Shown one piece after another: positions 1 to 64,000 of a DNA stretch of 64,000 bases; the stretch's first letter is position 1; the number at the start of each line of letters is the position of its first letter. Source of the stretch: an uncultured Candidatus Entotheonella sp. (GTDB lineage Bacteria; Tectomicrobia; Entotheonellia; Entotheonellales; Entotheonellaceae). The notes beneath the pieces are model-generated. The model was given only the letters and a program-made list of their open reading frames with translations. It was not told the origin of the DNA and ran no database searches. Made by a program: the position numbers and the translations under genes. Where the stretch lies: contig OZ244252.1 of assembly GCA_965217185.1 (NCBI GenBank), forward strand, positions 3,480,338 through 3,544,337, written 5' to 3'.

Positions 1-1
1 T

Positions 2-1135
2 CGGTCGATGCGCGACGCTGCGTTCACGGTGTCCGGGGGCGCCGTGACCAGGGCGCGGCGGGTGGACGGGCGCCACGACCTGTGGGAGATCACGGTCGTG
101 CCCGACTCGGACAAAGGCGTGGCGATCGCGCTGCCGGGCGGGCGCGAGTGCGGGGTCTCCGGGGCGATCTGCACTCGGGGCGAGAACCGGCGGCGGCTTG
201 CCAACACGCCGACGGCGACGGTCAAGCCGGGTTTGCTTGGCGACGTGACGGTGAGGCTCGAAGGCGGGCGGGGGCTGTCGGCGACGGTACTGGGTCCGGC
301 GACCGCGCGGCGCCTCAGCGGCAGCGCAGACGACGACACGCTGAGCGGGCGAGCGGACGGCGACGTGCTCTACGGTGACGACGACGACAGCGGCGCGGCG
401 TCGGGCGACGACCTGCTGGACGGCGGGACGGCGACGCACGGCGGCGACGGCGACGACACCCTGTACGGCGGCGACGGCGACGACACGCTCCACGGCGGCG
501 GCGGCCACGACGAACTCTACGGCGGCGGTGGCCACGACGCGCTCTACGGTGACGACGACGACAGCGGCGCAGCGTCGGGCGACGACCTGCTGGACGGCGG
601 CAGCGGCGACGACATTCTGTACGGCGACGGCGGCGATGACGTGCTGCTCGGCGGCGACGACGACGACGCGCTCCACGGCGGCGGTGGCCACGACGAGCTT
701 TACGGCGACGACGACAGCGGCGCGGCGTCGGGCGACGACCTGCTGGACGGCGGCAGCGGCGACGACATTCTGTACGGCGACGGCGGCGATGACGTGCTGG
801 AAGGCGGCGCGGACGATGATACGCTGTACGGCGGCGCCGGTCTCGACACGCTCTACGGCGACGGCGGCGTGGACAGCCTGACGGGCGGTACGGGCGCCGA
901 TACGTTCGTGTTCGCCGCCGGTGACGGCACCGACACGATCACCGACTTCTTCCCCGAGGAGGGCGACCGCATCGACCTGAGCGCCTTCGCGGGCCTCACC
1001 GGCTTCGCGTCGCTGACGCTGACGGCGGACGGCAGCGCGACGATCCTGGACCTGCGCGCCCACGGCGGCGGCACGGTGCGGTTGGAAGGCATCGCGGTAG
1101 CGGACCTGTTGGCGGCGGACTTTCTGTGGCCGTAG
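2..1135 (+). CDS. RTX (hemolysin-type) calcium-binding repeat protein, C-terminal part; 5' end lies outside the window
   Basis: The frame is open to the window edge. It has many tandem GGxGxD-type nonapeptides (DTLYGGDGDDTLHGGGGHDELYGG...). The C-terminal block DTFVFAAGDGTDTITDF is typical of RTX proteins. Confidence 0.8.
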   Translation, partial: RSMRDAAFTVSGGAVTRARRVDGRHDLWEITVVPDSDKGVAIALPGGRECGVSGAICTRGENRRRLANTPTATVKPGLLGDVTVRLEGGRGLSATVLGPATARRLSGSADDDTLSGRADGDVLYGDDDDSGAASGDDLLDGGTATHGGDGDDTLYGGDGDDTLHGGGGHDELYGGGGHDALYGDDDDSGAASGDDLLDGGSGDDILYGDGGDDVLLGGDDDDALHGGGGHDELYGDDDSGAASGDDLLDGGSGDDILYGDGGDDVLEGGADDDTLYGGAGLDTLYGDGGVDSLTGGTGADTFVFAAGDGTDTITDFFPEEGDRIDLSAFAGLTGFASLTLTADGSATILDLRAHGGGTVRLEGIAVADLLAADFLWP

Positions 1136-1159
1136 GGCGTTGCTCCGGTGCCGCCGGAT

Positions 1160-1188
1160 GCCTGCCCCCGTTCAAGCCGGGGGCAGGC
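1160..1188 (+). terminator. Perfect 10-bp GC-rich hairpin 25 nt after the RTX stop codon (no U tract)
   Basis: GCCTGCCCCC (1160-1169) pairs with GGGGGCAGGC (1179-1188) around a 9-nt loop. Confidence 0.3.
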
Positions 1189-1252
1189 CGTGCGCCGGAA
1201 TGACCGCTTGGGGCGTTGGACGGTGCGGCACAGGTGCTCTGCGCGTCGCAAC

Positions 1253-1284
1253 GTCGGGTTACGCCTGCGGCTAACCCGACCTAC
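1253..1284. repeat. REP-like extragenic palindrome
   Basis: GTCGGGTTA-N10-TAACCCGAC followed by CTAC. Related copies lie at 18351-18440. Confidence 0.6.
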
Positions 1285-1530
1285 ATCTTGGCAACTTGTC
1301 AACCCATCTTGAGGCGTCTGTTCCAACAGTTGCCGCCCAGAACGCCATCGTCCGCAGGCATAGGTCCCGCCTGCACGTCAAGCCCGACATCCATCGGCAG
1401 CCAGTGGATTCCCGCCCCCGATCGGAGTCAAGGGCAGGCTCCGCGCGGCAATGACCCTTTGGGGCACGTCGCCACGCCAATTCTCCAAAGCCGCGTAACA
1501 TCAGAAAATAAGTCTCGGCGTCCTCATCCC

Positions 1531-2331
1531 TCACCAATCCCTGTCGACCGGCTTCCCCGGCCCGCCGGTACGCCGCCACTGCCGGCGCTGGCGGTCTGCC
1601 TCGCGGGCGCGTTCGTGGATGCTGCGCAGCATGTGGGCGGCCTCCTCGGGACTCAAGACCCGCGCGTTCCGTAGGGCCGGATTGGGCCTATCAGCGGCTG
1701 CAGTGTCGCTGCCGCCTTGGGGCTGCGTCGGCCCGCCGCCCGCCTGTGCAACGTTCTGCTGATCTGCGGGCGCATTCGCCTGCTGCGAGTCGGATGGCTG
1801 GCTCGGCTCCGACCGTGAGGCTTCGGCAGAATGTGGTTGCTGTTGTTGAAGCTGCCGCAGGAGCGTGTGCGCCAATTCCAGATTGTAACGAGTGTCCCGC
1901 TGCTGCGGGTCCACCTCCAGGCTGTCGCGGTAGTAGGTCATGGCGGATTGCAGGTGGGGAAGAGCTTGCTGAGCGTCCGGCAGCGCCTGCAACGCCAGCT
2001 GGTAGGCGACGTTGCCGAGGTTGTATTTTAACCGCCCCTCCAGGCCGGCCGGCCCCGGGGCAACCGTCTTCAAGGCGCGCGCGTAGTGTTCAACGGCAGC
2101 ATCGAACCGCTGCTGCTTGAACAAAGCGTTGCCGAGGTTGAAGTGAACCGCCGCGGCGTCGGGGAGGGCTTGCACTGCCGCATCGTACTGCTGTGCCGCC
2201 GCGTCGAAGTTGCCCGCGTCGTACAAGACATTGCCTTGCCGAACGGCCCCGTCGGGTGACACCGCGCCCGCCGGCTGCGCGGCAAGCAGCCCCAACAAGA
2301 TAGAGCAGGTTCGGAGCAAATTGAGTGGCAT
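1531..2331 (-). CDS. TPR-repeat protein, BatC-like terminal gene of the MoxR/VWA cluster
   Basis: Signal-like N-terminus MPLNLLRTCSILLGLLAAQPAGA. TPR-like helices (AAAQQYDAAVQALPDAAAVHFNLGNALFKQQRFDAAVEHY) and a Q-rich, basic tail. Same strand as the VWA genes. Start chosen at the internal ATG (2331). Confidence 0.7.
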   Translation of the reverse strand: MPLNLLRTCSILLGLLAAQPAGAVSPDGAVRQGNVLYDAGNFDAAAQQYDAAVQALPDAAAVHFNLGNALFKQQRFDAAVEHYARALKTVAPGPAGLEGRLKYNLGNVAYQLALQALPDAQQALPHLQSAMTYYRDSLEVDPQQRDTRYNLELAHTLLRQLQQQQPHSAEASRSEPSQPSDSQQANAPADQQNVAQAGGGPTQPQGGSDTAAADRPNPALRNARVLSPEEAAHMLRSIHERAREADRQRRQWRRTGGPGKPVDRDW

Positions 2332-2448
2332 CTGAAATCGCCAAATCGCTGCGCTGCGCGGACCGTCCAATTCAGCAGTGCGTCCATAGACGAACTGCCC
2401 ATCATTTCGGATTGTAGTGATTTCGTTGTCGAAGACGGTCCACCACGG

Positions 2449-3690
2449 TCAAGGTCCTGACACCTTTGGCACGGTGCCAAGCTGCCGCCGAACCTCGCCG
2501 GTGCCGACAAACTGCGACAGCAGCCGATAGTTCTGCTGCTCGTAACGAATCTTGCCGGCGACGATCGCCGGATGGACCTGCAGCGCACGAGCCAGATTCA
2601 TGACGGCCATGGGGGTTGGACGCTTCCGTGCCGCGCTGGCTTCCCAAGCCACGCGGGGAACGAGTGCCTCTTGCGCCCACTCATCGGCCTGCGTTTCTTT
2701 CGGGTCTTCCCGCCTGCCTTCTACCCCGCGCAGCGTCTGGTCGTCGATAAAGGCGTTGCCCTCGTTGGTATCCAGGTGGCGGCCCACGTGGGCCAATTCG
2801 TGCAACAGACAGAACCAGAAGTTGTCGATCCGGTCGTGGCGCAGGGTCAGCCCGATCACCGGGCGACCATCGCTGAGCCGGAGCGCTGCGCCGTCGACAT
2901 ACGTCCTCGGCAAATGCAGCGCGATTGCCAATGCGATCCCGTGCTTCGACAATAGCTCCTTGGCCAGCCGCGGGCCGTCTTCAAACCCGCTGAGCCGCGC
3001 AACTTTTTTGAGGAAGCTTGGCGTAACGGTACCGGGTTCGTAGTCCGCCGCCGGCGGATTCTCGTTCCCCATCGCCAGGACCTGCCAGCACCACGCCTTA
3101 AGGGCATAGGCGTTCATCTTGGCGTTCGTGCGCATGTGGTCGTTCTTCCGGTACAGGGCGGCTCTGGCGACGTCCGGCCCGCCTGCCCGGTCGATCAGGC
3201 CGCGGATGAGCACCTCGGCATGCCCCGCCAGGTTGGGGACGGCCGGAATCCAGCCCAGCTTCGCCATCGCCTTGACCGGAAACCGGCGCCACTCGACGCT
3301 GGTCATCGGGTCGTCCAAGTCGACTTCCGACTCGCGCAGCAGCACGTCCGCCGGGATGCCAAGATGTTTGTGAAGCGCACGCGCTATCGGCATGGTAATC
3401 GCGCGCCTGCCGGAGAGCACCTCGGACACCTTCGCACGGCTGCCGATGAAGGGGATCAGGTCGCGTGGCCGCAAGTTCCCCTGCTCCATGCGGAATTCGA
3501 TCGCAGCGAGTGGACTCGGATAGCCCATCGGTTCTTGTCGACTCTCATAGAGTTCGACAAGATCGGCAAGGACGTCCAGTTCGTCGAACTCTGGGCTGCC
3601 GGGTACTGCATCCATTAGTGCGTCGATCCGGGCCAGCGCCTCTTCGTAACCCTTCTCGGTTCGGATTGGCTTGATCTTCGTATTGGCCAT
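2449..3690 (-). CDS. higA: HigA-type HTH antitoxin fused to an ImmA/IrrE-like zinc metallopeptidase domain (413 aa)
   Basis: N-terminus MANTKIKPIRTEKGYEEALARIDALMD plus an HTH region (GSRAKVSEVLSGRRAITMPIARALHKHLGI). HEXXH motif LLHELAHVGRH. The ATG at 3690 sits 1 nt from the higB stop codon. Confidence 0.75.
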   Translation of the reverse strand: MANTKIKPIRTEKGYEEALARIDALMDAVPGSPEFDELDVLADLVELYESRQEPMGYPSPLAAIEFRMEQGNLRPRDLIPFIGSRAKVSEVLSGRRAITMPIARALHKHLGIPADVLLRESEVDLDDPMTSVEWRRFPVKAMAKLGWIPAVPNLAGHAEVLIRGLIDRAGGPDVARAALYRKNDHMRTNAKMNAYALKAWCWQVLAMGNENPPAADYEPGTVTPSFLKKVARLSGFEDGPRLAKELLSKHGIALAIALHLPRTYVDGAALRLSDGRPVIGLTLRHDRIDNFWFCLLHELAHVGRHLDTNEGNAFIDDQTLRGVEGRREDPKETQADEWAQEALVPRVAWEASAARKRPTPMAVMNLARALQVHPAIVAGKIRYEQQNYRLLSQFVGTGEVRRQLGTVPKVSGP

Positions 3691-3691
3691 C

Positions 3692-3989
3692 TCACACCTC
3701 CCCCGCATTCACGCGGTCATACTGGGCATGTGTTCCCACGAAGCGTACGTAAACGATCCGCGCTGGGTAATTGATCTTCACCACGAGCCGATAGGCATTG
3801 CCCCTGATGTTGAAGACCACCCGGTTGCCACCGAGGATGCTGGCGTTGGGGTATTTCGCCTTGACCTTGGCTGGCCGGCCCATCCCAGGCCTCCTTCTCG
3901 ACCTCCCGATACCAGGCGAGCAGCGGCTCCTCGGCGTCCACATGTCGTTCCCAGAATTCCCGAAGCGGCTTCTTGCTGATGATCCGCAT
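3692..3989 (-). pseudogene. higB: HigB-family toxin, frameshifted
   Basis: The N-terminal 39 aa (MRIISKKPLREFWERHVDAEEPLLAWYREVEKEAWDGPA) are in one frame. The rest (AKVKAKYPNASILGGNRVVFNIRGNAYRLVVKINYPARIVYVRFVGTHAQYDRVNAGEV) is in another. The span is 298 nt, i.e. 3n+1. Removing the base at 3872 gives one 98-aa ORF. Confidence 0.75.
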
Positions 3990-4121
3990 GAATGCTGTGA
4001 ACCGGTCCCGTTAGATTGAAAGGTAGAATGATCCCAAATTTATTAAACCTACATTTTTCCAAATTATACGTCAACGGAAGAGCGCGAAATCGGATGATTC
4101 TTTCATACCCGCATCGCCGCG

Positions 4122-5141
4122 TTATGCCTCGCCCCTCGCCGCGCTTTCCGGGATGAGCAACTCCAGCGCCAGTAGTCCAAGGGCCATCAGCACGAACCAC
4201 TGGAAGCGGTGCACGAAGCGCTCACGGCGGTCATGTCCCGTATCCTGGCGCGCCTTGGGAGCGATGCGCTCCGTGAAAATACGGTCCAACTCAATGGCGC
4301 GGGTGCCCGCCGGCACGTAGGCGCCACCGGTCATCTGCGCCATTTCCAGCAGCAGGTCCTGGCGCAGGCGCGAGCGCACCTCCCGGCCTTGGTGCTGCAC
4401 GTAGGTCACACGCCCGTCCGGGCCGCGTACCGGGATGCGGGCGCCGGTATCCGCATCACCGACGCCGACCGCATAGATGGAGACCCCTTGCTCGGCCGCC
4501 GCGGCCGCCGCTTCGAGGGGAAAGCTGTCGTGATCGTCGCCGTCGGTGATCAAGATGATGTCTTTGTAATGGTGGGCCAACGTCGCCATGCCGCGCAGCG
4601 CGTGGCGAATCGCGTCGCCAATCAGGCTGCCGCCGCGCCCGGCGGTATACGGCCCGACTTCTTGGAGGCGCCGCAGAAAGAAGTTGTAATCCAGCGTCAG
4701 CGGGCATTGCAGGCTGGCACGGCCCGCAAAGACCACCAACCCCAACCGGTGCCCGCCTTCCTCGCGCATGACCTGCACGAGCTCCCGGATATCCACCTTG
4801 GCGCGCTCCAGGCGGCTCGGCGACACGTCTTCGGCGAGCATGCTGCGCGATACGTCGAGCAGGATCATCACGTCGCGCCCGCGGCGTTGCACGTCCTGCC
4901 AGCGCCGCCCCCACTGCGGCTGCGTCAGCGCCACGATCATGGCGGCCACAGCGCCAAGCAGGCACAATGCCTTGAGCCACCGCCAGATGTAGCGTAGGTC
5001 GTCGGTAAGCCGCGGCGCCACCGCCACGTCGATAAAGGCCGACAACGCACGGCGTTTGCGGGCAAAGCCGCAGGCGTAAAGCATCAGCAGCACGGGCAGC
5101 AACCACAACAGGTGCACGTAAGACAGAGCCGCAAAACGCAT
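4122..5141 (-). CDS. von Willebrand factor A (VWA) domain membrane protein, BatB-like
   Basis: Two N-terminal TM helices and a MIDAS-like motif in VMILLDVSRSM. The gene follows another VWA gene in a MoxR operon. Confidence 0.8.
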   Translation of the reverse strand: MRFAALSYVHLLWLLPVLLMLYACGFARKRRALSAFIDVAVAPRLTDDLRYIWRWLKALCLLGAVAAMIVALTQPQWGRRWQDVQRRGRDVMILLDVSRSMLAEDVSPSRLERAKVDIRELVQVMREEGGHRLGLVVFAGRASLQCPLTLDYNFFLRRLQEVGPYTAGRGGSLIGDAIRHALRGMATLAHHYKDIILITDGDDHDSFPLEAAAAAAEQGVSIYAVGVGDADTGARIPVRGPDGRVTYVQHQGREVRSRLRQDLLLEMAQMTGGAYVPAGTRAIELDRIFTERIAPKARQDTGHDRRERFVHRFQWFVLMALGLLALELLIPESAARGEA

Positions 5142-5155
5142 CGCCGACCCTCGCG

Positions 5156-6115
5156 CTACGGGATGGAGAGGAAGCGGGTGTTGACGAGGGCCATTTCCAC
5201 CAGCAGTAAGCCCAGGGCGGGAAGCAGAAACCAGGCAAAGCGCTCGGCGTACTGCTGGTAATGCTCCGAGACCGTGGCAGTCGTTTCCAGCCGGTCGATG
5301 GCGGCGTAAATGCGGTGCAGCGCCTCGTTGTCGGTGGCGTGGAAGTATTGCCCGCCGGTGCGGGCGGCGATTTCCAGGAGGGTCAACTCGTCGATGGCGC
5401 GCTCCTTGCCAGTGCCGATGGCGTAGATTTTGACGCCGAGTGCCTGGGCGATCTGCGCGGCCTGCAGCGGCGGCGTGGCGCCGGCGTTGTTGGTACCGTC
5501 GGTGAGCAGGATCATGACGCGGCTGGACGCCTGGCTGCCCTGCAGACGCTCGACGCCGAGCGCAATCGCCTCGCCGATGGCGGTGCCGTCCTCTTCCGCC
5601 TCCGGCACGATGCCCACCTGATCGAGCAGTGACAACAGCGTCTCGTAATCCAGGGTCAGAGGGCAGACGCTGTCGGCGTAGCGGGCGAAGGTCACCATGC
5701 CGATCAGGTCGCCGTCCCGACCGCGCAGGCCCGCGCCGCCGCGCACGAAATCCCGAAAGGTCCGCTTGACGAGCGCCAGCCGGTTGCTTACCTCGCCGTC
5801 GAGAACCGCATCGGGCGTCGCCATGCTGCTGGAGATATCCACCACCATGACGATGGCGATGCCGTCGCTATAAATTTTGGTAGCTTCGAGCCCTTGCTGC
5901 GGACGCGCCAAGGCCGCCACGCAGAGAACCAGCACGACGGCGCGCAGCAGGGGCAGCGCCTCGCGCAGGCGGGTCATGAGGGAGCGGGGCAGGGCGGTGA
6001 GATCGTGCAGGGCGGAATAGTCGATGGCGGCAGGCCGCTGACGGCGGCGGCTGAAGAAGTGAACGAGCGGCACCAGAAGAAGCCCCAGCAACACCAGAGG
6101 ACTCTCCAGGCTCAT
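5156..6115 (-). CDS. VWA domain membrane protein, BatA-like
   Basis: Real start MSLESPLVLLGLLLVPLVHFF at 6115, forming an ATGA overlap with the upstream gene. MIDAS motif in VMVVDISSSM and a C-terminal TM helix. The longer 556-aa ORF extension is Arg/Gly-rich shadow sequence. Confidence 0.8.
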   Translation of the reverse strand: MSLESPLVLLGLLLVPLVHFFSRRRQRPAAIDYSALHDLTALPRSLMTRLREALPLLRAVVLVLCVAALARPQQGLEATKIYSDGIAIVMVVDISSSMATPDAVLDGEVSNRLALVKRTFRDFVRGGAGLRGRDGDLIGMVTFARYADSVCPLTLDYETLLSLLDQVGIVPEAEEDGTAIGEAIALGVERLQGSQASSRVMILLTDGTNNAGATPPLQAAQIAQALGVKIYAIGTGKERAIDELTLLEIAARTGGQYFHATDNEALHRIYAAIDRLETTATVSEHYQQYAERFAWFLLPALGLLLVEMALVNTRFLSIP

Positions 6116-7182
6116 GCAGCGTAGGCTCTCGCCGCTTCGGCGCTGACGAGGGCCTCCGGGTCCGCCGTCTGCTCCACGAAGTCGCGCGCCCGCTGCAAGG
6201 CGTTGTGCATGTCTTCGGTGGCGGGCTGGTGGCGGGCGAATTTCACCAAGTCGCAGTGTTCCAGGAAGGCACTGAGCAGATCGCGGTGCGCGGCGATGGG
6301 CCCACCGGCAACGAGCATGGCTTCGAGAAACTCCTCCGTGGTCTGCTCCGGGGCGCGCAGGCCGAAGCGCCATTCGATGTAGTGCCGCAGGATGCCGGAC
6401 ACCCGCACGTAGAATTCCTCGATACGCTGCGAGGTGATGAGATCGTCGCTCTGCAAGCGGTCCAGGGCGGCCAGGGCCAACCCGTGCGCCAGTTGCGACG
6501 GCTCGCCGCGAAGCAGACGCCGGCGACGCGCTCGCCGCCACCACAAGATCGCCAGCACAGGGATCGCCATCGCCGCGGCGATGGCGATCCAGGCCCATAT
6601 CGGCAGGCCGCGCCAAGCCAGTTCGACCGGCGGCGCGATGTCTTTCGGTTTTTTGAGGTCGGCCCCTTCCGGCAGAATGGAGGTGACGACAATCTGGAAC
6701 GGCTCCGTGGTCAGTTGTTGCGGCTCCGCGTCCTCGGCGGCGCCCTCTTCGAGAAGCGTAATCGTCAGCGGCGGAATGGCAAGCTCGCCGACCTCCTCGA
6801 CTTCCAGCAGATACTCCCGCTTCCATTGGCGCAGTTGCGGATCCAACATTTCGGGGTCGGGTGTGAAGTCGTTGCGCACCAGGAAGGGGCCGAGGCGGTC
6901 GAAGATCTCCGGGAAGATGACGCCCTTGTCAGCAGGCGCGGTGACCGACAGGGTCAGCCGCAGTTGATCGGCCATCCCCATGCTGCGCCGGTCGGCGGCC
7001 AGGGTGACAATCACGTTGCCCTCGGCGACGTGCTGCTCAAGCGATTCCTCAACCGCAGTGCCCGATTCCTGTGCAGCCGCCTGTATTGCCATCAGGACGG
7101 CAAGGCACGTCAGGAGCACCAGCCAAGTGAACCGCCCGCCGCGATCAATAGTCCGAAACGCCCCGCCAAGATGAGTCATCAT
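6112..7182 (-). CDS. Membrane protein of the Bat cluster (BatD/DUF4381-like)
   Basis: Signal peptide, a central TM helix (LPIWAWIAIAAAMAIPVLAILWWRRARRRR) and a helical C-terminal domain. It sits between the DUF58 and VWA genes. Confidence 0.6.
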   Translation of the reverse strand: MMTHLGGAFRTIDRGGRFTWLVLLTCLAVLMAIQAAAQESGTAVEESLEQHVAEGNVIVTLAADRRSMGMADQLRLTLSVTAPADKGVIFPEIFDRLGPFLVRNDFTPDPEMLDPQLRQWKREYLLEVEEVGELAIPPLTITLLEEGAAEDAEPQQLTTEPFQIVVTSILPEGADLKKPKDIAPPVELAWRGLPIWAWIAIAAAMAIPVLAILWWRRARRRRLLRGEPSQLAHGLALAALDRLQSDDLITSQRIEEFYVRVSGILRHYIEWRFGLRAPEQTTEEFLEAMLVAGGPIAAHRDLLSAFLEHCDLVKFARHQPATEDMHNALQRARDFVEQTADPEALVSAEAARAYAA

Positions 7183-7202
7183 CCATTCCCCGTTGGGATT
7201 CC

Positions 7203-8081
7203 CTAATGCCAGCGCCGCTCCCGCTTGCGGAAGAACCGCACCAGGGACGGCATGTACGGCCGGTCCGTAAATACCTCGATCTCGTCAATTCCAAGGGATT
7301 GGAACAGTTGCCGCCGTCGCTCGGCCGTCGCTGCGCGCCGCCGCCGGTACGCCTCCCGCACCGCCTTGCTGCTGGTATCCAGCACCATCAGGGCGCCGCT
7401 CTCCAAGTCCCGCAGGGTGACGAACCCGAGCCGCGGCAGGCACAACTCACGCCGGTCGGTAACGCTGACCGGAATCACGTCGTGCCGCCGATACGCCAAG
7501 CGCAGCGGCTGGTCATAGCCCGGCGTGAGAAAGTCGGACACCAGGAAGCACACCGTCCGGCGGCGGCTGATGCGGAGCAGGTATTCCAGCGCCGAGCCGA
7601 TGTCGGTGCGCTGCTGCCGGGGCTGGAAATACAGCACGTCCCGGATGATCCGCAGCACGTGGCGCTTGCCCTTCTGCGGCGGGATGAATTTCTCGACGCG
7701 GTCTGTGAACAGGATGAGGCCGACCCGGTCGTTATTCAGGACCGCGCTGAGCGCCAGCACGGCGCACAACTCGGTGGCCACCTCCGCCTTCAGCCGAACC
7801 GCGCTGCCGAAACGGCCTGAAGCACTCAGGTCCACCAGCAGCATGACGGTCAGTTCCCGCTCTTCCACGTACTGTTTGACGTACGGCTGACCGCGGCGAG
7901 CCGTGACGTTCCAATCAATCGTGCGAATTTCGTCGCCCGGCGCGTATTCCCGCACCTCGGAAAATTCCATCCCCCGGCCCTTGAAGGCGCTGTGGTACTC
8001 GCCCCCCAGGACATCCCGCACCAAGCGGCGGGTGCGGATATGAATCTGGCGCACGTGCTTGAGAATGTCGGGTGGAAGCAT
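7203..8081 (-). CDS. DUF58 family protein (VWA-like, MoxR partner)
   Basis: HSAFKGRGMEFSEVREYAPGDEIRTIDWNVTARRGQPYVKQYVEERELTVMLLVDLSASG is the DUF58 signature region. Confidence 0.85.
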   Translation of the reverse strand: MLPPDILKHVRQIHIRTRRLVRDVLGGEYHSAFKGRGMEFSEVREYAPGDEIRTIDWNVTARRGQPYVKQYVEERELTVMLLVDLSASGRFGSAVRLKAEVATELCAVLALSAVLNNDRVGLILFTDRVEKFIPPQKGKRHVLRIIRDVLYFQPRQQRTDIGSALEYLLRISRRRTVCFLVSDFLTPGYDQPLRLAYRRHDVIPVSVTDRRELCLPRLGFVTLRDLESGALMVLDTSSKAVREAYRRRRAATAERRRQLFQSLGIDEIEVFTDRPYMPSLVRFFRKRERRWH

Positions 8082-8123
8082 GCCAGGGGATCAGAACGCA
8101 GAGCCCAGCCGGCCGACGCCGAC

Positions 8124-9113
8124 TCAAGGCACCGGCAGGTGATCGAAAATCTGCTGCACGATCTGCTCGGCCGTCACGTCCGCGGCTTCTGCTTCGTAGG
8201 TGATGAGGACGCGGTGGCGCAGAACGTCCATGCCGATCCACTTGACGTCCTGCGGCGTGACGTAACCGCGCCCGTGCAGGAAAGCCGCCGCCTTGGACGC
8301 CAGCGCCAAGTAAATGGTAGCGCGCGGCGAGGCGCCGTATTCGATGTAGTGGCCGAGGTCCAGCTTGTAGTCCTGCGGCTCGCGCGTGGCGTACACGATG
8401 TCAACGATGTACTGCTTGATCTTGTCGTCCAGGTAGATCGAATCCACTACCTCGCGCAGTTGCAGAATATCGGCCGGGCTGACCACCGCCTTGACCTCGA
8501 TATGGGGCTGCGTGTGGGCCATGCGCTCGAGGATTTGCAACTCTTCCTCGCGATTGGGGTAGGGGATGTGCAGCTTCAGCATGAAGCGATCGACCTGGGC
8601 TTCCGGCAGGGGGTAGGTGCCCTCCTGCTCCAGCGGATTCTGGGTGGCAAGCACGAGAAAGGGTTGCGGCAGGGGGAAACTGTCGTCGCCGATGGTCACC
8701 TGGCCTTCCTGCATGGCTTCCAGCAACGCACTCTGCACCTTGGCGGGTGCGCGGTTGATTTCGTCGGCCAGCACCAGGTTGGCAAACACCGGACCCTTGC
8801 GCACTTGAAAGCTGCCCGTCTGCGGCTGGTAGATGAGGGTGCCGATCAGGTCCGCCGGCAGCAGGTCGGGCGTGAACTGTATCCGCTGGTACTCCGCCTG
8901 CAGGGTCTGTGCCAGCGTGGTCACGGAGCGCGTCTTGGCCAGTCCCGGCACGCCCTCCAGAAGCACGTGGCCATTGGCGAGAAGGCCGATCAAAAGCCGT
9001 TCAATCATGTAGCGCTGACCCACGATGACCTTCTCCATTTCGTGCGTCAGGCTCTGCACGATATGGGTGTGTTTTTCTACTTCAGCGCCAATTTCTTCCA
9101 CATCAAGGGACAT
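8124..9113 (-). CDS. MoxR-family AAA+ ATPase
   Basis: GHVLLEGVPGLAKT (Walker A), LADEINRAPAKVQSALLEAMQE (Walker B / sensor region), about 330 aa. Confidence 0.9.
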   Translation of the reverse strand: MSLDVEEIGAEVEKHTHIVQSLTHEMEKVIVGQRYMIERLLIGLLANGHVLLEGVPGLAKTRSVTTLAQTLQAEYQRIQFTPDLLPADLIGTLIYQPQTGSFQVRKGPVFANLVLADEINRAPAKVQSALLEAMQEGQVTIGDDSFPLPQPFLVLATQNPLEQEGTYPLPEAQVDRFMLKLHIPYPNREEELQILERMAHTQPHIEVKAVVSPADILQLREVVDSIYLDDKIKQYIVDIVYATREPQDYKLDLGHYIEYGASPRATIYLALASKAAAFLHGRGYVTPQDVKWIGMDVLRHRVLITYEAEAADVTAEQIVQQIFDHLPVP

Positions 9114-9255
9114 AAGTCATTTCCTCAGATAATCGTGTGACTCGGCAGCGCCGATTGCGAGGCATGCGGATATCGTCCAAGCCCAGTAGGGTCGGAAGCG
9201 GGACCTTAGAGTACACGACGCGCACCACGGAATACAGGACGAAACGCGCCGCGTC

Positions 9256-10218
9256 TCAACCAGCAGGTCCGCGCAACTGTGCCAGAAGCGTCGCCATGTC
9301 CGTCGGAACGGGCGACGAAAACGTCATGCCGCCGCCGTGCGTCGGGTGCTGAAACTGCACCTGCGCGGCGTGCAACGCCTGCCGCGAAAAGGACCGCATG
9401 GCCTGCTCCAGCGCCGGCTGACCCGGCCAGTGGCGGGCGCCGGGTCCGTAGGTGGCGTCGCCCAGCACGGGGTGGCCGAGGGAAAGCAGGTGCACACGGA
9501 TCTGATGCGTGCGGCCCGTCTCCAGAGCCAGTTCCAGCAGGCTGAGGGCGCCCCACGCTTCGAGCACCCGGTAATGGGTGCGCGCTTCCCGGCCGCCGCG
9601 TGCCACAACGGCCATTTTCTTGCGCTGGGTGGGGTGTCGGCCAACCGGCGCGTCGATTGTTCCCTCTTGCGCCGGCATCGCACCATGCACCAGCGCCTGG
9701 TAGCGCCGCCGCAGCGTTCTCGCCTTGAGTTGCGCCGCCAAATGGCGATGGCTGCGGTCGTGCTTGGCCACCACCAGCAGCCCGGAGGTGTCCTTGTCCA
9801 ACCGGTGGATGATGCCCGGGCGCTCCTCGCCGCCGATGCCCGAGAGTGATCGGCAGTGAAACAGCAGCGCGTTGACCAGCGTGCCGCTGGGATGCCCGGG
9901 CGCTGGATGGACGACCAGACCGGCCGGCTTGTCGATCACCAGCAGATCGTCGTCTTCGTGCAGGATGTTCAGCGCCAGGGGCTCGGCGGCAAGATCGGAG
10001 GGACGCGGCGGCGGGACGTGCAGGTCGATGGTTTCGCCCTCGCGCACCCGGTAGTTGACGGATGCCGGGCCATTCGCGGCGGCCGCTTGCCCCTCCTGAA
10101 TGAGCCGCTGGACCTGCGTGCGTGACAGATCGGTGAGGTGCGACGCGAGGTACTTGTCGAGCCGCATGCCGGCGTCTTCAGCCGCGACGACCAAGGTGAA
10201 CCGCTGACCCGCGCTCAA
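9256..10218 (-). CDS. rluD: RluA-family 23S rRNA pseudouridine synthase (RluD-like)
   Basis: N-terminal S4 domain and the catalytic HRLDKDTSGLLVVAK motif. C-terminal motif GRTHQIRVHL. Confidence 0.85.
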   Translation of the reverse strand: MSAGQRFTLVVAAEDAGMRLDKYLASHLTDLSRTQVQRLIQEGQAAAANGPASVNYRVREGETIDLHVPPPRPSDLAAEPLALNILHEDDDLLVIDKPAGLVVHPAPGHPSGTLVNALLFHCRSLSGIGGEERPGIIHRLDKDTSGLLVVAKHDRSHRHLAAQLKARTLRRRYQALVHGAMPAQEGTIDAPVGRHPTQRKKMAVVARGGREARTHYRVLEAWGALSLLELALETGRTHQIRVHLLSLGHPVLGDATYGPGARHWPGQPALEQAMRSFSRQALHAAQVQFQHPTHGGGMTFSSPVPTDMATLLAQLRGPAG

Positions 10219-10709
10219 CTCTCGGTCCTCGCGGTACGGAACGCGTCGAGGACCAGCAACCCCACGCCCACGCAGATGGCGCTGTCCGCCACGTTGAAGG
10301 CGGGCCAGTGGTAGACGTCATACCAATGTACGTCGAGAAAGTCGATCACCTGCCCGATACGAAAGCGGTCGATGCCGTTGCCCGCAGCGCCGCCGATTAG
10401 CAGGCAGACGCCCCACAGCGTCAGGGGCTGGGAGGCAGGCAGGCGCGACAGGTACCACAACAGCGCCACCACCGCCAGCACGGTGACAGCCGGGAAGAAA
10501 ATGCGCAGAACGGCCGGGTCGTAGCGGGCCAGCAGGCCGAAGGCGGAACCGGAATTGCGCACGTAGGTGAGGGCGAAGAAGTTCTCCACCAGCGGGCGGG
10601 ATTCGTACAACGCGAAGGTGTTGTGCACGTGGAGCTTGGTGGCTTGATCGAGGACCAGAACAAGGCCGGCAACCCAGCCCAACAGACGCCATCTGCTGCG
10701 TACTTGCAT
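10215..10709 (-). CDS. lspA: Lipoprotein signal peptidase II
   Basis: 164-aa polytopic protein with NSGSAFGL and IDFLDVHWYDVYHWPAFNVADSAI motifs. Confidence 0.9.
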   Translation of the reverse strand: MQVRSRWRLLGWVAGLVLVLDQATKLHVHNTFALYESRPLVENFFALTYVRNSGSAFGLLARYDPAVLRIFFPAVTVLAVVALLWYLSRLPASQPLTLWGVCLLIGGAAGNGIDRFRIGQVIDFLDVHWYDVYHWPAFNVADSAICVGVGLLVLDAFRTARTES

Positions 10710-10732
10710 GCCTGCTCCCTGCCGTGCGCCGC

Positions 10733-11719
10733 TCAGATGTGCATGGCGTCGCGCACTTCCGCCATCGTCTCCTGCGCGACCTGGCGGGCGCGTTGGCTGC
10801 CGTCGCGCATCACGTCCATCGCCTCGTCCGGGTGCGCGGTGTAGTGGGCGCGCTTCTCGTGCAGGGGCTGCAGGTCCTCCACCATGCGGTTGATTACCTT
10901 GCCCTTGCAGTCGATGCAGCCGATGCCCGCGGTGCGGCAGCCCTGCGCCACCTCCTGCCGCTCCTCCTCGGTGCTGTAGATGCGATGGAAGTCGAACACC
11001 GGGCAGAGGTCCGGTTCGCCGGGGTCCGTTCTCCGCTTGCGCGCCGGGTCGGTCATCATCACCTTGACCTTTTTCGCCAGCGTGTCCGGGCTGTCGGACA
11101 GGTAGATGACGTTGTTGTAGCTCTTGCTCATTTTGCGCCCGTCGAGGCCCGGCAGCTTGGGCACCTCGGTCAGTTTCGGCTGCGGCTCCGGGAAGACGGC
11201 GCGGTCGTACGTGTGATTGAAGCGCCGCACGATCTCGCGGCTGAGCTCCACGTGCGACACCTGGTCGGCGCCCACGGGCACCCAGTTGGCCTTGTACATG
11301 ATGATGTCGGCGGTTTGCAGCAGGGGGTAGCCGAGGAAGCCGTAGGTGTTGAGTTCGCGGTCCTTGATTTCCTGCTGCTGCTCCTTGAACGTCGGCACGC
11401 GCTCCAGCCAGGCGAGCGGCGTCAGCATCGACAGCAGCAGGTGCAGTTCGGCGTGCTCCGGCACCTGCGACTGGACGAACAGCACGCTTTCGTCCGGGTC
11501 GAGCCCGGCGCTGAGGTAGTCGATGGCGATTTCCCGCACCCAGGTGCGAATCTGAGCCGTGTCCGCGTAGCCGGTGGTCAGGGCGTGCCAGTCGGCGATG
11601 AAGTAGAAGGCCTCATAGTCCTTCTGCAACTGCACCCAATTTTGCAGGGCGCCGAGAAGGTTGCCCAGGTGCAGCGTGCCGGACGACCGCATGCCACTCA
11701 GAATCCGCTCTTTCGTCAT
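10733..11719 (-). CDS. trpS: Tryptophan--tRNA ligase
   Basis: SGMRSSGTLHLGNLLGA (HIGH-type motif) and KMSKS are both present. 328 aa. Confidence 0.95.
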   Translation of the reverse strand: MTKERILSGMRSSGTLHLGNLLGALQNWVQLQKDYEAFYFIADWHALTTGYADTAQIRTWVREIAIDYLSAGLDPDESVLFVQSQVPEHAELHLLLSMLTPLAWLERVPTFKEQQQEIKDRELNTYGFLGYPLLQTADIIMYKANWVPVGADQVSHVELSREIVRRFNHTYDRAVFPEPQPKLTEVPKLPGLDGRKMSKSYNNVIYLSDSPDTLAKKVKVMMTDPARKRRTDPGEPDLCPVFDFHRIYSTEEERQEVAQGCRTAGIGCIDCKGKVINRMVEDLQPLHEKRAHYTAHPDEAMDVMRDGSQRARQVAQETMAEVRDAMHI

Positions 11720-11802
11720 GCTGTTTCCTTAAACGACAGGGAGGGAAAATCTTTGGAGAAAAACGCCTCGGACGGGCGTCTTGGCGCAAGCGTTGGAGCG
11801 CT

Positions 11803-11831
11803 AATGTATCGAATCGTCCTGGGGGCGTCAA
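11803..11831 (-). promoter_or_regulatory. Candidate sigma-70 promoter of trpS
   Basis: On the minus strand: TTGACG, a 17-nt spacer, then TACATT, about 85 nt upstream of the trpS ATG. Confidence 0.35.
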
Positions 11832-12191
11832 GCAACTGTACGGGCTCGACAGGATCACATTAGGGGTCGGCTCGACTGCGGTTCGGGTGTCTGGACCGGC
11901 TCCAGATGGTACCGTTGGGCGAGCTGCTTTTTGGGGAGCTATTGGGCCAATGATGAGGCCTCGGGCACGGTTGACCGCCGCCCGGGTGCCGCTCTCACGG
12001 CGCATTCGCCACTTTGCGCGTGGCGCTGTGAGTCTGATAAATTGGCAGGTATAAAGCGGCACAGTTCGCATACTTACATTAACCTCAACCTCGAAAGGCA
12101 GCAAACCTGTTGTCCGGGGGTCGCCCTGCGCAACTCGACGCCACTGGACAGCACCCACGGCAGGCCAAATTACTTCTTGGAGAACACTGGG

Positions 12192-12764
12192 ATGAAGTCA
12201 GAGAAGATAAAAATATGCAAGGCGCGCCGGCGATGGCCGGAGGCCTTGTCCGTCATGTTGCTGTTTCTGGCGGGCGCCCACGCCGCCGCGCAGGGGCAAG
12301 ACGCGCCGTTGCACGTCATGCGCTCGGCGACCCTTGAGCGGCCCTTGCTGGTCATGTCCACCGGCGCGTCCGCGCCCGGCGAGGTATACGTGGATGACGT
12401 CCGTATCCGCGTCGCCATCGAAGACGGCGCCCGTGTCTATCGGGTATTCCACCGAGGCATCACGCGTACCCTGCACGTCGCCCTGGACGCCTCGCTGCGC
12501 TACGTGGCCTTCGACCCCGAACGTAACCGCTTCGAGCTGCTGTCAAACGGTCTGCGGGTCGAGTTGGAGGACTACGGACTGCTTGACCAGATCGTCGCTG
12601 CGGTCGGCGGCACCGGCGGCAAGGCGTATCCGATGCTGGGATTCGCCATCGTGCAGTTGTCGCCGCAGGCCAATCCGGTGGACGTCACCGAGGCCATCGA
12701 AGCCCTGCCGGGCGTAACGGACGTGCGACTGATGCTCAGGGGGCCGATTCGTGTACCAAACTAA
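12192..12764 (+). CDS. Secreted protein with a peptidase-inhibitor-I9 (subtilisin propeptide)-like C-terminal half
   Basis: Start chosen at MKSEKIK, followed by a signal-like segment LSVMLLFLAGAHAAAQG. The C-terminal region YPMLGFAIVQLSPQANPVDVTEAIEALPGVTDVRLML resembles I9 prodomains. Its end overlaps the S8 protease gene start by 14 nt. Confidence 0.5.
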   Translation: MKSEKIKICKARRRWPEALSVMLLFLAGAHAAAQGQDAPLHVMRSATLERPLLVMSTGASAPGEVYVDDVRIRVAIEDGARVYRVFHRGITRTLHVALDASLRYVAFDPERNRFELLSNGLRVELEDYGLLDQIVAAVGGTGGKAYPMLGFAIVQLSPQANPVDVTEAIEALPGVTDVRLMLRGPIRVPN

Positions 12765-15700
12765 CACTACGATTAGCAGCTCGATTCCGGCCGTGCTCCT
12801 GGCGGTCGCCCTGATTCTGGGCATCGCCGGCTGCGACGTAAGCGACGATAGGGACCTCGTACCGACCTTCGAACAGAGCAGTATTTCGGACAAGACTTAC
12901 GTCCAGAACCTGGCGATCGACAGCGAAACGCTGCCAGAGGCCATCGGCGGCGACGGCACGCTGACCTACACCATTTCACCGGACCTGCCGGCGGGCCTGG
13001 CCTTTGAGCCGGTGACACGGCTGCTGTCCGGCACCCCCACCGTGTCGCAGTCGGCGACCCTGTACACCTACACGGCAACGGATAGCGATACGGCGGACCC
13101 GGACTCGGCGTCGCTGACCTTCACCATCACGGTGGAGGAAGACCTCGTGCCGACCTTTGAACAGAGCAACATCCCGGACAAGAGTTACGTCCACCACCTG
13201 GCGATCGACAGCGAGACCCTGCCAGCGGCCACCGGCGGCGACGGCACGCTGACCTACGCCATTTCCCCGCACCTGCCGGCGGGCCTGACCTTTGACCCGG
13301 CGACGCGCCTGCTATCCGGCACCCCCACCACGGCGCAGCCGGCAACCCTCTACACCTACACGGCAACGGACAGCGATACGGTAGACCCGGACTCGGCGTC
13401 GCTGACCTTCAGCATCACGGTGAGAGACCTCATGCCGACCTTCGAACAGGCCAGCATCCCGGACAAAAGCTACGACCGGGACCTGCCGATCGACAGCGAG
13501 ACGCTGCCGGCGGCCACCGGCGGCGACGGGGCGCTGACCTACGCCATTTCCCCGCACCTGCCGGCGGGCCTGACCTTTGACCCGGCGACGCGCCTGCTAT
13601 CCGGTACGCCCACCACGGCGCAGCCGGCAACCCTCTACACCTACACGGCAACGGACAGCGATGCGGTAGACCCGGACTCGGCGTCGCTGACCTTCAGGGT
13701 CACGGTGGAGGCAGTGGCTTCGGTGAGCATCTCGGCCGCCGCCACTGAAGTGAACGAAGGCGACGACCGCCGGCCCATCGGCGTCACGCTGACGCTGAGC
13801 GAGGCCGTCACGGGCGAGGTCGCCATTGCCCTGGCCTCCACCGGCACCGCGCGGCTGGGCAGTGACTTCGACCTCGCCAGCACCGAAGTCACGGTCGTCG
13901 AGGGCAGCACCCAAGCCACGACGACGATCACACCGATTCGCGACCTGGAGGCGGAATACGATGAAATCATCACCCTCAAGATCGACTCGGTTGCCGGCAG
14001 AGGCGAAATCGGCGCGCCGTCGTCGGTCCGTATCGTCATCCGCGACCTCGGCGCGCCGCTGCCGAACGAATACGCGGTGTTGGACGCGTATATGCTGTTA
14101 TGGGGCGGCGAGACATACGACATCGACACAGACGCCCTCTACTTGACCTATATCGTCAGGAACACCGGCCGTGTCGCCGCGTCTCCCACCGAGGCCATCT
14201 TGTTAACCACGACGGACTTGTTCTCCCAAACCATCCCTTTCCGGCCGCTCTCCACCCGGTCGGTGCCTGCCCTGGAGCCGAATGGTTCACGGTTCTTTGA
14301 CACGATCTCGGTTTCGTTCGACGAATTGGTCCCCGGCAGCAACAACTACCTTGTGCTCGTGGTCCGGCCGGTCGCCGAAGAGGACCCGGACGGCAGGGGC
14401 GGCGTGGAGGACTACACCGCCGTTTTTCTGAGCGACGGACACCGTATCCCCACTACCTGCACGGGCTTCGAGCGAGACACCAAGCCGGGAACCCGGGATT
14501 CCCTATTCGAGCAGCAGTGGGCGCTCCGCAACACCGGCCAGATGTCCTTCGCCGCCAACGGCGGGGTGGCCGGCCAGGACCTGAACATGGGGCGGACGCT
14601 GGTCGACGGTCCAACCGGCGCCGGGGTGCAGGTGGCCGTGGTGGACACCGGCCTGGAAATCTGCCACCCGGACCTCGCCGCCAACGTCGAACCCGGTCTG
14701 TCATACAACTTCAATCACCCGGACTGGCTCGGCGCACGGGCCGACGATCCGTTCCTGCCGACGGTGCTGGGCGATCACGGCACCAGCGTGGCCGGACTGA
14801 TCGCCGCGGCGGCGAACAACGGCGTCGGCGGGCGCGGCGTGGCGCCGGAAGCGCGCCTGCGCGGTTTCAATTTCCTTTCGTTTCCTCTGACGTCCGCATA
14901 TCTCGATGCTCTCGGCATGAGCAGCGAGAGCCCACAGTCCGACGACGTGCACGTCTTCAACATGAGTTTTGGCTCCTCCGGCAGCGCAGAGAACCTGACG
15001 GTTGACGAGAGGGAACTGTTCCGGGTCGGCGTCATAGATCTCCGGGACGGCCGGGGCGCTCTGTACGTCAAGGCCGCCGGCAACCAATTCGACGACTGCA
15101 CCGAGCTGGACGACGATCGACAGCCGGTTGCGCCGCGGCTCGATCTCAGCGCCGAACTCGGCTGCTTCGCCGCCAACCTGGATGGCGAAAACAACCTGCC
15201 CTACGTGATCGTGGCAGGCGGCTTCAGCGCCAACGGCAAACGCTCGAGCTACTCGTCTGCTGGCGCCACCTTGTGGGTGGTGGCCCCGGCAGGGGAATTT
15301 GGCTCGGATCACCCGGCCATGATCACCACCGACCAGATGGGTAGCGACCGCGGCTATGTGCAGTTCGGCCGCGGCTTGATCGCTGGCACCGAGGCCAACC
15401 CGCTGGGTGATTACATCAGCCTCTTCAACGGCACCTCGGCCGCCGCCCCCAATGCGTCGGGCGCTATCGCCCTGCTGCTGGAGACGCAGCCTGAACTCAC
15501 TTGGCGCGACGTGAAGCACATCCTCGCCAAAACGGCCCGCCGGCTGGACGCAGACATCCCCCGCGTGCGGGCGGCATTCGGCGGCACGCCGGCGGTGCTG
15601 CAGCACGGCTGGATCACCAATGCCGCCGGCTACCACTTCCACAACTGGTACGGCTTCGGCGCCATCGACGTGGACGCCGCGGTGGCTTTTGCCGCTACCC

Positions 15701-16125
15701 ATGCCCCGAACAGCCTGGGCGTGTTCACCCAAAGCGCCCCTGTGCGGCTGGCTACTGCCGTTACCATACCGGACCACGACGGCGGCGGCCTGACGCAGAC
15801 CCAGAACGTCACGGGCCTGTCCCGCACCGCCAACATCGAGGCGGTGCAACTGCGCATCGAGGTGACGCACCCCAGCCCCCACGAACTCGGCTTTGAACTG
15901 ATGTCGCCGGCGGGCACCCGAAGCATCATCAATCCGGTGTTCAACGAGGCCCTGTACGGTGTCGACAACCCCCTCGACTGGACGATCCTCAGCAACGCCT
16001 TCTACGCCGAGCCGCCAACCGGCGAATGGACGCTCAACGTCATTGATGCTGCCGAGGGCAACATCGGCATCCTTGGTTCCTGGTCGCTGATTTTCTACCT
16101 GGGGGAGCACCCGGAAGACCGTTAA
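12751..16125 (+). CDS. Lipoprotein with three Ig-like (He_PIG/cadherin-like) repeats, a Calx-beta domain, a kexin/furin-like subtilase S8 domain and a P-domain
   Basis: Lipobox LILGIAGC. Catalytic triad contexts VAVVDTGLE, DHGTSVAGL and GTSAAAPNASG. The Calx-beta-like region contains VNEGD and DFDL. The C-terminal proprotein-convertase P-domain-like segment runs QLRIEVTHPSPHELGFELMSPAGT...GEWTLNVID. Confidence 0.8.
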   Translation: MYQTNTTISSSIPAVLLAVALILGIAGCDVSDDRDLVPTFEQSSISDKTYVQNLAIDSETLPEAIGGDGTLTYTISPDLPAGLAFEPVTRLLSGTPTVSQSATLYTYTATDSDTADPDSASLTFTITVEEDLVPTFEQSNIPDKSYVHHLAIDSETLPAATGGDGTLTYAISPHLPAGLTFDPATRLLSGTPTTAQPATLYTYTATDSDTVDPDSASLTFSITVRDLMPTFEQASIPDKSYDRDLPIDSETLPAATGGDGALTYAISPHLPAGLTFDPATRLLSGTPTTAQPATLYTYTATDSDAVDPDSASLTFRVTVEAVASVSISAAATEVNEGDDRRPIGVTLTLSEAVTGEVAIALASTGTARLGSDFDLASTEVTVVEGSTQATTTITPIRDLEAEYDEIITLKIDSVAGRGEIGAPSSVRIVIRDLGAPLPNEYAVLDAYMLLWGGETYDIDTDALYLTYIVRNTGRVAASPTEAILLTTTDLFSQTIPFRPLSTRSVPALEPNGSRFFDTISVSFDELVPGSNNYLVLVVRPVAEEDPDGRGGVEDYTAVFLSDGHRIPTTCTGFERDTKPGTRDSLFEQQWALRNTGQMSFAANGGVAGQDLNMGRTLVDGPTGAGVQVAVVDTGLEICHPDLAANVEPGLSYNFNHPDWLGARADDPFLPTVLGDHGTSVAGLIAAAANNGVGGRGVAPEARLRGFNFLSFPLTSAYLDALGMSSESPQSDDVHVFNMSFGSSGSAENLTVDERELFRVGVIDLRDGRGALYVKAAGNQFDDCTELDDDRQPVAPRLDLSAELGCFAANLDGENNLPYVIVAGGFSANGKRSSYSSAGATLWVVAPAGEFGSDHPAMITTDQMGSDRGYVQFGRGLIAGTEANPLGDYISLFNGTSAAAPNASGAIALLLETQPELTWRDVKHILAKTARRLDADIPRVRAAFGGTPAVLQHGWITNAAGYHFHNWYGFGAIDVDAAVAFAATHAPNSLGVFTQSAPVRLATAVTIPDHDGGGLTQTQNVTGLSRTANIEAVQLRIEVTHPSPHELGFELMSPAGTRSIINPVFNEALYGVDNPLDWTILSNAFYAEPPTGEWTLNVIDAAEGNIGILGSWSLIFYLGEHPEDR
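12853..13710 (+). repeat. Three tandem coding repeats of about 285-288 bp (Ig-like modules)
   Basis: Units start at 12853, 13141 and 13426, each with GACCT(C/C)(G/A)T(A/G)CCGACCTT. Units 2 and 3 share long identical stretches. Confidence 0.85.
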
Positions 16126-16193
16126 GAAAGCGTTTCCGCGTCCGGCGACTTGTTTCCACAAATACTCAACTTCAGATAAGAAGGACCGAATAG

Positions 16194-17846
16194 ATGGCTG
16201 CGTTCCAATACCAGGAGTTGTTCGAGCACCACGCCGATACCACGCCGTACCGGCAGCTCACCTCCGATTACGTCTCCACCGCCACGTTTGGCGATCAGGA
16301 GATTTTGCAGGTCGCGCCCAAGGCGCTGACGCTGATCGCCCGCGAAGCCATGGACGACGTGGCCCACCTGCTGCGCAGCAGCCATCTCAAACAGTTGGCC
16401 GCCATCCTCGACGATCCCGAAGCCTCTCCCAATGACCGTTTTGTGGCTCTCGAACTGCTCAAGAACGCCAACATTGCCGCCAGCCGCGTGCTGCCCGGCT
16501 GCCAGGACACCGGCACGGCCATCGCCATCGGCTACAAGGGCGAGAACGTCTTCACCTTCGCCAACGACGCCGAGGCACTGTCGCGGGGCATCTATCAGGC
16601 GTACGACGAGCGTAACCTGCGCTACTCGCAAATGGCGCCGCTCGACATGTACAGCGAGAAGAACACCGGCACCAACCTGCCGGCGCAGGTCGAGCTGTAC
16701 GCCGAGCCGGGCGGCGAATACCGCTTCCTGTTCATTGCCAAGGGCGGCGGGTCGGCGAACAAGACCTTTCTGTACCAGGAAACCAAGGCCCTGCTGAACC
16801 CGGCGTCGCTGCTCAAGTTCATCGCCGAGAAGATCCGCAGCATCGGCACCTCGGCCTGCCCGCCCTACCATCTGGCGCTGGTCGTCGGCGGCCTGTCAGC
16901 GGAGCTGACGCTCAAGACCGTGAAGCTGGCCAGCACGCATTACCTGGACGACCTGCCGACCTCGGGCAACGAGCTGGGGCGCGCTTTCCGGGACATCGAG
17001 CTAGAGCGGAAAATCTTCGACCTGTGCGTGCAAACCGGCATCGGGGCGCAATTCGGCGGCAAGTATTTCGCCCACGACGTGCGTGTCATCCGGCTGCCGC
17101 GCCACGGCGCCTCCTGCCCGGTCGGCCTCGGCGTATCGTGCGCCGCAGACCGGCAGATTCTCGGCAAGATCACCAGGGACGGGGTCTTCCTGGAGCAACT
17201 CGAAACCAACCCGGCGCAGTATCTGCCGGAGGTCATGGAGGACGACCTGAGCGGCGAGGTGGTGGCCGTGGACCTCAACCAGCCGATGCCCGACATTCTC
17301 GCCCGCCTGCGCCAATACCCGGTCGGCACCCGTCTGGGCCTCAGCGGCCCCATGGTGGTGGCGCGCGACATCGCCCACGCCCGGCTCAAGGACCGGCTCG
17401 ACGCCGGCGACGGGCTGCCGCAGTACATCAAGGATCACGTCATTTATTACGCCGGGCCCGCCAAGAAGCCCGACGGCTACGCCTCCGGCTCCTTCGGCCC
17501 TACCACCGCCGGGCGCATGGACGCCTACGTGGACGCCTTCCAGAGCCTCGGCGGCAGCATGGTCATGCTGGCCAAGGGCAACCGCTCCGCACAGGTGAGC
17601 CAAGCCTGCGGCGCCCACGGCGGCTTCTACCTCGGCTCCATCGGCGGCCCTGCCGCCCGCCTCGCCGAGCACAGCATCAAAAACGTCGAAGTGTTGGAGT
17701 ATGAAGATCTCGGCATGGAAGCCATCTGGCGCATTGACGTGGAAGACTTCCCCGCCTTCATCGTCATCAACCACGAGGGCAAGGATTTCTACGGCGAGCT
17801 GGCCGAGAGGTTCCAGCCGCTGGTGCAGTTGGAAGGCGCCGTGTAA
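16194..17846 (+). CDS. fumA: Class I (Fe-S) fumarate hydratase
   Basis: Collinear over its full length with the E. coli FumA-type sequence: [82 protein letters not shown]. 550 aa. Confidence 0.9.
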
Positions 17847-17914
17847 TACTCGCCGCCCGTGAGACGGCAGGACACCGCGGACGGCAGAGGACCCATCATG
17901 AACGGAGGCAGGTT

Positions 17915-18331
17915 ATGAAATCGAGCGTCCCGTCGGTGCTCTGGCCGATACTGCTCATCGGCCTCGGCTTGGTGTTGCCCGGATGCGTGCCAGCGCCGCA
18001 ACCCCTTACGGAACGAAATGCCGCCCTGACCCAGGGGAACATCCAGATGAACCTGGTCGTCGGCCAGACGACCAAGGCCGAGGTGCTGGAGACCTTCGGG
18101 GCGCCGAACATCACCACCCGCGACGGCAGCGGCCGGGAGGTCTGGACCTACCAGAGAGCCGCGCAGGTGTCGCAGTCGTCGAGCCGCTCCGGCTACTGGA
18201 CGGTCATCCTCGGCGGCCAGAGCTCGTCGGCTTCCGGCTTCGAGAGCGGCTCGCGGATGATTACGCTCATCATCAAGTTCGACAGCAGCGACGTGGTGAC
18301 GGATTTCCGCAGCCGGACCTCCGATTTCTAG
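17915..18331 (+). CDS. Lipoprotein, SmpA/OmlA (BamE)-like
   Basis: Lipobox LVLPGC, then GQTTKAEVLETFGAPN...GREVWTY, which resembles the BamE fold signature. Confidence 0.5.
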   Translation: MKSSVPSVLWPILLIGLGLVLPGCVPAPQPLTERNAALTQGNIQMNLVVGQTTKAEVLETFGAPNITTRDGSGREVWTYQRAAQVSQSSSRSGYWTVILGGQSSSASGFESGSRMITLIIKFDSSDVVTDFRSRTSDF

Positions 18332-18350
18332 AGCGTTTCCGTATCAAGCT

Positions 18351-18440
18351 GTAGGTCGGATTAGCGAAGCGTAATCCGACATTCCACTGCGCCGCTTAGG
18401 CTTCTGCTGTCGGGTTATGCCCACGGCTGACCCGACCTAC
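18351..18440. repeat. Pair of REP-like palindromes in opposite orientation (BIME-like)
   Basis: 18351-18380 reads GTAGGTCGGATTA-GCGAAGCG-TAATCCGAC. 18409-18440 reads GTCGGGTTA-N10-TGACCCGAC-CTAC. Confidence 0.6.
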
Positions 18441-18506
18441 TTGAAGCTACCAGTCCACACATGATTCAATTCGATACAGAAATTTTCTAGGTCCGAAGGA
18501 GAGGCC

Positions 18507-19022
18507 ATGACAAGCAACCGCACAATGCTGCCGGTGGCTATCGCTATAGGGCTGGCCTTTCTGGTCGGCTGCACCCCGCCGGGTCCCGTTTTGACGCCGC
18601 TGGAGATCCAGAGCCTGCAGACCCGCGAGTTCGAGCACGACAAGGCCGTCGTGTTCGCCAGTACCATGTCGGTGTTCCAGGACCTTGGCTACATCGTCAA
18701 CAGCGCGGACCTCGCCACCGGACTCATCACCACGGAAAGCCCCGCCACGAGTGACCGCGCGACGTTCCCGGCGCGGCTGACGATCTTGCCGGAGTTGATG
18801 GTGTGGTCGGACGTGACCAGCGTGATGCAAACGAAGGCGACGGCGTTCATCGAACAGATCGGCAACAGGTCCAGGGTACGGCTCAACTTCGTCATCACCC
18901 GGCAGGACTCCAGCGTACACGGCCAGACCAGCCGGCGGGATACGCCGATCCTCGATGCCACTGTTTACCAGAACGCCTTCGAGCGGATCGAGAACGCTAT
19001 TTTCGTGAGGGCCGGCAATTAG
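18507..19022 (+). CDS. Lipoprotein of unknown function
   Basis: Lipobox AFLVGC and a coding-like 171-aa ORF. Confidence 0.6.
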   Translation: MTSNRTMLPVAIAIGLAFLVGCTPPGPVLTPLEIQSLQTREFEHDKAVVFASTMSVFQDLGYIVNSADLATGLITTESPATSDRATFPARLTILPELMVWSDVTSVMQTKATAFIEQIGNRSRVRLNFVITRQDSSVHGQTSRRDTPILDATVYQNAFERIENAIFVRAGN

Positions 19023-19030
19023 GAGGGGGC

Positions 19031-19210
19031 ATGGACTGGAAGACACTCGGCAACATCGCCGCCTTGGTAGGCGTGCTGGTTGCCATCGTGGTGCGGCTCA
19101 AATTTTCCCCAAATTGCAGGAGTTGCACATCGCTTCGGCAACTGCTCGAGGCAGACGTTCGCAGGCCCAGTCTGCTTGAGATTCCCCACCCGGGCACCGA
19201 AAAGGGGTGA
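19031..19210 (+). CDS. Small (59 aa) single-TM protein
   Basis: A strong RBS (AGGAGGGGG) lies just upstream of the ATG. TM segment IAALVGVLVAIVV. Confidence 0.4.
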   Translation: MDWKTLGNIAALVGVLVAIVVRLKFSPNCRSCTSLRQLLEADVRRPSLLEIPHPGTEKG

Positions 19211-19659
19211 TTATGTGTCTTACTCCCCCACCGATTCCGGGTGAGGTTGCCCTATTCGCGGCACTCGGTGGGGCGTTCTGGTAGCCTCCGGTGCTAAATC
19301 GCGCAAGTCCAGTAACGACGCGGGTTTCAGGCGATACGAAAGGGCGTAGGTCTCAAATTGACCAGTTAGGCGGCCCGTCCGTGCGCCAATTTTGTAGATA
19401 AACCAACAATACCCCAGAGGAGTGCTGCCCATCACCCACCGTCCTACGTGACACTTTGTCACCTCGCGCATCAATCATGTCCCCAAGCCGTACCAAACCC
19501 CCTCAGAATCGCTCAATTTCGGACTTACACCCATACGAAAGTTTACGTATAAGCGCTTATCGGAACATGCTGTGACGGACTGCCACTATTCGCCTACCGT
19601 CTAATATCTTTTGTCGTGTAAAGTGGACCGGCGCCAGAGCCGTTAAAGGAGGAAGCGTT

Positions 19660-20616
19660 ATGCCTGAGTCGATACGCGACTATTTGCATAGAGTTCATAG
19701 AGAACCCGTGCCGAGATGGCTCAAAGAGGGTGATTTTTCATTGGACAGGTTTTTTGAATCCCGAACCGTCTACTATCCTGGCGCAGGTCATGACGGAAGC
19801 CCGCTCAAATTATTCAACCGAAGTCATAGCGCGCACTGCTTTGTATGGGTTGACCGGCGTTATGACTTTGATGAATTGAGGAGCAGAGAAGGAACAGGAG
19901 GGTTTGGTCTTCTGAAAGGATATGACGTTTGTCATCAGATAGACATCGTGATCAGGACGAATTATGGCCCCCTAGTTGCTGATCTTCCTTGTCATATGTT
20001 GGTTTATGAACGATGTTCCTACCTTGGTGATGAACACGGTGCAGAAAGGTTGGCCCTTCTTGTTATTTGCGCAGAAGCTCACGCCGCCTATGAGCAGATT
20101 TATCTAGGCCGATTCAGGGGAAATCCACCGTTTGCAGTGGTTCTTCAGGAGTGCATGCGGGGTCCCGACGATCACCCTTTCGGAGGTCCGTCCCCCATGT
20201 ATGAGGCGGCGCGAAAGAACGGACTACCTGGTTTTCTGCTTGTTGGTACCGACAATACGAGCCCATGGCCGGGTTATGTCAGGTTGGAACACTTCCGCCG
20301 CATCCGCGGCGGCATGCCTCTAAGCCGGCGTTGGCTTTATCAACTGCGAGCCGGCAAGCGGCGCGAACACGCTGAGCAGGTACGGCCGCACCTCAAGGTA
20401 GCGGCTCGCTTCCATTTGCCAGAAGACAGGCTTGTCGAGTGGCTGGAGTTCAACGGCGTACCGCCACCAAGTGGAAGCAAATGGTCACTCCGGACCGTCC
20501 GGCGCATAGGCCGTCGCCTCGGACTCTGGCCGTACCGGAGTTCTTTGCGGGAAGGGCGAAATCCTACCCTGAGCGTGCCAGAGGATGACATGCGCCGGAG
20601 GCGTCAAGGAAGATGA
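19660..20616 (+). CDS. Hypothetical 318-aa protein; the C-terminal motif resembles the DNA-binding 'recombinase' motif of large serine recombinases
   Basis: RBS AAGGAGGAAG precedes the start. Codon usage is AT-richer than the flanking genes. The C-terminus has NGVPPPSGSKWSLRTVRRI. I recognise no family for the N-terminal 240 aa. Confidence 0.55.
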   Translation: MPESIRDYLHRVHREPVPRWLKEGDFSLDRFFESRTVYYPGAGHDGSPLKLFNRSHSAHCFVWVDRRYDFDELRSREGTGGFGLLKGYDVCHQIDIVIRTNYGPLVADLPCHMLVYERCSYLGDEHGAERLALLVICAEAHAAYEQIYLGRFRGNPPFAVVLQECMRGPDDHPFGGPSPMYEAARKNGLPGFLLVGTDNTSPWPGYVRLEHFRRIRGGMPLSRRWLYQLRAGKRREHAEQVRPHLKVAARFHLPEDRLVEWLEFNGVPPPSGSKWSLRTVRRIGRRLGLWPYRSSLREGRNPTLSVPEDDMRRRRQGR

Positions 20617-20703
20617 TGACGGGTCCGCCGGGTGCGAAGCGAGTTCAGGTTACGCCCTCTCAGCGAACAATCGGCGCAAGTTGACATAACCCGGGGTTAT
20701 CAG

Positions 20704-21581
20704 GTGCGCCGTGGAAGGCGCCATTCTTCAGCGGGTGCGAATCCCGCCCGGCAACTGTCGTTCCAGCCGGTAGCAGTCGGAGCGGATGATGGAGGCAACG
20801 ACATCGTCTGAAGCACTCCGACGCAACGGGCCGCCAAGGGCGGCTTAGCGACCATGCGGGCCGCAACGTGAGTGAACGTCGAGCAGGCCTCGAAAGCGGT
20901 GATGCGGAAGCCGACCCGCCCTGATAACGGGGAAGGCTGCTACCTGTCGGGAAGCGAGCGACACATGCACCGACGGGTTCCGCCGGGGTATTGGCGGCAG
21001 CACGCATGGAAGAGGGGAATGGACGCAACACGGGAAGCCCTGTCCGGTGGCGTGGCACGCGCCAACCGACAGCCCGCGAGGGTCAGGTCGGGCCGGCAGG
21101 GTGGCGGAGAGGCTTGCAGTACCGGTGAAGCCGGGTAACGCCGGCGGAGGGAAGGGGCCTCATGTGAGGAGCGATGTCCAAAGGGAGAAGGGTCACGGGA
21201 GTGGCTATGCCTATTACCCCGAATGATGACCAGAAAACCCGGCAGCATCACATGCCCAAGTGAAGGAACCGTGCCTTTAGGCGCGGGGTCGTCGAGGCGT
21301 CAACAGGCTCGACGACCCACTGAACGCAACGCGCGCCGCAGGGCGGAAGCTGTGCCGCTCCCGCAAGTCCGATTACCTGCTGCCCGCGGTTGCCAGGGTG
21401 TTCCGTGTGCGAGACGCATGATCCCACTGGAGAGCCGGATGCGGTAAATCCGCCTGTCCGGTTCGGAGAGCGGCGACTGGAAACGGAGCCACGGCGAGGA
21501 GTGAGGCACCGGCATTGCGAAAGCTGCCGGGAACAGCTACCCCCGTTCGCCTACCGCCACCGCGCCAGTCGCCGACTCTAC
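20704..21581 (+). mobile_element. ORF-less group II intron (ribozyme only)
   Basis: 5' GTGCG at 20704. A domain III-like segment reads GGUGAAGCCGGGUAACGCCGGCGGAGGGAAGGGGC. Domain IV is reduced to an 11-bp hairpin (21286-21318). Domain V at 21432-21464 has the AGC triad and a 2-nt bulge. Domain VI pairs 21467-21480 with 21565-21579, has a bulged A at 21575 and ends in AC at 21581. Confidence 0.7.
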
Positions 21582-21698
21582 AAGTTGGGGGGCAAGATTT
21601 TATCTCAACAAGCCCTAATCTGAGCTGAATAGGTTGCGCGGCCTAGCGTAATTCTGGATACAAACCTTGCGATGACGCCAATAGGAGATTGACCCGGC

Positions 21699-22121
21699 AT
21701 GTTTACTGTTCTCCGACCGCTAATTCTTGCCCTCGCCGCGGTACTGACGTTGTTTGTCACGCAAGTCATTGGCGAAGATGTTGATTTCGACGCTGTATTC
21801 GAGGTCCTTAAGTCTGACCGAGGCAAGCTCGAAGAAATGGACTCGGCTGTGTCGATAATAAAGATGATTCATGCGGCGGAGGCCTGCGAGAAATTCCGTG
21901 TTGCGATTGATGGCTTCGAGATTCACGGTAGCGAAGCCAAACGCAAGATCGATAGCGTGTTCGATTCGGCGTTCGCGGCCATTGATGCCGCCGAAGGCGA
22001 TCACGCACGCAAGGGTGCAAATCTCGCGTTTGACCTGACAAAACGGTTAGGAGCGAATGGAAATAATCCCTGGTACTTCAAAGCAGGCTTTCGTGCCATT
22101 TACGCGAACGTGTGCAATTAG
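21699..22121 (+). CDS. Hypothetical secreted helical protein (140 aa)
   Basis: Signal peptide MFTVLRPLILALAAVLTLFVTQVIG. AT-richer codon usage. Confidence 0.5.
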   Translation: MFTVLRPLILALAAVLTLFVTQVIGEDVDFDAVFEVLKSDRGKLEEMDSAVSIIKMIHAAEACEKFRVAIDGFEIHGSEAKRKIDSVFDSAFAAIDAAEGDHARKGANLAFDLTKRLGANGNNPWYFKAGFRAIYANVCN

Positions 22122-22135
22122 GAAAGGATACACAA

Positions 22136-23644
22136 ATGGAGTTCCAGGACCGCTGTCGCGGCCTCATGGTCGGCATCGCTGTCGGCAACTTGCTCGGCAT
22201 TCCGTGCGAGGGCTGGCCGCGGGAGAAAATCCGCCTCCGCTGGCCTGACGGTGTGCGCGACATCGAAGCGAAAGCCGGCTATCCCGACGATGACGACTTA
22301 GCGCAGGCCGTCATTCTGGCCGCGGCGTGTCACGGGGCGGAAGCCCTGGACGTCGACGACCTCGCCCGGCGGTTCTGGGTGTGGGGTGAGGAAAACGGTC
22401 TTGGCATGGGCCATGCGACAAACATGACACTAACCCGTTACGGTGGTAGACGTCCCAGACAGTACGGGTCCCGTAACATATCTGCACGCCGGCGGCGCTC
22501 GGCGTTGCCGGACTTCCAGCTGGCGCGTGAGCCGGTAGGCTTGCCGGCCCTGGAAGCTTCCCGTGCGGCCTGGGAGGACTCCGGCGGCAAGGCGGCCGGC
22601 AATGGCGCAGTCATGCGCTGTGCGCCTCTGGCCATTCGCTGGCGGCACGACGATGTAGCGCTGGTTCGCAACACCGTCTGCAGCGCCGCGGTCACCCACT
22701 GGGATTGCCGCTGTATCTGGTCCTCGGTGTTTGTGAATCTCGCCATTGCGTCGCTCCTGCGGGAACCGCCGGACGACGCGTTGCGACTGGTTGAGCGCGC
22801 CGAGCGGGCAAGGGAAACGCTTGGCGATGCCTTGGCGCCGTTCGGCGTCGACGCGCCCCCGCGGGCGGCGGTGACGAAAGCGTTGGACGTGGCGGACGTG
22901 ACGGCGCCGGAGGAGATCGGCCTGGATGGTTGGGACATGGGCTACACCCTCAAGGCCATGCAGGTGGCCCTGTGGTGCGCGCGCCAGGCTGTGGACTTCG
23001 AGGAAGCGCTGATCGCCGTCGTCAATGCCGGCGGGGACACTGACACAAACGGCGCCGTGGCGGGTGCGGTGCTTGGTGTACGGTTCGGATTCGACGCGAT
23101 TCCGAGACGTTGGCGCGACCAGGTTGCCAAGTTGCGGGCAGACCGGGTTACGATGGAGGTATGGTCCGACCGTCTGATGGAAACGCGCACTTCGCCGCGG
23201 TCGGCGGAAGGGGCTGGTGAGGTGACAAAGGAAAACCGAGACAGCAGCCGATTGATCCGAGTTTCGGGTGCTGTTTGGAACGCTATCGCTGAGCGAGGAA
23301 AGTTCGGCGAGACGGAGGATGATGTTCTCCGGCGAGTGTTTGGCCTCTTACCGCAGCTCGACCCTGAACAGCCCGTGTCGGGCAAGCGCGGTACCGGACG
23401 ACGAGCACCACGGCGCGCGACAAAACGAATGTCGGTATACGTTGAACGTGGTCGGCTCTTCGTTCAGTTCGCAGATGACGAAAAGAGTTGGTGGGACTTA
23501 CCGGATCCAACGGACAAACGAGCCATTCGGCGCATCCGTGATGAAGCAGTGGCCTTTGCACTCGCTCACGGAGCGACTGATCCAGGGCAGACCAATGCCG
23601 TCAAGAAAGCGCTAACGGACGCCGGGTATCACCTGACTCGATAG
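22136..23644 (+). CDS. ADP-ribosylglycohydrolase (ARH/DraG family) fused to an uncharacterised C-terminal region of about 140 aa
   Basis: ARH motifs: RCRGLMVGIAVGNLLG, YPDDDDLAQA, GNGAVMRCAPLA, GGDTDTNGAVAGAVLG. RBS AGGAAAGGA precedes the ATG at 22136. I recognise no family for residues from about 360 to 502. Confidence 0.8.
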   Translation: MEFQDRCRGLMVGIAVGNLLGIPCEGWPREKIRLRWPDGVRDIEAKAGYPDDDDLAQAVILAAACHGAEALDVDDLARRFWVWGEENGLGMGHATNMTLTRYGGRRPRQYGSRNISARRRRSALPDFQLAREPVGLPALEASRAAWEDSGGKAAGNGAVMRCAPLAIRWRHDDVALVRNTVCSAAVTHWDCRCIWSSVFVNLAIASLLREPPDDALRLVERAERARETLGDALAPFGVDAPPRAAVTKALDVADVTAPEEIGLDGWDMGYTLKAMQVALWCARQAVDFEEALIAVVNAGGDTDTNGAVAGAVLGVRFGFDAIPRRWRDQVAKLRADRVTMEVWSDRLMETRTSPRSAEGAGEVTKENRDSSRLIRVSGAVWNAIAERGKFGETEDDVLRRVFGLLPQLDPEQPVSGKRGTGRRAPRRATKRMSVYVERGRLFVQFADDEKSWWDLPDPTDKRAIRRIRDEAVAFALAHGATDPGQTNAVKKALTDAGYHLTR

Positions 23645-23767
23645 GTAGGCTAACACTGGATGGAGCAGAAGCAACAGACCGTGGGTGTGTCTGAACATTG
23701 GCCGCCGTGACAAGGGACCTACAGCACTGAACAAGTTAACATAACGCAGGGTTATCCGAAGTTGCCA

Positions 23768-23802
23768 AGCCCCTCCGGGACATCCCCCGAAGGGGCTGTT
23801 TT
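23768..23802 (+). terminator. Rho-independent terminator after the ARH gene
   Basis: AGCCCCTCCGGG-loop-CCCGAAGGGGCT (one mismatch) followed by GTTTT. Confidence 0.6.
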
Positions 23803-23873
23803 GCGCCCGAAGGCGACATGAAGTGTCTTATCGGAAGCTGGCGGAGGATATCTACCCGTTTCGCAATCATTTC

Positions 23874-24504
23874 TCACGGATGCTTAGGACGATAGTCCCT
23901 CGGATCGAGACAGGCATCGTAAAATTGTTGGTCCATGCGAAACCAATCTGTGTCGTTCAATCCCGCGTTTCGCTGTTGCATTCGGACCAGACGGAAAAGC
24001 TGAGGCAATCTTCAACCACCTACCTTCGGAACAGGCAATGTTGCGGATCTCTTGGGCGACTTCGGCAAGGTCCTGGTCCTGGCTGAAGATCACAGCCACG
24101 TCCAGTTCACCATGACGCGCCATGCGCACCACATCCAGACCTAGTCGCAGATCGATACCCTTCTCACGCTTGACGGGGATATCGTGTGATGAGCCGTCCT
24201 TGAGAACGACCCGCTCAGTCCTGTACCGAAGGGGTCGGGAGATGACAATGATACCGGCCCGGCCCATCGCGGTCAGGCGCCGAGTCCAGTACCCGTGCCA
24301 CTTCGGATCGTGTTCGGCGCTCGGAGTGCCCGTATAAAACCGCACACCATGATTGATCCAGCCGCGAGCGTTACAAACCGCGTCACTCAGTTTCTTCGGA
24401 TCATAATTTGGGTGGTAGTGCCCAAAAGCGCTCTTGGCATGGCGGAACAGATTCTGGCCATCAATGAATGAAACAACGCGCTTGATGTCGGGTTCGGTAG
24501 GCAT
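23874..24504 (-). pseudogene. NYN-domain (LabA/PIN-like) protein, frameshifted near the C-terminus
   Basis: N-terminal VVSFIDGQNLF and IFSQDQDLAEV are NYN motifs. After ...AKRGIE the natural-looking tail TDWFRMDQQFYDACLDPRDYRPKHP* continues in another frame. The span is 631 nt (3n+1). The shift lies at about 23951-23954. Confidence 0.7.
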
Positions 24505-24530
24505 TCGGTAGGCATAATGTAGGTGTGAGC

Positions 24531-24550
24531 AAAAAATAACCCCGCCGGGG
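24531..24550 (-). terminator. Short GC hairpin plus T-run on the minus strand, downstream of the nucleoside hydrolase operon
   Basis: The minus strand reads CCCCGGCGGGGTTATTTTTT. Confidence 0.45.
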
Positions 24551-24766
24551 CCTTGCGGCGAGTCCGGTGGGGAGCAATTAAGTAGAGAGTACTCTCCTGC
24601 TGTAGTCTACGTCAATAGAGCCAACAAAAATTTACCTTATCGGAAGTAGAATGGCGCGCTACGTCTTCACCTGTTTGAAGCGCGTCACATGCACGTCGAG
24701 CTTGGACGCGAAGTTGCGCGGAGCCCGCCTCGAACTCGAACCGGGGTGCACGTCGATAGCCGCGGG

Positions 24767-25708
24767 CTACAGCCGCCCAATGCGTTCGATCAGGAGAGCG
24801 AGAACGCCCTCGCCGTTAACCTCCGTTACCCAGTGCGCATTCGACGGTTTGCCGGTCACGCCCCACCAATCCACCACGGTAGCACCCAGCGTGTGCGTCC
24901 CCTCGGTCTCCACGGCGACCGGGACGGGCTCGGCCCGGAACAAATCCGGCTGCAGCAGCCAGGCAACGGTACAGGGATCGTGAATCGGCAGGCAGTCCGG
25001 ACCAAAGCGGGCCACGCGGCTGTGGGCGGCGGGGCGCAGCAGAGCAGCCAGACGCCGCGCCGGTTCGCCGCCGGCACGCGCCAGACGTTTGGCGTGGGCA
25101 GGGGTGGCGAGCACCTGGTGGGTGGCGTCGAGGCTCACGATAGTCATCGGACGCCCGCAGTCGAGAACCTGCGCCGCGGCGTGCGGGTCGGCGAAAATGT
25201 TGAACTCGGCGGCCGGCGTCACGTTGCCGCCGGCCCGCGATGCACCGCCCATAAGCACGATCTGCCGAATTTTCGGTAGAAGCTCCGGGGAATCCGCAAC
25301 GAGAATCGCGACATTGGTCAGCGGGCCAATGGCAACCAGGGTGATCTCGTCATCCTTAGCAGCGCGCAGCGTTTCATTCATAAAGGCGACCGCGCCACCC
25401 GATTCGACCGCTACCGGCGGCACGTCCACCTCCATGCCCTCCAGCCCGTTTTCCCCATGCGCCCTCGTGCCGGTCACGGGTTCCCGCGCCAGCGGCCGGT
25501 CGGCGCCCGCGTGCACCGGCACTTCCGGAAAGCCGCACAGGTCGCAGATGAATCGCGCATTGCGGTACGTCAACACCAGCGGCACGTTGCCGGCTACCGC
25601 GGTGATGCCAACCAGCTCGATCTCCGCCGTCGAAGCCAGCAGCATCGCAATGGCCAGGGCGTCATCGCGGCCCGGGTCGCAGTCGACAAGGACACGGTGC
25701 TTCTGCAT
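24767..25708 (-). CDS. Inosine/uridine-preferring nucleoside hydrolase family protein
   Basis: N-terminal VLVDCDPGRDDALAI is the DxDxxxDD fingerprint. 313 aa. Confidence 0.85.
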   Translation of the reverse strand: MQKHRVLVDCDPGRDDALAIAMLLASTAEIELVGITAVAGNVPLVLTYRNARFICDLCGFPEVPVHAGADRPLAREPVTGTRAHGENGLEGMEVDVPPVAVESGGAVAFMNETLRAAKDDEITLVAIGPLTNVAILVADSPELLPKIRQIVLMGGASRAGGNVTPAAEFNIFADPHAAAQVLDCGRPMTIVSLDATHQVLATPAHAKRLARAGGEPARRLAALLRPAAHSRVARFGPDCLPIHDPCTVAWLLQPDLFRAEPVPVAVETEGTHTLGATVVDWWGVTGKPSNAHWVTEVNGEGVLALLIERIGRL

Positions 25709-25895
25709 CTACGGCTCCTCCAGCCATCCCTGCATGAAATTCTTGATCTGCGTTTGGTAAGGCACCTTGTGCAGCGGCGCCGTGGAGTTTACGGAAATCG
25801 TCCAGGAAACGGACGATGTCCTCGGGGGACAGTTCACGGCAACGTTCGAGGTAAGCGTCGGAGAATCGCTGCAAGGGACGTTCAGGTGCCGTCAT
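25709..25895 (-). pseudogene. Remnant of a small CopG/BrnA-like antitoxin-type gene (internal deletion plus frame change)
   Basis: The N-terminal part MTAPERPLQRFSDAYLERCRELSPEDIVRFLDDFRKLHG is in one frame. The family-like tail PYQTQIKNFMQGWLEEP* is in another frame and ends immediately before the hydrolase ATG. Confidence 0.4.
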
Positions 25896-27442
25896 AGCCG
25901 CTCCAATGTCTGTAGGTTCTCAATGTCCTGAGGTCTGCCGCGCATGTCGCGGTCGAGTTGCCGGCCGAGTTGCTGCAGCAGCGCGAGGGTTTCGTCCACG
26001 CTGGCGCGGGTGACGGGATGGCTGACAATGCAAGCGCGGAGGACACGGGCACCGTTGAGCTCGGTGCCGGAGACGAGGGCGCGGCCGTCGGCGGCAAGGG
26101 CCATTTCCAGGGCGTGGTTGAGGGTGTTGAAGTAGGCTTCGACGGACGGCGTGCCGGGGGTCAGATCGGGCGGAACGTAGCGGAAGCAGCAGATGCTCAG
26201 CACAACCGGGGTGACCACCTCAAAATCATCGGCGGCCTCGAGGCAGTCGGCGAGGTAGCGGGCCAGGGCGAGGTGGTTGGCGATCAACTCGGCGTAACGG
26301 TCGACGCCGTACTGGCGCAGGGCGAGCCAGACTTTGAGAGCGCGGTCGGTGCGGCTCAGCTCGAAGCCGTATTCGTACTGGTTGTGCTCACTGCCCATGG
26401 CGCCGCGCAGGTAGGGCGGGATGAGGCTGAAGGTGTCGCCAAGATCGCGCCATTCCCTGGTGAGGATGCAGCCGGCCTCGAAGGGGGTGTTCAGCCATTT
26501 ATGAGGGTCGAGGGTGAGCGAGTCGGCACGCTCCAACCCCTGGAACAGCGGACGCGCTTCGGGGGCAAGGCTGGCAAGGGCGCCATAGGCGCCGTCGACG
26601 TGGAACCACATGCCATGGCGCTCGGCGATATCGGCCAGATGGTTGAGGGGATCGACGGCGCCGGTGTTCACCGTGCCGGCGTTGCCGATGAGGCAAAACG
26701 GCTTGCAACCGGCGCGGATATCGGCCCGGATCGACGACTCCAACGCGTCCAGATCGATGCGGAACCCGTCGTCCACCGGGATTTTGCGCAGATGCGCGGC
26801 GCCCATGCCGAGCATCTGCGCGCTGCGGTCGATGCAGGAATGGGCTTCGCTGGAAACGTAGGCCGTCAGCGCCGGACGCTGTGCAACGCCCTCCGCCCGC
26901 ACGTCCCAGCCGGCCCGGCGCACCCGCGCGACCGCCAAAGCCACCAGGTTGGCCCACGAGCCGCCGGTGGTCACGTAGCCGGCGGCGTTGTCGGAGAAGC
27001 CCACCATGTCGCCGAGCCAGCGCACCACCGTGACCTCGATCTGGCAACTCGCCGGTTGGTTCTTCCACGTGGTCGGGCGAAGTTTGATGCTGCTGACCAG
27101 CGCCTCAATGAGCCCCGTCAGGGGCGTGGACGCGGAAAGGACGTACGCCATCATGCGCGGATGGTTGGGATTGCCCGCGGCGGGCAATAATTGATCGCCG
27201 ATGATCGTCAGCAGGTCGTCGGCGTCCATGCCGCCGCGCGGCACCGGGCCGCCAAAGACCGACTCCATCGCCTCCCGAGTCTGGGCGGGGGGGAATACCG
27301 GCCGGCGGGTGGGATGGGTCAGGTCGTCGGCAATCATATCAACGATGCGGTATCCCAACTCCCGTATCGTCTTGGCATCCATCGCCAGAGTGTCGTCCTC
27401 CGGCAGGGGTTGATTCTCCGTCTGTTGTTGCGTATTCTGCAT
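25892..27442 (-). CDS. PLP-dependent group II decarboxylase (aromatic-L-amino-acid decarboxylase-like)
   Basis: SLTLDPHKWL is the PLP-lysine motif. Also GGSWANLVAL and HVDGAYGA. Start chosen at MQNTQQQ; an alternative ATG lies at 27472. The upstream 150-aa extension of the ORF is shadow sequence. Confidence 0.8.
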   Translation of the reverse strand: MQNTQQQTENQPLPEDDTLAMDAKTIRELGYRIVDMIADDLTHPTRRPVFPPAQTREAMESVFGGPVPRGGMDADDLLTIIGDQLLPAAGNPNHPRMMAYVLSASTPLTGLIEALVSSIKLRPTTWKNQPASCQIEVTVVRWLGDMVGFSDNAAGYVTTGGSWANLVALAVARVRRAGWDVRAEGVAQRPALTAYVSSEAHSCIDRSAQMLGMGAAHLRKIPVDDGFRIDLDALESSIRADIRAGCKPFCLIGNAGTVNTGAVDPLNHLADIAERHGMWFHVDGAYGALASLAPEARPLFQGLERADSLTLDPHKWLNTPFEAGCILTREWRDLGDTFSLIPPYLRGAMGSEHNQYEYGFELSRTDRALKVWLALRQYGVDRYAELIANHLALARYLADCLEAADDFEVVTPVVLSICCFRYVPPDLTPGTPSVEAYFNTLNHALEMALAADGRALVSGTELNGARVLRACIVSHPVTRASVDETLALLQQLGRQLDRDMRGRPQDIENLQTLERL

Positions 27443-27556
27443 CGTCCAATTCTCATCTGCTTGGGAGTTCATCCTCAGACCCGTTTCAACGCCGCCAACC
27501 GCGATGACAAGCCTGTCACTTCCAACGACCATTCGCAAACAACCAAGGATTCGCCA

Positions 27557-28816
27557 ATGAGCAAAAGGCCTCGGTACTTGGCATCGGCGGCTGTGTGGCT
27601 CGTTCTCCTGAGCCTCGTTCTGACGCCCGCAACGACGCTGCCGGAAGAGCATGACCGCGCTGCCCGGCAGGCCCTGCAGCGATATCTCGCCGGCGCCGCC
27701 AAACACGGCAAAACCCAGAACGCGCAGGGTGTGTGGCTGCAATCGGCACAGTCGGTCCTGCTGCACCATCGAGGCGACGTGCCGTTGCCGGCCGCATCCC
27801 TTACCAAAGTCGCCACCACCCTGGCCGCTCTTCGCACCTGGGGGCCCCTGCACCGCTTCCCCACGCTGATCGGGGCCATCGGCACCATCAGCGAGGGCGT
27901 CTTGCACGGCGATCTCGTGGTGTACGGCGGCAGCGATCCGTTTTTCGTCTGGGAAGACGCCATCGTGCTGGGCAACACCCTGGAGCAGGCCGGCATTACG
28001 CGGGTCGACGGCAGACTGCTCGTCGTCGGCAGGTTCTACATGAATTTCGTCATGGAGCCCGCCAAGGCCGGCGGCCTGCTCAAGCGGGGGCTAAACGCCG
28101 CCGTCTGGCCCAAGAGCGCCAAGGCACAGTATCGCAATCTGCCCAAAGGCACACCCAAACCGCACGTTGCCATTTCCGGTCCCGTGAAGGTGGCGAAGGC
28201 GCCAGACGGACAGACGCGGCTCATCCGCCACCGCTCGCTGCCGCTGTTCGACATCCTTAAGCGCATGAACATCTACAGCAACAACGCCATGGCCGAAATG
28301 CTCACCATCGCCGTGGGCGGAAGCGGTAAAATGCGGCAAGTAGCCGCTCAGGCGACGGGCGTAAGCAAAAACGAACTACGCTTGAACAACGGCTCCGGGC
28401 TCGGCAAGAGCAACCAGATATCTCCCCGAGCGGTCTGCGCCCTGTTCATGGCCATTCACAACCTCCTCCAACCCGACGGCTTGAGCATTTCCGACGTCTT
28501 CCCCGTCGCCGGGCACGACGACGGCACCATCGAGCACCGCGAGCTGCCGTCGCACGCCGTCGTCAAAACGGGCACCTTGGGGAACGTCAGCACCCTGGGC
28601 GGCATCATCTTTACCCGCAAGCACGGGCCGGTGTGGTTCGCGCTGCTCAATCAGGGCAGCAACCGCTCCGCTCTGCGAGTCCATCAGGACACCCTGCTGA
28701 CAAGCCTCACGCAGTCCTGGGGCGGCCTGGACGATCCGCCTGCTCCCTTCAAGCCCTTCGACTTCGTAATGGAGTTCGAGCGCGACACCATCCTGACCCG
28801 CCAATCACGATATTGA
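27557..28816 (+). CDS. dacB: D-alanyl-D-alanine carboxypeptidase/endopeptidase (PBP4, peptidase S13)
   Basis: Signal peptide, SxxK motif in AASLTKV, SNN in YSNNAMAEML, and KTGTLGNVSTLGG (KTG motif). Confidence 0.75.
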   Translation: MSKRPRYLASAAVWLVLLSLVLTPATTLPEEHDRAARQALQRYLAGAAKHGKTQNAQGVWLQSAQSVLLHHRGDVPLPAASLTKVATTLAALRTWGPLHRFPTLIGAIGTISEGVLHGDLVVYGGSDPFFVWEDAIVLGNTLEQAGITRVDGRLLVVGRFYMNFVMEPAKAGGLLKRGLNAAVWPKSAKAQYRNLPKGTPKPHVAISGPVKVAKAPDGQTRLIRHRSLPLFDILKRMNIYSNNAMAEMLTIAVGGSGKMRQVAAQATGVSKNELRLNNGSGLGKSNQISPRAVCALFMAIHNLLQPDGLSISDVFPVAGHDDGTIEHRELPSHAVVKTGTLGNVSTLGGIIFTRKHGPVWFALLNQGSNRSALRVHQDTLLTSLTQSWGGLDDPPAPFKPFDFVMEFERDTILTRQSRY

Positions 28817-28924
28817 CTTCACGTTTCGGCCAGCCTAGGATTGAAACACCCTCCGGGAAGGACCGGTATTCAGCAGCATGAACGCCTTCCCTCCCTTTCA
28901 CGATACCCTCCTCGAAGGAATACC

Positions 28925-29779
28925 ATGCGTACACCGCGACGCGGTTTCGACGCCGTTACCCCCAGTTCTCTATCCGCATATCTGGTGGAGGTTCGTCGCA
29001 GGTCCGTACCCACCCCCGAAGAAGAAATCGCCCTGGGTCAGCGCATCAAAACCGGTAGCACCGAGGCGCTGCACGAATTGGTCGAGCGCAACCTGCGCTT
29101 CGTCGTGCAGGTGGCCAGCAAGTACCAGGGCTACGGCCTGCCCCTCTCCGACCTCATCAACGAGGGCAACCTCGGCCTGCTGCACGCCGCCGGGAAATTC
29201 GACTCGGAGCGCGGCGTGCGCTTCATCACTTATGCCGTGTGGTGGATTCGCCAATCCATCATGCACGCCATCGCTGAGGGCGGCAACGCCGTCCGCCTGC
29301 CCATCAAGCAGGCCGAGGCGCTCTCCAAGCTGCGCCAGAAATTCGATGAGATGCAACGCGCGATGGGCACCGAGCCAACGGTGGCCGAGTTGGCCAACGC
29401 CTTGGACATGAAGGAGATGGATATCCAGGACCTGCTCCGCGTGCACCGCCCTTGCCTGTCTCTGGATGCACCGATTCAAGAGGATGGCGACGTCACTCAA
29501 CTCGACTTCCTGCAGTCGAGCACTCTGCCTTCCATCGAGGAAATCTATTTTCAGGCTTCCATGGCCAAGGAAATGCAGCAACTCCTGCAGCGCCTCGAAC
29601 CGCGCGAGGCCAAAATCCTGCGCGCTCGCTTCGGCTTCGACGACTCTCCCAAGAGCCTGGCGGCCATCGGGCGGGAACTCGGCCTGTCCCGCGAGCGGGT
29701 ACGCCAGATCGAGACCCGCGCCCGCAACAAGCTGCGCGACATGGCCAAGAAAAAGGCCCTTAATCACTATCTGAATTAA
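28925..29779 (+). CDS. Sigma-70 family RNA polymerase sigma factor (short RpoD/RpoS-like, regions 2-4)
   Basis: Region 2 (LVERNLRFVVQVASKYQGYGLPLSDLINEGNLGLLHAAGKFD, FITYAVWWIRQSI). Region 4 (LAAIGRELGLSRERVRQIETRA). Confidence 0.85.
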   Translation: MRTPRRGFDAVTPSSLSAYLVEVRRRSVPTPEEEIALGQRIKTGSTEALHELVERNLRFVVQVASKYQGYGLPLSDLINEGNLGLLHAAGKFDSERGVRFITYAVWWIRQSIMHAIAEGGNAVRLPIKQAEALSKLRQKFDEMQRAMGTEPTVAELANALDMKEMDIQDLLRVHRPCLSLDAPIQEDGDVTQLDFLQSSTLPSIEEIYFQASMAKEMQQLLQRLEPREAKILRARFGFDDSPKSLAAIGRELGLSRERVRQIETRARNKLRDMAKKKALNHYLN

Positions 29780-29790
29780 ACCCGGCCCCC

Positions 29791-30540
29791 TTACTGCGCC
29801 GTATATCCCCCATCGATGACCAACTCCGCTCCCGTCACGTAGGCAGCCTCATCGGACGCCAGATACAAAACCCCGTAAGCAATATCCTCCGACGTGCCCA
29901 GGCGGCCCAGGGGCATGTCGCGCAAGCGTCGTTCCAGCATTTCCGGATCGGAATACGTGCTCTCGGTCATGGGGGTGCGCACCGGCCCCGGATGGATGGA
30001 ATTGCAGCGAATGTTGTCATCGGCATGATGCACGGCCGTCACCTTCGTAAACACCCGCACGGCGCCCTTGGAGGCATTGTAGGCCGGTCCGCCGAGAGCC
30101 ACCATGCCGGAAATCGACGAAATGTTGACGATCGAGCCGCCGCCGGCCTTGCGCATTGCCGGAATGGCGTACTTGGTGCCCAGAAACACGCCGGTGGCGT
30201 TCACCGCCAGAATCGTGTCCCATAGCTCCTTGGTCGTCTCCTCGATGCTGTCGCGCCGCAGAATACCGGCGTTGTTCACCAGAATGTCCAGCTTGCCGTA
30301 CGTCGACACCGCCGTGGCCACCGCCTGCTGCCAATCCGCCTCCTGGGTCACGTCGAGGTGAACGTAGGTGGCCGCGCCGCCGACTTGGCGAATAGCCGCC
30401 TCGACCTGCTTGCCCTCCTCGTCCAGGATGTCGCCGAACACCACCTTGGCGCCTTCCTGCACGAAGAGTTTTGCCTCCACCTCGCCCTGACCGCGCGCGC
30501 CGCCGCTGATGATCGCTACTTTTCCGTCCAGCCTGCCCAT
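29791..30540 (-). CDS. Short-chain dehydrogenase/reductase (SDR)
   Basis: GKVAIISGGARGQG (TGxxxGxG-type), NNAG, and YNASKGAV (YxxxK). RBS AAGGAGG precedes the ATG at 30540. Confidence 0.85.
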   Translation of the reverse strand: MGRLDGKVAIISGGARGQGEVEAKLFVQEGAKVVFGDILDEEGKQVEAAIRQVGGAATYVHLDVTQEADWQQAVATAVSTYGKLDILVNNAGILRRDSIEETTKELWDTILAVNATGVFLGTKYAIPAMRKAGGGSIVNISSISGMVALGGPAYNASKGAVRVFTKVTAVHHADDNIRCNSIHPGPVRTPMTESTYSDPEMLERRLRDMPLGRLGTSEDIAYGVLYLASDEAAYVTGAELVIDGGYTAQ

Positions 30541-30760
30541 GCTTCCTCCTTGATGTTTCAATCCCCACCGGCCCGGGAAGACCGATGCTGTTGCTGCCGC
30601 CGCTGCGGCGCGCCTTATATACACCAAAGCCCCTAGCGACACCAGAAAGCCGCGGCACCCGGACGATTTGACGCCCTACCGCTATCTCCCTACACTACGC
30701 GCCCTGCATTCTGGGCAATACGTTCGGACAACACGGCCTGTTGGCAAGGAGGAAGGCGCG

Positions 30761-31534
30761 ATGCGATTGGCGGGGAAGGTGGCCCTGATCACCGGGGCAG
30801 CGGCTGGCGTGGAAGGCGAAGTGATGGGATTCGGCGGCGCCGCGGCGCGTCTGTTTGCGCAGCACGGCGCCAAGGTCGTCCTCACCGATATCCTGGAGGA
30901 CAAGGGGCAGCGGACCGCGGAGCAGATTCAGGCGGACGGCGGTGATGTCATGTTCGTGCGGCTGGACGTCACCAGCGAGGAAGACTGGCAGGAGGCCGTG
31001 CAAACCGCGGTATCGCGCTTCGGCGGCCTGCACGTCATGGTCAACAACGCCGGCACCGCGGCGCGCAAGCGGATAGAAGAAACCACCGTGGACATCTGGG
31101 ACGGCCAGATGGACGTGCACGCCAAGGGCGTCTTCCTGGGCACCAAATTCGCCATCCCGGAGATGCGCAAGGCCGGCGGCGGCTCGATCATCAACATATC
31201 GTCCATCTACGGCATCGTCGGCAGCCCGTATTCCACCGCCTACCACGCCGCCAAGGGCGCCATCCGCACGTTCACCAAAACGGCCGCCATCCAGTGCGCG
31301 GCGGACAACATCCGGGTCAACTCGATTCACCCCGGCTTCTGCCACACGCCGCTCACCGACGACGGCTACAACAACGAAGTCGGACGGTACCAGTGGTGCC
31401 TGGACCGCACCCCGATCGGCCGCCTGGGCAATGCCGACGACGTCGCCTACGGCATGCTGTACCTGGCCTCGGACGAGTCGCGCTACGTCACCGGCACCGA
31501 GCTGGTCATCGACGGCGGCATGACCGCGCAGTAG
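30761..31534 (+). CDS. Short-chain dehydrogenase/reductase (SDR)
   Basis: GKVALITGAAAG, NNAG and YHAAKGAI motifs. Divergently placed paralogue of the previous gene. Confidence 0.85.
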   Translation: MRLAGKVALITGAAAGVEGEVMGFGGAAARLFAQHGAKVVLTDILEDKGQRTAEQIQADGGDVMFVRLDVTSEEDWQEAVQTAVSRFGGLHVMVNNAGTAARKRIEETTVDIWDGQMDVHAKGVFLGTKFAIPEMRKAGGGSIINISSIYGIVGSPYSTAYHAAKGAIRTFTKTAAIQCAADNIRVNSIHPGFCHTPLTDDGYNNEVGRYQWCLDRTPIGRLGNADDVAYGMLYLASDESRYVTGTELVIDGGMTAQ

Positions 31535-31538
31535 GTAG

Positions 31539-31559
31539 AGTGGCCAGTGGTTAGTGGCT
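31539..31559. repeat. Three tandem heptamers GTGGCCA GTGGTTA GTGGCTA
   Basis: Read directly. Same unit type as the arrays flanking the four-helix-bundle cassette at 43.4-43.9 kb. Confidence 0.7.
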
Positions 31560-31585
31560 AGCAAAAACAAAAGAGGGATAAAAGC

Positions 31586-32509
31586 ATGAAGGCGGTTCTG
31601 TTAACGGGACACGGTGGACCGGAAATGCTGCACTACGGCGAGGCGCCGGACCCGACGGCCGGATTCGGCGAGGTGGTGGTGGACGTGCGCGCCGCCAGCG
31701 TCAACGCGGCGGACTACAAGGTGCGGCTCGGCGGCGGGTACGCAATCTCCAGCTTCCCGTACATCCTGGGCCGCGACTTTTCGGGCGTGGTCAGCGTCGC
31801 CGGGCCGGGCGTCAGCGACCTCGCCGTCGGCGACGCCGTGTTTGGCGTGCTTGACCAAGGCGTGGAGGGCGCCTACGCCGAAAAGCTCACCGTCAAGGCC
31901 GCCATCATCGCCAAGAAGTCCGATAGCCTCGGTCACGCCGAAGCCGCGGCCATGGCGCTGACCAGCCTCACGGCACTGTGGGCGCTCGAAGACGAGGCGA
32001 AGCTCGCCGGCGGCGAGACCATTCTCATCCAGGGCGGCGCCGGCGGCGTGGCGGGGTTCGCCATCCAGTTCGCCAAACACCTCGGCGCCACGGTCATCAC
32101 CACCGCCAGCCCCGACAACCACGACTACGTCCGCAGCCTCGGCGCCGACCGCGTCATCGACTACCACAGCGAGGACTTCACCCGTACGGTTTCCGACTGC
32201 GACGTGGTGTTCGACACCGTCGGCGGCGAGGTCCAGGTGCGCTCCTACGAGGTTCTCAAGCCCGGCGGCCGCCTCGTCTGGATCGCCCCGGCGCCGGAGG
32301 GCTACCAACCGACCCGCACCGACGTCCACACCCTGCGCCCCAACGTCCGCCGCGACCGCCCCCACCTGGAACGTATGCTCAACCTGCTCGCCGCCGGCGC
32401 CGTCTGGCCGCCCGACGTCACCCGCTACCCCCTCTCCGAAGCCCCCGCCGCCCACCGCGTCAGCGAAGCCCGCCACCTGCGCGGCAAGCTGGTGTTCGAG
32501 GTGCGGTGA
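31586..32509 (+). CDS. Zinc-independent medium-chain dehydrogenase, NADPH:quinone reductase-like
   Basis: MKAVLLTGHGGPEMLHYGE..., GETILIQGGAGGVAGFAIQFAKHLGA (Rossmann motif), 307 aa. Confidence 0.8.
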   Translation: MKAVLLTGHGGPEMLHYGEAPDPTAGFGEVVVDVRAASVNAADYKVRLGGGYAISSFPYILGRDFSGVVSVAGPGVSDLAVGDAVFGVLDQGVEGAYAEKLTVKAAIIAKKSDSLGHAEAAAMALTSLTALWALEDEAKLAGGETILIQGGAGGVAGFAIQFAKHLGATVITTASPDNHDYVRSLGADRVIDYHSEDFTRTVSDCDVVFDTVGGEVQVRSYEVLKPGGRLVWIAPAPEGYQPTRTDVHTLRPNVRRDRPHLERMLNLLAAGAVWPPDVTRYPLSEAPAAHRVSEARHLRGKLVFEVR

Positions 32510-32589
32510 CATGCAGTATTGACACGAACGGCCCATTTTTAAATCAGTGGCTTCTTATCGAGGTTGTCTTTTATTAGAAAAAAGTGATA

Positions 32590-32964
32590 ATGGCCGCTTG
32601 GAACTTTCGGGAGTATCAGAGCGCGGAGGGGAAGCTGCCGGTATCTGAATGGCACGGAGAGCTATCCCAAAAGAACCGAGCACGAGCAGACAGATTCATA
32701 CGTATCGCCCGGAATCTCGATCGCCTTGAGATGCCGCACTTTCGGAAATTTCAACAACTGCTTGAAGCGCGGTGGTTTGGCGAAAACAAAGTCCCGCATC
32801 GGGTGTTCTGTTATGTCGCCTCCAGCGGCAGGCGTGTGATTTTCCTATGCGGCTGCACCCATAAGGACAACCGGTACAATCCGACAAACGCATACGATAC
32901 GGCTGTAGAACGTCGCAACGAAATAGAAGGGGGGAGGGCGAATACACATGCGTTCGATTTCTAA
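32590..32964 (+). CDS. RelE/ParE-superfamily toxin, phage Gp49-like
   Basis: About 125 aa with EGKLPVSEWHGELSQKNRARADRFIRIA...LEARWFGENKVPHRVFCYV...VIFLCGCTHKD. An overlapping HTH gene follows. Confidence 0.6.
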   Translation: MAAWNFREYQSAEGKLPVSEWHGELSQKNRARADRFIRIARNLDRLEMPHFRKFQQLLEARWFGENKVPHRVFCYVASSGRRVIFLCGCTHKDNRYNPTNAYDTAVERRNEIEGGRANTHAFDF

Positions 32965-33625
32965 GCTTTGGCAGAAACTGCGGAACAAAGCGTACCGAGA
33001 TGGCTACATGGAAGCACAACTTTCCATTGAGGTACCATTCCAGATCCGGGCGCTTCGAAAAGCACGAGGCTGGACCCAAGCACAACTCTCTGAGCGCTGC
33101 GGCATCCCACAGGCACGCATATCATACGTTGAACAACCAGGCCGCGACCCGCTCTCATTGCGGACGCTGTACCGGTTAGCGTCGGCCTTTGACGTCGGGC
33201 TGCTGGTACAGTTTGTCTCCTTCAGTGAGCTGGTGCGCCGTGAAGCTGAATTTAATCCTGAGACTTTCTGTGCCATCAGCTTTAAGGATGACCACTTAGG
33301 AGAAATCGTTCACACATCAGGGCCCATTGGAAAGACCTTTCGCGTTTTCAGTTCCGGGGAAGGCCACATGGAAAAGGCTACGTCTGTCCCTGAACCAGTA
33401 GCGGCACCCTCGTTTCTCAAATCCAAGCATCCAAGCAGAGTAATTGTCTGGCAAACACAGATACAGACCGAAGAGAAAAGACAGACCCGGATCTTCTACA
33501 GTGTCGGGGGGTCGACTCAGCCCACCCGTCCAAGCCTGCGGGACAAATTCTTTCTGACCTCAACAACTCTTTCTGGAGATGAAACGTTATGGCTACAAGA
33601 CGAGCCACACAAGACAATTCTGTAA
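32948..33625 (+). CDS. XRE-family HTH antitoxin with a long C-terminal extension
   Basis: IRALRKARGWTQAQLSERCGIPQARISYVEQ is an XRE HTH. It overlaps the toxin stop by 17 nt. I recognise no family for the 120-aa C-terminal tail. Confidence 0.65.
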   Translation: MRSISKLWQKLRNKAYRDGYMEAQLSIEVPFQIRALRKARGWTQAQLSERCGIPQARISYVEQPGRDPLSLRTLYRLASAFDVGLLVQFVSFSELVRREAEFNPETFCAISFKDDHLGEIVHTSGPIGKTFRVFSSGEGHMEKATSVPEPVAAPSFLKSKHPSRVIVWQTQIQTEEKRQTRIFYSVGGSTQPTRPSLRDKFFLTSTTLSGDETLWLQDEPHKTIL

Positions 33626-33888
33626 ATGTGGGAGAGCTTCCACAGCGCCAGGCAACAGAATATATTTCGACCTATTCGAATCATGTGGAAATAGGGTTGT
33701 CGCCTTGGGACTTCCGGTTTTTGTTTTTCGAAATCGCAGAAGATGAGACCGGAAATCCCATACGCGAAAAGAAAGCCCGCGTGGTCATGTCCCATCAGCA
33801 AGCGGAAGCCTTTTCTCGAGCATTAAACATTGCTGTTGAACGGTGGAAAAAGGAGATTTCCAGTAAGTTGCCGAACCTACCTGAATGA
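33589..33888 (+). CDS. DUF3467-like small protein
   Basis: YSNHVEIGLSPWDFRFLFFEI plus SHQQAEAFSRAL matches my recollection of the DUF3467 pattern. Confidence 0.5.
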   Translation: MATRRATQDNSVNVGELPQRQATEYISTYSNHVEIGLSPWDFRFLFFEIAEDETGNPIREKKARVVMSHQQAEAFSRALNIAVERWKKEISSKLPNLPE

Positions 33889-33983
33889 CACGATCTGGCT
33901 GCTTGACGCTGACCAAAGGCAGTCCAAAAACGGAGGGCCGACACACCAAAAGCCGCCGCGGTAGGCGATAGATTGGCAATGAG

Positions 33984-36900
33984 ATGGACGACCGGTTCTT
34001 CAAGTTCCCGATCCTCAACTCCCCCTACGAATACCCGTCGCGCCACTGGGAGCTCGACGAAAGCGGCCAGCCGACGAACCGCGTCCTCAACACTCGCCGC
34101 CGCGTCTCGTTCATCAGCCCCATCCCCAAGCCGAAGAAACGACGAGGCGCTGCTGCGGAGCAGGCGAGCCTGGTGTTCGACGAAGCGTCCCGGAAGCTCG
34201 CTGACGGCGGCCAGCAGTACGACCTTACGGCCATCATCAATGAGGTGCGCCGGCAGGTCGATGTCTGGCGCAACCTTCCGAGCCCCGACCAGTGGCGAGT
34301 GACCCCGGAAACCGCCCGCCTGCTGCGGCACTGGCGGCACCACCGCTTCAGCGACATCCGCCCCTTCTTCTGCCAGATCGAGGCGGTCGAGACCGCCATC
34401 TGGCTCACCGAGGTGGCGTCGCATGCCGGCCGCGCCGGCAGGGATTTCCTCGACAATCTGGCCAGCGCCAACCGCGACGCCAATCCGGACCTGCCGCGGC
34501 TGGCCCTCAAGCTGGCCACCGGTACCGGCAAAACCACCGTCATGGCGATGCTGATCGCTTGGCAAACCGTCAACGCGGTGCGCCGGCCGCAGAGTTCCCG
34601 GTTCACCCGCAGCTTCCTGGTGGTGACCCCGGGCATCACCATCAAAGACCGTCTGCGGGTGCTGCAGCCCAACGACCCGGACAGCTATTACCGCGGCCGG
34701 GAACTGGTCCCCACTGACATGCTCGCCGACCTGGACAAGGCCAGGATCGTCATCACCAACTATCACGCCTTCAAGCTGCGCGATCGCCTGGAGTTGTCCA
34801 AGGGCGGCCGCGCCCTGCTGCAGGGCCGCGGCGAGCCGCTAGCCGCCCAGGAAACCGAGGGCCAGATGCTGCAGCGGGTGATGCCGGAACTGATGGGCGC
34901 CAAGGGCATCCTGGTGCTCAACGACGAGGCGCATCACTGCTACCGCGAGAAGCCGGGCGAGGACGACGAGGGCGACCTGAAAGGCGACGACCGCAAGGAA
35001 GCCGAAAGGAACCGCGAGGCGGCGCGGCTATGGATATCCGGGCTGGAAACGGTGCAGCGAAAGCTCGGCCTCAACCGCGTCTTCGACCTCTCGGCAACGC
35101 CGTTCTTCCTGCGCGGCTCCGGCTACGCCGAGGGCACGCTGTTCCCGTGGACGATGAGCGATTTCTCCCTCATGGACGCCATCGAGTGCGGCATCGTCAA
35201 GCTGCCGCGCGTGCCGGTGGCCGACAACATCCCCGGCAGCGACATGCCGAAATTCCGCAATCTCTGGGAGCACATCGGCAGGCGGATGCCCAGGAAGGGA
35301 CGCGGCAAGGCCACCGGCCTCGACCCGCTCAGCCTGCCGGTCGAACTGCAAACCGCCCTGCAAGCTCTCTACGGCCACTACGAAAAGCAATTCGAGTTGT
35401 GGCAGGAGGCGGGCATCGAGGTGCCACCCTGCTTCATCATCGTCTGCAACAACACCTCCACCTCGAAGCTGGTGTACGACTACATTTCGGGCTTCCTGCA
35501 CGACAGTCCCGACGGTTCCAAGACGCTGGTGCCGGGCCGCCTAGCGCTGTTCCGCAACTACCACGAGGACGGCACGCCGATCGGCCGCCCGCGCACGCTG
35601 CTCATCGACAGCGAGCAGCTCGAATCCGGGGAGGGGCTGGACAAGAATTTCCGGGACCTCGCCACCAACGAGATCGAGCGCTTCCGCCGCGAGATCGTCG
35701 CTCGCACGGGCGACCGCCGGCAGGCCGAAAACCTCTCCGACCACGACCTGTTGCGCGAGGTCATGAACACCGTGGGCAAGGCCGGTCGGCTTGGCGGCTC
35801 GATCCGCTGCGTCGTCTCCGTCTCCATGCTGACGGAGGGCTGGGACACCAATACCGTCACGCACGTTCTCGGCGTTCGCGCCTTCGGCACCCAGCTGCTG
35901 TGCGAGCAGGTGGTTGGCCGCGCCCTGCGCCGCCAGTCCTATGACCTGAACGAAAAAGGCCGCTTCGACGTGGAATACGCCGACGTTCTCGGCGTCCCCT
36001 TCGACTTCACGGCGAAACCGGTGGTCGCCCCACCGCAACCGCCGCGCGCGACCGTTCAGGTCATGGCCGTCACCCCGGACCGCGACGCCTGTGAGATTCG
36101 CTTCCCGCGCGTCGCCGGCTACCGCGTCGAGCTGCCGGACGAGCGCCTCAGCGCCGCGTTCAACGACGACTCGACCTTCGTCCTCACGCCCGACCTGATC
36201 GGCGCCTCGGTCACCCGCAACGAGGGGATCATCGGCGAGGGAATCGACCTCAACCTGGTGCATACCGACACCCTGCGGCGCTCGACCTTGCTTTACAACC
36301 TGACCCAGCGGCTGCTGGTGACCAAGTGGCGCGATCCGAACGAGGAACCCAAGCTGCACCTCTTCGGCCAGCTCAAGCGCATCACCGCCCAATGGCTGGA
36401 CAACCACCTCGTCTGCAAGGGCGGCACCTACCCGGCGCAACTTATGTACCAGGAACTGGCCGACACGGCCTGCGAGCGCATCACCAACGCCATCACGCGA
36501 GCGGCAATGGACAGCCGCCCGGTCAAGGCGGTGCTCGATCCCTACAACCCCGCCGGCTCCACGCGGCACGTTCACTTCACCACCTCCAAGACCCTCCGCC
36601 GCCAAACGGACGCGCGCCGTTGCCACGTCAATTGGGTCATCCTCGACAGCGATTGGGAAGCGGAGTTCTGCCGCGTCGCCGAATCCCATCCGCGCGTCCG
36701 TGCCTACGTCAAGAACCAGGGCCTCGGCCTGGAGGTGCCGTACCGCAGCGGCTCCACCACCCGAACCTATATCCCCGACTTCATCGTGCTCCTGGACGAC
36801 GGCCGCGACGACCCGTTGCATCTCATCGTCGAGATCAAGGGCTACCGGGGAGAGGACGCCAAGGCGAAGAAGGAGACGATGGAGACCTATTGGGTTCCGG

Positions 36901-37106
36901 GCGTGAACAACCTCCGTGCCTACGGCCGCTGGGCCTTCGCCGAGTTCACGGAGGTGTATGAGATACAATCGGACTTCGAGGCCAGGGTGGAAGCGGCGTT
37001 GAACGTTGATCGAGAGAGGCAAGCCGCCCAGACTATGCGGACCGTCCGGCGAACTGCAGGGCAAGTTGCGATTCGAGCGCCAGTTGACGCGGGACGAGGT
37101 GAATGA
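33984..37106 (+). CDS. res: Type III restriction enzyme Res subunit (SF2 helicase plus PD-(D/E)xK nuclease)
   Basis: LKLATGTGKTTVMAM (motif I), VLNDEAHHCY (DEAH), SVSMLTEGWDTNTVTHVLG (motif VI region), and the C-terminal YIPDFIVLL...LIVEIKG nuclease motif. 1040 aa, uninterrupted. Confidence 0.85.
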   Translation: MDDRFFKFPILNSPYEYPSRHWELDESGQPTNRVLNTRRRVSFISPIPKPKKRRGAAAEQASLVFDEASRKLADGGQQYDLTAIINEVRRQVDVWRNLPSPDQWRVTPETARLLRHWRHHRFSDIRPFFCQIEAVETAIWLTEVASHAGRAGRDFLDNLASANRDANPDLPRLALKLATGTGKTTVMAMLIAWQTVNAVRRPQSSRFTRSFLVVTPGITIKDRLRVLQPNDPDSYYRGRELVPTDMLADLDKARIVITNYHAFKLRDRLELSKGGRALLQGRGEPLAAQETEGQMLQRVMPELMGAKGILVLNDEAHHCYREKPGEDDEGDLKGDDRKEAERNREAARLWISGLETVQRKLGLNRVFDLSATPFFLRGSGYAEGTLFPWTMSDFSLMDAIECGIVKLPRVPVADNIPGSDMPKFRNLWEHIGRRMPRKGRGKATGLDPLSLPVELQTALQALYGHYEKQFELWQEAGIEVPPCFIIVCNNTSTSKLVYDYISGFLHDSPDGSKTLVPGRLALFRNYHEDGTPIGRPRTLLIDSEQLESGEGLDKNFRDLATNEIERFRREIVARTGDRRQAENLSDHDLLREVMNTVGKAGRLGGSIRCVVSVSMLTEGWDTNTVTHVLGVRAFGTQLLCEQVVGRALRRQSYDLNEKGRFDVEYADVLGVPFDFTAKPVVAPPQPPRATVQVMAVTPDRDACEIRFPRVAGYRVELPDERLSAAFNDDSTFVLTPDLIGASVTRNEGIIGEGIDLNLVHTDTLRRSTLLYNLTQRLLVTKWRDPNEEPKLHLFGQLKRITAQWLDNHLVCKGGTYPAQLMYQELADTACERITNAITRAAMDSRPVKAVLDPYNPAGSTRHVHFTTSKTLRRQTDARRCHVNWVILDSDWEAEFCRVAESHPRVRAYVKNQGLGLEVPYRSGSTTRTYIPDFIVLLDDGRDDPLHLIVEIKGYRGEDAKAKKETMETYWVPGVNNLRAYGRWAFAEFTEVYEIQSDFEARVEAALNVDRERQAAQTMRTVRRTAGQVAIRAPVDAGRGE

Positions 37107-37270
37107 ACGCTAAAGGCTTTATCTCGGCACCCAAGCATTCCGGTATGATGGAACACTGTAACCGCAGGTAGATGTCCGCACACACGCAGGAACGGGACAG
37201 ACCAAGTAAGGGTTTGCTCCACAACGCGCGGATGGCTTGCGGGCTGAATTTTGACTGAAGGGAAGCGGTC

Positions 37271-39025
37271 ATGTCCTGGGACAGCGACAGCCTGTTACAG
37301 CAACTTGTACTTGGTGAGGACAGCCGCGTCGAATTCAAGGCGATCGTTTTCGCCGGTGATCGTGTCCGAGAGCCTCACCGGAATGTTATTGCCGACGAAC
37401 TGGCCGCTTTTGGCAACACCATCGGCGGCACCTTGATCTTCAGCGTGTCAGACGCTGGTGAGGTGTTGCCGATGAATCGGCAACAGATGGACGCACTGGA
37501 GGCCTTCGTCCGTGAGATTTGCGGCGACAGCATCCACCCGCCGTTGGCGTTCGTGACCCAGCGGCTGGCTTTGCCGGACGGTTCGTTCGTCCTGGTCACC
37601 GAAGTCGAACAGAGCGCGCTGGTTCACAAGAGCCCCGGGGGATACCTTACCCGTCAGGGCAGTTCCAAGCGTGAGCTGTCGCCGGAAGCACTGCATCGCC
37701 TGTTTCAACAGCGGGGGCGTTCGGGCCTGTTCGGTCCTGACGAAGCGATCGTCACCACAACCGGACCCAACACCCTCGACGCGGCCTTGATGGATCGTTT
37801 CCTGAGTTCGCGTGCCACTGAACCTACCGCGGTCCAGCTCACGAAGCTGGGATTGGTACGGGAAGACGACAGTGGCGTGACCCGTGCTACCGTCGCCGGC
37901 GTGCTGCTTTGCACCGCGCGTCCGGATGCGTACGTGCGCGGCGCCGTGATCGAAGCGGTTCGCTATCGCGGCACCGTGCTCGGCCGGGCGAGCCAGCATG
38001 ACGCGGCGTCCATCACCGGCCCATTGGACCGGCAGATCCGCGATGCCGTCAACTTTGTCAGGCTCAACACGCAGGTGGCGGCACGCAAGGCACCCGGGCG
38101 GGTGGAGACCCCGCAATTCAGCCCACGGGCGGTGTTCGAGGCCATCGTCAATGCAGTGGTACATCGCGACTACTCGATAGCCAACGGGAAGATACGGCTT
38201 TTCATTTTCGACGACCGTATGGAGTTGTACTCGCCGGGCGCCCTGCCCAACACGCTGCCTATCGAAGCCATGCGCAATCGACAATCCACCCGCAACGAAA
38301 CGCTTGCGTCCATCCTCCGCATGCTCACGGTGGGGGACATCGACGGTGCTGGCGACCGGCAGTACTTCCTGGAGCAACGCGGCGAAGGGGTGCCGATCAT
38401 CTACGAGCAGACCCGGGACCTGACCGGAAGCGATCCGCAATATGAACTGCTCGGCGGCACGGAACTACGCCTGACCCTGCCTTCCGCCCGCCCACCGGTA
38501 GCGGGCATCGAAGGCGAAGTATCGGTATCTGCGGCCGGGCAGCCGCTGTCAGACGCGCAGGTCGTTGCGTTGTACCCCAACAAGACCTGGATGGAGGGGA
38601 CAACCGATACGTTCGGCCGGGTCGCTTTTGGGTTTCACTCGGAGCTTCCCATCACCGTTTTCTGCGCGGCACCGAGGCATGGCGGCCATGTGACGCGGGA
38701 TTGGCGACCGCCGCAACCGCTCTCCGTGCAACTTGAACCGCTACCGATGGGCGGCTCGGTCGTATTCCCGGAACAAACCGGTCATTTGCCCGGCTTGACC
38801 GGGCGCCTTAACCCGATCCTCGATAATCTCGACCGCATGTATCTGTACGCGACGAACGTTGCCATTGATGATGGCAAGCAGCAGCCCGTTCGCCTCAAAC
38901 TGAATCAGCCCTTGCGGCTCACCGACGTCAACGGTTCTGAATGGATCGTGCGGTTCATCGAGATGATCGGCAATTCGGCGTTATTGGACTACGAGCCTCC
39001 GAACCTCGACCCGGTTCGGAAATAA
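37271..39025 (+). CDS. AlbA_2 (Schlafen-type) plus HATPase_c_4-like putative DNA-binding/ATP-binding protein with an extra C-terminal beta-rich region of about 150 aa
   Basis: N-terminal GEDSRVEFK...ELAAFGNTIGGTLIFSV is AlbA_2. The middle FEAIVNAVVHRDYS...MELYSPGALP...RNETLASIL is HATPase_c_4-like. I cannot confidently assign a family to the C-terminal 430-584 region. Confidence 0.7.
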   Translation: MSWDSDSLLQQLVLGEDSRVEFKAIVFAGDRVREPHRNVIADELAAFGNTIGGTLIFSVSDAGEVLPMNRQQMDALEAFVREICGDSIHPPLAFVTQRLALPDGSFVLVTEVEQSALVHKSPGGYLTRQGSSKRELSPEALHRLFQQRGRSGLFGPDEAIVTTTGPNTLDAALMDRFLSSRATEPTAVQLTKLGLVREDDSGVTRATVAGVLLCTARPDAYVRGAVIEAVRYRGTVLGRASQHDAASITGPLDRQIRDAVNFVRLNTQVAARKAPGRVETPQFSPRAVFEAIVNAVVHRDYSIANGKIRLFIFDDRMELYSPGALPNTLPIEAMRNRQSTRNETLASILRMLTVGDIDGAGDRQYFLEQRGEGVPIIYEQTRDLTGSDPQYELLGGTELRLTLPSARPPVAGIEGEVSVSAAGQPLSDAQVVALYPNKTWMEGTTDTFGRVAFGFHSELPITVFCAAPRHGGHVTRDWRPPQPLSVQLEPLPMGGSVVFPEQTGHLPGLTGRLNPILDNLDRMYLYATNVAIDDGKQQPVRLKLNQPLRLTDVNGSEWIVRFIEMIGNSALLDYEPPNLDPVRK

Positions 39026-39042
39026 TGTGCGGAGGAACGAAC

Positions 39043-39252
39043 ATGGAATGCACGGCCATCGTCAAACGCAGCGGCGAATGGTGGATTGGCTGGATTGAGG
39101 AAGTTCCCGGCGTCAATTGCCAGGAACGCACCCGCGAAGAGTTGATAGACACGCTCGCCATCACGCTTGAGGAGATGTTGGAGGTCAGGCGCGAGGCAAC
39201 GCAATCGGCAGCTGGGGACGGTTATGAGACGGCAAAGATCTCCATTGCATGA
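39043..39252 (+). CDS. hicB: HicB-family antitoxin (UPF0150)
   Basis: MECTAIVKRSGEWWIGWIEEVPGVNCQERTREELIDTLAITLEEML. RBS GGAGGAA. ATGA overlap with the next gene. Confidence 0.75.
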   Translation: MECTAIVKRSGEWWIGWIEEVPGVNCQERTREELIDTLAITLEEMLEVRREATQSAAGDGYETAKISIA

Positions 39253-39438
39253 AGCGCACGACTCTTCTCAGGCATTTGCGGCGGGAAGGCTGTACGTTGT
39301 TGCGTGAAGGCCGACGGCATTCGACTCTGGCAGAACGCCCGCGGTGACCGGCAGACGGCAATCCCGCGTCACACGGAAGTGGACAACATACTCGTCCGCA
39401 AGGTCTGCGCCAACCTCGGCGTGCCACAGATCGGATGA
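39249..39438 (+). pseudogene. hicA: HicA-family toxin, frameshifted
   Basis: MKRTTLLRHLRREGCTLLREGRRHS is in frame 0, with a stop at 39345. The continuation LWQNARGDRQTAIPRHTEVDNILVRKVCANLGVPQIG* is in frame +1. The span is 190 nt (3n+1). The shift lies at about 39324-39327. Confidence 0.75.
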
Positions 39439-39482
39439 CCCGAATGGCGTGACCGGATATAACTCAATTGAGGACCGAGTCG

Positions 39483-40582
39483 ATGGCTCGTAAGGCCAAA
39501 AGCCGAAAACAGATCGAAACCCTGCGGCACCAGGACGCCTCGCGCAAGAACATCCCCACCGCCGAGTACCAGGCGGTGATGGCGGCGGACGACCGCAGCC
39601 CCATCGAGGTCGCCTACGGTCGCCGCAACCGCGACCTCGACCCACAGCTCGTCTGGCGCGGCAAGGACGCGCAGGATTGGTCCGACCTCGTGGTGCAGGC
39701 GCCGCCGCTGTTCATCCAGGAAAAGGTTCACCCCAAGATGCTGATCGACGACCTGCGGCGCCGCAGCGAGGAAGCAGGGGCCGGGAAAGCCGACGACGCA
39801 TCCGGCTTCCAGACCGATCTCTTCGCCGACTTCAACGGCCTGCCGAGCGCCGACGCCCGCACCGAGTTCTACCAGCACGACGCCAACTGGTCGAACCGTA
39901 TGATTCTGGGCGACAGCCTGCAGGTGATGGCCTCGCTGGCGGAGCGCGAGGGGCTGCGCGGCAAGGTGCAGTGCATCTACGTCGATCCGCCCTACGGCAT
40001 CAAGTTCAACTCCAACTTCCAGTGGTCCACCACCAGCCGCGACGTGAAGGACGGCAACGCCGCCCACATCACCCGCGAGCCGGAGCAGGTGAAGGCGTTC
40101 CGGGATACGTGGCGGGACGGGATTCACTCGTACCTGACGTACCTACGGGATCGGCTGACCATAGCGCGGGATTTGCTGACGGAGAGCGGCAGCATCTTCG
40201 TGCAGATCGGGGACGAGAACGTGCACCGGGTGCGGGCGCTGATGGACGAGGTTTTTGGGGAGGAGAACTTTATCGCGGAAATCGCGTTCCAAAAGACGTC
40301 TTCGACATCTTCAGAATCACTGTCAGGTGTTTTTGATCTACTTCTCTGGTTCGGCAAATCGATGACTTGGAAATATCGACCGCTGTTTCAAATTAAAGAG
40401 CTTGGCGGTACGGGAACAACTCAATATTCCTTTGCTGAAAATGCCGATGGTTTAAGGCGAACACTTGCCGAATGGGATGAGTTAAGCGTCAACAGGAAAT
40501 TTCTCAAAGTTTTTTCTCATGGTGATATCACGAGCCAAAGACCAGCGCAGGGAGAAGATGTTCGTAAATTCACTTACGAAGG
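39483..40582 (+). pseudogene. mod: Type III (beta-class) N6-adenine DNA methyltransferase Mod, 5' fragment, interrupted by an IS
   Basis: Motif IV in CIYVDPPYGIKFNSNF. The reading frame runs into the IS and stops at 40641-40643. Confidence 0.85.
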
Positions 40583-42076
40583 AGCCACTTGCAAAACTCC
40601 GCTAGTTTGGCCTCGGAGCGGTTGTCATGAGACCGTACGGTGAATCATTTGCCGTCGGTGGTTCCAATTGCCACGAATTCAGCCATGGCGGTGCCAAGTT
40701 CCGGCTCCCGTCTTGCGATGCGGACGCAACTCTCCCCCCTGCGTACAGGACAGCAGCGTGTGCCGGGATGGAGGAAACGGGGCCGCGAGACCAGCTTCAG
40801 GTCACCAAGCGCATCAACTGATCAACCGTGAGCGCCACAATCCCGAACATCAGATGACACAGCACCTTGGCATGGCCGCGCACGCGCACGCTGCGACCTC
40901 CGAATTCATCCTTGAGGCGACCATTGACGCGCTCGACGGTCGAGCGTTCGTGGTAACGTCTCTCCTCAGACAGGACCAACCCACAGGCACGCCGTGCCTG
41001 CCTCTCCTGCCGCAGCGCCTGCTTGCGCGCGCCGCTGCGGGGGTTGACGTCGATGATCGCAACATGACCCAGGGCGCGGCTGTGGGCGCGGATTTCCGGG
41101 GCATCGTAGGCGCTGTCCATCAGGTCATACAGGTTGCGGACTCGCTCCGCCGTCAGGGTCGCCAGCGGGATGGCGACTTGGCTGTCGTGCAGCGACGCCG
41201 AGGTAAGCAGGCAACTGACCGGGATGGCGCCGTCGGCCGCGTCAATATGCAACTTGTAGCCGCTCCATGACGTCTGATAGCCTTTGGCGTCGCGCTTGAC
41301 GCCAATGTCACAGGCGTACGGCAAGTCGGCGAGCATCTCCGGCAGGGTCATGTTGCGCTGGCGCTCCAGACGGCGCGGCTCCGTGGGGCGCTCCTCGCCC
41401 TTGCGCGGACGCCCGCGCCGCCGCTTCGGCTTGGCCGGCTGCGGCGCCTTCGGGGTCGGTCTCTCGCGCCCTTCAATCGCCGTCGAATCGCGTGAAATAT
41501 GGCCTGCCAGACGCTCACCCTGGGTGCGTTTGATCAGCGCCTCGTGCAGGTGGCTCGGCAAGGCGCTGTCGGCAAATTCGGCAAAGGCACGTGAAAACGT
41601 CGCCTCGCTCGGAATGTGCTTGACGCTACGCCAGCCGCACAACCGGCGCAGGGTGCTGTCGTGGCGCAGACGATCAAGCAACATCCGGGTGCTAACCAGC
41701 GCGAAGACGGCCTTGGCGATGAAGGCGCGGGCTAAGGCCGCGCGGTCGCTTGGCGGACAGCCGCGACGCCGGTGCTGGTACGGCAGCAGCGTTTCCACCC
41801 GCACCCATTCGAGCACCATGACGAAGCGCTGATGGCGTTCCCCCAGCGCCCCGATCGTTTCCTCAAGCTGCGGGAACAGCAGCGCTTGAAAGCAAGACCA
41901 GTAACTCGATAGTATCTCACGTAAGGCCATTGGGGTCGTTCCTCCTGATTCGGTTGTTTGACAACTCAACAGAATCAGAAAGCGGCCCCAATGTCCACCA
42001 ATCAGCCCCAGAGCCTGCCCCGTGCTTGACACGGAGAAAGAAAATCCCACTCGTACACGCAATTCTGCAAGTGGCT
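40583..42076 (-). mobile_element. Insertion sequence (IS4/IS5-superfamily DDE transposase), 1494 bp, with 6-bp target duplication CGAAGG
   Basis: Terminal inverted repeats AGCCACTTGCA (40583-40593) and TGCAAGTGGCT (42066-42076). CGAAGG occurs at 40577-40582 and again at 42077-42082. Confidence 0.85.
40797..41930 (-). CDS. DDE transposase (DUF772-like N-terminus plus DDE_Tnp_1-like core)
   Basis: MALREILSSYW..., PPSDRAALARAFIAKAVFAL, HISRDSTAIEG, LMDSAYDAPEI, RSTVERVNGRLKDEFG. 377 aa from the ATG at 41930. Confidence 0.8.
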   Translation of the reverse strand: MALREILSSYWSCFQALLFPQLEETIGALGERHQRFVMVLEWVRVETLLPYQHRRRGCPPSDRAALARAFIAKAVFALVSTRMLLDRLRHDSTLRRLCGWRSVKHIPSEATFSRAFAEFADSALPSHLHEALIKRTQGERLAGHISRDSTAIEGRERPTPKAPQPAKPKRRRGRPRKGEERPTEPRRLERQRNMTLPEMLADLPYACDIGVKRDAKGYQTSWSGYKLHIDAADGAIPVSCLLTSASLHDSQVAIPLATLTAERVRNLYDLMDSAYDAPEIRAHSRALGHVAIIDVNPRSGARKQALRQERQARRACGLVLSEERRYHERSTVERVNGRLKDEFGGRSVRVRGHAKVLCHLMFGIVALTVDQLMRLVT

Positions 42077-43454
42077 CGAAGGAAAATCATTTCAGGTAAA
42101 GAAGGGCACTTTCAAGACAGACGCGAGTGGTCTGGAACGTATCTCACGCGCAAAACGCATGATCTTCATTGGGAACACGCTTCGATATGTTCGGTTCTTA
42201 GATGACTTCAGTATCTTCCCCTTCTCGAACCTCTGGACTGATACCACCACATCTGGATTTTCTGACCCCAAAGTATACGTCGTCCAGACGAACCGCTCGG
42301 TGGTTGAACGTTGCATCCTCATGGCCACCGACCCCGGCGACCTTGTCCTCGACCCGACCTGCGGCGCCGGCACCACCGCCTACGCCGCCGAGCAGTGGGG
42401 CCGCCGCTGGATCACCATCGACACCTCTCGCGTCGCCCTGGCGCTTGCCCGCGCCCGCATCATGGGGGCGCGCTACCCCTGGTATCTGCTCGCCGACAGC
42501 CATGACGGACAACTGAAAGAAGCCGACATCGCCCGCAAGGCGCCCGCCGACACGCCCACCTACAACGACATCCGCCAAGGGTTCGTGTACGAGCGCGTGC
42601 CCCACGTCACCCTCAAGTCCATCGCCAACAACGCCGAGATCGACGTGATCTGGGAGAAATGGCAGGAGACGATTCAACCGCTGCTTGCGCAACTGGGCGT
42701 CGTTGTAGGGGCGACGCATGCGTCGCCCCTACCAGAATGGGAAATCCCAAGAGACCTGCCAGACCACTGGCCGCCGGAGGCTGCCCCGCTGCACGAACAG
42801 TTCTGGACGGCAAGGGTCGTGCGCCAGCGCGAAATCGACGCCTCCATCGCCGCCAAGGCGGACTCCGAATACCTCTACGACAAGCCTTACGAGGACAACA
42901 AGAAGGTGCGCGTTGCCGGGCCGTTCACCGTCGAAAGCCTGTCGCCGCACCGCCTGCTGGGGGTGGACGAAAACGACGAACTCATCGACAACGTCGCCGA
43001 AGACAAACTCGGCTACGGCGGCAAGCAGGACTTCGCCGGCATGATCCTGGAGCACCTCAAGACCGCCGGCGTCCAGCAGGCGCACAAGGACGACCGCATC
43101 ACGTTCGCCGCCATCAAGCCCTGGCCCGGCTACCACGTCTGCGCCGAGGGAACCTACGTCGAAGGCGACGCCGATTCCGGCGCCGAGAAGCGCGCCGGCA
43201 TCTTCATCGGCCCCGAGTTCGGCACCGTTTCCCGTCCCGACCTTGTGGAAGCCGTCCGCGAGGCCGCCGACGCCGGCTTCCACGTGCTGATCGCCTGCGC
43301 CTTCAACTACGACGCGCACGCCTCGGAGTTCAACAAGCTCGGCCGCGTCCCCATCCTCAAGGCCCGCATGAACGCCGATCTGCACATGGCCGGCGACCTC
43401 AAGAACACCGGCCAAGGCAACCTCTTCGTCATCTTCGGCGAGCCGGATATTACA

Positions 43455-43482
43455 GTGGTCAGCGGCCAGTGGCTGGTGACCA
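43455..43482. repeat. Four tandem heptamers GTGGTCA GCGGCCA GTGGCTG GTGACCA (left flank of the nested cassette)
   Basis: Read directly from the sequence. Confidence 0.75.
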
Positions 43483-43506
43483 GCAAGGGCAGGATGGTAG
43501 CGAATT

Positions 43507-43875
43507 ATGAGCACGTTAAAGAGTTATCAGGACTTGGAAGTGTGGAAGAAATCAATCGACTTGGCAGAGACGGTCTATCGGCTCTCGGCGCAGTTTCCGC
43601 CGGACGAGAAATACGGTCTCAGCAGCCAGGTACGGAGATCGGTGGTCTCGATCGCAGCGAACATCGCGGAGGGAGCGGAGCGACAGGGGACGAGGGAGTT
43701 TCTGCAATTTCTGGGGATCGCGAGCGGGTCTCTAGCCGAGACGGAGACCTTCCTGATTCTGGCGCAGCGATTGGGGATGGCCTCACCGGATCAGGTGGCT
43801 CCGATATTGAATCAGGCGGGAGAAATCGGGCGGATGCTCAACGGTCTGAAACGCTCGCTGCACTCCAGAACCTGA
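43507..43875 (+). CDS. Four-helix-bundle protein (23S rRNA intervening-sequence protein family, PF05635-like), nested inside mod in the +1 frame
   Basis: MSTLKSYQDLEVWKKSIDLAETVYRLSAQFPPDEKYGLSSQVRRSVVSIAANIAEGAERQGTREFLQFLGIASGSLAETETFLILA is the family signature. Confidence 0.85.
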   Translation: MSTLKSYQDLEVWKKSIDLAETVYRLSAQFPPDEKYGLSSQVRRSVVSIAANIAEGAERQGTREFLQFLGIASGSLAETETFLILAQRLGMASPDQVAPILNQAGEIGRMLNGLKRSLHSRT

Positions 43876-43892
43876 GCAGCGCCGATTTCCCG

Positions 43893-43927
43893 CTTTCACT
43901 GACCACCGGCCACTGGTCACAAGTCAC
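43893..43927. repeat. Five tandem heptamers CTTTCAC TGACCAC CGGCCAC TGGTCAC AAGTCAC (right flank, inverted relative to the left array)
   Basis: Read directly. 43899-43918 is a 16/20 reverse-complement match to 43464-43483. Confidence 0.75.
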
Positions 43928-44376
43928 TGTTCATGGCGTCGACGTGTTCCACCCCAATACCGGCGAAATCCGCAGCGACAACGCCGACGGCATCGCCTGC
44001 TGGTTCGTCGACACCGATTACAACGAAGAGAGCTTCTTCGTCCGCCACGCCTATTTCCTCGGCGCCAGCGACCCGTACAGGGCACTCAAGACCACACTAA
44101 AAGCCGAAATCAACGAGGAGGCGTGGACGACGCTGCGCAGCGATACGTCACGGCCGTTCGCCAAGCCGCAGTCCGGCCGCATTGCCGTGAAGGTGATCAA
44201 CCATCTGGGGGATGAGGTGATGAAGGTGTTCCGGGTGTGAGGGCAGTTGGATGCCCAAATATAGGAAAATTAGCCGAGTTTATCGTCTTTTTATAAACTG
44301 GCATAACTTATCTATAAACGGTCCGAAATCGCTCACGTAAAGGGGCTAAGGTCAACGCGACAGCGGGGGATTTATC

Positions 44377-45912
44377 ATGGATCGACCCAATGACTCGGCG
44401 GCCACGGAAACGCGGCCCTCGATGTCTCCTGACGTTCGGATTTCGGTAACGAATTTCGGACCCATCACAGAGGGCACGATAGACCTGCGGCCGTTGACGG
44501 TATTCGTTGGCCCAAGCAATACGGGCAAGACCTATCTCGCAGTTCTGATCTACGCTCTTTACCGGGTTTTGGGTGGACTTCCTCGGGTCCCTGTCATGCA
44601 TCGGCATCGTTACGCTTTTGGACAAGCTCCCCGACCCGACCAATTGACAGACGAAGCAGTGCAGCAAGAAGAACTCCGGGATGTGCTGGAAAAAATGTCG
44701 AACTCAGAACAAGCATTCAGATTCTGCGACTTGCCCGAAAGTATGCGCGGCGTAGCACAGGTCGAACTCAGCGATCCGGACCGACTGGCGGCTGGTCTAG
44801 AGACCGAACTCCGTCGCTGTTTCGACCTTGATTCGATTTCCGATCTGGTTCGATTCTCCGGGCGCCCCGACGGCCTACAGTTTTCGCTGGCTGTCAGCGA
44901 GGAAAGCCAAGCTCTCTGGCGGTTCTGCATGGGTGTTTCTCAAACGGGTATCACGGCAAACGGACAAATCACCGAAGGCATGGTCCTCCTTCCCGAAGGC
45001 TGGTCGCACCAGAAGGAATGGAGACCTAGCTTTCTACCACCCCATTGGAGTCTGCCTGAAGCACTTTGGTCTACGACCAACGCCGCTAGAGATCAGGGCG
45101 AAACCCATTATCTGCCGGCCGCACGCGGCGGCATCATGCAGAGTCATCGCGTTATTGCAAGTTTGCTCCCAAAGCTTTTCACCAGGGCAAGGGTCGAACC
45201 TTTCGAGATTCCGACGTTTTCCGGCGTAATGGCTGATTTCATGGAGCGGCTCATCCTTTACCGAGGGGAGCGAAAGCGGCAGAACCCATTGAGAGAAATT
45301 GCCGATGCCTTTGAACGCGAGGTGCTTGCCGGGCGGATAGAGATTCGGAGGTTCTCAGCGAGTGGGTATCCAGAGTTCGTTTACCAACCCCAGGAAACAG
45401 AAGAGGACATTCGTCTGAGTCGTGCTTCGTCTATGGTCTCCGAACTCGCTCCCGTCGTGCCATTCCTTCGGGGCACCATCAACCGCGGCGACATGTTCAT
45501 CATGGAGGAACCCGAAGCCCATCTCCATCCCGCCGCCCAAACCCAGATAGCAGTGACTTTGGCGCGTATAGTGCGTGCCGGAGTGCGGGTCGTCGTCACG
45601 ACGCACAGCGACTGGTTGCTCCAGGAAATCGGCAACCTAATGCGGGAAGGGGAGTTGGAAGAACAGACTGGCAAGCCTACGAGCGAAGAAGGTCTTCCGA
45701 GTTCGCTGCGCCCCAGCGAAGTGGGCATCTGGCTGTTCCGTAAGGATGAAGACTCAGCGGGCTCCATAGTGAAAGAAATCCCGTTCAACCGCAGTGAAGG
45801 CGTCGAACCCGAGGAATATGAAGACGTTGCCGAGGAACTGTACAACCGTTCAGCGAACCTGCAGAACCGGCTCGAAGAAATAGCAGGGGATGCGGAACGC
45901 GACGATGAGTGA
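44377..45912 (+). CDS. ABC/SMC-like ATPase of the AAA_15/AAA_21 type (Septu PtuA / PARIS AriA-like architecture)
   Basis: Walker A VFVGPSNTGKTY. Walker B plus D-loop MFIMEEPEAHLHPAAQ. H-loop VVTTHSDWLL. Long helical insert between them. 511 aa. Confidence 0.75.
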   Translation: MDRPNDSAATETRPSMSPDVRISVTNFGPITEGTIDLRPLTVFVGPSNTGKTYLAVLIYALYRVLGGLPRVPVMHRHRYAFGQAPRPDQLTDEAVQQEELRDVLEKMSNSEQAFRFCDLPESMRGVAQVELSDPDRLAAGLETELRRCFDLDSISDLVRFSGRPDGLQFSLAVSEESQALWRFCMGVSQTGITANGQITEGMVLLPEGWSHQKEWRPSFLPPHWSLPEALWSTTNAARDQGETHYLPAARGGIMQSHRVIASLLPKLFTRARVEPFEIPTFSGVMADFMERLILYRGERKRQNPLREIADAFEREVLAGRIEIRRFSASGYPEFVYQPQETEEDIRLSRASSMVSELAPVVPFLRGTINRGDMFIMEEPEAHLHPAAQTQIAVTLARIVRAGVRVVVTTHSDWLLQEIGNLMREGELEEQTGKPTSEEGLPSSLRPSEVGIWLFRKDEDSAGSIVKEIPFNRSEGVEPEEYEDVAEELYNRSANLQNRLEEIAGDAERDDE

Positions 45913-46391
45913 GGTTCTCAACAAGCTCCGGTCACAAGTAGGCGCAGCAAATCTCAGCAATTCGTGCAGCCGGGACGGGTGCCAAGTTGATATCACGGAT
46001 GTGCCACGCAGCCGCGTCATCATAGACATGGACAAGGCGCTCTCAGCTTCCACTACGACAGGCAAACGATGTGATTACGTCCTGTTCTTCATGGATGCTG
46101 AAAACACGCTCGTAACGGTTCCCTTGGAACTCAAGAGCGGTGGTGTCGACTCAATATCGGAGGTCTGTGAGCAATTGCAACAGGGCGCAACATACGCCGA
46201 AGACCTTGCAAGGGAAGATTCCGAACCTATCTGTCGCCCGCTCCTGTTCCATGGCAAGGGCATCCACAAAGCGCAACGCCCTAAATTGAATCGCGCCAAG
46301 GTTCGTTTCCGCGGCAGGAGGCGGCAGGAGATTGACCATTGACACGACACGCTGTGGCGAGAATCTCATTCGTGCCCTGAAGGAGAAGTGA
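45905..46391 (+). pseudogene. Small PD-(D/E)xK-like putative nuclease, C-terminus frameshifted by a 10-bp tandem duplication
   Basis: The ATG at 45905 overlaps the ATPase stop (ATGAGTGA). GKRCDYVLFF...(about 15 aa)...VPLELKSG fits a D...ExK core. The current frame stops at 46340-46342. Without one repeat unit the ORF reads ...KVRFRGRRLTIDTTRCGENLIRALKEK* and ends at 46389-46391. Confidence 0.5.
46311..46330 (+). repeat. Perfect 10-bp tandem duplication GCGGCAGGAG GCGGCAGGAG
   Basis: Read directly from the sequence. Confidence 0.95.
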
Positions 46392-46459
46392 GCCCCCTGC
46401 CTACACATTGAGGCTGCGCATCCTTACTTCACCGGTAACGTCGAAAGGGGACGAATCCC

Positions 46460-46672
46460 ATGCGAAAACAGACCATCCAATACACCTCGCCCATCGACGC
46501 GCTGATTGCGGTGACCAAACAGTTGAGCATCTACGAAAGCCAGCACAAGATGGATTCGAAAGAGTTCTTTGACCAGTACAGCCGGGGCCAACTGTCCGAT
46601 GACGCAGTGTTCATCGATTGGGCCAACGATTACCGCCACTATCTGCACCTCCGTCGCAAGGAGCAACCATGA
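46460..46672 (+). CDS. Small 70-aa protein, first gene of a three-gene hicBA-containing operon
   Basis: Coding-like sequence with an ATGA overlap onto the hicB start. I recognise no family. Confidence 0.5.
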   Translation: MRKQTIQYTSPIDALIAVTKQLSIYESQHKMDSKEFFDQYSRGQLSDDAVFIDWANDYRHYLHLRRKEQP

Positions 46673-46872
46673 AGCTAAAGGTAATCATCCACGAAGCGGA
46701 AGAGGGTGGTTATTGGGCCGAGGTACCCGCCATCCCCGGATGCGCCACGCAGGGCGAGTCATTTGAAGAACTGCTTGGCAATCTCTACGAAGCCGTCGAA
46801 GGTTGCCTGTCGGTGGATGTTCGAGACATACCCACTTCAGATACCGACAGGGTTATCGAAATTGCTGTATGA
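46669..46872 (+). CDS. hicB: HicB-family antitoxin (UPF0150)
   Basis: MKLKVIIHEAEEGGYWAEVPAIPGCATQGESFEELLGNLYEAVEGCL. Confidence 0.8.
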   Translation: MKLKVIIHEAEEGGYWAEVPAIPGCATQGESFEELLGNLYEAVEGCLSVDVRDIPTSDTDRVIEIAV

Positions 46873-47030
46873 AGGCCGCTAGCGGAAAGCGATTTCGCCG
46901 ATTGCTGGAATCAAAAGGATGGCGCCTAATGCGCATCAGCGGCAGCCACCACATCTACGCCAAGGCGCATGCACCAATCCGCATATCAGTTCCGATTCAC
47001 GGCAATACGCCCCTCAAAATCGGCATGTAG
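46869..47030 (+). CDS. hicA: HicA-family toxin, probably truncated by an in-frame TAG
   Basis: MKAASGKRFRRLLESKGWRLMRISGSHHIYAKAHAPIRISVPIHGNTPLKIGM, then TAG at 47028-47030. The same frame continues RHFMKLADN to a TGA at 47058-47060, which looks like the normal HicA C-terminal helix. Confidence 0.7.
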   Translation: MKAASGKRFRRLLESKGWRLMRISGSHHIYAKAHAPIRISVPIHGNTPLKIGM

Positions 47031-47206
47031 AGGCACTTCATGAAGCTCGCGGACAATTGACGAATCGGAACTTTAGACCCCACCGCACCGACCCACTTTT
47101 GACGCAGCAGCCAAAATGCGCTAGAACTCAACACTTCCCAGCTTGCATCATCCCACTGTGCCGGCTCGCCGTGCGATACTCTCGCTCAACACACTTGGAG
47201 GTCATC

Positions 47207-48439
47207 ATGCCCAGGCTTCAATTTGGCGCCTTTCTTGCCCCGCACCACCCCATTGCCGAGAATCCGACGCTGCAATTTCGCGGCGACCTGGACTTCGTGG
47301 AACACCTGGACAAGCTCGGCTTCGACGAGTTCTGGTGCGGGGAACATCACTCGACGGGCTGGGAGATGATCGCCTCCCCGGAGATGTTTCTGGCGGCGGC
47401 CGGCGAGCGGACCCATCGCATCAAGCTCGGCACGGGCGTGGTGTCGCTGCCGTACCATCACCCCTTCATCGTGGCGCAGCGCATCGTGCAACTCGATCAC
47501 ATGACGGGCGGGCGCGCCATCTTCGGCTCCGGGCCGGGGGCGCTGCCTTCCGACGCCCATACACTGGGCATCGACCCCATGGTGCAACGCGACCGGCAGG
47601 ACGAGGCGATCGGCGTCATCCGGCGCCTGCTGCGCGGCGAGGAGCGCTTCAGCTACGAGTCGGACTGGTTCACCCTGCGCGACGCGTGCTTGCACCTGCT
47701 GCCGCTGCAGGAGGACCTGCCGTTCGCCGTCGCCTCCATTATCAGCCCGTCCGGCATGACCCTGGCGGGCAAGCACGGCACCGGGGTGCTGTCCATCGGC
47801 TCGATGTCCACCGAGGGGCTGCAAGCCCTGCCGTTGCAGTGGAGCTTCGCGGAGGAATCGGCGGCCAAGCACGGCAACACCGTGGACCGCCGCGATTGGC
47901 GCATCGTGATGTCGTGGCACGTTGCCGAGACGCGAGAGGAAGCTCGGAAACAGGCGCGGGAAGGACTGATGCACTGGCACAACGAATACTCGGTCGGCAC
48001 CCTGATGCGGCCCGGCGTGGAGGCGTTCAGCGACCCGGACGAGGCGGTGGACAAGACGGCTTTCGGGGAGGATTCGGCGTCGGTGATCGGCACGCCCGAC
48101 GATCTGGTGACCGCCATCCACCGCATGACGGAGCTGACCGGCGGCTTCGGAACCGTTATCGGCTTCGTGCACGACTGGGCAAATAGGGAGAACACGCTGC
48201 GGAGCTGGGACCTGGTGGCCCGCTACGTCATTCCGAAGGTGAACGGCATGCTGGCGGCGTACCGCGAGTCGCGCCAGTTCGTGGTGGAACACCGCGACTC
48301 GTTCCAGCGCGCCAACCAGGCGGTGCTGTCCAAGATCATGGAAAACGAGCGCGCCGCCGCGGCCGCGGAGCAGACCGGCAACGGACGCTTCGCCATTCCG
48401 GCGCACCACGCGCCGGACATGGAGAAAACGCCGTCGTAA
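47207..48439 (+). CDS. Luciferase-like (LLM class) flavin-dependent monooxygenase
   Basis: MPRLQFGAFLAPHH...LGFDEFWCGEHHS...VSLPYHHPF is typical of the LLM N-terminal region. Confidence 0.8.
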   Translation: MPRLQFGAFLAPHHPIAENPTLQFRGDLDFVEHLDKLGFDEFWCGEHHSTGWEMIASPEMFLAAAGERTHRIKLGTGVVSLPYHHPFIVAQRIVQLDHMTGGRAIFGSGPGALPSDAHTLGIDPMVQRDRQDEAIGVIRRLLRGEERFSYESDWFTLRDACLHLLPLQEDLPFAVASIISPSGMTLAGKHGTGVLSIGSMSTEGLQALPLQWSFAEESAAKHGNTVDRRDWRIVMSWHVAETREEARKQAREGLMHWHNEYSVGTLMRPGVEAFSDPDEAVDKTAFGEDSASVIGTPDDLVTAIHRMTELTGGFGTVIGFVHDWANRENTLRSWDLVARYVIPKVNGMLAAYRESRQFVVEHRDSFQRANQAVLSKIMENERAAAAAEQTGNGRFAIPAHHAPDMEKTPS

Positions 48440-48453
48440 GGCGGAAAACGGGA

Positions 48454-49902
48454 TCAGTAACCCGGCGGCGGGGTGAAGGCGAAACCGGCCTTTTCGAGCA
48501 ACTTGGCAAGGCCGATGGTTTTGAGGTCGCCGAACTCCGGCCCGATGATCTGCACCCCGATGGGCAGGCCGTTGGCGCTCAGCCCCCCCGGCACGATGGT
48601 GGCTGGCAGGTAGGCGCAGATCGCCAAACCGGCCCAGAAAATCTGCTGGAAATACGGCTGCGGTACGCCGTCCACCTTGATGGTCCGCTTCTCAAAACGC
48701 TGGTGATCGTGCTCGAACGCCGGCGTCGCCATGATCGGCGTAATCAGCGCGTCATGCGTCTTGAAGAAATCGTGCCAGGCCCAACGCAGATGGGTGCGCG
48801 CCTCGTTGGCCTTGGCGTATTCCCAGTGGCTGGCGGTCTGCCGCCGCAGCGTGCGGGCGCGGTCGCTTTGGTCGTCGGGGCTCAGGGCCGCCACGTCCGC
48901 CTGCATCTTGGCGTAGGCGTCCCCCGGCTGCCGGGCGGCCAGCGTGGCTTGCAGAAGCAACTGGTAGGTGTCATGAGCCTCATGGGCCACAAAGTCCGGC
49001 CGCGCCGTTTCGTCCACTGTACCCCCTGACCGTGAGATGGCCTCGGCAACCGCCTCGACTTTCCCCACCACCTCCTGGCTCACCGGCGCGATGTCGTCAT
49101 TCTTCCAAACCGCCACGCGATATTCGCCCAGCGACGTTTGGCTGGGCGCTTGCAGGTCCAGCCGGTAACCGGCCCGCTGTAGCTCGTCCGGGCCAGCGGT
49201 GGCCTGCACGCTGAGCTCGAGGTCCGCGGCGCTACGCGCCAGCGGGCCAATGACGGAAAGGTCAGACTGCGCCAGAATGCCCGGCGTGGCGTGGCCTCGG
49301 GGCGGCAACAGGCCCCACGTCGGCTTGTGCCCGAAGACGCCGCAAAAGTGAGCCGGATTGCGGATCGAGCCGCCGATGTCGGAGCCGATTTCCAGGGCCG
49401 TCATGCCGCTGGCCAGAGACGCCGCGGAGCCGCCGGAAGAGCCGCCGGGGCCGCGCTGCGGGTCCCACGGGTTGTTGGTGGTGCCGTAGACGTCGTTGTA
49501 ACTCTGGAAATCCGCCAGCCACAGCGGCACGTTCGTCTTGCCGAAGATGACTGCCCCGGCCGCCTTCAGCCGCTGAATCGCCAGCGCGTCCTCGGCAGCG
49601 ATGTTGTCCTTCAACTGCGGCGAGCCAAACGTCGTCGGCAGCCCCGCCACGTTAAACGAGTCCTTGCACGTCATCGGCACGCCGTGCAGCGGCCCCCAGA
49701 CCTCGCCGCGCGCCAGCGCTGCATCGGCCTGCCGGGCGCGTTCACGGGCGCGGTCGGCGTCCTGTACGATGATGGCATTGAGCTGCGGATTGAACCGGTC
49801 CACACGCTCCAGGTAGTGATCGAGAAGCTCCAGGCAGCCGATCTGCCGGTCGCGGATCAATTGCGCCAGCTCAGCCGCCGGCTTGAACGTCACGTCAGTC
49901 AT
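48454..49902 (-). CDS. Amidase-signature family amidase
   Basis: GGSSGGSAASLASGMTALEIGSDIGGSIRNPA is the AS signature. 482 aa. Confidence 0.9.
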   Translation of the reverse strand: MTDVTFKPAAELAQLIRDRQIGCLELLDHYLERVDRFNPQLNAIIVQDADRARERARQADAALARGEVWGPLHGVPMTCKDSFNVAGLPTTFGSPQLKDNIAAEDALAIQRLKAAGAVIFGKTNVPLWLADFQSYNDVYGTTNNPWDPQRGPGGSSGGSAASLASGMTALEIGSDIGGSIRNPAHFCGVFGHKPTWGLLPPRGHATPGILAQSDLSVIGPLARSAADLELSVQATAGPDELQRAGYRLDLQAPSQTSLGEYRVAVWKNDDIAPVSQEVVGKVEAVAEAISRSGGTVDETARPDFVAHEAHDTYQLLLQATLAARQPGDAYAKMQADVAALSPDDQSDRARTLRRQTASHWEYAKANEARTHLRWAWHDFFKTHDALITPIMATPAFEHDHQRFEKRTIKVDGVPQPYFQQIFWAGLAICAYLPATIVPGGLSANGLPIGVQIIGPEFGDLKTIGLAKLLEKAGFAFTPPPGY

Positions 49903-49940
49903 GTCTCTTCCTTATTCAAAGCTTGCTAGCCAGGGGCGGC

Positions 49941-52397
49941 CTACTCGCGCATCGCGGCGCCCAGTTCAGCGGCGGTGTGCTCCCGAATGCGCCGGTACAA
50001 CACGCGCACCTCGTCCTCGGTCAAACTGCGGTCGTCGGCCTGGAACGTCAGCGCGTATGCCAGGCTCTTCTTGCCGGTCGGAATCGGCTCGCCGTAATAC
50101 AGGTCGAAAAGCGTCACGTCGCGCAGCCACTCGCCGCCGGCGGCGCGAATGGTGTCCTCGACGGTCTGTGCCGGCAGGTCCTCGCCAACCACCAGCGCCA
50201 CGTCCTCCAGAACGGCCGGGAAACGCGAGATGGGCTGATAACGCCGCGGTTGCCGATGCGTCAGCAGGAGGGCGAGATTCAACTCCAGCATGGCCACCGG
50301 CTGGTCCGCCAAGTCGAACCGTTCGCACACCTGCGGGTGCACGTCGCCGGCAATGCCGAGCGCCTCGCTATTGACGGACAAGGCAGCGGTGCGTGCCGGA
50401 TGCAGGGCGGCGTGGGTGGCGGCGGCGAAGCGCACCTGCGGCACATTGAGGCGCTGCACCAGGATGTCGATGATGCCCTTGAGGTGCGTCCAGCCGAACT
50501 GCGGCGGCTCGTCGGCGGCGTGCCACGAGCGGGGCAGCAGCGGGCCGGTGACAGCGATGCCAAGATAGCGCTGCTCCAGCGGCAACTCCTCCCCGGCCTG
50601 CGGCCGGTACACCCGTCCGATCTCGAACAACGCCATGCGCTGGCGGTAGCGCCGGTTCGTGCTCAGGGTTTCCAGCAGGCTGGGCAGCAGCGATTGCCGC
50701 AGAAGCTGCCGCTCCTGGCTGATCGGATTGGCCAGACTGATGTAGTCATCGGCCACCGCCGGCGGTCCCTCGGCGCGGGCGCGGTTGATGCTTTCCAGGC
50801 TGGACAGGGAATAGGAGAGGATTTCGGTCAGGCCGCAGCCGACCAGGATGTCTCGGGTCTGCTCCAGGCCCTCCAGGTGGGGCTGTGAGCGTTGCGGCGG
50901 CAACACGTCGCGGATCAGCGTCGTCGGGATCTCGTCGTAGCCGTAAATGCGGGCGATTTCCTCAATCAGGTCGGCCGGCTCGGACACGTCGAGGCGGTGG
51001 CTCGGCACGGCGACTTCCAGGCAGGTGTCGCCGTTGTCGCGATGCGTCGTACAGCCGAACTCCAGAGACGTCAGAATCCGCGTCATGTCGGCGGGACTGA
51101 ATGCCATGCCCAGGATGCGCGTGACCTCCCCAGCCCGCAGCGTAATGGTCTTGGGGCTTGGCGGCGCCGGGTAGGTATCGGCGATCTCGGGATGCAGGGT
51201 GCCACCGCCCAGGGTCTCCATGAGCCGGGAAGCGCGCAGCAGGGCGGAAATCGTCAGGTCGGGGTCCACCCCGCGGCCAAAGCGCTGCGCCGCCTCGCTG
51301 TGCAGCCGCAACTGTTGGGAGGTGCGGCGGATGTTGACGAAATTGAAATTCGCCGACTCCAGAAAGATGTGCCGGGTGCCCTCGGTCACCTCGGTCGCCG
51401 CGCCGCCCATGACGCCGGCAAGGGCGATGGGGCCGGAGTCGTCGGTGATCAGCAGCATGTCGGTCGTCAATTGGCGCTCGACGCCGTCCAAAGTTTGCAT
51501 CGTCTCGCCCGGATGCGCCCGTCGTACCACGACGCCGCCTTGCAGCGTCTCGTGGTCGAAGGCGTGCAGGGGCTGCCCCGTTTCGAGCATGACGTAATTG
51601 GTGATGTCCACGATGTTGTTGATCGGGCGCTGCCCGGCATATTGCAACCGCCGCTGCATCCACGGCGGCGAGGGCTGGATGGTGGCGTTCTCGATCAGGG
51701 AAGCCGAGTAGCGGGCGCATAACTCGGCATCAGCGCTGGCCACGGAACCATACGCGGTGGTGGCAACGAGGGGTCCGGGCGCGGCGGCATCAGCAGGCCC
51801 GCCGCGCCAGGGCTGGCCGGTGAGGGCGGCGATTTCCCGCGCCAAGCCGATGATGCAGTTGGCGCGCGCCAGGTTGGGCGTCAGTTCGACCTCCAGAACG
51901 GTATCGCCCAGCGCGTCCGTTAACGGCTGTCCCACCGGCAGGTCGGGGTCGAGAATGATCACGCCGGTGTGATCGTCGGACAGCCCCAGTTCCTTTTCGG
52001 AGCAGACCATGCCGGCCGACTCCACGCCGCGGATGCTGGTGCGGCTGAGTGTCTGGAGGCGCGGCGTCTCGCTGTATCCGTCGTGCAGTTGCGCGCCCTC
52101 GACCGCGAAAGCCACCTTCTGGCCGCGGTCGCCCGGCTTCAGGTTCGGCGCCCCGGTAACCACCGTCTGAGGTTCGCCCTGCCCGTAAGCCACCGTGGCC
52201 AGCACCAAGCGGTCGGCGTGCGGATGGGCACTGACTTCCACCACCTCGCCGACGAACAATTTATTTCGCTGCCAGTCGGCCCCGATATGCTCAACCCCGC
52301 CCACCTCCAGGCCGGCCATCGTCATGCGGTCTACAAGGGTATCCAGAGGTATCGTAATCTCCACAAAGTCTTTCAACCAACTCAGCGGCGCGCGCAT
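49941..52397 (-). CDS. pheT: Phenylalanine--tRNA ligase beta subunit
   Basis: MRAPLSWLKDFVEI... start, B3/4, B5 and anticodon-binding regions. Immediately downstream of pheS. Confidence 0.95.
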   Translation of the reverse strand: MRAPLSWLKDFVEITIPLDTLVDRMTMAGLEVGGVEHIGADWQRNKLFVGEVVEVSAHPHADRLVLATVAYGQGEPQTVVTGAPNLKPGDRGQKVAFAVEGAQLHDGYSETPRLQTLSRTSIRGVESAGMVCSEKELGLSDDHTGVIILDPDLPVGQPLTDALGDTVLEVELTPNLARANCIIGLAREIAALTGQPWRGGPADAAAPGPLVATTAYGSVASADAELCARYSASLIENATIQPSPPWMQRRLQYAGQRPINNIVDITNYVMLETGQPLHAFDHETLQGGVVVRRAHPGETMQTLDGVERQLTTDMLLITDDSGPIALAGVMGGAATEVTEGTRHIFLESANFNFVNIRRTSQQLRLHSEAAQRFGRGVDPDLTISALLRASRLMETLGGGTLHPEIADTYPAPPSPKTITLRAGEVTRILGMAFSPADMTRILTSLEFGCTTHRDNGDTCLEVAVPSHRLDVSEPADLIEEIARIYGYDEIPTTLIRDVLPPQRSQPHLEGLEQTRDILVGCGLTEILSYSLSSLESINRARAEGPPAVADDYISLANPISQERQLLRQSLLPSLLETLSTNRRYRQRMALFEIGRVYRPQAGEELPLEQRYLGIAVTGPLLPRSWHAADEPPQFGWTHLKGIIDILVQRLNVPQVRFAAATHAALHPARTAALSVNSEALGIAGDVHPQVCERFDLADQPVAMLELNLALLLTHRQPRRYQPISRFPAVLEDVALVVGEDLPAQTVEDTIRAAGGEWLRDVTLFDLYYGEPIPTGKKSLAYALTFQADDRSLTEDEVRVLYRRIREHTAAELGAAMRE

Positions 52398-52475
52398 GCT
52401 TATGTCCCTTAATGCAGCCGCGAAGCACCGAGGCACGCCTCGGCCCCGCGATGCGGCCTGTGTTGCCGGTGCGGT

Positions 52476-53525
52476 CTATCCGAATTGTTCGAGGAAGCGG
52501 AGGTCGTTGCTGAAGAAGTAGCGAATGTCGTCGATGCCGTACTTCTGCATTATGATGCGTTCCGGCCCCATGCCGAAGGCGAAGCCGCTGAAGCGCTCCG
52601 GGTCGTAACCGCCGTTGCGCAGCACGGTGGGATGCACCATGCCGGCGCCCAGGATTTCCAGCCAGCCGGTGTGCTTGCACAGGGTGCAGCCGGCGCCGTT
52701 GCAGACGATGCAATCCATGTCGACTTCAACGCTCGGCTCGGTGAAGGGGAAGTGGCTGCAGCGGAAGCGCACCTGACGCTCGGCGCCGTACATGCGACGG
52801 GCGAAGTTGACCAGAACGCCCTTCAGGTCGGCCATGGTGATGTTCTCGCCGACCGCCAGCCCCTCCACTTGGTGGAACATGATCTCCGAGCGTGCGGTGA
52901 TGGCCTCGTAGCGGTAGCACATGCCCGGCAGAATCACCCGGATGGGATCGGGATGAAATGCCTGCATGGCGCGAATCTGCCCCGGCGAGGTGTGGGTACG
53001 CAACACCACGCGCTCGTTGACGTAGAAGGTATCCCACATGTCGCGGGCGGGGTGGTAGGGCGGGATGTTGAGCAACTCGAAGTTGTAGTAGTCGCTCTCC
53101 ACCTCGCGGCTGTCGAACACCTGGAAGCCCATGTCGCCGAAAATGGCGGCGATCTCGCGCAGCGTCTGGGTGCTGGGGTGCAGTCGGCCCAGGCTCACCG
53201 GATAGCCGGGGAGAGTCACGTCGACCCGCTCCTGCGCCAGGGTCTTGACCAGCTTGGCCTGTTTAATCGCCCCAACATGTGCCTCGAAGGCCGTCTCCAG
53301 AGCGCTTTTGACTTCGTTCGATACCTGCCCGACTTGCGGCCGCTGTTCCGTCGGCAGGGTTCCGATGCCCCGCATCACCTGCGTCAACGCGCCCTTGCGG
53401 CCCAGGTAGTGCACGCGCCAGCCATCAAGCGCGGTGAGGTCGCTCACCAGCACCAGGCGCTCCAGCGCCTCCGTGTGCACCTCGCGCAACTGGTCAACCA
53501 ACGGATTCTGATCGCTCACTGGCAT
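52476..53525 (-). CDS. pheS: Phenylalanine--tRNA ligase alpha subunit
   Basis: HPARDMWDTFY, FRCSHFPFTEPSVEVD and GAGMVHP motifs. Start at MPVSDQN. Confidence 0.95.
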   Translation of the reverse strand: MPVSDQNPLVDQLREVHTEALERLVLVSDLTALDGWRVHYLGRKGALTQVMRGIGTLPTEQRPQVGQVSNEVKSALETAFEAHVGAIKQAKLVKTLAQERVDVTLPGYPVSLGRLHPSTQTLREIAAIFGDMGFQVFDSREVESDYYNFELLNIPPYHPARDMWDTFYVNERVVLRTHTSPGQIRAMQAFHPDPIRVILPGMCYRYEAITARSEIMFHQVEGLAVGENITMADLKGVLVNFARRMYGAERQVRFRCSHFPFTEPSVEVDMDCIVCNGAGCTLCKHTGWLEILGAGMVHPTVLRNGGYDPERFSGFAFGMGPERIIMQKYGIDDIRYFFSNDLRFLEQFG

Positions 53526-53685
53526 GCTGTTCTCCGGCTGTGAAACGGGGCTGTTGAGAGCGCGGCAATTATACGCTTGACCGCGGCGCCGTGACAACGC
53601 GGACTTTTGTATTCAAGGCGATACCGGGATACAATGAACCGTTTTTCGACCGCGTATCGCGCACGCTTTTCAAGGGGGAGACATC

Positions 53686-53991
53686 ATGGCTGCGGACAAT
53701 GAATCAGCCAAACTCACCTGTCCTTGCTGCCAGGCGACTCTGATGGTTGATCGCGAAACGCTGCGGATCCTGTACGCCACCGAAAACCGCGTCAAAGCCG
53801 GCGGCGCCTCCTTTGAACAATCCCTACAGGACCTGCGGGAGCGGGAGAGGCAGAAAGGCGGCCGCTTCCAGCAGGCCATAGAAGAGGAAGAGGCGCGCAA
53901 GGCTTTGCTTGGCAAGAAGTTCCAGGAACTCCGCAAAGAGGCCGACGCGACACCGACCGAGCGCCCGCTGCGCCCCTTCGACCTCGATTAG
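53686..53991 (+). CDS. Small protein with a CxxC element and a charged helical tail
   Basis: LTCPCCQATLMVD, then an E/R/K-rich helix. Function unknown. Confidence 0.5.
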   Translation: MAADNESAKLTCPCCQATLMVDRETLRILYATENRVKAGGASFEQSLQDLRERERQKGGRFQQAIEEEEARKALLGKKFQELRKEADATPTERPLRPFDLD

Positions 53992-54002
53992 AAGCCGGAC
54001 AG

Positions 54003-55178
54003 ATGACAGAGGCGTTGCAAGACATCACGGTTCTGGAAGTATCCGGGACTTCTTCCGGCAGTTTCTGCACCATGATGCTGGCCTGCATGGGCGCTGAGGT
54101 GCTGAAGATCGAAGCCCCGGACGTGGGTGAGCGGCCTATCGCCAGCGCCTACCTGGACCAAAACAAGAGAAGCCTGGGTCTGGACCTGAGCAGCGCCGCC
54201 GGTCGGGAGATCTTGCACAAACTTGCCGGCAACGCCGACGTGTTGGTGGAAAGTTTCAGACCCGGCGCCATGCAGCGGCTCAACGCCGACTACCCCATCC
54301 TCAGCCGGATCAATCCCCGTCTGGTCTATTGCTCGCTCAGCGGTTACGGCCAAACCGGCCCGTACCGCGACCTGCCGGGCGCGGACGTGACGTACCTCGC
54401 CATGAGCGGCGTGCTGGGCCTGATCGGCGAGGCCGACCGACCCCCCGCCATCCCCCTCAACCTGATCGCCGATTACGGCGGTGCCGCCATGCACGGCGCC
54501 GTCGGGATTCTGATGGCCCTGTACGCCCGCGACAACAGCGGGCGCGGTCAGCACGTGGACGTGTCGCACCTCGACGCCACCCTGTCCATGCTCGCCGCCA
54601 CCCCGCTGATGGTGCCGTTCTTCGACGGCGGCGTGCTGCCGCGGCGCGGCCAAGGGCCCTACAGCGGCCGGTACGCGTTCTACACTACGTACGAAACGCA
54701 GGACGGTAAGTTGCTGTCGGTGGGAAGCAGTGAGCCTTGGCTGTGGGGCAACCTGTGCGAGGCCCTGGGCCGACCCGATCTGTCGCGGTATTCGCGCGGC
54801 CCCGAGCATCTGACCCGCGGCCCCACACCCGAAGAAATCCAGGTGCGCGAACAACTGCAAGTCGTCTTCCGGCAGCGTAGCCGCGACGACTGGCTGGCCT
54901 ATCTGGCTGACAAAAACGTCTGCGTCAGCGCGGTCAATACCCTGTCGGAGGTCTTCGAGGATCCGCAAGTGAAGCACCGTAACATGCTTGTGCAGCATGA
55001 AGGCCCGGATGGGGAACCTGTCCGCCAAGTCGGCATGGGCATCAAGCTCAGTGACACGCCGGGCCGTTTCCGCCACTCGGCGCCGCAACCGGGGCAGCAC
55101 ACCGATGAGATTTTATCCAGCCTGGGATATGGTGAATCAGATCTGAAAAGCCTGCGCGAACAACACGTGGTGGGATAG
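54003..55178 (+). CDS. Family III CoA-transferase (CaiB/BaiF-like)
   Basis: LQDITVLEVSGTSSGSFCTMMLACMGAEVLKIE, DVLVESFRPG and the D in GGAAMHGAVGIL context. 391 aa. Confidence 0.85.
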   Translation: MTEALQDITVLEVSGTSSGSFCTMMLACMGAEVLKIEAPDVGERPIASAYLDQNKRSLGLDLSSAAGREILHKLAGNADVLVESFRPGAMQRLNADYPILSRINPRLVYCSLSGYGQTGPYRDLPGADVTYLAMSGVLGLIGEADRPPAIPLNLIADYGGAAMHGAVGILMALYARDNSGRGQHVDVSHLDATLSMLAATPLMVPFFDGGVLPRRGQGPYSGRYAFYTTYETQDGKLLSVGSSEPWLWGNLCEALGRPDLSRYSRGPEHLTRGPTPEEIQVREQLQVVFRQRSRDDWLAYLADKNVCVSAVNTLSEVFEDPQVKHRNMLVQHEGPDGEPVRQVGMGIKLSDTPGRFRHSAPQPGQHTDEILSSLGYGESDLKSLREQHVVG

Positions 55179-55197
55179 TAGCCTGACGTCGGCCCGC

Positions 55198-56565
55198 CTA
55201 CTGCTCTTCAGCGATAGCCCCCTCATCGACGAGAATCAGGACTTCGGCCAGCATGCCGGCCCGGAAGCCGGGATCGGCGTCCTCGATGGCTATCTTGACG
55301 GGGACCTTTTGCTCGCGGCGGGTGAAGAAGCGTTCAGGAGGCAGTCCCGACATTTCGGCCGCGGTGGTGGGGTTGATACGCTTCACGCGCCCGCGGTAGG
55401 GCTTGCCGCGTCCCAGGACGTGGGTGCGATAAGCGTCGATCCAGACTTCCGCCGGGCGGCCGATACGCACGCGGCTGATGTCCGATTCCCAGACGTTGGC
55501 AGTTACGTAAAGGCTCTGGGGGTCATGGATGACCATAATGGGCGGGTCGCTGGGGTCACCCTTCACCATTTCTCCGGCCTCGATCCTGTTGTAGCCGACA
55601 ATGCCGTCGCTGGGGCTGCGTAAAATCGTTCTGGAGAGCTTCAGTTCGAGGGCCTGCACCCGCGCCTTCGCCTCCTCGTGCCGCGCCTCCAGAACCTTTA
55701 ACCGCTGCTGACCCAACCCTGCAAGACGCAACTCGGTGCGCGTCAGACCCAGTTCCGCACGATGCTCTTCGACTTGCGCCGCGGCGCCCTGGGCGTCCTT
55801 TTCGTGCACCCGGATCATTTCCGGTGAATCTCCCGTCGGGTAATGCTGCTGCGCCTGCCGCACTTGCTCCTGTGCCACCGACAACCGCGCCTGCTCGCGT
55901 TCGAAGGTCACGAGCGCGGCGTCCAGGCGCTCCTGCGGCACAATCCCCTCCTCAAACAGGCTGCGGGCACGTCCGAGCGCCATTTCCGTTTCGCGCAGAG
56001 CGGCCTTCTGCTCCCGCAGCCGCGCGCGGGCGGCCTCCAGACCGGCCTGCTGTTCGGCTACCATCTTGGCAATGCGGTCGCGCTGCACGTCGAGCAGCAC
56101 TTGGGCGCGCTGAACGGCCTGCTGGCTGATTTCCAACGTGGCCTCGGCACGATTCACCCTGAGTCCAGCCTGCTCGATGATCAACGGCAGTTCGAGTCGC
56201 AATTCCTCCACCTGCTGCGCGATACCCTCGGCAATGGCCTCCGCCTGGCGCAGTTCCGTGAGCACGTCGTCCTGGTCCAGACGCACCAGCACCTGATCCT
56301 TACTCACTCTGTCGCCCTCGGTGACCAGAACCTCCAGCACTCTGGCGGTTACCACCGGGGTGATGGCGTAGGAGTCCATTCTGACCTGCGCGTCGTTGGT
56401 GTACACATTCACCAAGCGGTCCAGGAGAAGGAATTCCTGCAAGGCCAAGCGGGAAAACCAGATCGCCCCGATAATCAGGACAACTGCGGCCATGAGCAGA
56501 TACGGCCGCCCCAAAACGCGGCGAATGGCTCCCACCGCGGCAAATTGCCGACCTCCCGCCCTCAT
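55198..56565 (-). CDS. HlyD-family membrane fusion protein
   Basis: N-terminal TM helix, a long coiled coil (Q/E/A/R-rich) and flanking beta-barrel/lipoyl-like segments. Confidence 0.8.
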   Translation of the reverse strand: MRAGGRQFAAVGAIRRVLGRPYLLMAAVVLIIGAIWFSRLALQEFLLLDRLVNVYTNDAQVRMDSYAITPVVTARVLEVLVTEGDRVSKDQVLVRLDQDDVLTELRQAEAIAEGIAQQVEELRLELPLIIEQAGLRVNRAEATLEISQQAVQRAQVLLDVQRDRIAKMVAEQQAGLEAARARLREQKAALRETEMALGRARSLFEEGIVPQERLDAALVTFEREQARLSVAQEQVRQAQQHYPTGDSPEMIRVHEKDAQGAAAQVEEHRAELGLTRTELRLAGLGQQRLKVLEARHEEAKARVQALELKLSRTILRSPSDGIVGYNRIEAGEMVKGDPSDPPIMVIHDPQSLYVTANVWESDISRVRIGRPAEVWIDAYRTHVLGRGKPYRGRVKRINPTTAAEMSGLPPERFFTRREQKVPVKIAIEDADPGFRAGMLAEVLILVDEGAIAEEQ

Positions 56566-56627
56566 ACCCGTCCCCCTGTCTCGCCCGCTCGGCGGCGGCC
56601 TCTCGTCATCAGTCCAATACTTCCTTG

Positions 56628-56855
56628 TTAATCCAAACCATGTTCGTCTTCTTCGTCATCGTCGATGTCCTCAGGGGTGGCGCGCACCAAGAAATAGATC
56701 ACCGTAACCAGTCCGGCCACGAAGGCAAGGGCGCCAAACAGCAGGAAGAACATGCCGCCCAAATGCATGTGCCCGCCGTTGGCGTGTACGGGCTGAGAGA
56801 AAATGAGAAGCAGGAAGAGGCCGATGATGGCACTGCTTTTGGCGTCGAACCCCAC
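56628..56855 (-). CDS. Small membrane protein with an acidic tail (75 aa)
   Basis: Two hydrophobic helices and a DIDDDEEDEHGLD tail. Directly upstream of the HlyD gene on the same strand. Confidence 0.4.
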   Translation of the reverse strand: MGFDAKSSAIIGLFLLLIFSQPVHANGGHMHLGGMFFLLFGALAFVAGLVTVIYFLVRATPEDIDDDEEDEHGLD

Positions 56856-56870
56856 GGCACCTGCCCCCGG

Positions 56871-57161
56871 CTACACGGCATCCCCGGCAATGTTCTGCGT
56901 TTCTTCCTCCTCGGGCGGGCCGAACTGAATGAGGTTGCGGAGTCCGATAATGTAGCCAAAGGCAACAATGTGGGAGAGCAGCGTCACCAATAAGCCGGCG
57001 TAGGTCAGCACCATGTGGGTCAGCGGCGAGGTGTCCTGCACGCGGATGGTCACGTCGGTAACGAGTCCCAAAAAAACCAGCACCAACGAGGCCAACATCA
57101 GCAAGACGATGAAGATCACACCGTTCCTCACGACAGGGTGGAATTGGAGGCAAGAAGGCAC
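56871..57161 (-). CDS. Small polytopic membrane protein (96 aa)
   Basis: Two or three hydrophobic helices. Same strand, upstream of the previous gene. Confidence 0.4.
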   Translation of the reverse strand: MPSCLQFHPVVRNGVIFIVLLMLASLVLVFLGLVTDVTIRVQDTSPLTHMVLTYAGLLVTLLSHIVAFGYIIGLRNLIQFGPPEEEETQNIAGDAV

Positions 57162-57296
57162 GAAGCGCTGCTTCTGACGTGTACGCCACTATATCACGAC
57201 GGCGAGCGGCTATTCAATCGACAGCGGCGCGCAAAGCCTTGACCTACATTGCGTAATAGCCCCGCGCAAGGAGTGGGAGGCATTGGGGAAGCAGTC

Positions 57297-58520
57297 TTAC
57301 AAGGCGGCCAGTTCCCGCGTCTCGTCAGCAAATGCCGCGGGATCGGTCACCGGACGCCGCTGCGCGATACGCTCACGGGCAGCCTGCAGAAGGTCAGGCT
57401 TGCCGTTGATGAAGAGGGCCGCTTGCAGGAAACCATCGGCGAAGTAGAACTGCGCGAACCCGGGTTCCAGGCTCAGGGGGCCGCGCCGCACGCACTGCTG
57501 GCGGACGCTCATATCGCCGATGACATCGATGTGCAGGGCGCCCATGTGGGAGAAGAAATAGGGCAGTTCCGTGTAGGCAAGATGGGCGCCGGCCATGTTC
57601 GCGCCAGCCGTGCGGCCGTGCTGCAGCGCCACGTCGTAGTGTTCAACGCGCAGATGGCGCCCCAGGGTCGGGCTGTAATAGCGCGCGATGTCACCGGCGG
57701 CGTAAATCGCATCCGCCGCCTCAAGGTATTCGTTCACCACCACACCGTTATCGACGTTGAGCCCGGCAGCAGCAGCCAGTTCGGTGTTTGGGGCAATACC
57801 CACCCCGATGACCACCACGTCCGCTTCGATATCTTCGCCGCCGTTCGTGACCACCCGCTCGACACGGCCCTGCGCGCCGACGAATTGCGCCGCTGCCGTA
57901 TCGATGCGCAGCGTGACGCCCTGTTGGCTCAGGAACGAAGTGATGAAGGCGCTGGTTTCGGCGTCGAGCACCAGACTCAACGGCGCCAGGGTGACTTCGA
58001 TCAGGGTCGTCTGCAAACCCGATTGGGCGAACGCGGTTGCCACCTCGCAACCAATAAAACCGCCGCCTACCACGACCGCCCGCCGCGCATTGGCCATGGC
58101 GGCTCGCAAGGCGTCAGAATCCTCAAGGGTGCGAAGATAATAGATGCCGTCCAGGTCGGCACCCGTTATCGACAACCGGCGCGGACGCCCTCCGGTGGCC
58201 AGCAACAGCTTCTCAAATCCCACCTCGCTGCCATCGTCGAGCGTGACGGTGCGCGTGCCCACGTCCACCGCCGTCACCGACTGCCCCAGAAATTGTTCCA
58301 CCCGGTGGCGCTGGTAGAATCGCGGCCGGCGGAGGAATACGTCCTCGCGCTCCATACGGCCCAGCAAGTAGTCCTTCGATAACGGCACACGATCATAGGG
58401 CAGGTGGATCTCAGTACCGATCAACACTAAACGCCCCGTCTTGTCGCGGCGACGAATGGCGTCAATGGCCGCGGTGGCTGCCAAGCCGCCGCCGATGATG
58501 ACGTACGGAATCCGTTCCAC
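57297..58520 (-). CDS. FAD/NAD(P)-dependent pyridine nucleotide-disulfide oxidoreductase (ferredoxin-reductase/AIF-like)
   Basis: YVIIGGGLAATAA (FAD GxGxxA) and AVVVGGGFIGCEVA (NAD). A GTG start at 58520 with an upstream AAGGA RBS is inferred. Confidence 0.8.
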   Translation of the reverse strand: MERIPYVIIGGGLAATAAIDAIRRRDKTGRLVLIGTEIHLPYDRVPLSKDYLLGRMEREDVFLRRPRFYQRHRVEQFLGQSVTAVDVGTRTVTLDDGSEVGFEKLLLATGGRPRRLSITGADLDGIYYLRTLEDSDALRAAMANARRAVVVGGGFIGCEVATAFAQSGLQTTLIEVTLAPLSLVLDAETSAFITSFLSQQGVTLRIDTAAAQFVGAQGRVERVVTNGGEDIEADVVVIGVGIAPNTELAAAAGLNVDNGVVVNEYLEAADAIYAAGDIARYYSPTLGRHLRVEHYDVALQHGRTAGANMAGAHLAYTELPYFFSHMGALHIDVIGDMSVRQQCVRRGPLSLEPGFAQFYFADGFLQAALFINGKPDLLQAARERIAQRRPVTDPAAFADETRELAAL

Positions 58521-58649
58521 AGGGACGTTCCTTTGCACTGGAGTGTTGGAATCGCTCGACGAGGTGAGCCTGTACCATACGCAGCAGGCCGAAAACGTGT
58601 CAATATCGCCCCTGCAAATTCGCCCGTTCAAGTCTGTCTGGACATGCTA

Positions 58650-59155
58650 GCCGGGATAGGCTAGAGTGCACCGCACAAACACGGCAGATTTCCATCTATC
58701 CTACACGCCCAGTATTGAGCCAACGCCATAACGATCTTACCCTACACAGCCACTTCAAAATAGATGTTTATGGCTGGCAAGCAATCCTGTCATGCACGTC
58801 GTCTATCATGATAGACTCATGTTTATAGATGAAGAACTATAAACGCATGTTGCAATTGGATGTCCACAACCATATTACTGATGAATACTGATCAGATAAT
58901 TGAAATACGATAAGACGTAGATCCATATTTGTTGTGTTCCCCTTGTACGTAGTCCCGCGAAACCCTCACAATATCTGGAACTTTTGTACATAATTTGCTA
59001 ATTTTGTCGTTCATAAAGTTTTTCACAACCTGTGGAAAAGCTCAGAGTCATAACGTGCCGCCTTGGGATGGTTATTGACAAAATATCTATGTCGGAATAT
59101 ATAGGCGTGTTTCGTACCTGCACGGGAAGGAAGGCGACTGTATAGGGGTATCACG
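58650..59155. other. AT-rich non-coding region upstream of dnaA; putative chromosomal origin (oriC)
   Basis: It is the longest AT-rich non-coding stretch of the window. DnaA-box-like 9-mers: TGTGGAAAA (59031-59039, 8/9 to TGTGGATAA), TTTTTCACA (59019-59027) and ATGTCCACA (58859-58867). There is a 16-bp palindrome at 58801-58816 and an AT-rich run at 58975-59020. Confidence 0.5.
59075..59103 (+). promoter_or_regulatory. Candidate dnaA promoter
   Basis: TTGACA (59075-59080), a 17-nt spacer, then TATATA (59098-59103). Confidence 0.4.
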
Positions 59156-60547
59156 TTGAGCGAGAAGCTATTGGCCGAGAACGAAGCGGGCCATATAGAT
59201 AGACGTCGTAATGATGACGCGGAAATAATCTGGCTCAAGGTGCTGCAAATTGTTCGCGAGCATGTGGACGATACCAAATTCAGCACTTGGTTCAAGCCAC
59301 TTTACCTGCTCTCGGGCTCAAGCGGCATGTTGCGTGTGGCAGCCCCCAACAAATTCGTTCGCGACTGGGTTCTTGAGCACTACCACGGTCTTCTCGTTGA
59401 CTTGTTACAGCAGATCACTGGTATTCCCTATCAGGTTTTTATCGTTGTGGGCGAACCAAAGGCCGAGCCTGCCTCGCAACCGGAGCCGGCGGCCGAGGTG
59501 GTCATGCCGCCCAGCGCCAGCAGCGGATACGCGCAGTTCAATTCCCGCTTTACCTTTGAAACGTTTGTCGTCGGCTCAAGCAATCAGTTTACGCAAGCCG
59601 CTTGCCTTGCGGTGTCGCGGCACCCGGCGGGCACTTACAATCCCCTCTTCATATACGGCGACGTTGGCTTGGGCAAAACCCACTTGTTGCACGCCATTGG
59701 CCACTACGTTCAACAGCATCATCCACATTTAGTGACCTGCTACGTTTCATCCGAAAAATTCCTCAATGATCTCGTTGGTGCACTAAGCCATGACAAGATG
59801 GAGGATTTCCGCAATCGTTACCGTAGAAACGACGTGATCCTCGTTGATGACGTACAGTTTCTCATCGGCAAGGAGCGCACCCAGGAAGAGTTTTTTCACA
59901 CCTTCAACGTGCTGTTCAACGCCAATAAGCAGATCGTGCTGACCAGCGACAAACTGCCGAAGGCCATGACCGGACTGGAAAAACGTCTGCAGTCCCGCTT
60001 CGAGTGGGGTCTGGTAACCGATCTGCAACCGCCGGACCTGGAAACCAAGATCGCCATCCTCAAGAGGAAGGCGGAGTACCGGCAGTTGGAATTGCCCGAT
60101 GAGGTGGTATTGTACATCGCCCGCCTGATTCGCAGCGATGCGCGCAAGCTCGAGGGCGCGCTCACCACGGTGGAGGCATTCGCATCCATTACCGGACAGG
60201 AGATTACTCTCGGACTAGCCAAGAGCCTGCTCGGCGACTTGGCGGAGGGAGAAGACAGGCCAATCACGATCGCTGAAATCGAGCGCGTCGTCGCGGATCA
60301 CTATCACGTCAAGACTGCCTTGCTGCGCTCGAAAAGGCGCCATAAGGACATCGCGCACGCCCGCCATGTTGCCATGTACCTGACACGTCAACTGACCGAC
60401 GCATCGCTACCGCACATCGGCAAGACGTTTGGCGACCGCGATCACACCTCGGTCATACACGCCTGTAATAAAATAAAAGGGATGCTAAAGGAAAACTGGA
60501 ATTTCCAGGAGGAAGTCGAGCAACTCATTCGCGTGCTACAGAGTTAG
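59156..60547 (+). CDS. dnaA: Chromosomal replication initiator DnaA
   Basis: FETFVVGSSNQF, LFIYGDVGLGKTHLLHAIG (Walker A), and the domain IV motif HTSVIHACNKI. A TTG start is inferred. Confidence 0.95.
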   Translation: MSEKLLAENEAGHIDRRRNDDAEIIWLKVLQIVREHVDDTKFSTWFKPLYLLSGSSGMLRVAAPNKFVRDWVLEHYHGLLVDLLQQITGIPYQVFIVVGEPKAEPASQPEPAAEVVMPPSASSGYAQFNSRFTFETFVVGSSNQFTQAACLAVSRHPAGTYNPLFIYGDVGLGKTHLLHAIGHYVQQHHPHLVTCYVSSEKFLNDLVGALSHDKMEDFRNRYRRNDVILVDDVQFLIGKERTQEEFFHTFNVLFNANKQIVLTSDKLPKAMTGLEKRLQSRFEWGLVTDLQPPDLETKIAILKRKAEYRQLELPDEVVLYIARLIRSDARKLEGALTTVEAFASITGQEITLGLAKSLLGDLAEGEDRPITIAEIERVVADHYHVKTALLRSKRRHKDIAHARHVAMYLTRQLTDASLPHIGKTFGDRDHTSVIHACNKIKGMLKENWNFQEEVEQLIRVLQS

Positions 60548-60572
60548 AGTAGGGGGTCACGGACAAGCAGAC

Positions 60573-61253
60573 ATGTCGAAATCACGAATCAGATTTACAG
60601 GCGTGGATTACGGTCTGCTGGTGTGCATGGACTGGGAGGTGCCCCTGTCACAGCTCCTGGTCGAGGTGGAGGAACACATCCAGAAATCGCCCTCTTTTTT
60701 TGCCGACGCGAAGGTGTTTCTTGAAGTGGACACGCGGCCGGTTCTACAACACGAAATGGAACAACTCGGTGTGGTTCTGTTACGCCACGGACTGACCCTA
60801 CAGGGCGTCGTTTCCGCTGCCAGCAGGGTTGAGGGTATCAGCCGGCCCCAGCCCGCGCCGGAACAACCCAAGGTGATCACGCCAATCATTAACGAAAAAG
60901 AGGCCATGGTGGTTGAACATCGAACCGTGCGTTCCGGCGAGAAGGTTGCCTCCGAAGGCCATCTCATCATCATGGGCGATGTCAACCCCGGGGCCGAGGT
61001 CATCGCCGAAAATAACATCATCGTTTGGGGTTCCCTCAAGGGTACGGCCTACGCCGGCGTGCCCAATCACGAGGACGCCGTGATTGCTGCGCTGCACCTC
61101 TCTCCCATTCAATTGCGAATCGCCGGATACATTGCTCGGTCGCCTGATGTGCGACCGGTGACGACAGCGGTTCCCGAGTTGGCGCGCATCGACCAGAACG
61201 AAATCGTGGTCGAATCCTGGGAGCGAGGCCGAGTCTCTCTAAAAAGGGGATAG
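60573..61253 (+). CDS. minC: Septum site-determining protein MinC
   Basis: C-terminal beta-helix motif GHLIIMGDVNPGAEVIAENNIIVWGSLKGTAYAG. Followed by minD. Confidence 0.85.
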   Translation: MSKSRIRFTGVDYGLLVCMDWEVPLSQLLVEVEEHIQKSPSFFADAKVFLEVDTRPVLQHEMEQLGVVLLRHGLTLQGVVSAASRVEGISRPQPAPEQPKVITPIINEKEAMVVEHRTVRSGEKVASEGHLIIMGDVNPGAEVIAENNIIVWGSLKGTAYAGVPNHEDAVIAALHLSPIQLRIAGYIARSPDVRPVTTAVPELARIDQNEIVVESWERGRVSLKRG

Positions 61254-61256
61254 TCT

Positions 61257-62057
61257 GTGGCGGGACGAGTAATCACCATAACTTCCGGCAAGGGAGGGGT
61301 TGGCAAAACCACTCTGAGTGCCAACGTCAGCGCAGCGCTTGCAAAGCTCGGCAAAAAGACGATCGCGGTGGATACGGATGTGGGGCTGCGTAATCTGGAC
61401 ATCGTCATGGGCTTGGAAAATCGCATCGTCTTCGACCTGGTCGACGTGGTGGAGGGGCGTTGCGACCTTTCAAAGGCCTGTATCCGCGACAGGCGCATCC
61501 CCTCTCTACAGTTGCTACCGGCAGCCCAAACACGTGACAAGACTGCGGTGAGCCCAAATGCTATGCGCAAGGTTTGCGACGATCTGCGGTCGCTTTGCGA
61601 CTACGTCATCATTGACTCGCCAGCGGGTATCGAAGGCGGTTTCGAAACAGCCACTATCGGTGCTGATAACGTCATCATCGTCGTGACGCCGCACGTCTCA
61701 TCGGTCCGCGATGCCGACCGCGTCATCGGATTGCTGGAGTCGCGCGACAAACAAGATATTCACCTCGTGATCAACCGCTTGGAGCCGGAAATGGTGCGCA
61801 GCGGCGACATGCTCGACATCAACGACGTAATGGAAATTCTGGCAGTCGACCTCTTGGGCATCGTTCCTGAGGATAAATACATCGTTGTGTCCAGCAACCG
61901 CGGCGAGCTGGCCACCCTGAACCCTGCCGAGTCACCAGCTGGTCAGGAGTATCAGAACATCGCACGGCGCATGCTGGGTGAGGAGGTGCCGTTTATGACG
62001 ATCGACGACAAGTCGAATGTGTTTCAACGGCTGTTTAGCATGTTCAAAAGCAAATAA
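61257..62057 (+). CDS. minD: Septum site-determining ATPase MinD
   Basis: ITSGKGGVGKTT (deviant Walker A) and a C-terminal amphipathic helix FQRLFSMFKSK. Confidence 0.95.
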   Translation: MAGRVITITSGKGGVGKTTLSANVSAALAKLGKKTIAVDTDVGLRNLDIVMGLENRIVFDLVDVVEGRCDLSKACIRDRRIPSLQLLPAAQTRDKTAVSPNAMRKVCDDLRSLCDYVIIDSPAGIEGGFETATIGADNVIIVVTPHVSSVRDADRVIGLLESRDKQDIHLVINRLEPEMVRSGDMLDINDVMEILAVDLLGIVPEDKYIVVSSNRGELATLNPAESPAGQEYQNIARRMLGEEVPFMTIDDKSNVFQRLFSMFKSK

Positions 62058-62092
62058 CCCGCCACCCGGACACCTCCTGAAAAGGGGCCACC

Positions 62093-62440
62093 GTGAAAAA
62101 ACTCATCAGCAAGATATTTGGGTTCGACCTGTCGGAGGACGATGCTCCCCACCCGAGCAAGCAGGCAGCGCGAGAGCGCTTGAAATTGGCTTTGACGTAC
62201 GACCGCGCAAGCATCGGATACAACGCCCTGGAACAACTGCGTGACGAAATCATCCAGGTAATTGCCAAACACCTGGATCTCGACCAGGAAGACATCTCCA
62301 TCCAACTCGACCGTACCATGGATCAGGACAAGCTGATCGCCAGCATTCCACTTCGTATCAACACTCGACCGCACGATTCAACATCACCCGCCACCATGAA
62401 GACCGTGCCGTCCCCTTCCGTGCGGCGTCGCCGGCGTTAG
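62093..62440 (+). CDS. minE: Cell division topological specificity factor MinE (with a C-terminal extension)
   Basis: SKQAARERLKLALTYDR...LRDEIIQVIAKHL pattern. It follows minD. GTG start. Confidence 0.8.
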   Translation: MKKLISKIFGFDLSEDDAPHPSKQAARERLKLALTYDRASIGYNALEQLRDEIIQVIAKHLDLDQEDISIQLDRTMDQDKLIASIPLRINTRPHDSTSPATMKTVPSPSVRRRRR

Positions 62441-62472
62441 GACCAACCCGCCAAAATAACTTTGCCCGCCTA

Positions 62473-62530
62473 TTGACACATGCTAATATGGGCAGTATGC
62501 TCATTTGTGCATTATCTGTCTGATAGACAG
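62473..62530 (+). promoter_or_regulatory. Candidate lexA promoter plus an SOS-box-like palindrome
   Basis: TTGACA (62473-62478), a 17-nt spacer, then TATGCT (62496-62501). CTGTCTGATAGACAG (CTGT-N7-ACAG) lies at 62516-62530. Confidence 0.35.
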
Positions 62531-62603
62531 AGATGCCTGTGCAACATACGGGGAAAAGGAACCTCCCCAATCCCTAATGGCAATGTCAACAGCGGAGCAG
62601 ATT

Positions 62604-63230
62604 ATGAGACCAAAGCTCACCGCGAGACAGCAGGAAATGCTCGATTACATCGAGCGCGAAACCAGTTCAACCGGTGTTCCCCCCAGCATCCGGCAAATCG
62701 GCGCAGCCTTGGGCATCAGTTCCACCAACGGCGTCCGACTGCATCTGCAAGCACTCCAGAAGAAAGGCTACATCCGTCGTAGCCAACGCACATCCAGAGG
62801 CATCGTCAGCCTCAACCGCCTTTCAAATGCAGTCTCTCCGTCCTGTTCAACAACCGTGGATATCCCCATTTTGGGACGGGTAGCAGCAGGCATGCCCATC
62901 ATGGCCGCGGAAAACCGCGAGGGTTCCCTAACCCTCGATGCAAGCCTGGTCAAGAACCAGGAATCGTTCGCCCTGAGGGTGAACGGCGACAGCATGATCA
63001 ACGCCGGAATTCTCGACGGCGACATTGTGGTGGTGCGTTTACAACAAGGTGCGGACAACGGGGACATTGTGGTTGCGCTCATGGGCGAAGAGGCCACCGT
63101 CAAGCGTTTTTATCGGGAGAAGGACAAAATTCGCCTGCAGCCGGAAAATCCAACCATGGAGCCCATTTACAGTACCGACGTAGACATCTGTGGCAAGGTC
63201 ATTGCCCTCGTACGGCCCCACGTACTCTGA
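62604..63230 (+). CDS. lexA: SOS repressor LexA
   Basis: LTARQQEMLDYI...GVPPSIRQIG (wHTH), a cleavage-site region VAAGMP, and the Ser/Lys dyad contexts GDSMINAGI and ATVKRF. Alternative upstream ATGs at 62577 and 62583. Confidence 0.9.
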   Translation: MRPKLTARQQEMLDYIERETSSTGVPPSIRQIGAALGISSTNGVRLHLQALQKKGYIRRSQRTSRGIVSLNRLSNAVSPSCSTTVDIPILGRVAAGMPIMAAENREGSLTLDASLVKNQESFALRVNGDSMINAGILDGDIVVVRLQQGADNGDIVVALMGEEATVKRFYREKDKIRLQPENPTMEPIYSTDVDICGKVIALVRPHVL

Positions 63231-63245
63231 CGCGAGATGCGGATC

Positions 63246-64000
63246 ATGAGCAAGAAAAAGCGTGCATACAACTGTCAGGCGTGCGGTTGGCAAGCGGCCA
63301 ATTGGCTCGGGCACTGCCCGGATTGCGGTGGTTGGGACACCTTTGTCGAAACGCTGCAAATTTCGACCCCGGCGATGCGCCAGACGCAGCCAGGTACAAC
63401 CCAGTCAGCGCTGCCGCTAACGGAAATCGTTCACGACGACGCGGAGCGTTTGCTGACGGGTATTGGGGAATTCGACCGCGCGCTCGGCGGAGGCATCGTA
63501 CGCGGGTCTCTCGTGCTCATCGGTGGCGACCCGGGCATCGGCAAGTCGACCCTGCTTTTACAAGCTGCCTGCGGCCTGAGCCGAGCTCACAGAGGCAACG
63601 GTCCCGCGGCCCTCTACGTCTCGGGAGAAGAATCGGCCAGCCAACTCCGCATGCACGCCGAGCGTCTCGGCTTGCAGAATCAAAACATCCATATTTTGAC
63701 CGAAACTTCCGTGACGCATATCTGCGCTCAGGCTGAAGCGTTACGACCCGACGTTCTCATCATCGACTCCATCCAGACCGTGTTCACGGAAGATTCGGCC
63801 TCGACGCCAGGCAGCGTCAATCAAGTGCGCGAAAGCACTGCTCGCCTGACGAGCCTTGCCAAAACGCACAACCTGCCAGTTTTGATCATCGGACATGTTA
63901 CCAAAGAGGGCACCATTGCCGGCCCCCGGGTCATGGAGCACATGGTGGATACCGTGCTCTACTTCGAAGGCGAACGGCACCACGTTTATCGCGTGCTGCG
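63246..64000 (+). CDS. radA: DNA repair protein RadA/Sms, N-terminal part (3' end outside the window)
   Basis: Zinc finger YNCQACGWQAANWLGHCPDCGGWDTF, Walker A LIGGDPGIGKSTLL, and the KNRFG-region precursor HVTKEGTIAGPRVMEHMVDTVLYFEGE. Open to the window end. Confidence 0.9.
   Translation, partial: MSKKKRAYNCQACGWQAANWLGHCPDCGGWDTFVETLQISTPAMRQTQPGTTQSALPLTEIVHDDAERLLTGIGEFDRALGGGIVRGSLVLIGGDPGIGKSTLLLQAACGLSRAHRGNGPAALYVSGEESASQLRMHAERLGLQNQNIHILTETSVTHICAQAEALRPDVLIIDSIQTVFTEDSASTPGSVNQVRESTARLTSLAKTHNLPVLIIGHVTKEGTIAGPRVMEHMVDTVLYFEGERHHVYRVL

What the first reader, a model, noticed from the sequence alone, without database searches (positions are those of the whole stretch)
2449..47060. 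Systematic pattern: toxic or effector genes are lesioned, while their partners are intact
Across the window the damaging component of nearly every selfish or defence module carries a small lesion:
- higB: +1 base at 3872.
- NYN RNase: +1 base at about 23952.
- hicA-1: +1 base at about 39325.
- mod: an IS insertion, which in turn disables the intact Res.
- mini-nuclease: the 10-bp duplication at 46311-46330.
- hicA-2: a premature TAG at 47028.
- BrnA-like fossil at 25.8 kb.
By contrast higA, both hicB genes, the ATPase, res and all housekeeping ORFs have clean frames, including very long ones (the 1124-aa protease, 818-aa pheT, 1040-aa res). Random sequencing error would not be this selective. 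Possible explanations are ongoing domestication or decay of addiction modules in a reduced-selection (for example host-associated) lineage, retention of orphan antitoxins as anti-addiction or regulatory genes, or counter-selection against toxins during cloning or amplification of the source DNA. The Gp49-like toxin at 32590 appears intact and is the exception.
Basis: partly seen in the sequence, partly recalled or inferred. Interest (0 to 1): 0.7.

Follow-up and report, generated by a model that had tools for sequence, protein, structure and literature searches.

The report
Toxin-first decay of defence modules
In this sponge-symbiont (Entotheonellaceae) chromosome the poison halves of several toxin-antitoxin and defence modules carry real, population-wide mutations while their antidotes are intact, which is a clear instance of the already described toxin-first decay of such modules.

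Summary
All listed lesions exist and are real mutations. They recur base-for-base in many independent shotgun metagenome assemblies, both short-read and long-read. They are of mixed types: a 4-bp and a 10-bp tandem duplication, two +1 insertions, a CAG>TAG nonsense change and an IS5-family insertion.

Intact ancestral alleles were found in close relatives for higB, the NYN gene, mod, the small nuclease-like gene and hicA-2. None was found for hicA-1.

The organism is a Candidatus Entotheonellaceae (Tectimicrobiota) bacterium. The window lies next to dnaA.

Some details need correcting:
- higB carries +4 bp (TGGC x2), not +1.
- The extra base in the NYN gene is at 23958.
- mod is not a harmful component.
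- The "BrnA-like fossil" is an antitoxin remnant.
- The ATPase, intact here, is broken in sister strains.

Best explanation: ordinary two-step decay. A toxin can be lost safely, but an antitoxin cannot be lost while its toxin still works. In no lineage examined was an antitoxin damaged beside a live toxin.

Sequencing error and cloning counter-selection are excluded. Selection for orphan antitoxins remains possible (hicB-2 dN/dS 0.12-0.16) but is unproven.

This is a known phenomenon in a new host, so interest is modest.

The parts
2449..3690 (-). higA: intact 413-aa antitoxin-type gene (HTH plus IrrE/M78 peptidase-like domain)
   Evidence: Pfam Peptidase_M78 22.4 bits plus weak HTH_3/HTH_31. 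It has the same 413-aa length in L031 and L032, where higB is intact. This exact protein is on record in 34 blocks of the collection.
3692..3989 (-). higB pseudogene, inactivated by a 4-bp tandem duplication (TGGC x2 at 3868-3875)
   Evidence: Frame break seen. The repaired protein matches HigB_toxin 1-73/74 at 108 bits. The lesion is identical in L001-L003. The 4 bp are absent from the syntenic L031 and L032, which encode the intact 97-aa P0121.
23874..24504 (-). NYN/LabA-like gene with a +1 insertion at 23958 that replaces the conserved 27-aa C-terminus
   Evidence: Pfam NYN 30.8 bits. Intact 209-aa allele P0001 (99% aa) found in L030; the DNA alignment shows the single extra base. The frameshifted 206-aa product is on record in 32 blocks.
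25662..25895 (-). Remnant of a BrnA/CopG-antitoxin-like gene: the N-terminal motif is kept and the ribbon-helix-helix part is lost; no toxin lies beside it
   Evidence: 116 homologues share only residues of about 5-45. The close relative P0242 keeps 24 more residues...SRLVSLKVSEPLLAAFKAK.... 3 of 10 longer homologues carry Pfam BrnA_antitoxin or CopG_antitoxin C-terminal to the motif. The window ORF itself has no Pfam or NCBIfam hit.
32590..32964 (+). Gp49/RelE-like toxin, apparently intact (the exception)
   Evidence: Pfam Gp49 covers 4-88/90 at 21.7 bits, below the 23.9 cut-off. The frame is open. One strain (L007) has an H22Y change.
32948..33625 (+). HTH (Xre-type) partner of the Gp49-like toxin, intact
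   Evidence: NCBIfam couple_hipB/HipB-like HTH hits. HTH_3/HTH_31 in the gene calls.
33984..37106 (+). Type III restriction subunit Res, intact (1040 aa)
   Evidence: ResIII/RE_endonuc in the gene calls. PADLOC REase_III hits are weak. Same length in L036, where mod is intact. dN/dS 0.14 against L036.
37271..39025 (+). Schlafen/AlbA_2 plus HATPase_c_4 gene lying between res and mod, intact here
   Evidence: Pfam families in the gene calls. It is split by a 49-bp tandem duplication in sister lineage L036.
39043..39252 (+). hicB-1: intact 69-aa HicB/UPF0150-like antitoxin
   Evidence: Pfam UPF0150 16.7 bits, weak. The exact protein is on record in 35 blocks. 80 environmental homologues are mostly followed by an intact hicA.
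39249..39438 (+). hicA-1 pseudogene: frame break at about 39322-39330, with the first Trp of the conserved HSWW motif lost
   Evidence: Family consensus ...REGxRHSWWxN.... The same lesion is in L005-L008, L035 and L036.
39483..44240 (+). Type III mod, split by an IS (N part 39483-40581, C part 42082-44240)
   Evidence: PADLOC MTase_III PDLC03632 at 484 and 850 bits for the two halves. In-silico excision gives one 1085-aa ORF. An intact 1086-aa allele is in L036.
40582..42077 (-). IS5-family insertion sequence (DDE_Tnp_1/DUF772 transposase, 12-13-bp terminal inverted repeats, 4-bp GAAG target duplication)
   Evidence: A 99.7% identical copy lies next to higA in strain L001. Short-read contigs break inside it.
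44377..45912 (+). AAA_15/AAA_21 ATPase (PD-T4-4_A / PDC-M47A-like), intact here
   Evidence: PADLOC 127.8 bits. It is interrupted by a 182-bp MITE-like insert at 45086-45089 in strains L005 and L006.
45905..46391 (+). Small PD-(D/E)xK-like partner gene, truncated by a 10-bp tandem duplication (46311-46330); the present ORF ends at 46342
   Evidence: Intact alleles: P0357 (99%, 158 aa, L043) and a 163-aa allele in L035/L036, none with the duplication. D57, E75 and K77 are invariant and C147 is lost. AF2 model pLDDT 91.8; best PDB matches are all PD-(D/E)xK nucleases but weak, E >= 5e-3.
46460..46672 (+). tumA-type antitoxin gene, intact, with no TumE (DUF6516) toxin beside it
   Evidence: NCBIfam NF045776 TumA at 128 bits, cut-off 100. 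TumE-TumA is described in PMC10584680.
46669..46872 (+). hicB-2: intact 67-aa antitoxin
   Evidence: Pfam UPF0150 and HicB_lk_antitox, weak. Same length in L043, where hicA-2 is intact. dN/dS 0.12-0.16 against L035 and L016.
46869..47076 (+). hicA-2 pseudogene: CAG>TAG at 47028-47030 plus a later +1 (A) at about 47055
   Evidence: HicA_toxin 54 bits when the stop is read through. L043 has CAG and an open 68-codon ORF. Sister species L014 shares the TAG but not the extra A.

Best explanation
The window comes from a Candidatus Entotheonellaceae (Tectimicrobiota) sponge-symbiont chromosome, close to dnaA. It carries horizontally acquired toxin-antitoxin modules (higBA, two hicBA, a Gp49/HTH pair, an orphan tumA, a BrnA-like remnant). 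It also carries a defence island: a Type III R-M system with an embedded Schlafen/AlbA_2-like gene, and an ATPase with a small PD-(D/E)xK-like partner.

These modules are not under selection to stay active and are decaying by ordinary mutation: small tandem duplications, single-base insertions, a nonsense change and IS or MITE insertions. The pattern arises because selection filters which first hit is allowed.
- A null mutation in a toxin or effector is harmless.
- A null mutation in an antitoxin kills the cell while the toxin is still active.
- In a Type III system, loss of Mod is harmless because Res cannot act without Mod.

So toxins and effectors die first. Their partners then drift and are lost later. 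This is the two-step decay described for chromosomal TA systems.

Shown here: the lesions are real, their polarity relative to intact ancestral alleles, their fixation in one lineage, and the order of events across lineages.

Inferred: that the encoded toxins were active before the lesions, that the lesions abolish activity, and that purifying selection on antitoxins is the filter.
For: Real and fixed:
- The higB duplication is identical in three assemblies from three samples.
- The nuclease duplication and the hicA-2 TAG are identical in L004, L005 and L006.
- The hicA-1 frameshift is in L005-L008, L035 and L036.
- The NYN frameshift product is on record in 32 blocks of the collection.
- The mutation types are heterogeneous and none lies in a homopolymer run.

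Polarity:
- Intact higB lies in the same synteny in L031 (98.2% nt) and L032 (99.2%).
- Intact NYN allele P0001.
- Intact mod, 1086 aa, in L036, and exact restoration by excising the IS.
- Intact nuclease-like gene and intact hicA-2 (CAG) in L043.

Order of events: every damaged antitoxin or protective gene seen had a toxin that was already dead, or that was removed in the same event.
- L014: hicA-2 carries the same TAG, and hicB-2 sequence is absent upstream.
- L016, L035 and L036: hicA-2 is deleted and a shortened hicB-2 is kept.
- L035: a deletion of about 190 bp runs from the dead hicA-1 into mod.
- The BrnA-like remnant has no toxin beside it.

Continuing decay:
- A second lesion in hicA-2.
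- A MITE-like insert in the ATPase, and a second IS in mod, in sister strains.
- A 49-bp duplication in the AlbA_2-like gene of L036.

Generality: of 73 environmental loci of the hicB-1 family, 19 have a stop-containing, truncated or missing hicA next to an intact hicB.

Statistics: Fisher p = 1.4e-4 for defence genes against other genes. For toxin against antitoxin within the pairs, the chance is 0.044.

Literature:
- hok-sok copies inactivated by IS and point mutations, decay of ccdO157, and similar observations for R-M systems (PMC2654758).
Against: - Toxicity of the ancestral alleles and loss of function of the lesioned ones were not tested.
- The hicA-2 TAG removes only the last 16 of 68 codons, and the NYN and nuclease lesions change only the C-terminal tails, so residual activity is conceivable.
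- NYN is not an established toxin and has no recognisable partner.
- The asymmetry within pairs rests on three pairs (chance 0.044).
- The 73-locus survey was ascertained through hicB, so it cannot by itself prove asymmetry.
- No genome-wide census of pseudogenes was possible.
- One sister assembly (contig_35) shows indels in three non-defence genes. They may be assembly errors, or they may be real.
Confidence: 0.82

Rival explanations
1. The lesions are sequencing or assembly errors.
For: Two of the lesions are single-base insertions. One sister assembly, contig_35, has unexplained indels in other genes.
Against: - The lesions are identical in assemblies made with different technologies and assemblers from many samples: SPAdes NODE_, metaMDBG ctg.._l and Flye-style contig_ names.
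- None lies in a homopolymer run.
- They include 4-bp and 10-bp tandem duplications, a transition to a stop codon and an IS with a target-site duplication.
- Two are shared by lineages 2.5-5% diverged.
Confidence: 0.01
2. Toxin genes were counter-selected during cloning or amplification of the source DNA.
For: None found. It is a known artefact of clone libraries (own knowledge).
Against: - The same alleles occur in direct shotgun metagenome assemblies, including multi-megabase long-read contigs of 5.85 Mb and 2.98 Mb.
- The lesions follow the phylogeny of lineages.
Confidence: 0.01
3. The decay is shaped by positive selection. Loss of toxins and defence effectors was favoured in the symbiont, for example because of the cost of self-intoxication or of restriction. 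Orphan antitoxins (higA, hicB-1, hicB-2, tumA) are actively kept as anti-addiction, anti-phage or regulatory genes.
For: - hicB-2 shows dN/dS of 0.12-0.16 at dS 0.48-0.75 between lineages that have each lost hicA-2 in a different way.
- hicB-1 is identical in protein sequence across lineages that share the old hicA-1 frameshift.
- One lineage has fixed lesions in at least four modules, while co-occurring relatives keep intact alleles.
- The anti-addiction concept is established (PMC2654758).
Against: - It is unknown when each toxin died relative to the divergence measured, so the low dN/dS may date from when the toxin was alive.
- The sequences are very short (about 58-69 codons).
- Other lineages do lose or damage the antitoxins: hicB-2 in L014, tumA in L035, and the BrnA-like remnant.
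- The number of toxin lesions is compatible with neutral decay.
Confidence: 0.2
4. Pseudogene formation is elevated across the whole genome (small population size, IS expansion), and the window only seems selective because of small numbers.
For: - IS copies are active and polymorphic: next to higA in L001, and a second IS in mod in L005.
- A MITE-like insert was seen.
- Tandem duplications recur.
- There are indels in three non-defence genes of contig_35 and a split amidase in the 2x-coverage contig L043.
Against: - In the window, 0 of about 42 non-defence genes are broken against 6 of 15 defence/TA genes (p = 1.4e-4).
- Core genes give full-length, single-HSP matches in sister species and carry no frameshifting indels relative to L031.
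Confidence: 0.1
5. The short tandem duplications are reversible switches, in the manner of phase variation, that turn higB and the nuclease-like gene off and on.
For: Two lesions are perfect tandem duplications (4 and 10 bp) that could revert by slippage. Type III mod genes are classic phase-variable loci (own knowledge).
Against: - No contig with the window haplotype lacks a duplication.
- The non-duplicated alleles sit on haplotypes that differ by 0.8-5% in the flanking DNA.
- The repeats have only two copies.
- The other lesions (nonsense, IS, +1) are not readily reversible.
Confidence: 0.03

Closest known systems
Two-step erosion of chromosomal type II TA systems (Photorhabdus survey, PMC13617665; decay of ccdO157 in E. 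coli, cited in PMC2654758)
   Same: - Toxins are inactivated by truncations, point mutations and insertions while the antitoxins are still intact.
- Antitoxins are lost later.
- The modules sit in variable spots and differ between close relatives.
   Different: The host is an uncultured sponge symbiont. Polarity was established from metagenome populations, not from isolates. Here the same rule also covers a Type III R-M system and a candidate two-gene defence system, and no functional assays exist.
Inactivation of the chromosomal hok-sok copies of E. coli K-12 by insertion sequences, point mutations and rearrangements (as summarised in PMC2654758)
   Same: Several addiction modules in one chromosome are each disabled by a different kind of lesion, including IS insertion.
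   Different: Those are type I (RNA antitoxin) systems. Here the systems are type II protein pairs and defence genes.
Type III restriction-modification systems (EcoP15I-like; Mod carries specificity and Res depends on Mod; own knowledge)
   Same: There is a Mod with a strong MTase_III match and a ResIII-type Res with a C-terminal endonuclease region. Loss of Mod silences both activities. The central (target-recognition) part of mod differs completely between lineages.
   Different: res lies upstream and is separated from mod by a Schlafen/AlbA_2-like gene and a hicBA pair. Inactivation is by an IS insertion, not by simple-repeat phase variation.
Orphan antitoxins and the anti-addiction model (PMC2654758)
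   Same: Intact antitoxin genes lie beside dead or absent toxins: higA, hicB-1, hicB-2 and tumA.
   Different: No evidence here that they neutralise incoming toxins. Their intactness may simply reflect how recently the toxins were lost.

Membership tests
HigBA type II TA | Toxin with a HigB_toxin (RelE-fold) domain | tested here: met
   The repaired ORF matches PF09907 over 1-73/74 at 108 bits. It is 99% identical to 97-aa homologues, some named 'mRNA interferase HigB' by their sources.
HigBA type II TA | Toxin gene upstream of, and abutting, an HTH antitoxin gene | tested here: met
   The higB stop lies 1 nt from the higA start. The HigA HTH hits are sub-threshold (HTH_31 19.5 bits, antidote_HigA 16.5 bits). 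There is an additional M78 peptidase-like domain.
HigBA type II TA | Toxin inhibits growth and the antitoxin rescues | not testable with these tools
   Needs a kill/rescue assay with the repaired allele.
HicAB type II TA | HicA_toxin domain | tested here: met
   hicA-2 scores 54.1 bits with the stop read through. hicA-1, once repaired, scores only 24.3 bits (cut-off 27) but aligns over 4-57/58. It also matches 54 intact environmental HicA sequences.
HicAB type II TA | Adjacent HicB-type antitoxin | tested here: inconclusive
   UPF0150 and HicB_lk_antitox hits of 16.7-21.3 bits are below the cut-offs. Conserved hicB-to-hicA adjacency with ATGA overlap is seen in 54 of 73 environmental loci.
Type III restriction-modification | Mod methyltransferase of the Type III class | tested here: met
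   PADLOC MTase_III PDLC03632 at 484 and 850 bits for the two halves.
Type III restriction-modification | Res subunit (ResIII helicase plus endonuclease) encoded with mod | tested here: met
   PF04851 ResIII in the gene calls. PADLOC REase_III hits are weak, 21 bits. res lies 2.4 kb upstream of mod, with three genes between them.
Type III restriction-modification | Motif-specific methylation and Mod-dependent cleavage | not testable with these tools
   Would need methylome (long-read kinetics) or biochemistry.
TumE-TumA TA | TumA antitoxin | tested here: met
   NF045776 equivalog at 128 bits, cut-off 100.
TumE-TumA TA | Adjacent DUF6516 (TumE) toxin | tested here: not met
   No neighbour gives such a Pfam hit. 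tumA is followed by hicB-2, so tumA is an orphan or has a different partner.
BrnTA TA (BrnA antitoxin) | BrnA_antitoxin/CopG ribbon-helix-helix domain | tested here: not met
   The window ORF has no Pfam or NCBIfam hit. Only some longer homologues carry PF14384 or PF12441 after the shared N-terminal motif. It is therefore a remnant at best, and of the antitoxin, not of the toxin.
PD-T4-4 / PDC-M47 candidate defence systems | A-component ATPase | tested here: met
   PD-T4-4_A at 127.8 bits and PDC-M47A at 89.5 bits.
PD-T4-4 / PDC-M47 candidate defence systems | Cognate B component | tested here: inconclusive
   PDC-M47B at 17.5 bits, E = 6e-4. The D...ExK motif is invariant and the fold hits, though weak, are consistently PD-(D/E)xK nucleases.
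Two-step (toxin-first) TA decay | Lesioned toxin beside an intact antitoxin, with an intact ancestral toxin allele in relatives | tested here: met
   higB and hicA-2. For hicA-1 no intact close allele was found.
Two-step (toxin-first) TA decay | No antitoxin loss while the cognate toxin is intact; antitoxin loss follows toxin death | tested here: met
   This holds in all lineages examined: L014, L016, L035, L036 and L043. The sample is small.

The most novel reading that the evidence does not exclude
The orphan antitoxins (hicB-2, hicB-1, higA, tumA) are not merely waiting to decay. They are kept by selection in these sponge symbionts as immunity against toxins brought in by mobile elements or phages. 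On this reading, one Entotheonellaceae lineage has recently and adaptively shed the killing halves of at least four modules while co-occurring relatives kept them.
Probability: 0.2. Interest if true: 0.5.

Novelty: new member of a known kind. Interest (0 to 1): 0.3.

Why it matters
The practical value is for annotation and for the ecology of defence systems. In this lineage the higBA module, both hicBA modules, the Type III R-M system and the ATPase/nuclease pair should all be scored as non-functional. Counts of 'defence systems' in sponge-symbiont MAGs that ignore frameshifts will overestimate active immunity.

The data also give a well-polarised natural example of the order in which addiction modules die. 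For most lesions both the ancestral and the derived allele are available, often from the same metagenomes. That makes kill/rescue tests, and a test of the anti-addiction idea, straightforward to design.

It does not reveal a new mechanism.

Tried and rejected
- Sequencing error was rejected after comparing more than 20 independent contigs.
- I suspected that the odd low-complexity stretch in the C-terminal half of Mod (aa ~438-600, 'SGQWLVTS...TTGHWSQVT') was an in-frame MITE. It is also present in the intact alleles of L035 and L036, so it is native.
- I checked whether 37271-39025 is part of mod. It is a separate AlbA_2/HATPase_c_4 gene.
- The apparent overlaps of long ORFs (5156-6826 with 6112-7182; 25892-27907 with 27191-28816) are upstream ORF extensions, not frameshifts.
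- Pfam does not extend over the NYN C-terminus, so the NYN lesion could only be proven with homologues.
- The search for an intact hicA-1 allele failed. All close lineages share the lesion, and an exact-pattern scan of JGI metagenomes found nothing.
- The PDB fold search for the small protein gave only weak matches.
- The dN/dS estimates on the antitoxins are too short and undated to decide between drift and selection.
- The 73-locus hicBA survey is biased by ascertainment through hicB. I use it only to show that dead hicA beside live hicB is common.

Full report
**What the window is**

The window has about 63% G+C and contains dnaA (59156-60547) with a 525-bp upstream gap. It also contains minCD, lexA, pheST and other housekeeping genes.

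A scan of one genome per species with PheT found the closest relatives to be MAGs of Candidatus Tectimicrobiota / Entotheonella. The hits were 96% amino-acid identity to Langseth_MAG_00043 and 89-93% to four Entotheonella MAGs, all with conserved gene order around pheT. The source is therefore an Entotheonellaceae bacterium, a group known as sponge symbionts.

**Check of each lesion**

I translated the suspect regions in six frames and scanned them against Pfam. I then read the DNA and repaired each gene in silico.

- **higB (3692-3989, minus strand).** The frame changes after 39 codons. The DNA shows TGGC twice in tandem at 3868-3875. Removing one copy gives a 97-aa protein that matches HigB_toxin end to end (108 bits). 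The lesion is +4 bp, not +1.
- **NYN gene (23874-24504, minus strand).** The catalytic domain is in frame, but the last 27 residues are read in the wrong frame.
- **hicA-1 (39249-39438).** The frame breaks at about 39322-39330.
- **mod.** It is split by a 1496-bp IS5-family element (40582-42077) with inverted-repeat ends and a GAAG target duplication. Excising the element and one GAAG copy restores a single 1085-codon frame, so the IS is the only lesion in mod.
- **Small gene after the ATPase.** It carries a perfect 10-bp tandem duplication at 46311-46330.
- **hicA-2.** It has TAG at 47028-47030.
- **ORF at 25662-25895.** Its first ~42 residues match a family of small proteins. Some longer members of that family carry a BrnA/CopG-antitoxin domain. 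It is a remnant of an antitoxin, not of a toxin.
- **37271-39025.** This gene is a Schlafen/AlbA_2-type gene, not part of mod.

**Are the lesions artefacts?**

No. Look-ups by exact protein sequence found the same locus in many independent ENA metagenome assemblies. These came from different assemblers and read types.

- HigA is on record in 34 blocks of the collection, always next to a 63-aa HigB fragment.
- The higB region is identical in three assemblies.
- The frameshifted 206-aa NYN product is on record in 32 blocks.
- The nuclease duplication and the hicA-2 stop are identical in L004, L005 and L006.
- The hicA-1 break is identical in L005-L008.
- Short-read contigs end inside the IS, as expected for a repeat that really sits in mod.

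None of the lesions lies in a homopolymer run, and the types are mixed. Cloning counter-selection is excluded for the same reasons.

**Polarity: which state is ancestral?**

Intact alleles exist in relatives for most of the lesions.

- **higB.** Alleles of exactly 97 aa and 99% identity occur in the same gene neighbourhood in L031 (98.2% nt identity to the window) and L032 (99.2%). Both lack the 4 bp.
- **NYN.** An intact 209-aa allele (99% aa) shows that the window has one extra base at 23958. Thousands of homologues of 208-211 aa share the lost C-terminus.
- **mod, ATPase and the small gene.** L036 has an intact 1086-aa mod, a 521-aa ATPase and a 163-aa small protein without the duplication.
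- **Small gene and hicA-2.** L043 (95% nt identity) has a 99%-identical, intact 158-aa small protein. Its hicA-2 is open, with CAG where the window has TAG.
- **hicA-1.** No intact close allele was found.

The partners in the window have the same lengths as the alleles that sit next to intact toxins, so they are intact.

**Age and order of events**

The hicA-1 break is shared by lineages about 2.5% apart in DNA (L036). It has also lost the first Trp of a conserved HSWW motif, so it is old.

The hicA-2 TAG is shared with the sister species L014. The window has since acquired a second lesion in hicA-2, an extra A at about 47055.

Other lineages show later stages of decay:
- In L014 the sequence upstream of the dead hicA-2 is no longer hicB-2.
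- In L016, L035 and L036, hicA-2 is deleted and a shortened hicB-2 remains.
- In L035 a deletion of about 190 bp runs from the dead hicA-1 into the start of mod.

Genes that are intact in the window are broken elsewhere:
- The ATPase carries a 182-bp MITE-like insert in L005 and L006.
- mod carries a second IS in L005.
- The AlbA_2-like gene carries a 49-bp tandem duplication in L036.

I found no case of a damaged antitoxin beside an intact toxin.

**Statistics**

Six of 15 TA/defence genes are lesioned, against none of about 42 other genes (Fisher p = 1.4e-4). Within the three TA pairs, the length-weighted chance that each lesion falls in the toxin is 0.044.

The first result is expected for accessory genes. 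The second is suggestive on its own and gains weight from the comparative series above.

Core genes gave full-length single matches in sister species. They also have no frameshifting indels relative to L031.

**Generality**

I examined 73 environmental loci encoding a HicB-1 homologue with enough flanking DNA. Of these, 54 have an intact hicA, 8 have stop codons in hicA, 4 have it truncated or frameshifted, and 7 lack it. Five of the eight nonsense cases hit the Trp codons of the HSWW motif.

The set was ascertained through hicB, so it cannot prove asymmetry. It does show that dead hicA beside live hicB is commonplace.

**Explanation**

[quoted passage not shown] Earlier reports describe hok-sok, ccdO157 and R-M systems inactivated by IS elements and point mutations (PMC2654758).

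The rule that covers all cases is that the first tolerated hit is in a component that can be lost safely. That means toxins and effectors. In a Type III system it also means Mod, because Res depends on Mod (established knowledge of EcoP15I-type enzymes).

- The small protein has an invariant D...ExK motif, a confident AF2 model and weak but consistent nuclease fold hits.
- The wording does not fit mod or the BrnA-like remnant.
- It is uncertain for NYN, which has no known partner.

**What remains open**

hicB-2 has dN/dS of 0.12-0.16 between lineages that lost hicA-2 in different ways. This is compatible with selection on orphan antitoxins. However, the timing of toxin death is unknown and the genes are very short.

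**Verdict**

This is a real and well-documented observation with a conventional explanation. It is a new instance of a known phenomenon in an uncultured sponge symbiont.

Noticed in passing
window 20729-21581 (+): A group II intron without room for a reverse-transcriptase ORF. Rfam group-II-D1D4-4 (91 bits) matches at 20729-20871 and Intron_gpII (42.8 bits) at 21430-21581, only about 560 nt apart. It lies in a lower-GC3 island together with an unknown 318-aa ORF, an ADP-ribosylglycohydrolase and the NYN gene.
   Followed up: partly
window 46460-46672 (+): The gene is a TumA-type antitoxin (NCBIfam equivalog, 128 bits) with no DUF6516/TumE toxin nearby. It overlaps the start of hicB-2 by 4 nt, which suggests either a tumA-hicB-hicA operon or an orphan. 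In L035/L036 its 5' end is altered by a 2-bp deletion.
   Followed up: partly
window 3868-3875 and 46311-46330; L036 about 5195-5292: Short tandem duplications are a recurrent lesion type in this clade: 4 bp in higB, 10 bp in the nuclease-like gene, and 49 bp in the AlbA_2-like gene of a sister lineage.
   Followed up: partly
window 40272-40581 and 42082-42308, compared with L035/L036: The central (presumed target-recognition) part of mod is not alignable between the window allele and the intact allele of L035/L036, while the flanks are 94-97% identical. This points to allelic specificity variation of the Type III system.
   Followed up: no
L005 19285-19466 and L006 17824-18005 (window site 45086-45089): A 182-bp MITE-like insert in the ATPase gene of sister strains. 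It encodes a remnant of an IS630-like transposase N-terminus (MIVKKLYVVRLSEEERAELTKRVK). No copy is present in the window.
   Followed up: partly
window 23737-24647 compared with L030 7386-8296: The NYN gene with about 140 bp of flank on each side is 97.5% identical to a copy in a completely different context (integrase, SIR2_2, DDE_3 transposase). The family is unusually conserved, with at least 70% identity across the listed homologues, a few of which sources name as Alpha- or Gammaproteobacteria. This suggests a mobile cassette.
   Followed up: partly
L044-L123 (hicA homologues downstream of hicB): In environmental relatives of hicBA-1, 5 of 8 nonsense mutations in hicA fall on the Trp codons of the conserved HSWW motif. 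The window's own lesion also removes the first Trp.
   Followed up: partly
L005/L032 (ERZ25068827 contig_35), window sites 6572, 8308, 28679: This sister assembly has small insertions that split or extend three non-defence genes: the 355-aa gene at 6112-7182, MoxR/DUF58 and PBP4. It is unresolved whether these are assembly errors or real pseudogenes.
   Followed up: no
window 8-1135 (+): An RTX/hemolysin-type calcium-binding repeat protein gene shows in-frame length differences (18 bp and 3 bp) between lineages.
   Followed up: no
window 58632-59155: A 525-bp non-coding gap upstream of dnaA is probably the replication origin. The decaying defence island lies only about 12-25 kb from it.
   Followed up: no

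Follow-up and report, generated by a model that had tools for sequence, protein, structure and literature searches.

The 64-kb window (the whole stretch of 64,000 nucleotides that was analysed) contains a complete ORF-less group II intron of 878 nt on the plus strand at positions 20704–21581, and the observation of a group II intron without an IEP at this place was confirmed. We consider it probable that this intron is a non-autonomous member of an IIE/IIF-type lineage that is spliced, and occasionally mobilised, by a maturase acting in trans. The kind of element, an ORF-less "hitch-hiking" intron, is known and uncommon, and what is new is one more example. The residual interest is modest and lies in how often, and how repeatedly, the ORF has been lost among its relatives and in the evidence for selection afterwards. 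For the annotation of the window, the element is an ordinary mobile-element insertion in an intergenic spacer, where it has the same orientation as the flanking plus-strand ORFs 19660–20616 and 21699–22121.

An Rfam scan of the 64 kb showed RF02003 and RF00029 to be the only families found at gathering thresholds, both on the plus strand. RF02003 (group-II-D1D4-4) matched positions 20729–20871 with 91 bits (E = 9e-19), and RF00029 (domains V and VI) matched positions 21430–21581 with 42.8 bits compared to a gathering score of 40 (E = 4.5e-5). The first-pass annotation had proposed an ORF-less group II intron carrying the ribozyme hallmarks; these covariance-model matches bore this out, as did tblastn searches with 4 + 13 related IEPs, which gave only noise for a reverse transcriptase/maturase in the element and in the 64-kb window.

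Further sequence analysis (blastn against plasmids) showed that approximately 100 plasmid records match the element from 20704 to ~21162 with ~71% identity, and that the 3′ block 21430–21581 has counterparts in approximately 20 plasmid introns (94% of the block covered, 74–79% identity). Similarity to an ORF-less intron of 725 nt from a Bradyrhizobium plasmid (L001) extended from GUGCG to CUCUAC, with none outside both ends. Besides, the metagenome contig L010 contains an unrelated 3′ flank that begins directly after 21581. These homology limits coincide with the GUGCG at 20704 and the terminal AC at 21580–21581 that had been put forward as the ends of the element, and both ends agree with the termini GUGYG and AY. 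Three lines of evidence fix the boundaries of the intron at 20704 and 21581. The 5′ boundary, about which the first-pass annotation had been uncertain, is thus settled at 20704, where homology starts; neither of the two further GTGCG pentamers (20632 and 20736) is the 5′ end. The features of the intron and its flanks are the following:

20686–20700, plus strand: palindrome AUAACCC-G-GGGUUAU, seen in the sequence
20689–20692, plus strand: predicted IBS2 (ACCC) in the 5′ exon, in the 5′ arm of the palindrome, pairing with the EBS2 loop
20697–20703, plus strand: predicted IBS1 (UUAUCAG), the final 7 nt of the 5′ exon, 7/7 Watson-Crick to EBS1
20704–21581, plus strand: complete ORF-less group II intron, GUGCG...CUCUAC (Rfam and homology limits)
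20709–21054, plus strand: domain I, closing helix and subdomains (approximate, alignment A2 columns 6–365; RNAalifold, RF02003)
20757–20763, plus strand: alpha (GUCGUUC), pairing with alpha′ at 20956–20962
20897–20900, plus strand: predicted EBS2 (CGGU), internal loop 5′ of EBS1 (family covariation)
20922–20928, plus strand: predicted EBS1 (CUGAUAA), hairpin loop, 7/7 with IBS1
20956–20962, plus strand: alpha′ (GAGCGAC), terminal loop of the DId3 stem-loop, covarying with alpha
20991, plus strand: predicted EBS3 (U), pairing with A21582
21055–21161, plus strand: domains II and III (approximate, A2 columns 366–445 and 449–501; covarying helices)
~21164–21429, plus strand: domain IV without an ORF, ~265 nt (comparison with relatives)
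~21164–21262, plus strand: DIVa-like structure, the predicted IEP-binding site (alignment and co-fold, 16 members)
~21245–21272, plus strand: IEP N-terminal codon remnants ASHAQVKE, compared to ALHAKAKAE in relatives
~21275–21400, plus strand: domain IV filler of ~140 nt without a match, holding the 11-bp hairpin
21286–21296 and 21308–21318, plus strand: arms of the 11-bp hairpin in domain IV, seen in the sequence
to 21421, plus strand: IEP C-terminal codon remnants and stop, ..RVFRVRDA*, compared to ..RDFPWAKA* in relatives
21432–21464, plus strand: domain V, with the AGC triad at 21433–21435, a CU bulge and the loop UAAAU (RF00029, consensus fold)
21467–21579, plus strand: domain VI, extended distally by a long structured part (9-sequence consensus fold)
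21582, plus strand: predicted IBS3 (A), first nucleotide of the 3′ exon, pairing with EBS3 (U20991)

For domains I to III, the consensus fold obtained with RNAalifold from eight relatives contained 120 pairs, 57 of which (57/120) were compensatory, and domain III was shown to be the best-conserved block among the relatives. The result is a covarying structure that holds EBS1, EBS2 and EBS3, as expected for the kind of ribozyme that the first-pass annotation had proposed. The alpha′ sequence was found within the loop of the hairpin at A2 columns 249–309, and alpha and alpha′ covary in the relatives (UGCUC/GAGCA, UCGCUC/GAGCGA, GUCGUUC/GAACGAC and UUUCGUUC/GAACGAAG).

Covariation with the flanking exons served to locate the EBS sites. 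The EBS1 loop tops a conserved hairpin (A2 columns 220–223/234–237), and its pairing with IBS1 covaries in the family, with 7/7 pairs in L007, L050, L059 and L111 and 6/7 in L002, L004 and L114. EBS2 and IBS2 covary as GGAC/GUCC, GGUC/GACC, GGGU/ACCC, CGGGU/GCCCG and GAGC/GCUC, the exon partner lying at approximately −15 to −10. Four base pairs are formed by the sister copy L010 (GGGU); the window copy (CGGU) forms only 3 bp with its exon, an observation that counts against the explanation preferred here. The EBS3 column complements the first nucleotide of the 3′ exon (Watson-Crick) in 19 of 22 introns. A different candidate for EBS2, at A2 columns 371–382 and complementary to exon positions −14 to −8 in three introns, was dropped because it lies inside a covarying stem of domain II, and the internal loop 5′ of EBS1 was preferred. 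At the predicted ligated-exon junction (20703/21582), the 5′ exon ending in ...GGGGUUAUCAG would be joined to AAGUUGGGG, and the predicted recognised target of the intron is ACCCGGGGUUAUCAG followed by A, that is, the exon sequence up to the IBS3 A. The site matches the intron's own EBS1 (7 bp) and EBS3, which is the expected outcome of an arrival by reverse splicing.

Domain V, with the sequence GAGCCGGAU-GCGG-UAAAU-CCGC-CU-GUCCGGUUC, was recovered exactly where the first-pass annotation had placed it, including the AGC triad and the 2-nt bulge, in the sequence itself, in the RF00029 match and in the consensus fold, in which all its pairs are either conserved or compensated. Its lower helix is 9 bp long, and its loop is 5 nt in all of the lineage members scored (86/86). 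The basal helix of domain VI (21467–21480/21565–21579) and the bulged A21575 likewise stood up to inspection of both sequence and consensus fold; four pairs of this helix are changed on both sides among the nine sequences, and A21575, the candidate branch point, is bulged and invariant (9/9 sequences), its distance to the 3′ end being 7 nt, compared to the 7–8 nt to the 3′ splice site that characterise group II introns. In the extension, two internal loops (GGAAAC.GGAG and CCACCGCGCC) are conserved and the distal hairpin covaries; folding of domain VI as a single sequence gave z = −3.6. An insertion of 84 nt in domain VI had earlier been regarded as peculiar to this intron. However, the extension was shown to be lineage-wide: it was found in approximately 20 plasmid introns by blastn and, by a pattern across the junction of domains V and VI, in at least 120 metagenome loci, and the same long domain VI extension is borne by full-length, IEP-encoding relatives.

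Domain IV had been described as only a hairpin. The perfect 11-bp hairpin is present, but the domain comprises ~265 nt and contains DIVa, IEP codon remnants and filler in addition. Approximately 100 nt of DIVa could be aligned and co-folded with 15 other members, both ORF-less and full-length, the helices of the window copy being kept by compensatory changes, and none of the ORF-less members examined had lost DIVa. The C-terminal IEP remnants are followed by the 3′ strand of the domain IV stem. A blastn search with the domain IV region 21150–21432 gave no plasmid match, and with tblastn the middle of the domain showed no similarity to IEPs that could be taken as credible. The longest ORF inside the intron (74 aa, 21223–21447) had no Pfam or NCBIfam match and was rejected as a gene because of indels and frameshifts in the sister copies. 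In the forms of ~725 nt (L001 and L026), ALHAKAKA is fused straight to ..KA-stop via a shared GAAGGCG; as judged from the junction, the ORF interior was deleted here through microhomology.

Full-length members of the lineage were shown to be 1982–1991 nt (~1.98 kb), and the ORF-less elements 725–880 nt. The IEPs of the relatives (400–485 aa) are reverse transcriptase/maturases too short for an endonuclease domain. Among the matches listed, 100 metagenome loci contained enough upstream sequence for comparison: IEP coding sequence lay directly upstream of domain V in 67 of these (full-length), domain III lay within 105–280 nt upstream of domain V in 20 (ORF-less), and neither was found in 13 (5′-truncated). 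Approximately 20 of the 87 decidable metagenomic relatives, or one in 4–5, are thus ORF-less among the matches listed. The earlier description of ORF-less introns as uncommon holds for bacteria generally (PMC4424553) but not for this lineage. In a tree built from the ribozyme parts, the ORF-less introns were scattered among full-length ones, L001 being 94% identical to the full-length L069, which supports recurrent, independent loss of the ORF. With the ORF lost independently in about one-fifth to one-quarter of the sampled copies, and DIVa always kept, the lineage may repeatedly give rise to non-autonomous "parasites of the parasite". A deep branch of the tree is formed by the window copy and L010 alone. 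The nearest full-length relative found is just ~75% identical in the ribozyme, a second observation that counts against the preferred explanation.

By its ribozyme features, the element is best filed as IIB-like and, within this, probably IIE/IIF-like, E and F being kept together since their division requires IEP phylogeny. This placement follows from the 5-nt loop of domain V, the position of alpha′ in a terminal loop, the compact size (~606 nt for the ribozyme minus domain IV) and the short IEPs of the relatives, which lack the class D motif. Class D was considered and rejected: its C-terminal motif LX3AX3PXLF[V/A]HW (PMC4615759) is absent from the printed C-terminal tails of the relatives' IEPs.

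Pairwise comparison of the window with L010 showed a single difference across the 1704 positions of the 5′ flank that they share, and 57 substitutions and 8 indel columns in the intron (878 nt), a divergence of ~6–6.5%. Both copies share the same unusual domain IV and hence diverged after the ORF had been lost. Nine of the 12 changed pairs stay paired, four of them by double compensatory changes, two of which are adjacent in domain V. Besides, three substitutions in an arm of the domain IV hairpin in L010/L012 all retain pairing as G-U on the plus strand. This pattern, read from the aligned copies, speaks for selection having acted on the RNA even after ORF loss.

The comparison also argues for the presence of at least two paralogous copies of the ORF-less form, with the limitation that L010 and L012 are from metagenome contigs (samples ERZ10779909 and ERZ10779950) that are possibly chimeric at the repeat. 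Among metagenome contigs with an identical upstream gene, which encodes a protein of 318 aa, one stops at 20701, one stops inside the intron, and L010 switches after 21581. Two contigs (L013 and L014) break off at the edges of the intron and L012 is a mosaic, which is typical of a repeat; both L010 and L012 could have arisen either by chimeric assembly over the repeat or by true recombination. The EBS3 of L010 (U) mismatches the apparent first nucleotide of its 3′ exon (C), a further point against the preferred explanation. An exact 37-mer search of genome contigs detected only two closely related copies, one truncated by the end of its contig and 93% identical, in a Tectimicrobiota MAG, the other a 178-nt fragment in a Vicinamibacterales chromosome, and an exact 34-mer search of JGI metagenomes and viral contigs gave no match.

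The IEP ORF has thus been removed from domain IV, leaving behind DIVa, a few terminal ORF codons and structured filler. In the proposed mechanism, the intron would be transcribed by read-through from the upstream gene, along with its co-oriented neighbours, and its folding and splicing would be aided by a maturase that another, full-length intron of the same kind in the genome would provide in trans and that may dock on the retained DIVa. The same protein may occasionally mobilise the intron by reverse splicing into DNA via EBS1, EBS2 and EBS3, followed by reverse transcription; such mobilisation in trans would account for the second copy with a different 3′ flank. By analogy, this mechanism would follow the published pattern of bacterial ORF-less introns, which according to PMC4424553 and PMC12584367 are almost invariably accompanied by related introns that encode an IEP; trans splicing by an IEP has been reported in a cyanobacterium (PMC4424553; PMC12584367). 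No cognate IEP was found in the 64-kb window, which counts against an explanation by a trans-acting maturase.

The same negative result would be expected if the element were an immobile relic, that is, a full-length insertion that lost its ORF and has since been inherited vertically as neutral intergenic DNA with no IEP acting on it, whether it is spliced or not making no difference. The distance to the nearest full-length relative, the weakening of EBS2 and the intergenic position, where a failure of splicing need not damage any ORF, also fit this explanation, as does the fact that 5′-truncated or fragmentary copies such as L015 are common in the lineage (13 of 100 loci among the matches listed). 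However, the catalytic and tertiary-contact motifs of the intron are all intact, and the pairing retained at ~6.5% divergence, including the four double compensatory changes, is unexpected under neutral decay. The three changes in the domain IV hairpin, all G-U-preserving on the plus strand, and the intron-precise 3′ junction of the second copy to different DNA likewise speak against a relic, which we regard as unlikely. A second rival is that the intron would work without any protein, as reported for ORF-less class IIC introns (HYERs; Liu et al. 2024), which are protein-free hydrolytic endonucleases according to 10.1101/2024.08.31.610620 and PMC12990946. The element would then fold by itself, splice by hydrolysis and cut or invade DNA or RNA complementary to EBS1 and EBS2 without a maturase, perhaps aided by the long domain VI or the extra domain IV structure. 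It is ORF-less, compact and present in at least two copies, and a protein-free ribozyme is conceivable because class IIE introns were reported to self-splice in vitro exclusively by hydrolysis (PMC3753933). On the other hand, all ORF-less members examined have kept DIVa, its changes being compensatory, and this universal retention points to protein dependence. The long domain VI occurs equally in IEP-encoding relatives and is thus no adaptation to protein-free life; moreover, the bulged branch A is conserved and the class is not IIC. Protein independence therefore has a slim chance of being correct. There is an equally slim prospect that the lineage repeatedly spawns self-sufficient, proliferating, non-IIC "HYER-like" ribozymes of IIE/IIF type by precise excision of the IEP ORF, and similarly long odds apply to the corollary that such a ribozyme would read a target of ~12 nt (7 by EBS1, 4–5 by EBS2 and 1 by EBS3). 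If any of these introns were protein-independent, minimal ribozymes with EBS1, EBS2 and EBS3 would offer longer recognition than the IIC-derived HYER tools, for which a specificity of 6–7 nt is cited as the main limitation (10.1101/2024.08.31.610620).

The first-pass annotation had likened the insertion to class IIC introns that target hairpins, in which case the upstream palindrome would be recognised as a DNA stem-loop. The 15-nt palindrome is present, with 3 nt between its end and the 5′ splice site; the resemblance to hairpin targeting did not hold. The palindrome is made up of IBS2 (20689–20692) and the start of IBS1 (20697–20703), which would be read by base pairing. No terminator was predicted at the palindrome and no terminator-like T-run follows it, and more than 20 relatives were found at unrelated, non-palindromic sites. 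For these reasons the analogy fails. In addition, class IIC is characterised by the lack of EBS2 and by insertion directly behind a stem-loop and a short IBS1, whereas here EBS2 covaries and a 7-nt IBS1 overlaps the palindrome; the 9-bp lower helix of domain V, the RF02003 match and the IIE/IIF features also disagree with it. Hairpin targeting is thus highly improbable, and both the palindrome and the domain VI insertion dissolve on inspection as special features of this element. Splicing and occasional mobilisation in trans remain the explanation that we prefer.

Compared to introns of classes E and F (Toro 2002; Simon 2008; Nagy et al. 2013), for which a 5-nt domain V loop replacing the 4-nt zeta′ loop, an alpha′ sequence in the terminal loop of DId3 and a compact ribozyme of 450–700 nt have been reported (PMC3753933), the intron in the window showed the same 5-nt domain V loop instead of a GNRA tetraloop, the same position of alpha′ and IIB-like EBS1, EBS2 and EBS3. 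Its ribozyme is ~606 nt without domain IV, within the reported range, and the IEPs of its relatives have no room for an endonuclease domain. It differs in that the window copy has no IEP, so that the IEP phylogeny by which these classes are defined does not apply to it directly, and in the structured domain VI of ~110 nt of its lineage, which is absent from the features listed in PMC3753933.

The known bacterial and archaeal ORF-less introns (Dai & Zimmerly 2003; Simon et al. 2008), as reviewed in PMC4424553 and PMC12584367, share with it a complete ribozyme, a domain IV without a reverse transcriptase ORF and a presumed IEP in trans. The cyanobacterial ones, among them those of Trichodesmium dnaN, interrupt housekeeping genes, whereas the intron in the window is intergenic, and ORF loss is frequent in its lineage (~20/87 among the matches listed) but rare in bacteria (PMC4424553). 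HYERs, as described in 10.1101/2024.08.31.610620 and PMC12990946, are likewise ORF-less ribozymes of ~600–900 nt that occur in several copies and whose catalytic core is intact. The intron in the window is IIE/IIF-like and not IIC, and hence lies outside the HYER class. It has EBS2 and EBS3 beside a 7-nt EBS1, with a potential recognition of ~12 nt compared to 6–7 nt, and it retains DIVa and the bulged branch A. Finally, it may be seen as a natural counterpart of engineered delta-ORF introns, represented in PMC12584367 by the EcKTE56.groEL delta-ORF intron with a reverse transcriptase donor, and mobilised by an IEP expressed in trans: in both, DIVa is kept and the ORF is gone from domain IV, and the natural element contains in addition ~140 nt of structured filler in this domain.

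The sub-lineage to which the window intron belongs was found, at 90-93% identity, in MAGs of two different assigned phyla:

L015, 2116-2293: Vicinamibacterales chromosome OY282382.1, only a 178-nt 5′ fragment of the intron
L016, 2309-2691: Tectimicrobiota MAG, same intron sub-lineage as the window

This distribution over MAGs assigned to two phyla implies horizontal spread of the intron sub-lineage.

In the window, the intron lies in a plus-strand cluster of ORFs bounded by two genes:

16194-17846: fumarate hydratase
17915-20616 and 21699-22121 (+): ORFs of 138, 171, 318, and 140 aa
22112-23644: ADP-ribosylglycohydrolase

None of the four ORFs had a match in Pfam or NCBIfam, and the GC content at 19001-20000 was 0.526, lower than the approximately 0.62-0.66 found nearby. 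The cluster between the two genes may be an acquired island. Other stretches of low GC content (0.52-0.59, compared to approximately 0.64 for the genome) were found at 33001-34000, 40001-41000, 44001-47000, and 58001-64000.

Two ENA metagenome contigs, L010 (11923-12933; a sister copy with the same DIV) and L012 (11818-12172), showed a 5′ flank identical to that of the window, followed by an intron diverged by approximately 6% and then by unrelated DNA, which in L010 contained a PDDEXK_4 gene and a fragment of a Tn3-family DDE transposase. L012 was a mosaic with the break in mid-DVI. Either the intron copies have recombined, or the contigs are chimeras that arose in assembly at a repeat.

At the metagenome locus L099 (approximately 2657-2690, match orientation), the 3′ end of an ORF-less copy, CGACTCTAC, was followed 22 nt on by the 5′ end of a second intron, reading GTGCGCCGTGAATG...; the locus carries two introns of the lineage in tandem. 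Another metagenome locus, L097, contained a full-length intron of 1983 nt whose 5′ exon sequence recurred in the 3′ exon. The repeated sequence is cacctg(t)gataacccaattttgac. This intron lies within a tandem direct repeat, which places a second copy of the intron's own target next to it.

In the DIV region of the approximately 725-nt ORF-less forms, the Bradyrhizobium plasmid copy L001 (3453-3578) and L026, the first codons of the IEP (ALHAKAKA) were joined to its last codons (..KA stop), with a common GAAGGCG at the fusion point. Since the terminal codons are joined across this shared motif, microhomology-mediated deletion or RT template switching is suggested as the recurrent route of ORF loss. 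Furthermore, 13 metagenome loci (L039, L045, L048, L086, L087, L091, L094, L106, L112, L115, L117, L128, and L129) contained DV-DVI without IEP coding sequence and without DI-DIII in the 700 nt upstream. These loci are copies that have been truncated at the 5′ end or have lost internal sequence, the outcome to be expected when reverse transcription aborts.

Follow-up and report, generated by a model that had tools for sequence, protein, structure and literature searches.

A cassette of the 23S rRNA intervening-sequence type as a probable dual-coding passenger of defence methyltransferase genes

How can a complete gene lie inside another gene, on the same strand, while the reading frame of the host stays open across it? 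This question is raised by a block within mod, a gene for a Type III-like DNA methyltransferase, in the 64-kb stretch of DNA from an uncultured Candidatus Entotheonella sp. analysed here (the window; coordinates refer to it, and features lie on its forward strand unless stated otherwise). A sequence-only reading had proposed that a four-helix-bundle (4HB) gene of the family found in 23S rRNA intervening sequences (IVSs) is nested in mod between inverted heptamer arrays, and that it is either tolerated as an in-frame insertion or removed at the RNA level. From an alignment of Mod homologues, the block was set at 43449-43934 (486 nt), flanked by two conserved motifs of Mod, GNLFVIFGEPD and GVDVFHPNTGE. 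Empty Mod alleles carry a hairpin of 48-63 nt, reading IDILDAEDGQIQVKVN, at this position, and the block stands in place of the 16-codon tip of this β-hairpin. The idea of an in-frame insertion was therefore right about the frame, which is kept, but not about a plain insertion, since the native hairpin was replaced.

The host was assigned to the Type III Mod proteins from its methyltransferase domain, the Mod profile and the presence of Res in the locus. PF01555 (N6_N4_Mtase) was matched in both halves of mod, and the intact orthologue P0006 matched the PADLOC profile MTase_III PDLC03632 with 1358.8 bits. The Res subunit of the same restriction-modification locus (33984-37106), containing a ResIII helicase and a RE_endonuc endonuclease domain, is syntenic with a related locus, L001; an SLFN/AlbA_2 protein and an AAA_15 protein are further neighbours. 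The N-terminal part of mod (39468-40581) shares 98% identity with its intact counterpart in L001 and lies upstream of an insertion sequence (40582-42077, reverse strand), which has 20-nt terminal inverted repeats, encodes a DDE_Tnp_1 and DUF772 transposase (40797-42062) and splits the target-recognition region. The C-terminal part (42078-44240) has an open frame that starts at 42159 and runs to the natural stop codon. The insertion sequence breaks the gene about 1.4 kb upstream of the cassette, and mod in the window is already inactivated by it. In L001, however, mod is intact and contains a cassette 97% identical to that of the window, so that the arrangement would reflect a recently functional ancestor. 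No rRNA gene is present in the 64-kb window, and the host of the cassette is the mod ORF.

The complete ORF of 122 amino acids predicted within the block, at 43507-43875 in frame +1 of mod, was borne out by profile searches. Its product matched PF05635 with an E-value of 3e-39 (133.8 bits; cutoff 33.8) over positions 1-106 of the 106 in the profile, TIGR02436 with an E-value of 1e-37 (128.3 bits; cutoff 24) and NF008911 with 143.6 bits (cutoff 137), which places it in the S23p/23S rRNA IVS protein family. The length and the core motifs (W13, SQxRR and ANIAEG) are those that the family requires (about 115-130 aa), and S40, Q41, R44 and N52-I53-A54-E55-G56 are invariant (alignment A6). Residues 5-119 are similar in sequence to the solved structure PDB 2gsc (E 1e-23), which we take to be a four-helix-bundle fold forming a homopentamer, and also to 2rld. 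Ahead of the 4HB start, the leader (43483-43506) has the motif GGNAGRATG / GCGAAYT, which is conserved (alignment A2). This may possibly be a weak Shine-Dalgarno site, at the far distance of 12-13 nt from the AUG, and the free-standing 4HB copies in locus L087 are preceded by a leader resembling it. A scan for promoters and terminators inside the block found none, and no Rfam family matched the cassette.

Both heptamer arrays are present as described. The left array (43455-43482) consists of four units of the AGTGG type, GTGGTCA GCGGCCA GTGGCTG GTGACCA, translated in the Mod frame as VVSGQWLVT, and the right array (43893-43927) consists of five inverted units, CTTTCAC TGACCAC CGGCCAC TGGTCAC AAGTCAC, translated as LSLTTGHWSQVT. 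The long stem that these arms had been suggested to form was recovered by RNAalifold as a consensus stem of 21 bp, pairing 43455-43479 with 43896-43920. The hairpin of the arms by themselves had a dG of -50.8 kcal/mol, far below the -27.2 +/- 3.3 of shuffled arms. Across 17 sequences, 92.6-93% of the cells of the stem were paired, with compensatory changes and conserved G-U pairs. The compensatory cells numbered 21 against 8.9 +/- 3.1 in shuffles, and 0/500 shuffles reached 21, although the changes are few and the sequences related, so that these shuffle controls overstate the significance. The conservation of a stem with G-U pairs points to the RNA of the sense strand. A stable stem in the mRNA might just as well serve as a cleavage site for RNase III and lead to loss of the mod transcript. 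A candidate second helix would pair 43536-43545 (GGAAGUGUGG), in a stretch of the ORF with unusually conserved synonymous sites, with 43882-43890 (CCGAUUUCC) in the 3' trailer; this pairing, with zero compensatory changes, is weak evidence and merely consistent with a helix. The GAYTTCC motif of the trailer is conserved in the type-A cassettes, described below, and in L087. A solo array of three units of the cassette heptamer type also lies in an intergenic spacer of the window and is conserved in L001; it had been reported one base off, at 31539-31559, and its true position is 31540-31560.

The ORF of 42159-44240 reads through the whole block, as claimed, and we examined how far its openness exceeds chance. 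For the window alone, the probability of an open host frame was 0.15 by synonymous-codon permutation of the 4HB ORF and 0.20 by draws from the host codon usage, and the open frame of about 150 codons is by itself unremarkable and not significant. It becomes non-random only by comparison with free-standing homologues. The probability per nested locus ranged from 0.005 to 0.35, and the host frame contained no stop codon in any of the nested copies examined (about 36). In contrast, 75 free-standing homologues contained 4.3 stops on average in the corresponding frame, which was free of stops in only 5 of them (7%; Fisher P about 6e-20), and another count of free-standing copies gave 3-8. The other overlapping frame was open in 0 of the 75 free-standing genes, and no nesting in that frame was found among the nested copies examined.

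The two frames are also distinguished by their patterns of variation. Codon-position entropy follows the Mod frame outside the ORF and the 4HB frame inside it, and the change falls precisely on the ORF boundaries. Inside the ORF, variation at the third position of the 4HB frame was 0.95 as compared with 0.42 and 0.31 at the others, and amino-acid identity in the 4HB, Mod and third frames was 74%, 50% and 49%, respectively. In the heptamer arms, variation peaks at Mod codon position 3, from which the left array appears to be constrained as Mod protein. Purifying selection also acts on the 102 codons downstream in the filled alleles, and these alleles keep the usual position of the stop codon. 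The alignments show purifying selection on the 4HB frame in the interior of the block, and likewise on the Mod frame in the arms and the downstream C-terminal domain. In the Mod frame, the interior is shown to be constrained, as judged by substitution patterns, solely against stops, and would be read as a linker of about 120 residues rich in Gly, Ser, Asp and Arg. A functional linker was rejected, because the amino acids are no more conserved in the Mod frame than in the third frame, which is non-coding. Since the length is a multiple of three and the Mod frame has no stops, ribosomes translating mod can read through the cassette.

An alternative is that the transcript is cut at the stem, or the cassette cut out by RNase III, in which case Mod would not be made by read-through and the open frame would be incidental. 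The conserved stem with its G-U pairs resembles the IVS stems that RNase III cleaves (PMC4990558), and the probability of 0.15-0.20 for the window alone is compatible with it. Against this stand the open host frame in the nested copies, the remnant deletions (see below), which are all in frame, and the C-terminal domain, still selected in a contiguous frame. Moreover, religation of mRNA after RNase III cleavage is not known from bacteria. We therefore regard it as highly improbable, and removal at the RNA level as a route to Mod, which the sequence-only reading had also considered, found no support.

In support of the reading that we prefer, an in-frame passenger coding in two frames, more than 25 loci of many phyla carry the cassette at this one position of Mod, with the 4HB ORF intact in frame +1. 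The idea of a tolerated gene within a gene is supported by this recurrence with both frames intact. Among 80 GTDB loci, 57 were empty, 10 carried a type-A cassette and 8 a type-B cassette, and 3 were in-frame remnants, in which the 4HB gene was lost by an in-frame deletion and Mod was kept; the rest were one frameshifted type-A copy (L079) and one locus with an unrelated insert of 225 nt. The type-A and type-B cassettes are about 50% identical to each other and share one Mod site. The type-A segment was exactly 486 nt long in 12 other loci, with the ORF beginning at nt 59.

The frameshifted copy bears on the possibility that the arrays work as a slipped-strand switch. Since 7 nt is not divisible by three, adding or dropping a single unit would throw mod out of frame or bring it back in, and the methyltransferase would be switched on or off. 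L079 has exactly one heptamer fewer than L011, and the heptamer copy number differs among Coxiella strains in the rRNA IVS (PMC4990558). However, arrays of 4-5 imperfect units, as in Mod, are poor substrates for slippage, all filled Mod loci other than L079 are in frame, the 12 loci named above have exactly the same length, and the nested gene would be left unexplained. Such a switch seems to us improbable.

The distribution of the cassette might also be explained by one ancient insertion per methyltransferase family, followed by vertical descent, whole-gene transfer and losses, the element being immobile today. Consistent with this, the site, the 486-nt length, the ORF offset and the frame are fixed in the type-A copies, the filled Mods are as little as 30-40% identical to one another, and a mobility gene is absent; the cassette showed neither a transposase nor a target duplication or recombination junction. 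On the other hand, the canonical hairpin of the empty alleles cannot be regenerated from the arms by simple deletion. The empty allele L021 is 91-94% identical at the nucleotide level to the flanks of the window, yet the window shares the cassette with more distant alleles: it is 89-90% identical to those of L083 and L084, the flanks of which are 79-84% identical. The divergence of the cassette was uncorrelated with that of the flanks (rho -0.07), and in the Mod tree, which is poorly resolved, filled alleles branch among empty ones. The presence of two cassette types at one site, of heptamer hairpins that lack the 4HB gene but are in frame with the same host gene (L088) and of tandem cassette arrays elsewhere also argues against a single insertion with later losses, which we consider unlikely.

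Nested copies of the 4HB gene are not confined to Mod. They were also found in PglX (BREX), DrmMI-like and HmaB methyltransferases, at fixed sites and always in frame +1; in the HmaB host (L094), a stop codon lies 20 codons past the cassette. In a metagenome sample collected by 4HB, 5/5 nested copies were in PglX or Mod, and in a search by host-frame peptides every identifiable host was a defence DNA methyltransferase. A profile of the host-frame peptides from the non-Mod hosts gave nothing at E <= 0.001 against a set of 5.8 billion proteins. The cassette type also exists free-standing, including in intergenic tandem arrays, and a plasmid collection contained solely free-standing 4HB genes, mostly cyanobacterial. 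Inverted arrays with a period of 7 flank 51/68 unrelated 4HB genes but 3% of control regions, so that the heptamers are not ubiquitous simple repeats and may be taken as cassette ends; neither of the observations by which the sequence-only reading had said it could be refuted was made. A further copy with such flanks, L123, is a genuine 23S rRNA IVS with a 4HB protein of the same subfamily and inverted GGCGAGA arrays. A search of the open-access literature, including a comparative paper on BREX from 2026, found no description of 4HB genes lying inside methyltransferase genes.

The restriction of nested copies to defence methyltransferases would be explained if the cassette were a working part of them, either with 4HB, a relative of the Avd protein that binds nucleic acids, as an accessory or regulatory subunit or with the stem tuning the expression of Mod, PglX or DrmMI. 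Both samples, which are independent, gave hosts of this kind, nested copies show purifying selection on the 4HB frame, and the stem is conserved. Nevertheless, we hold a working part to be somewhat unlikely. Close Mod alleles do without the cassette (57/80 loci are empty), remnants keep Mod and lose 4HB, the same cassette type occurs in rRNA and in intergenic tandem arrays, and the interior translation in the Mod frame is unconstrained; the host specificity could stem from horizontal mobility or from tolerance of these genes to insertion. An addiction reading, in which the cassette is safe because loss of the methyltransferase is lethal, was rejected, because the methyltransferase itself is required for restriction in Type III, BREX and Type IIG-like systems.

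Returning to the passenger, its closest likeness is with the 23S rRNA IVSs that contain an S23p ORF, as in Leptospira, Coxiella, Xanthomonas and others. Both share the protein family PF05635, inverted repeats that form a long stem around the ORF, a fixed site with very conserved host flanks, and a patchy distribution suggesting horizontal spread. In Coxiella, tandem heptamers (GACAGAT) adjoin the ORF, and RNase III excises the element at the stem (PMC4990558). Such excision, which defines the rRNA IVS, would destroy an mRNA. An rRNA IVS lies in a 23S (helix 25 or 45) or 16S rRNA gene, whereas the host of the Mod cassette is protein-coding, and the element therefore must be a multiple of three, stop-free in the host frame and translatable, that is, dual-coding. 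The Rickettsia palindromic elements (RPEs) are likewise palindromic, lie in frame in ORFs and are translated compatibly with the function of the host (PMC10969869). The cassette resembles RPEs and MITEs as an in-frame hairpin element, and the gene-less hairpins of L088 resemble RPEs closely, but RPEs are about 150 bp long and have no gene of their own, whereas a conserved gene, out of frame with the host, is part of the cassette; further differences lie in the repeat family, the hosts, here defence methyltransferases, and the taxa.

As in same-strand overlapping genes, two frames are open over 122 codons with evolutionary evidence of selection. Unlike in overprinted genes, the inner gene existed before it was inserted, and selection keeps the host frame open without regard to its amino acids. 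Inteins and homing-endonuclease genes are also selfish inserts at fixed, conserved sites, with presence/absence polymorphism, remnants and preservation of the host product. The cassette differs from them in having no splicing motifs or endonuclease and an ORF out of the host frame, and its translation is presumably retained as a loop in the mature host protein, unlike that of an intein. The Avd protein of diversity-generating retroelements (DGRs) has the fold family in common, with weak matches to PF22296 (E 1e-6) and NF033474 (E 2e-7), both under the curated cutoffs (29.1 vs 40 and 31.3 vs 80). No reverse transcriptase or template and variable repeats were seen next to mod, and a DGR reading was rejected on these grounds. 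Phasevarion Type III mod genes also contain short tandem repeats in the ORF with a unit that is not a multiple of three, but the arrays of the cassette are short and imperfect and form an inverted pair that flanks a gene.

Taken as a whole, the block is probably an IVS-type 4HB cassette with AGTGG-type inverted heptamer ends, coding in two frames and travelling in frame with defence methyltransferase genes as their passenger. The cassette would have replaced the β-hairpin tip in the C-terminal domain of Mod, and ribosomes on mod would read through it. As its distribution suggests, it may pass from one allele to another through homologous recombination or gene conversion, which the extremely conserved flanks would serve; the same spread through conserved flanks has been proposed for rRNA IVSs. 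Only the frame whose stops can be removed by synonymous changes would survive, and 4HB would be translated from the mod mRNA off its own start. We propose that Mod tolerates the arms as an extension of its native hairpin; an AlphaFold2 model of the 693-aa Mod part with the insert, built from a 72-sequence alignment, is too poor (mean pLDDT 47.7, pTM 0.27) for placing the arms within the structure. A wider picture can be offered tentatively. The 4HB genes with inverted heptamer hairpins, and the gene-less derivatives, might form one widespread class of mobile cassettes, which colonises rRNA genes, intergenic sites and, specifically, defence methyltransferases (Type III R-M, BREX, DISARM-like and Hma) as dual-coding in-frame inserts. 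In this class, 4HB might recognise its own hairpin, as RNA or single-stranded DNA, and either drive transfer between alleles or control the expression of the host methyltransferase.

To our knowledge, IVS elements and S23p/4HB proteins have for more than 30 years been known only from rRNA genes, as curiosities to which no function is assigned. Finding this type of cassette inside protein-coding genes widens the scope of these elements. It is also a clean case of same-strand gene nesting, in dozens of independent lineages, with a frame switch at the ORF boundaries and a stop-free host frame; bacterial same-strand nesting with comparable support is, as far as we know, rare. Gene callers either leave out the nested gene or break up its host, and the disordered-looking insert of about 150 residues in these enzymes is another gene read in the wrong frame. 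All the nested hosts found are defence methyltransferases (Mod, PglX, DrmMI-like and HmaB), which suggests a possible link of the cassette to the regulation or evolution of anti-phage defence.

Inspection of the sequence places four heptamers (GTGGTCA GCGGCCA GTGGCTG GTGACCA) at 43455-43482, within the Type III-like DNA methyltransferase gene mod, and five heptamers in inverted orientation (CTTTCAC TGACCAC CGGCCAC TGGTCAC AAGTCAC) at 43893-43927. As the sequence-only reading had described, a complete ORF of 122 codons (43507-43875) lies between the two arrays. The ORF matched PF05635, the 23S rRNA intervening sequence (IVS) protein, over the whole profile (E value, 3e-39), TIGR02436 (1e-37) and the solved four-helix-bundle (4HB) protein XCC0516 (2gsc; 1e-23). 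The host ORF (42159-44240), which includes the C-terminal half of an N6_N4_Mtase domain, runs without a stop codon through the 486-nt block (43449-43934), in agreement with the open mod frame noticed earlier. These results confirm the observation, and the comparative data support the principal reading of it as an IVS-type 4HB cassette carried as an in-frame insertion, i.e., a gene within a gene.

The N-terminal part of mod (39468-40581) is followed by an insertion sequence (IS; 40582-42077), which encodes its transposase (DDE_Tnp_1/DUF772) on the minus strand, has terminal inverted repeats of 20 nt (40582-40601 and 42058-42077) and interrupts the target-recognition region. Because the IS has already broken mod, the nested arrangement in the window is a relic. 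The neighbours of mod are Res (ResIII/endonuclease; 33984-37106), an SLFN/AlbA_2 protein and an AAA_15 ATPase. A syntenic metagenomic contig of 6.78 Mb (L001) encodes an uninterrupted Mod of 1084 aa with the same block. L001 and the window were unrelated across 2 kb that include the IS (40272-42308) and 96.5-98.4% identical on either side, which suggests a swapped recognition domain besides the IS insertion. The related three-unit array, previously placed at 31539-31559, was found at 31540-31560 (GTGGCCA GTGGTTA GTGGCTA), where it separates two dehydrogenase genes. The array is also present in L001, and it may be related to the cassette arms as a form without a gene. Elsewhere in the window, Rfam group II intron domains were detected on the plus strand at 20729-20871 and 21430-21581 (RF02003, 91 bits; RF00029, 42.8 bits), and long tandem repeats lie at 438-869 and 12853-13711 (27/153-nt Gly/Asp-rich units, RTX-like in appearance, and three 285-nt units).

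GTDB species genomes were scanned for Mod relatives, which gave 80 loci from many phyla. In these, the length of the cassette site was taken as the distance from GNLFVIFGEPD to GVDVFHPNTGE, the pair of Mod motifs with the highest conservation. The site was empty in 57 of the 80 loci, with a hairpin of 48-111 nt, typically IDILDAEDGQIQVKVN. A 486-nt block like that of the window (type A) was present in 10 loci. In 8 loci (type B), the block was 459-636 nt long and its 4HB had an identity of about 50%. The others were three shorter remnants (390, 270 and 225 nt), one unrelated insert and one frameshifted locus (L079). The Mod frame was stop-free in all of the filled loci except L079. Nearly all filled loci had an intact 4HB ORF in frame +1 relative to the host, with its start at nt 59 of the segment. 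The three remnants have lost the 4HB ORF by deletion; the length of each deletion is a multiple of three, and Mod is still open. The frameshift in L079 (7369-7847) is due to exactly one heptamer (GTGACCA) missing from the left array as compared with the locus L011, and is a natural case of a change in unit number shifting the host frame. The site is also filled in Mods only 30-40% identical to that of the window. Two divergent Mod homologues (L089, 5001-6638; L120, 1727-4246) have acquired an additional domain, DUF559 (Vsr-like endonuclease), on the upstream side of the cassette site.

The block was compared with an empty allele from an Entotheonella MAG (L021). The Mod flanks of the window are 91-94% identical to it at the nucleotide level right to the edge of its 60-nt hairpin, and the 486-nt block stands in place of this hairpin, which is replaced rather than interrupted. 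Between the window and the loci L083 and L084, the identity is 89-90% for the cassette and only 79-84% for the Mod flanks. Among the type A pairs, the divergence of the cassette was uncorrelated with that of the near flanks (rho -0.07); in the poorly resolved Mod tree, filled, remnant and empty alleles are interspersed; and the regions on both sides of the site are those in which Mod is best conserved. All of these features fit a process in which the segment of hairpin plus cassette would be exchanged between alleles by homologous recombination. Homologous recombination is the mechanism suggested for rRNA IVSs.

The open host frame of about 150 codons was evaluated by shuffling. Taken alone, the window is not beyond chance, as the mod frame was open in 15% of the trials when the synonymous codons of the 4HB ORF were permuted and in 20% when codons were drawn from the host usage; the open frame is non-random only in the comparison between loci. 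The probability of an open frame was 0.005-0.35 per filled locus. Free-standing 4HB relatives served as the empirical control: in the host-equivalent frame, the four tandem copies of the locus L087 have 3-4 stops each, a Nostoc plasmid copy has 8, and 75 free-standing metagenome genes have 4.3 on average, with zero stops in five of them. All nested copies have 0 host-frame stops (Fisher P about 6e-20 against the free-standing genes). The other overlapping frame was open in none of the 75 free-standing genes (mean, 6.7 stops), and therefore the host is always in one and the same frame relation to the 4HB.

Column entropies by codon position were calculated from 11 type A segments, all of exactly 486 nt. 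In the arms (nt 1-58 and 428-486), the highest variation was at Mod codon position 3 (0.93 and 0.96), as in the upstream mod (0.90). Within the ORF interior (nt 59-424), it was at 4HB codon position 3 (0.95, against 0.42 and 0.31). Over the ORF region, the 4HB frame gave an amino-acid identity of 74%, as compared with 50% for the Mod frame and 49% for the third frame, and the 102 codons downstream of the block are still constrained in the Mod frame, with the stop codon in the usual place. From these sequence comparisons, we conclude that the nested 4HB gene is real, that the arms would be read as Mod protein (VVSGQWLVTS... and ...LSLTTGHWSQVTV), and that the Mod-frame interior is a spacer selected just to remain open. 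In the window at 43525-43580 (codons 7-24 of the 4HB ORF), synonymous sites are unusually conserved, with a third-position entropy of 0.34-0.56 as compared with about 1.0 elsewhere. An additional constraint at the nucleotide level is likely here, because the free-standing L087 copies keep nearly the same sequence across these codons. A poor AlphaFold model of Mod had its top confidence (pLDDT 76-83, helices) where the cassette, translated in the Mod frame, begins and ends (residues 441-480 and 555-580; window 43479-43598 and 43821-43898), probably an artefact of the conservation imposed by the 4HB frame.

The proposed pairing of the arms was borne out by folding. In the RNAalifold consensus of the 11 full segments, the cassette is enclosed by a helix of 21 bp (43455-43479 with 43896-43920), of which 92.6% of the cells were paired, as compared with 27-54% when the partner was slid by 1-3 columns; the stem is also included in the 501-nt fold of the window (z -2.15). 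When types A and B were aligned jointly, 93% of the stem cells were paired and 21 were compensatory. Shuffled alignments had 8.9 +/- 3.1 compensatory cells, and 0 of 500 attained 21, although the sequences are related and the significance is overstated. In most loci, the dG of arms-only hairpins lay between -33 and -51 kcal/mol (z -3 to -8, inflated by the kinship of the sequences). Several stem pairs are mostly G-U, which is more in keeping with folding of the sense RNA than with a cruciform in DNA. A weaker signal is a candidate second helix between GGAAGUC (codons 10-12) and GACUUCC of the trailer, in which the pairing is consistent and shows no covariation.

The Mod-frame translation of the block was searched against 1.84 billion representative proteins, and the 56 matches were mostly Mods or Mod fragments. 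The others were DrmMI/Type IIG-like methyltransferases (P0282, P0287 and P0292), PglX of BREX (P0294 and P0295) and HmaB (P0291). The DNA of five such hosts (L088, L090, L091, L094 and L095) has an intact 4HB ORF in each, always in frame +1 with the host frame open across it (in L094, the host stops 20 codons beyond the cassette), and inverted heptamer flanks of differing sequence (GAGTGGC, ACAGTGG, GGGRAYA and CAGTGGT). The PglX/DrmMI-like gene of L088 also has two gene-less inverted heptamer hairpins in frame (6846-6977 and 7785-7877; -75.6 and -35.1 kcal/mol), which look like non-autonomous derivatives.

In an independent sample of 80 metagenome loci picked by 4HB similarity, five were nested, all in PglX or Mod at the same sites as before, one (L123) was inside a 23S rRNA gene, and the remainder were free-standing. 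The 4HB gene of L123 (1-540), of the same subfamily, has inverted GGCGAGA/TCTCGCC arrays on either side and is taken to be a classical IVS, probably in helix 45. Period-7 arrays lay beside the 4HB on at least one side in 51 of 68 loci and on both sides in 27; the same score was reached by 3% of control regions and by no shuffles. The array on one side is the reverse complement of that on the other, and the unit sequence varies between elements. The L087 cassettes (3780-5940) are four tandem, nearly identical intergenic copies with heptamer arrays between them. Another array bounds the group at each end, with a length of about 200 nt at the left end and about 90 nt at the right end.

The nearest known system is the rRNA IVS with an S23p ORF. 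In the Coxiella IVS, the stem is cleaved by RNase III, and 2-3 tandem heptamers, of which the copy number is strain-variable, precede the ORF (PMC4990558). Rickettsia palindromic elements likewise reside in frame in genes, but without a gene of their own (PMC10969869), and heptamer arrays inside genes of Geobacter were noted and left unexplained (PMC2700814). Searches of the open-access literature did not turn up any description of a 4HB gene nested within a methyltransferase gene. The element was not classed as an rRNA IVS, because its location is not the one that defines that class. In our view, the cassette is of the same kind as the rRNA IVS, and its host is of a new kind. Every nested host found is a defence methyltransferase.
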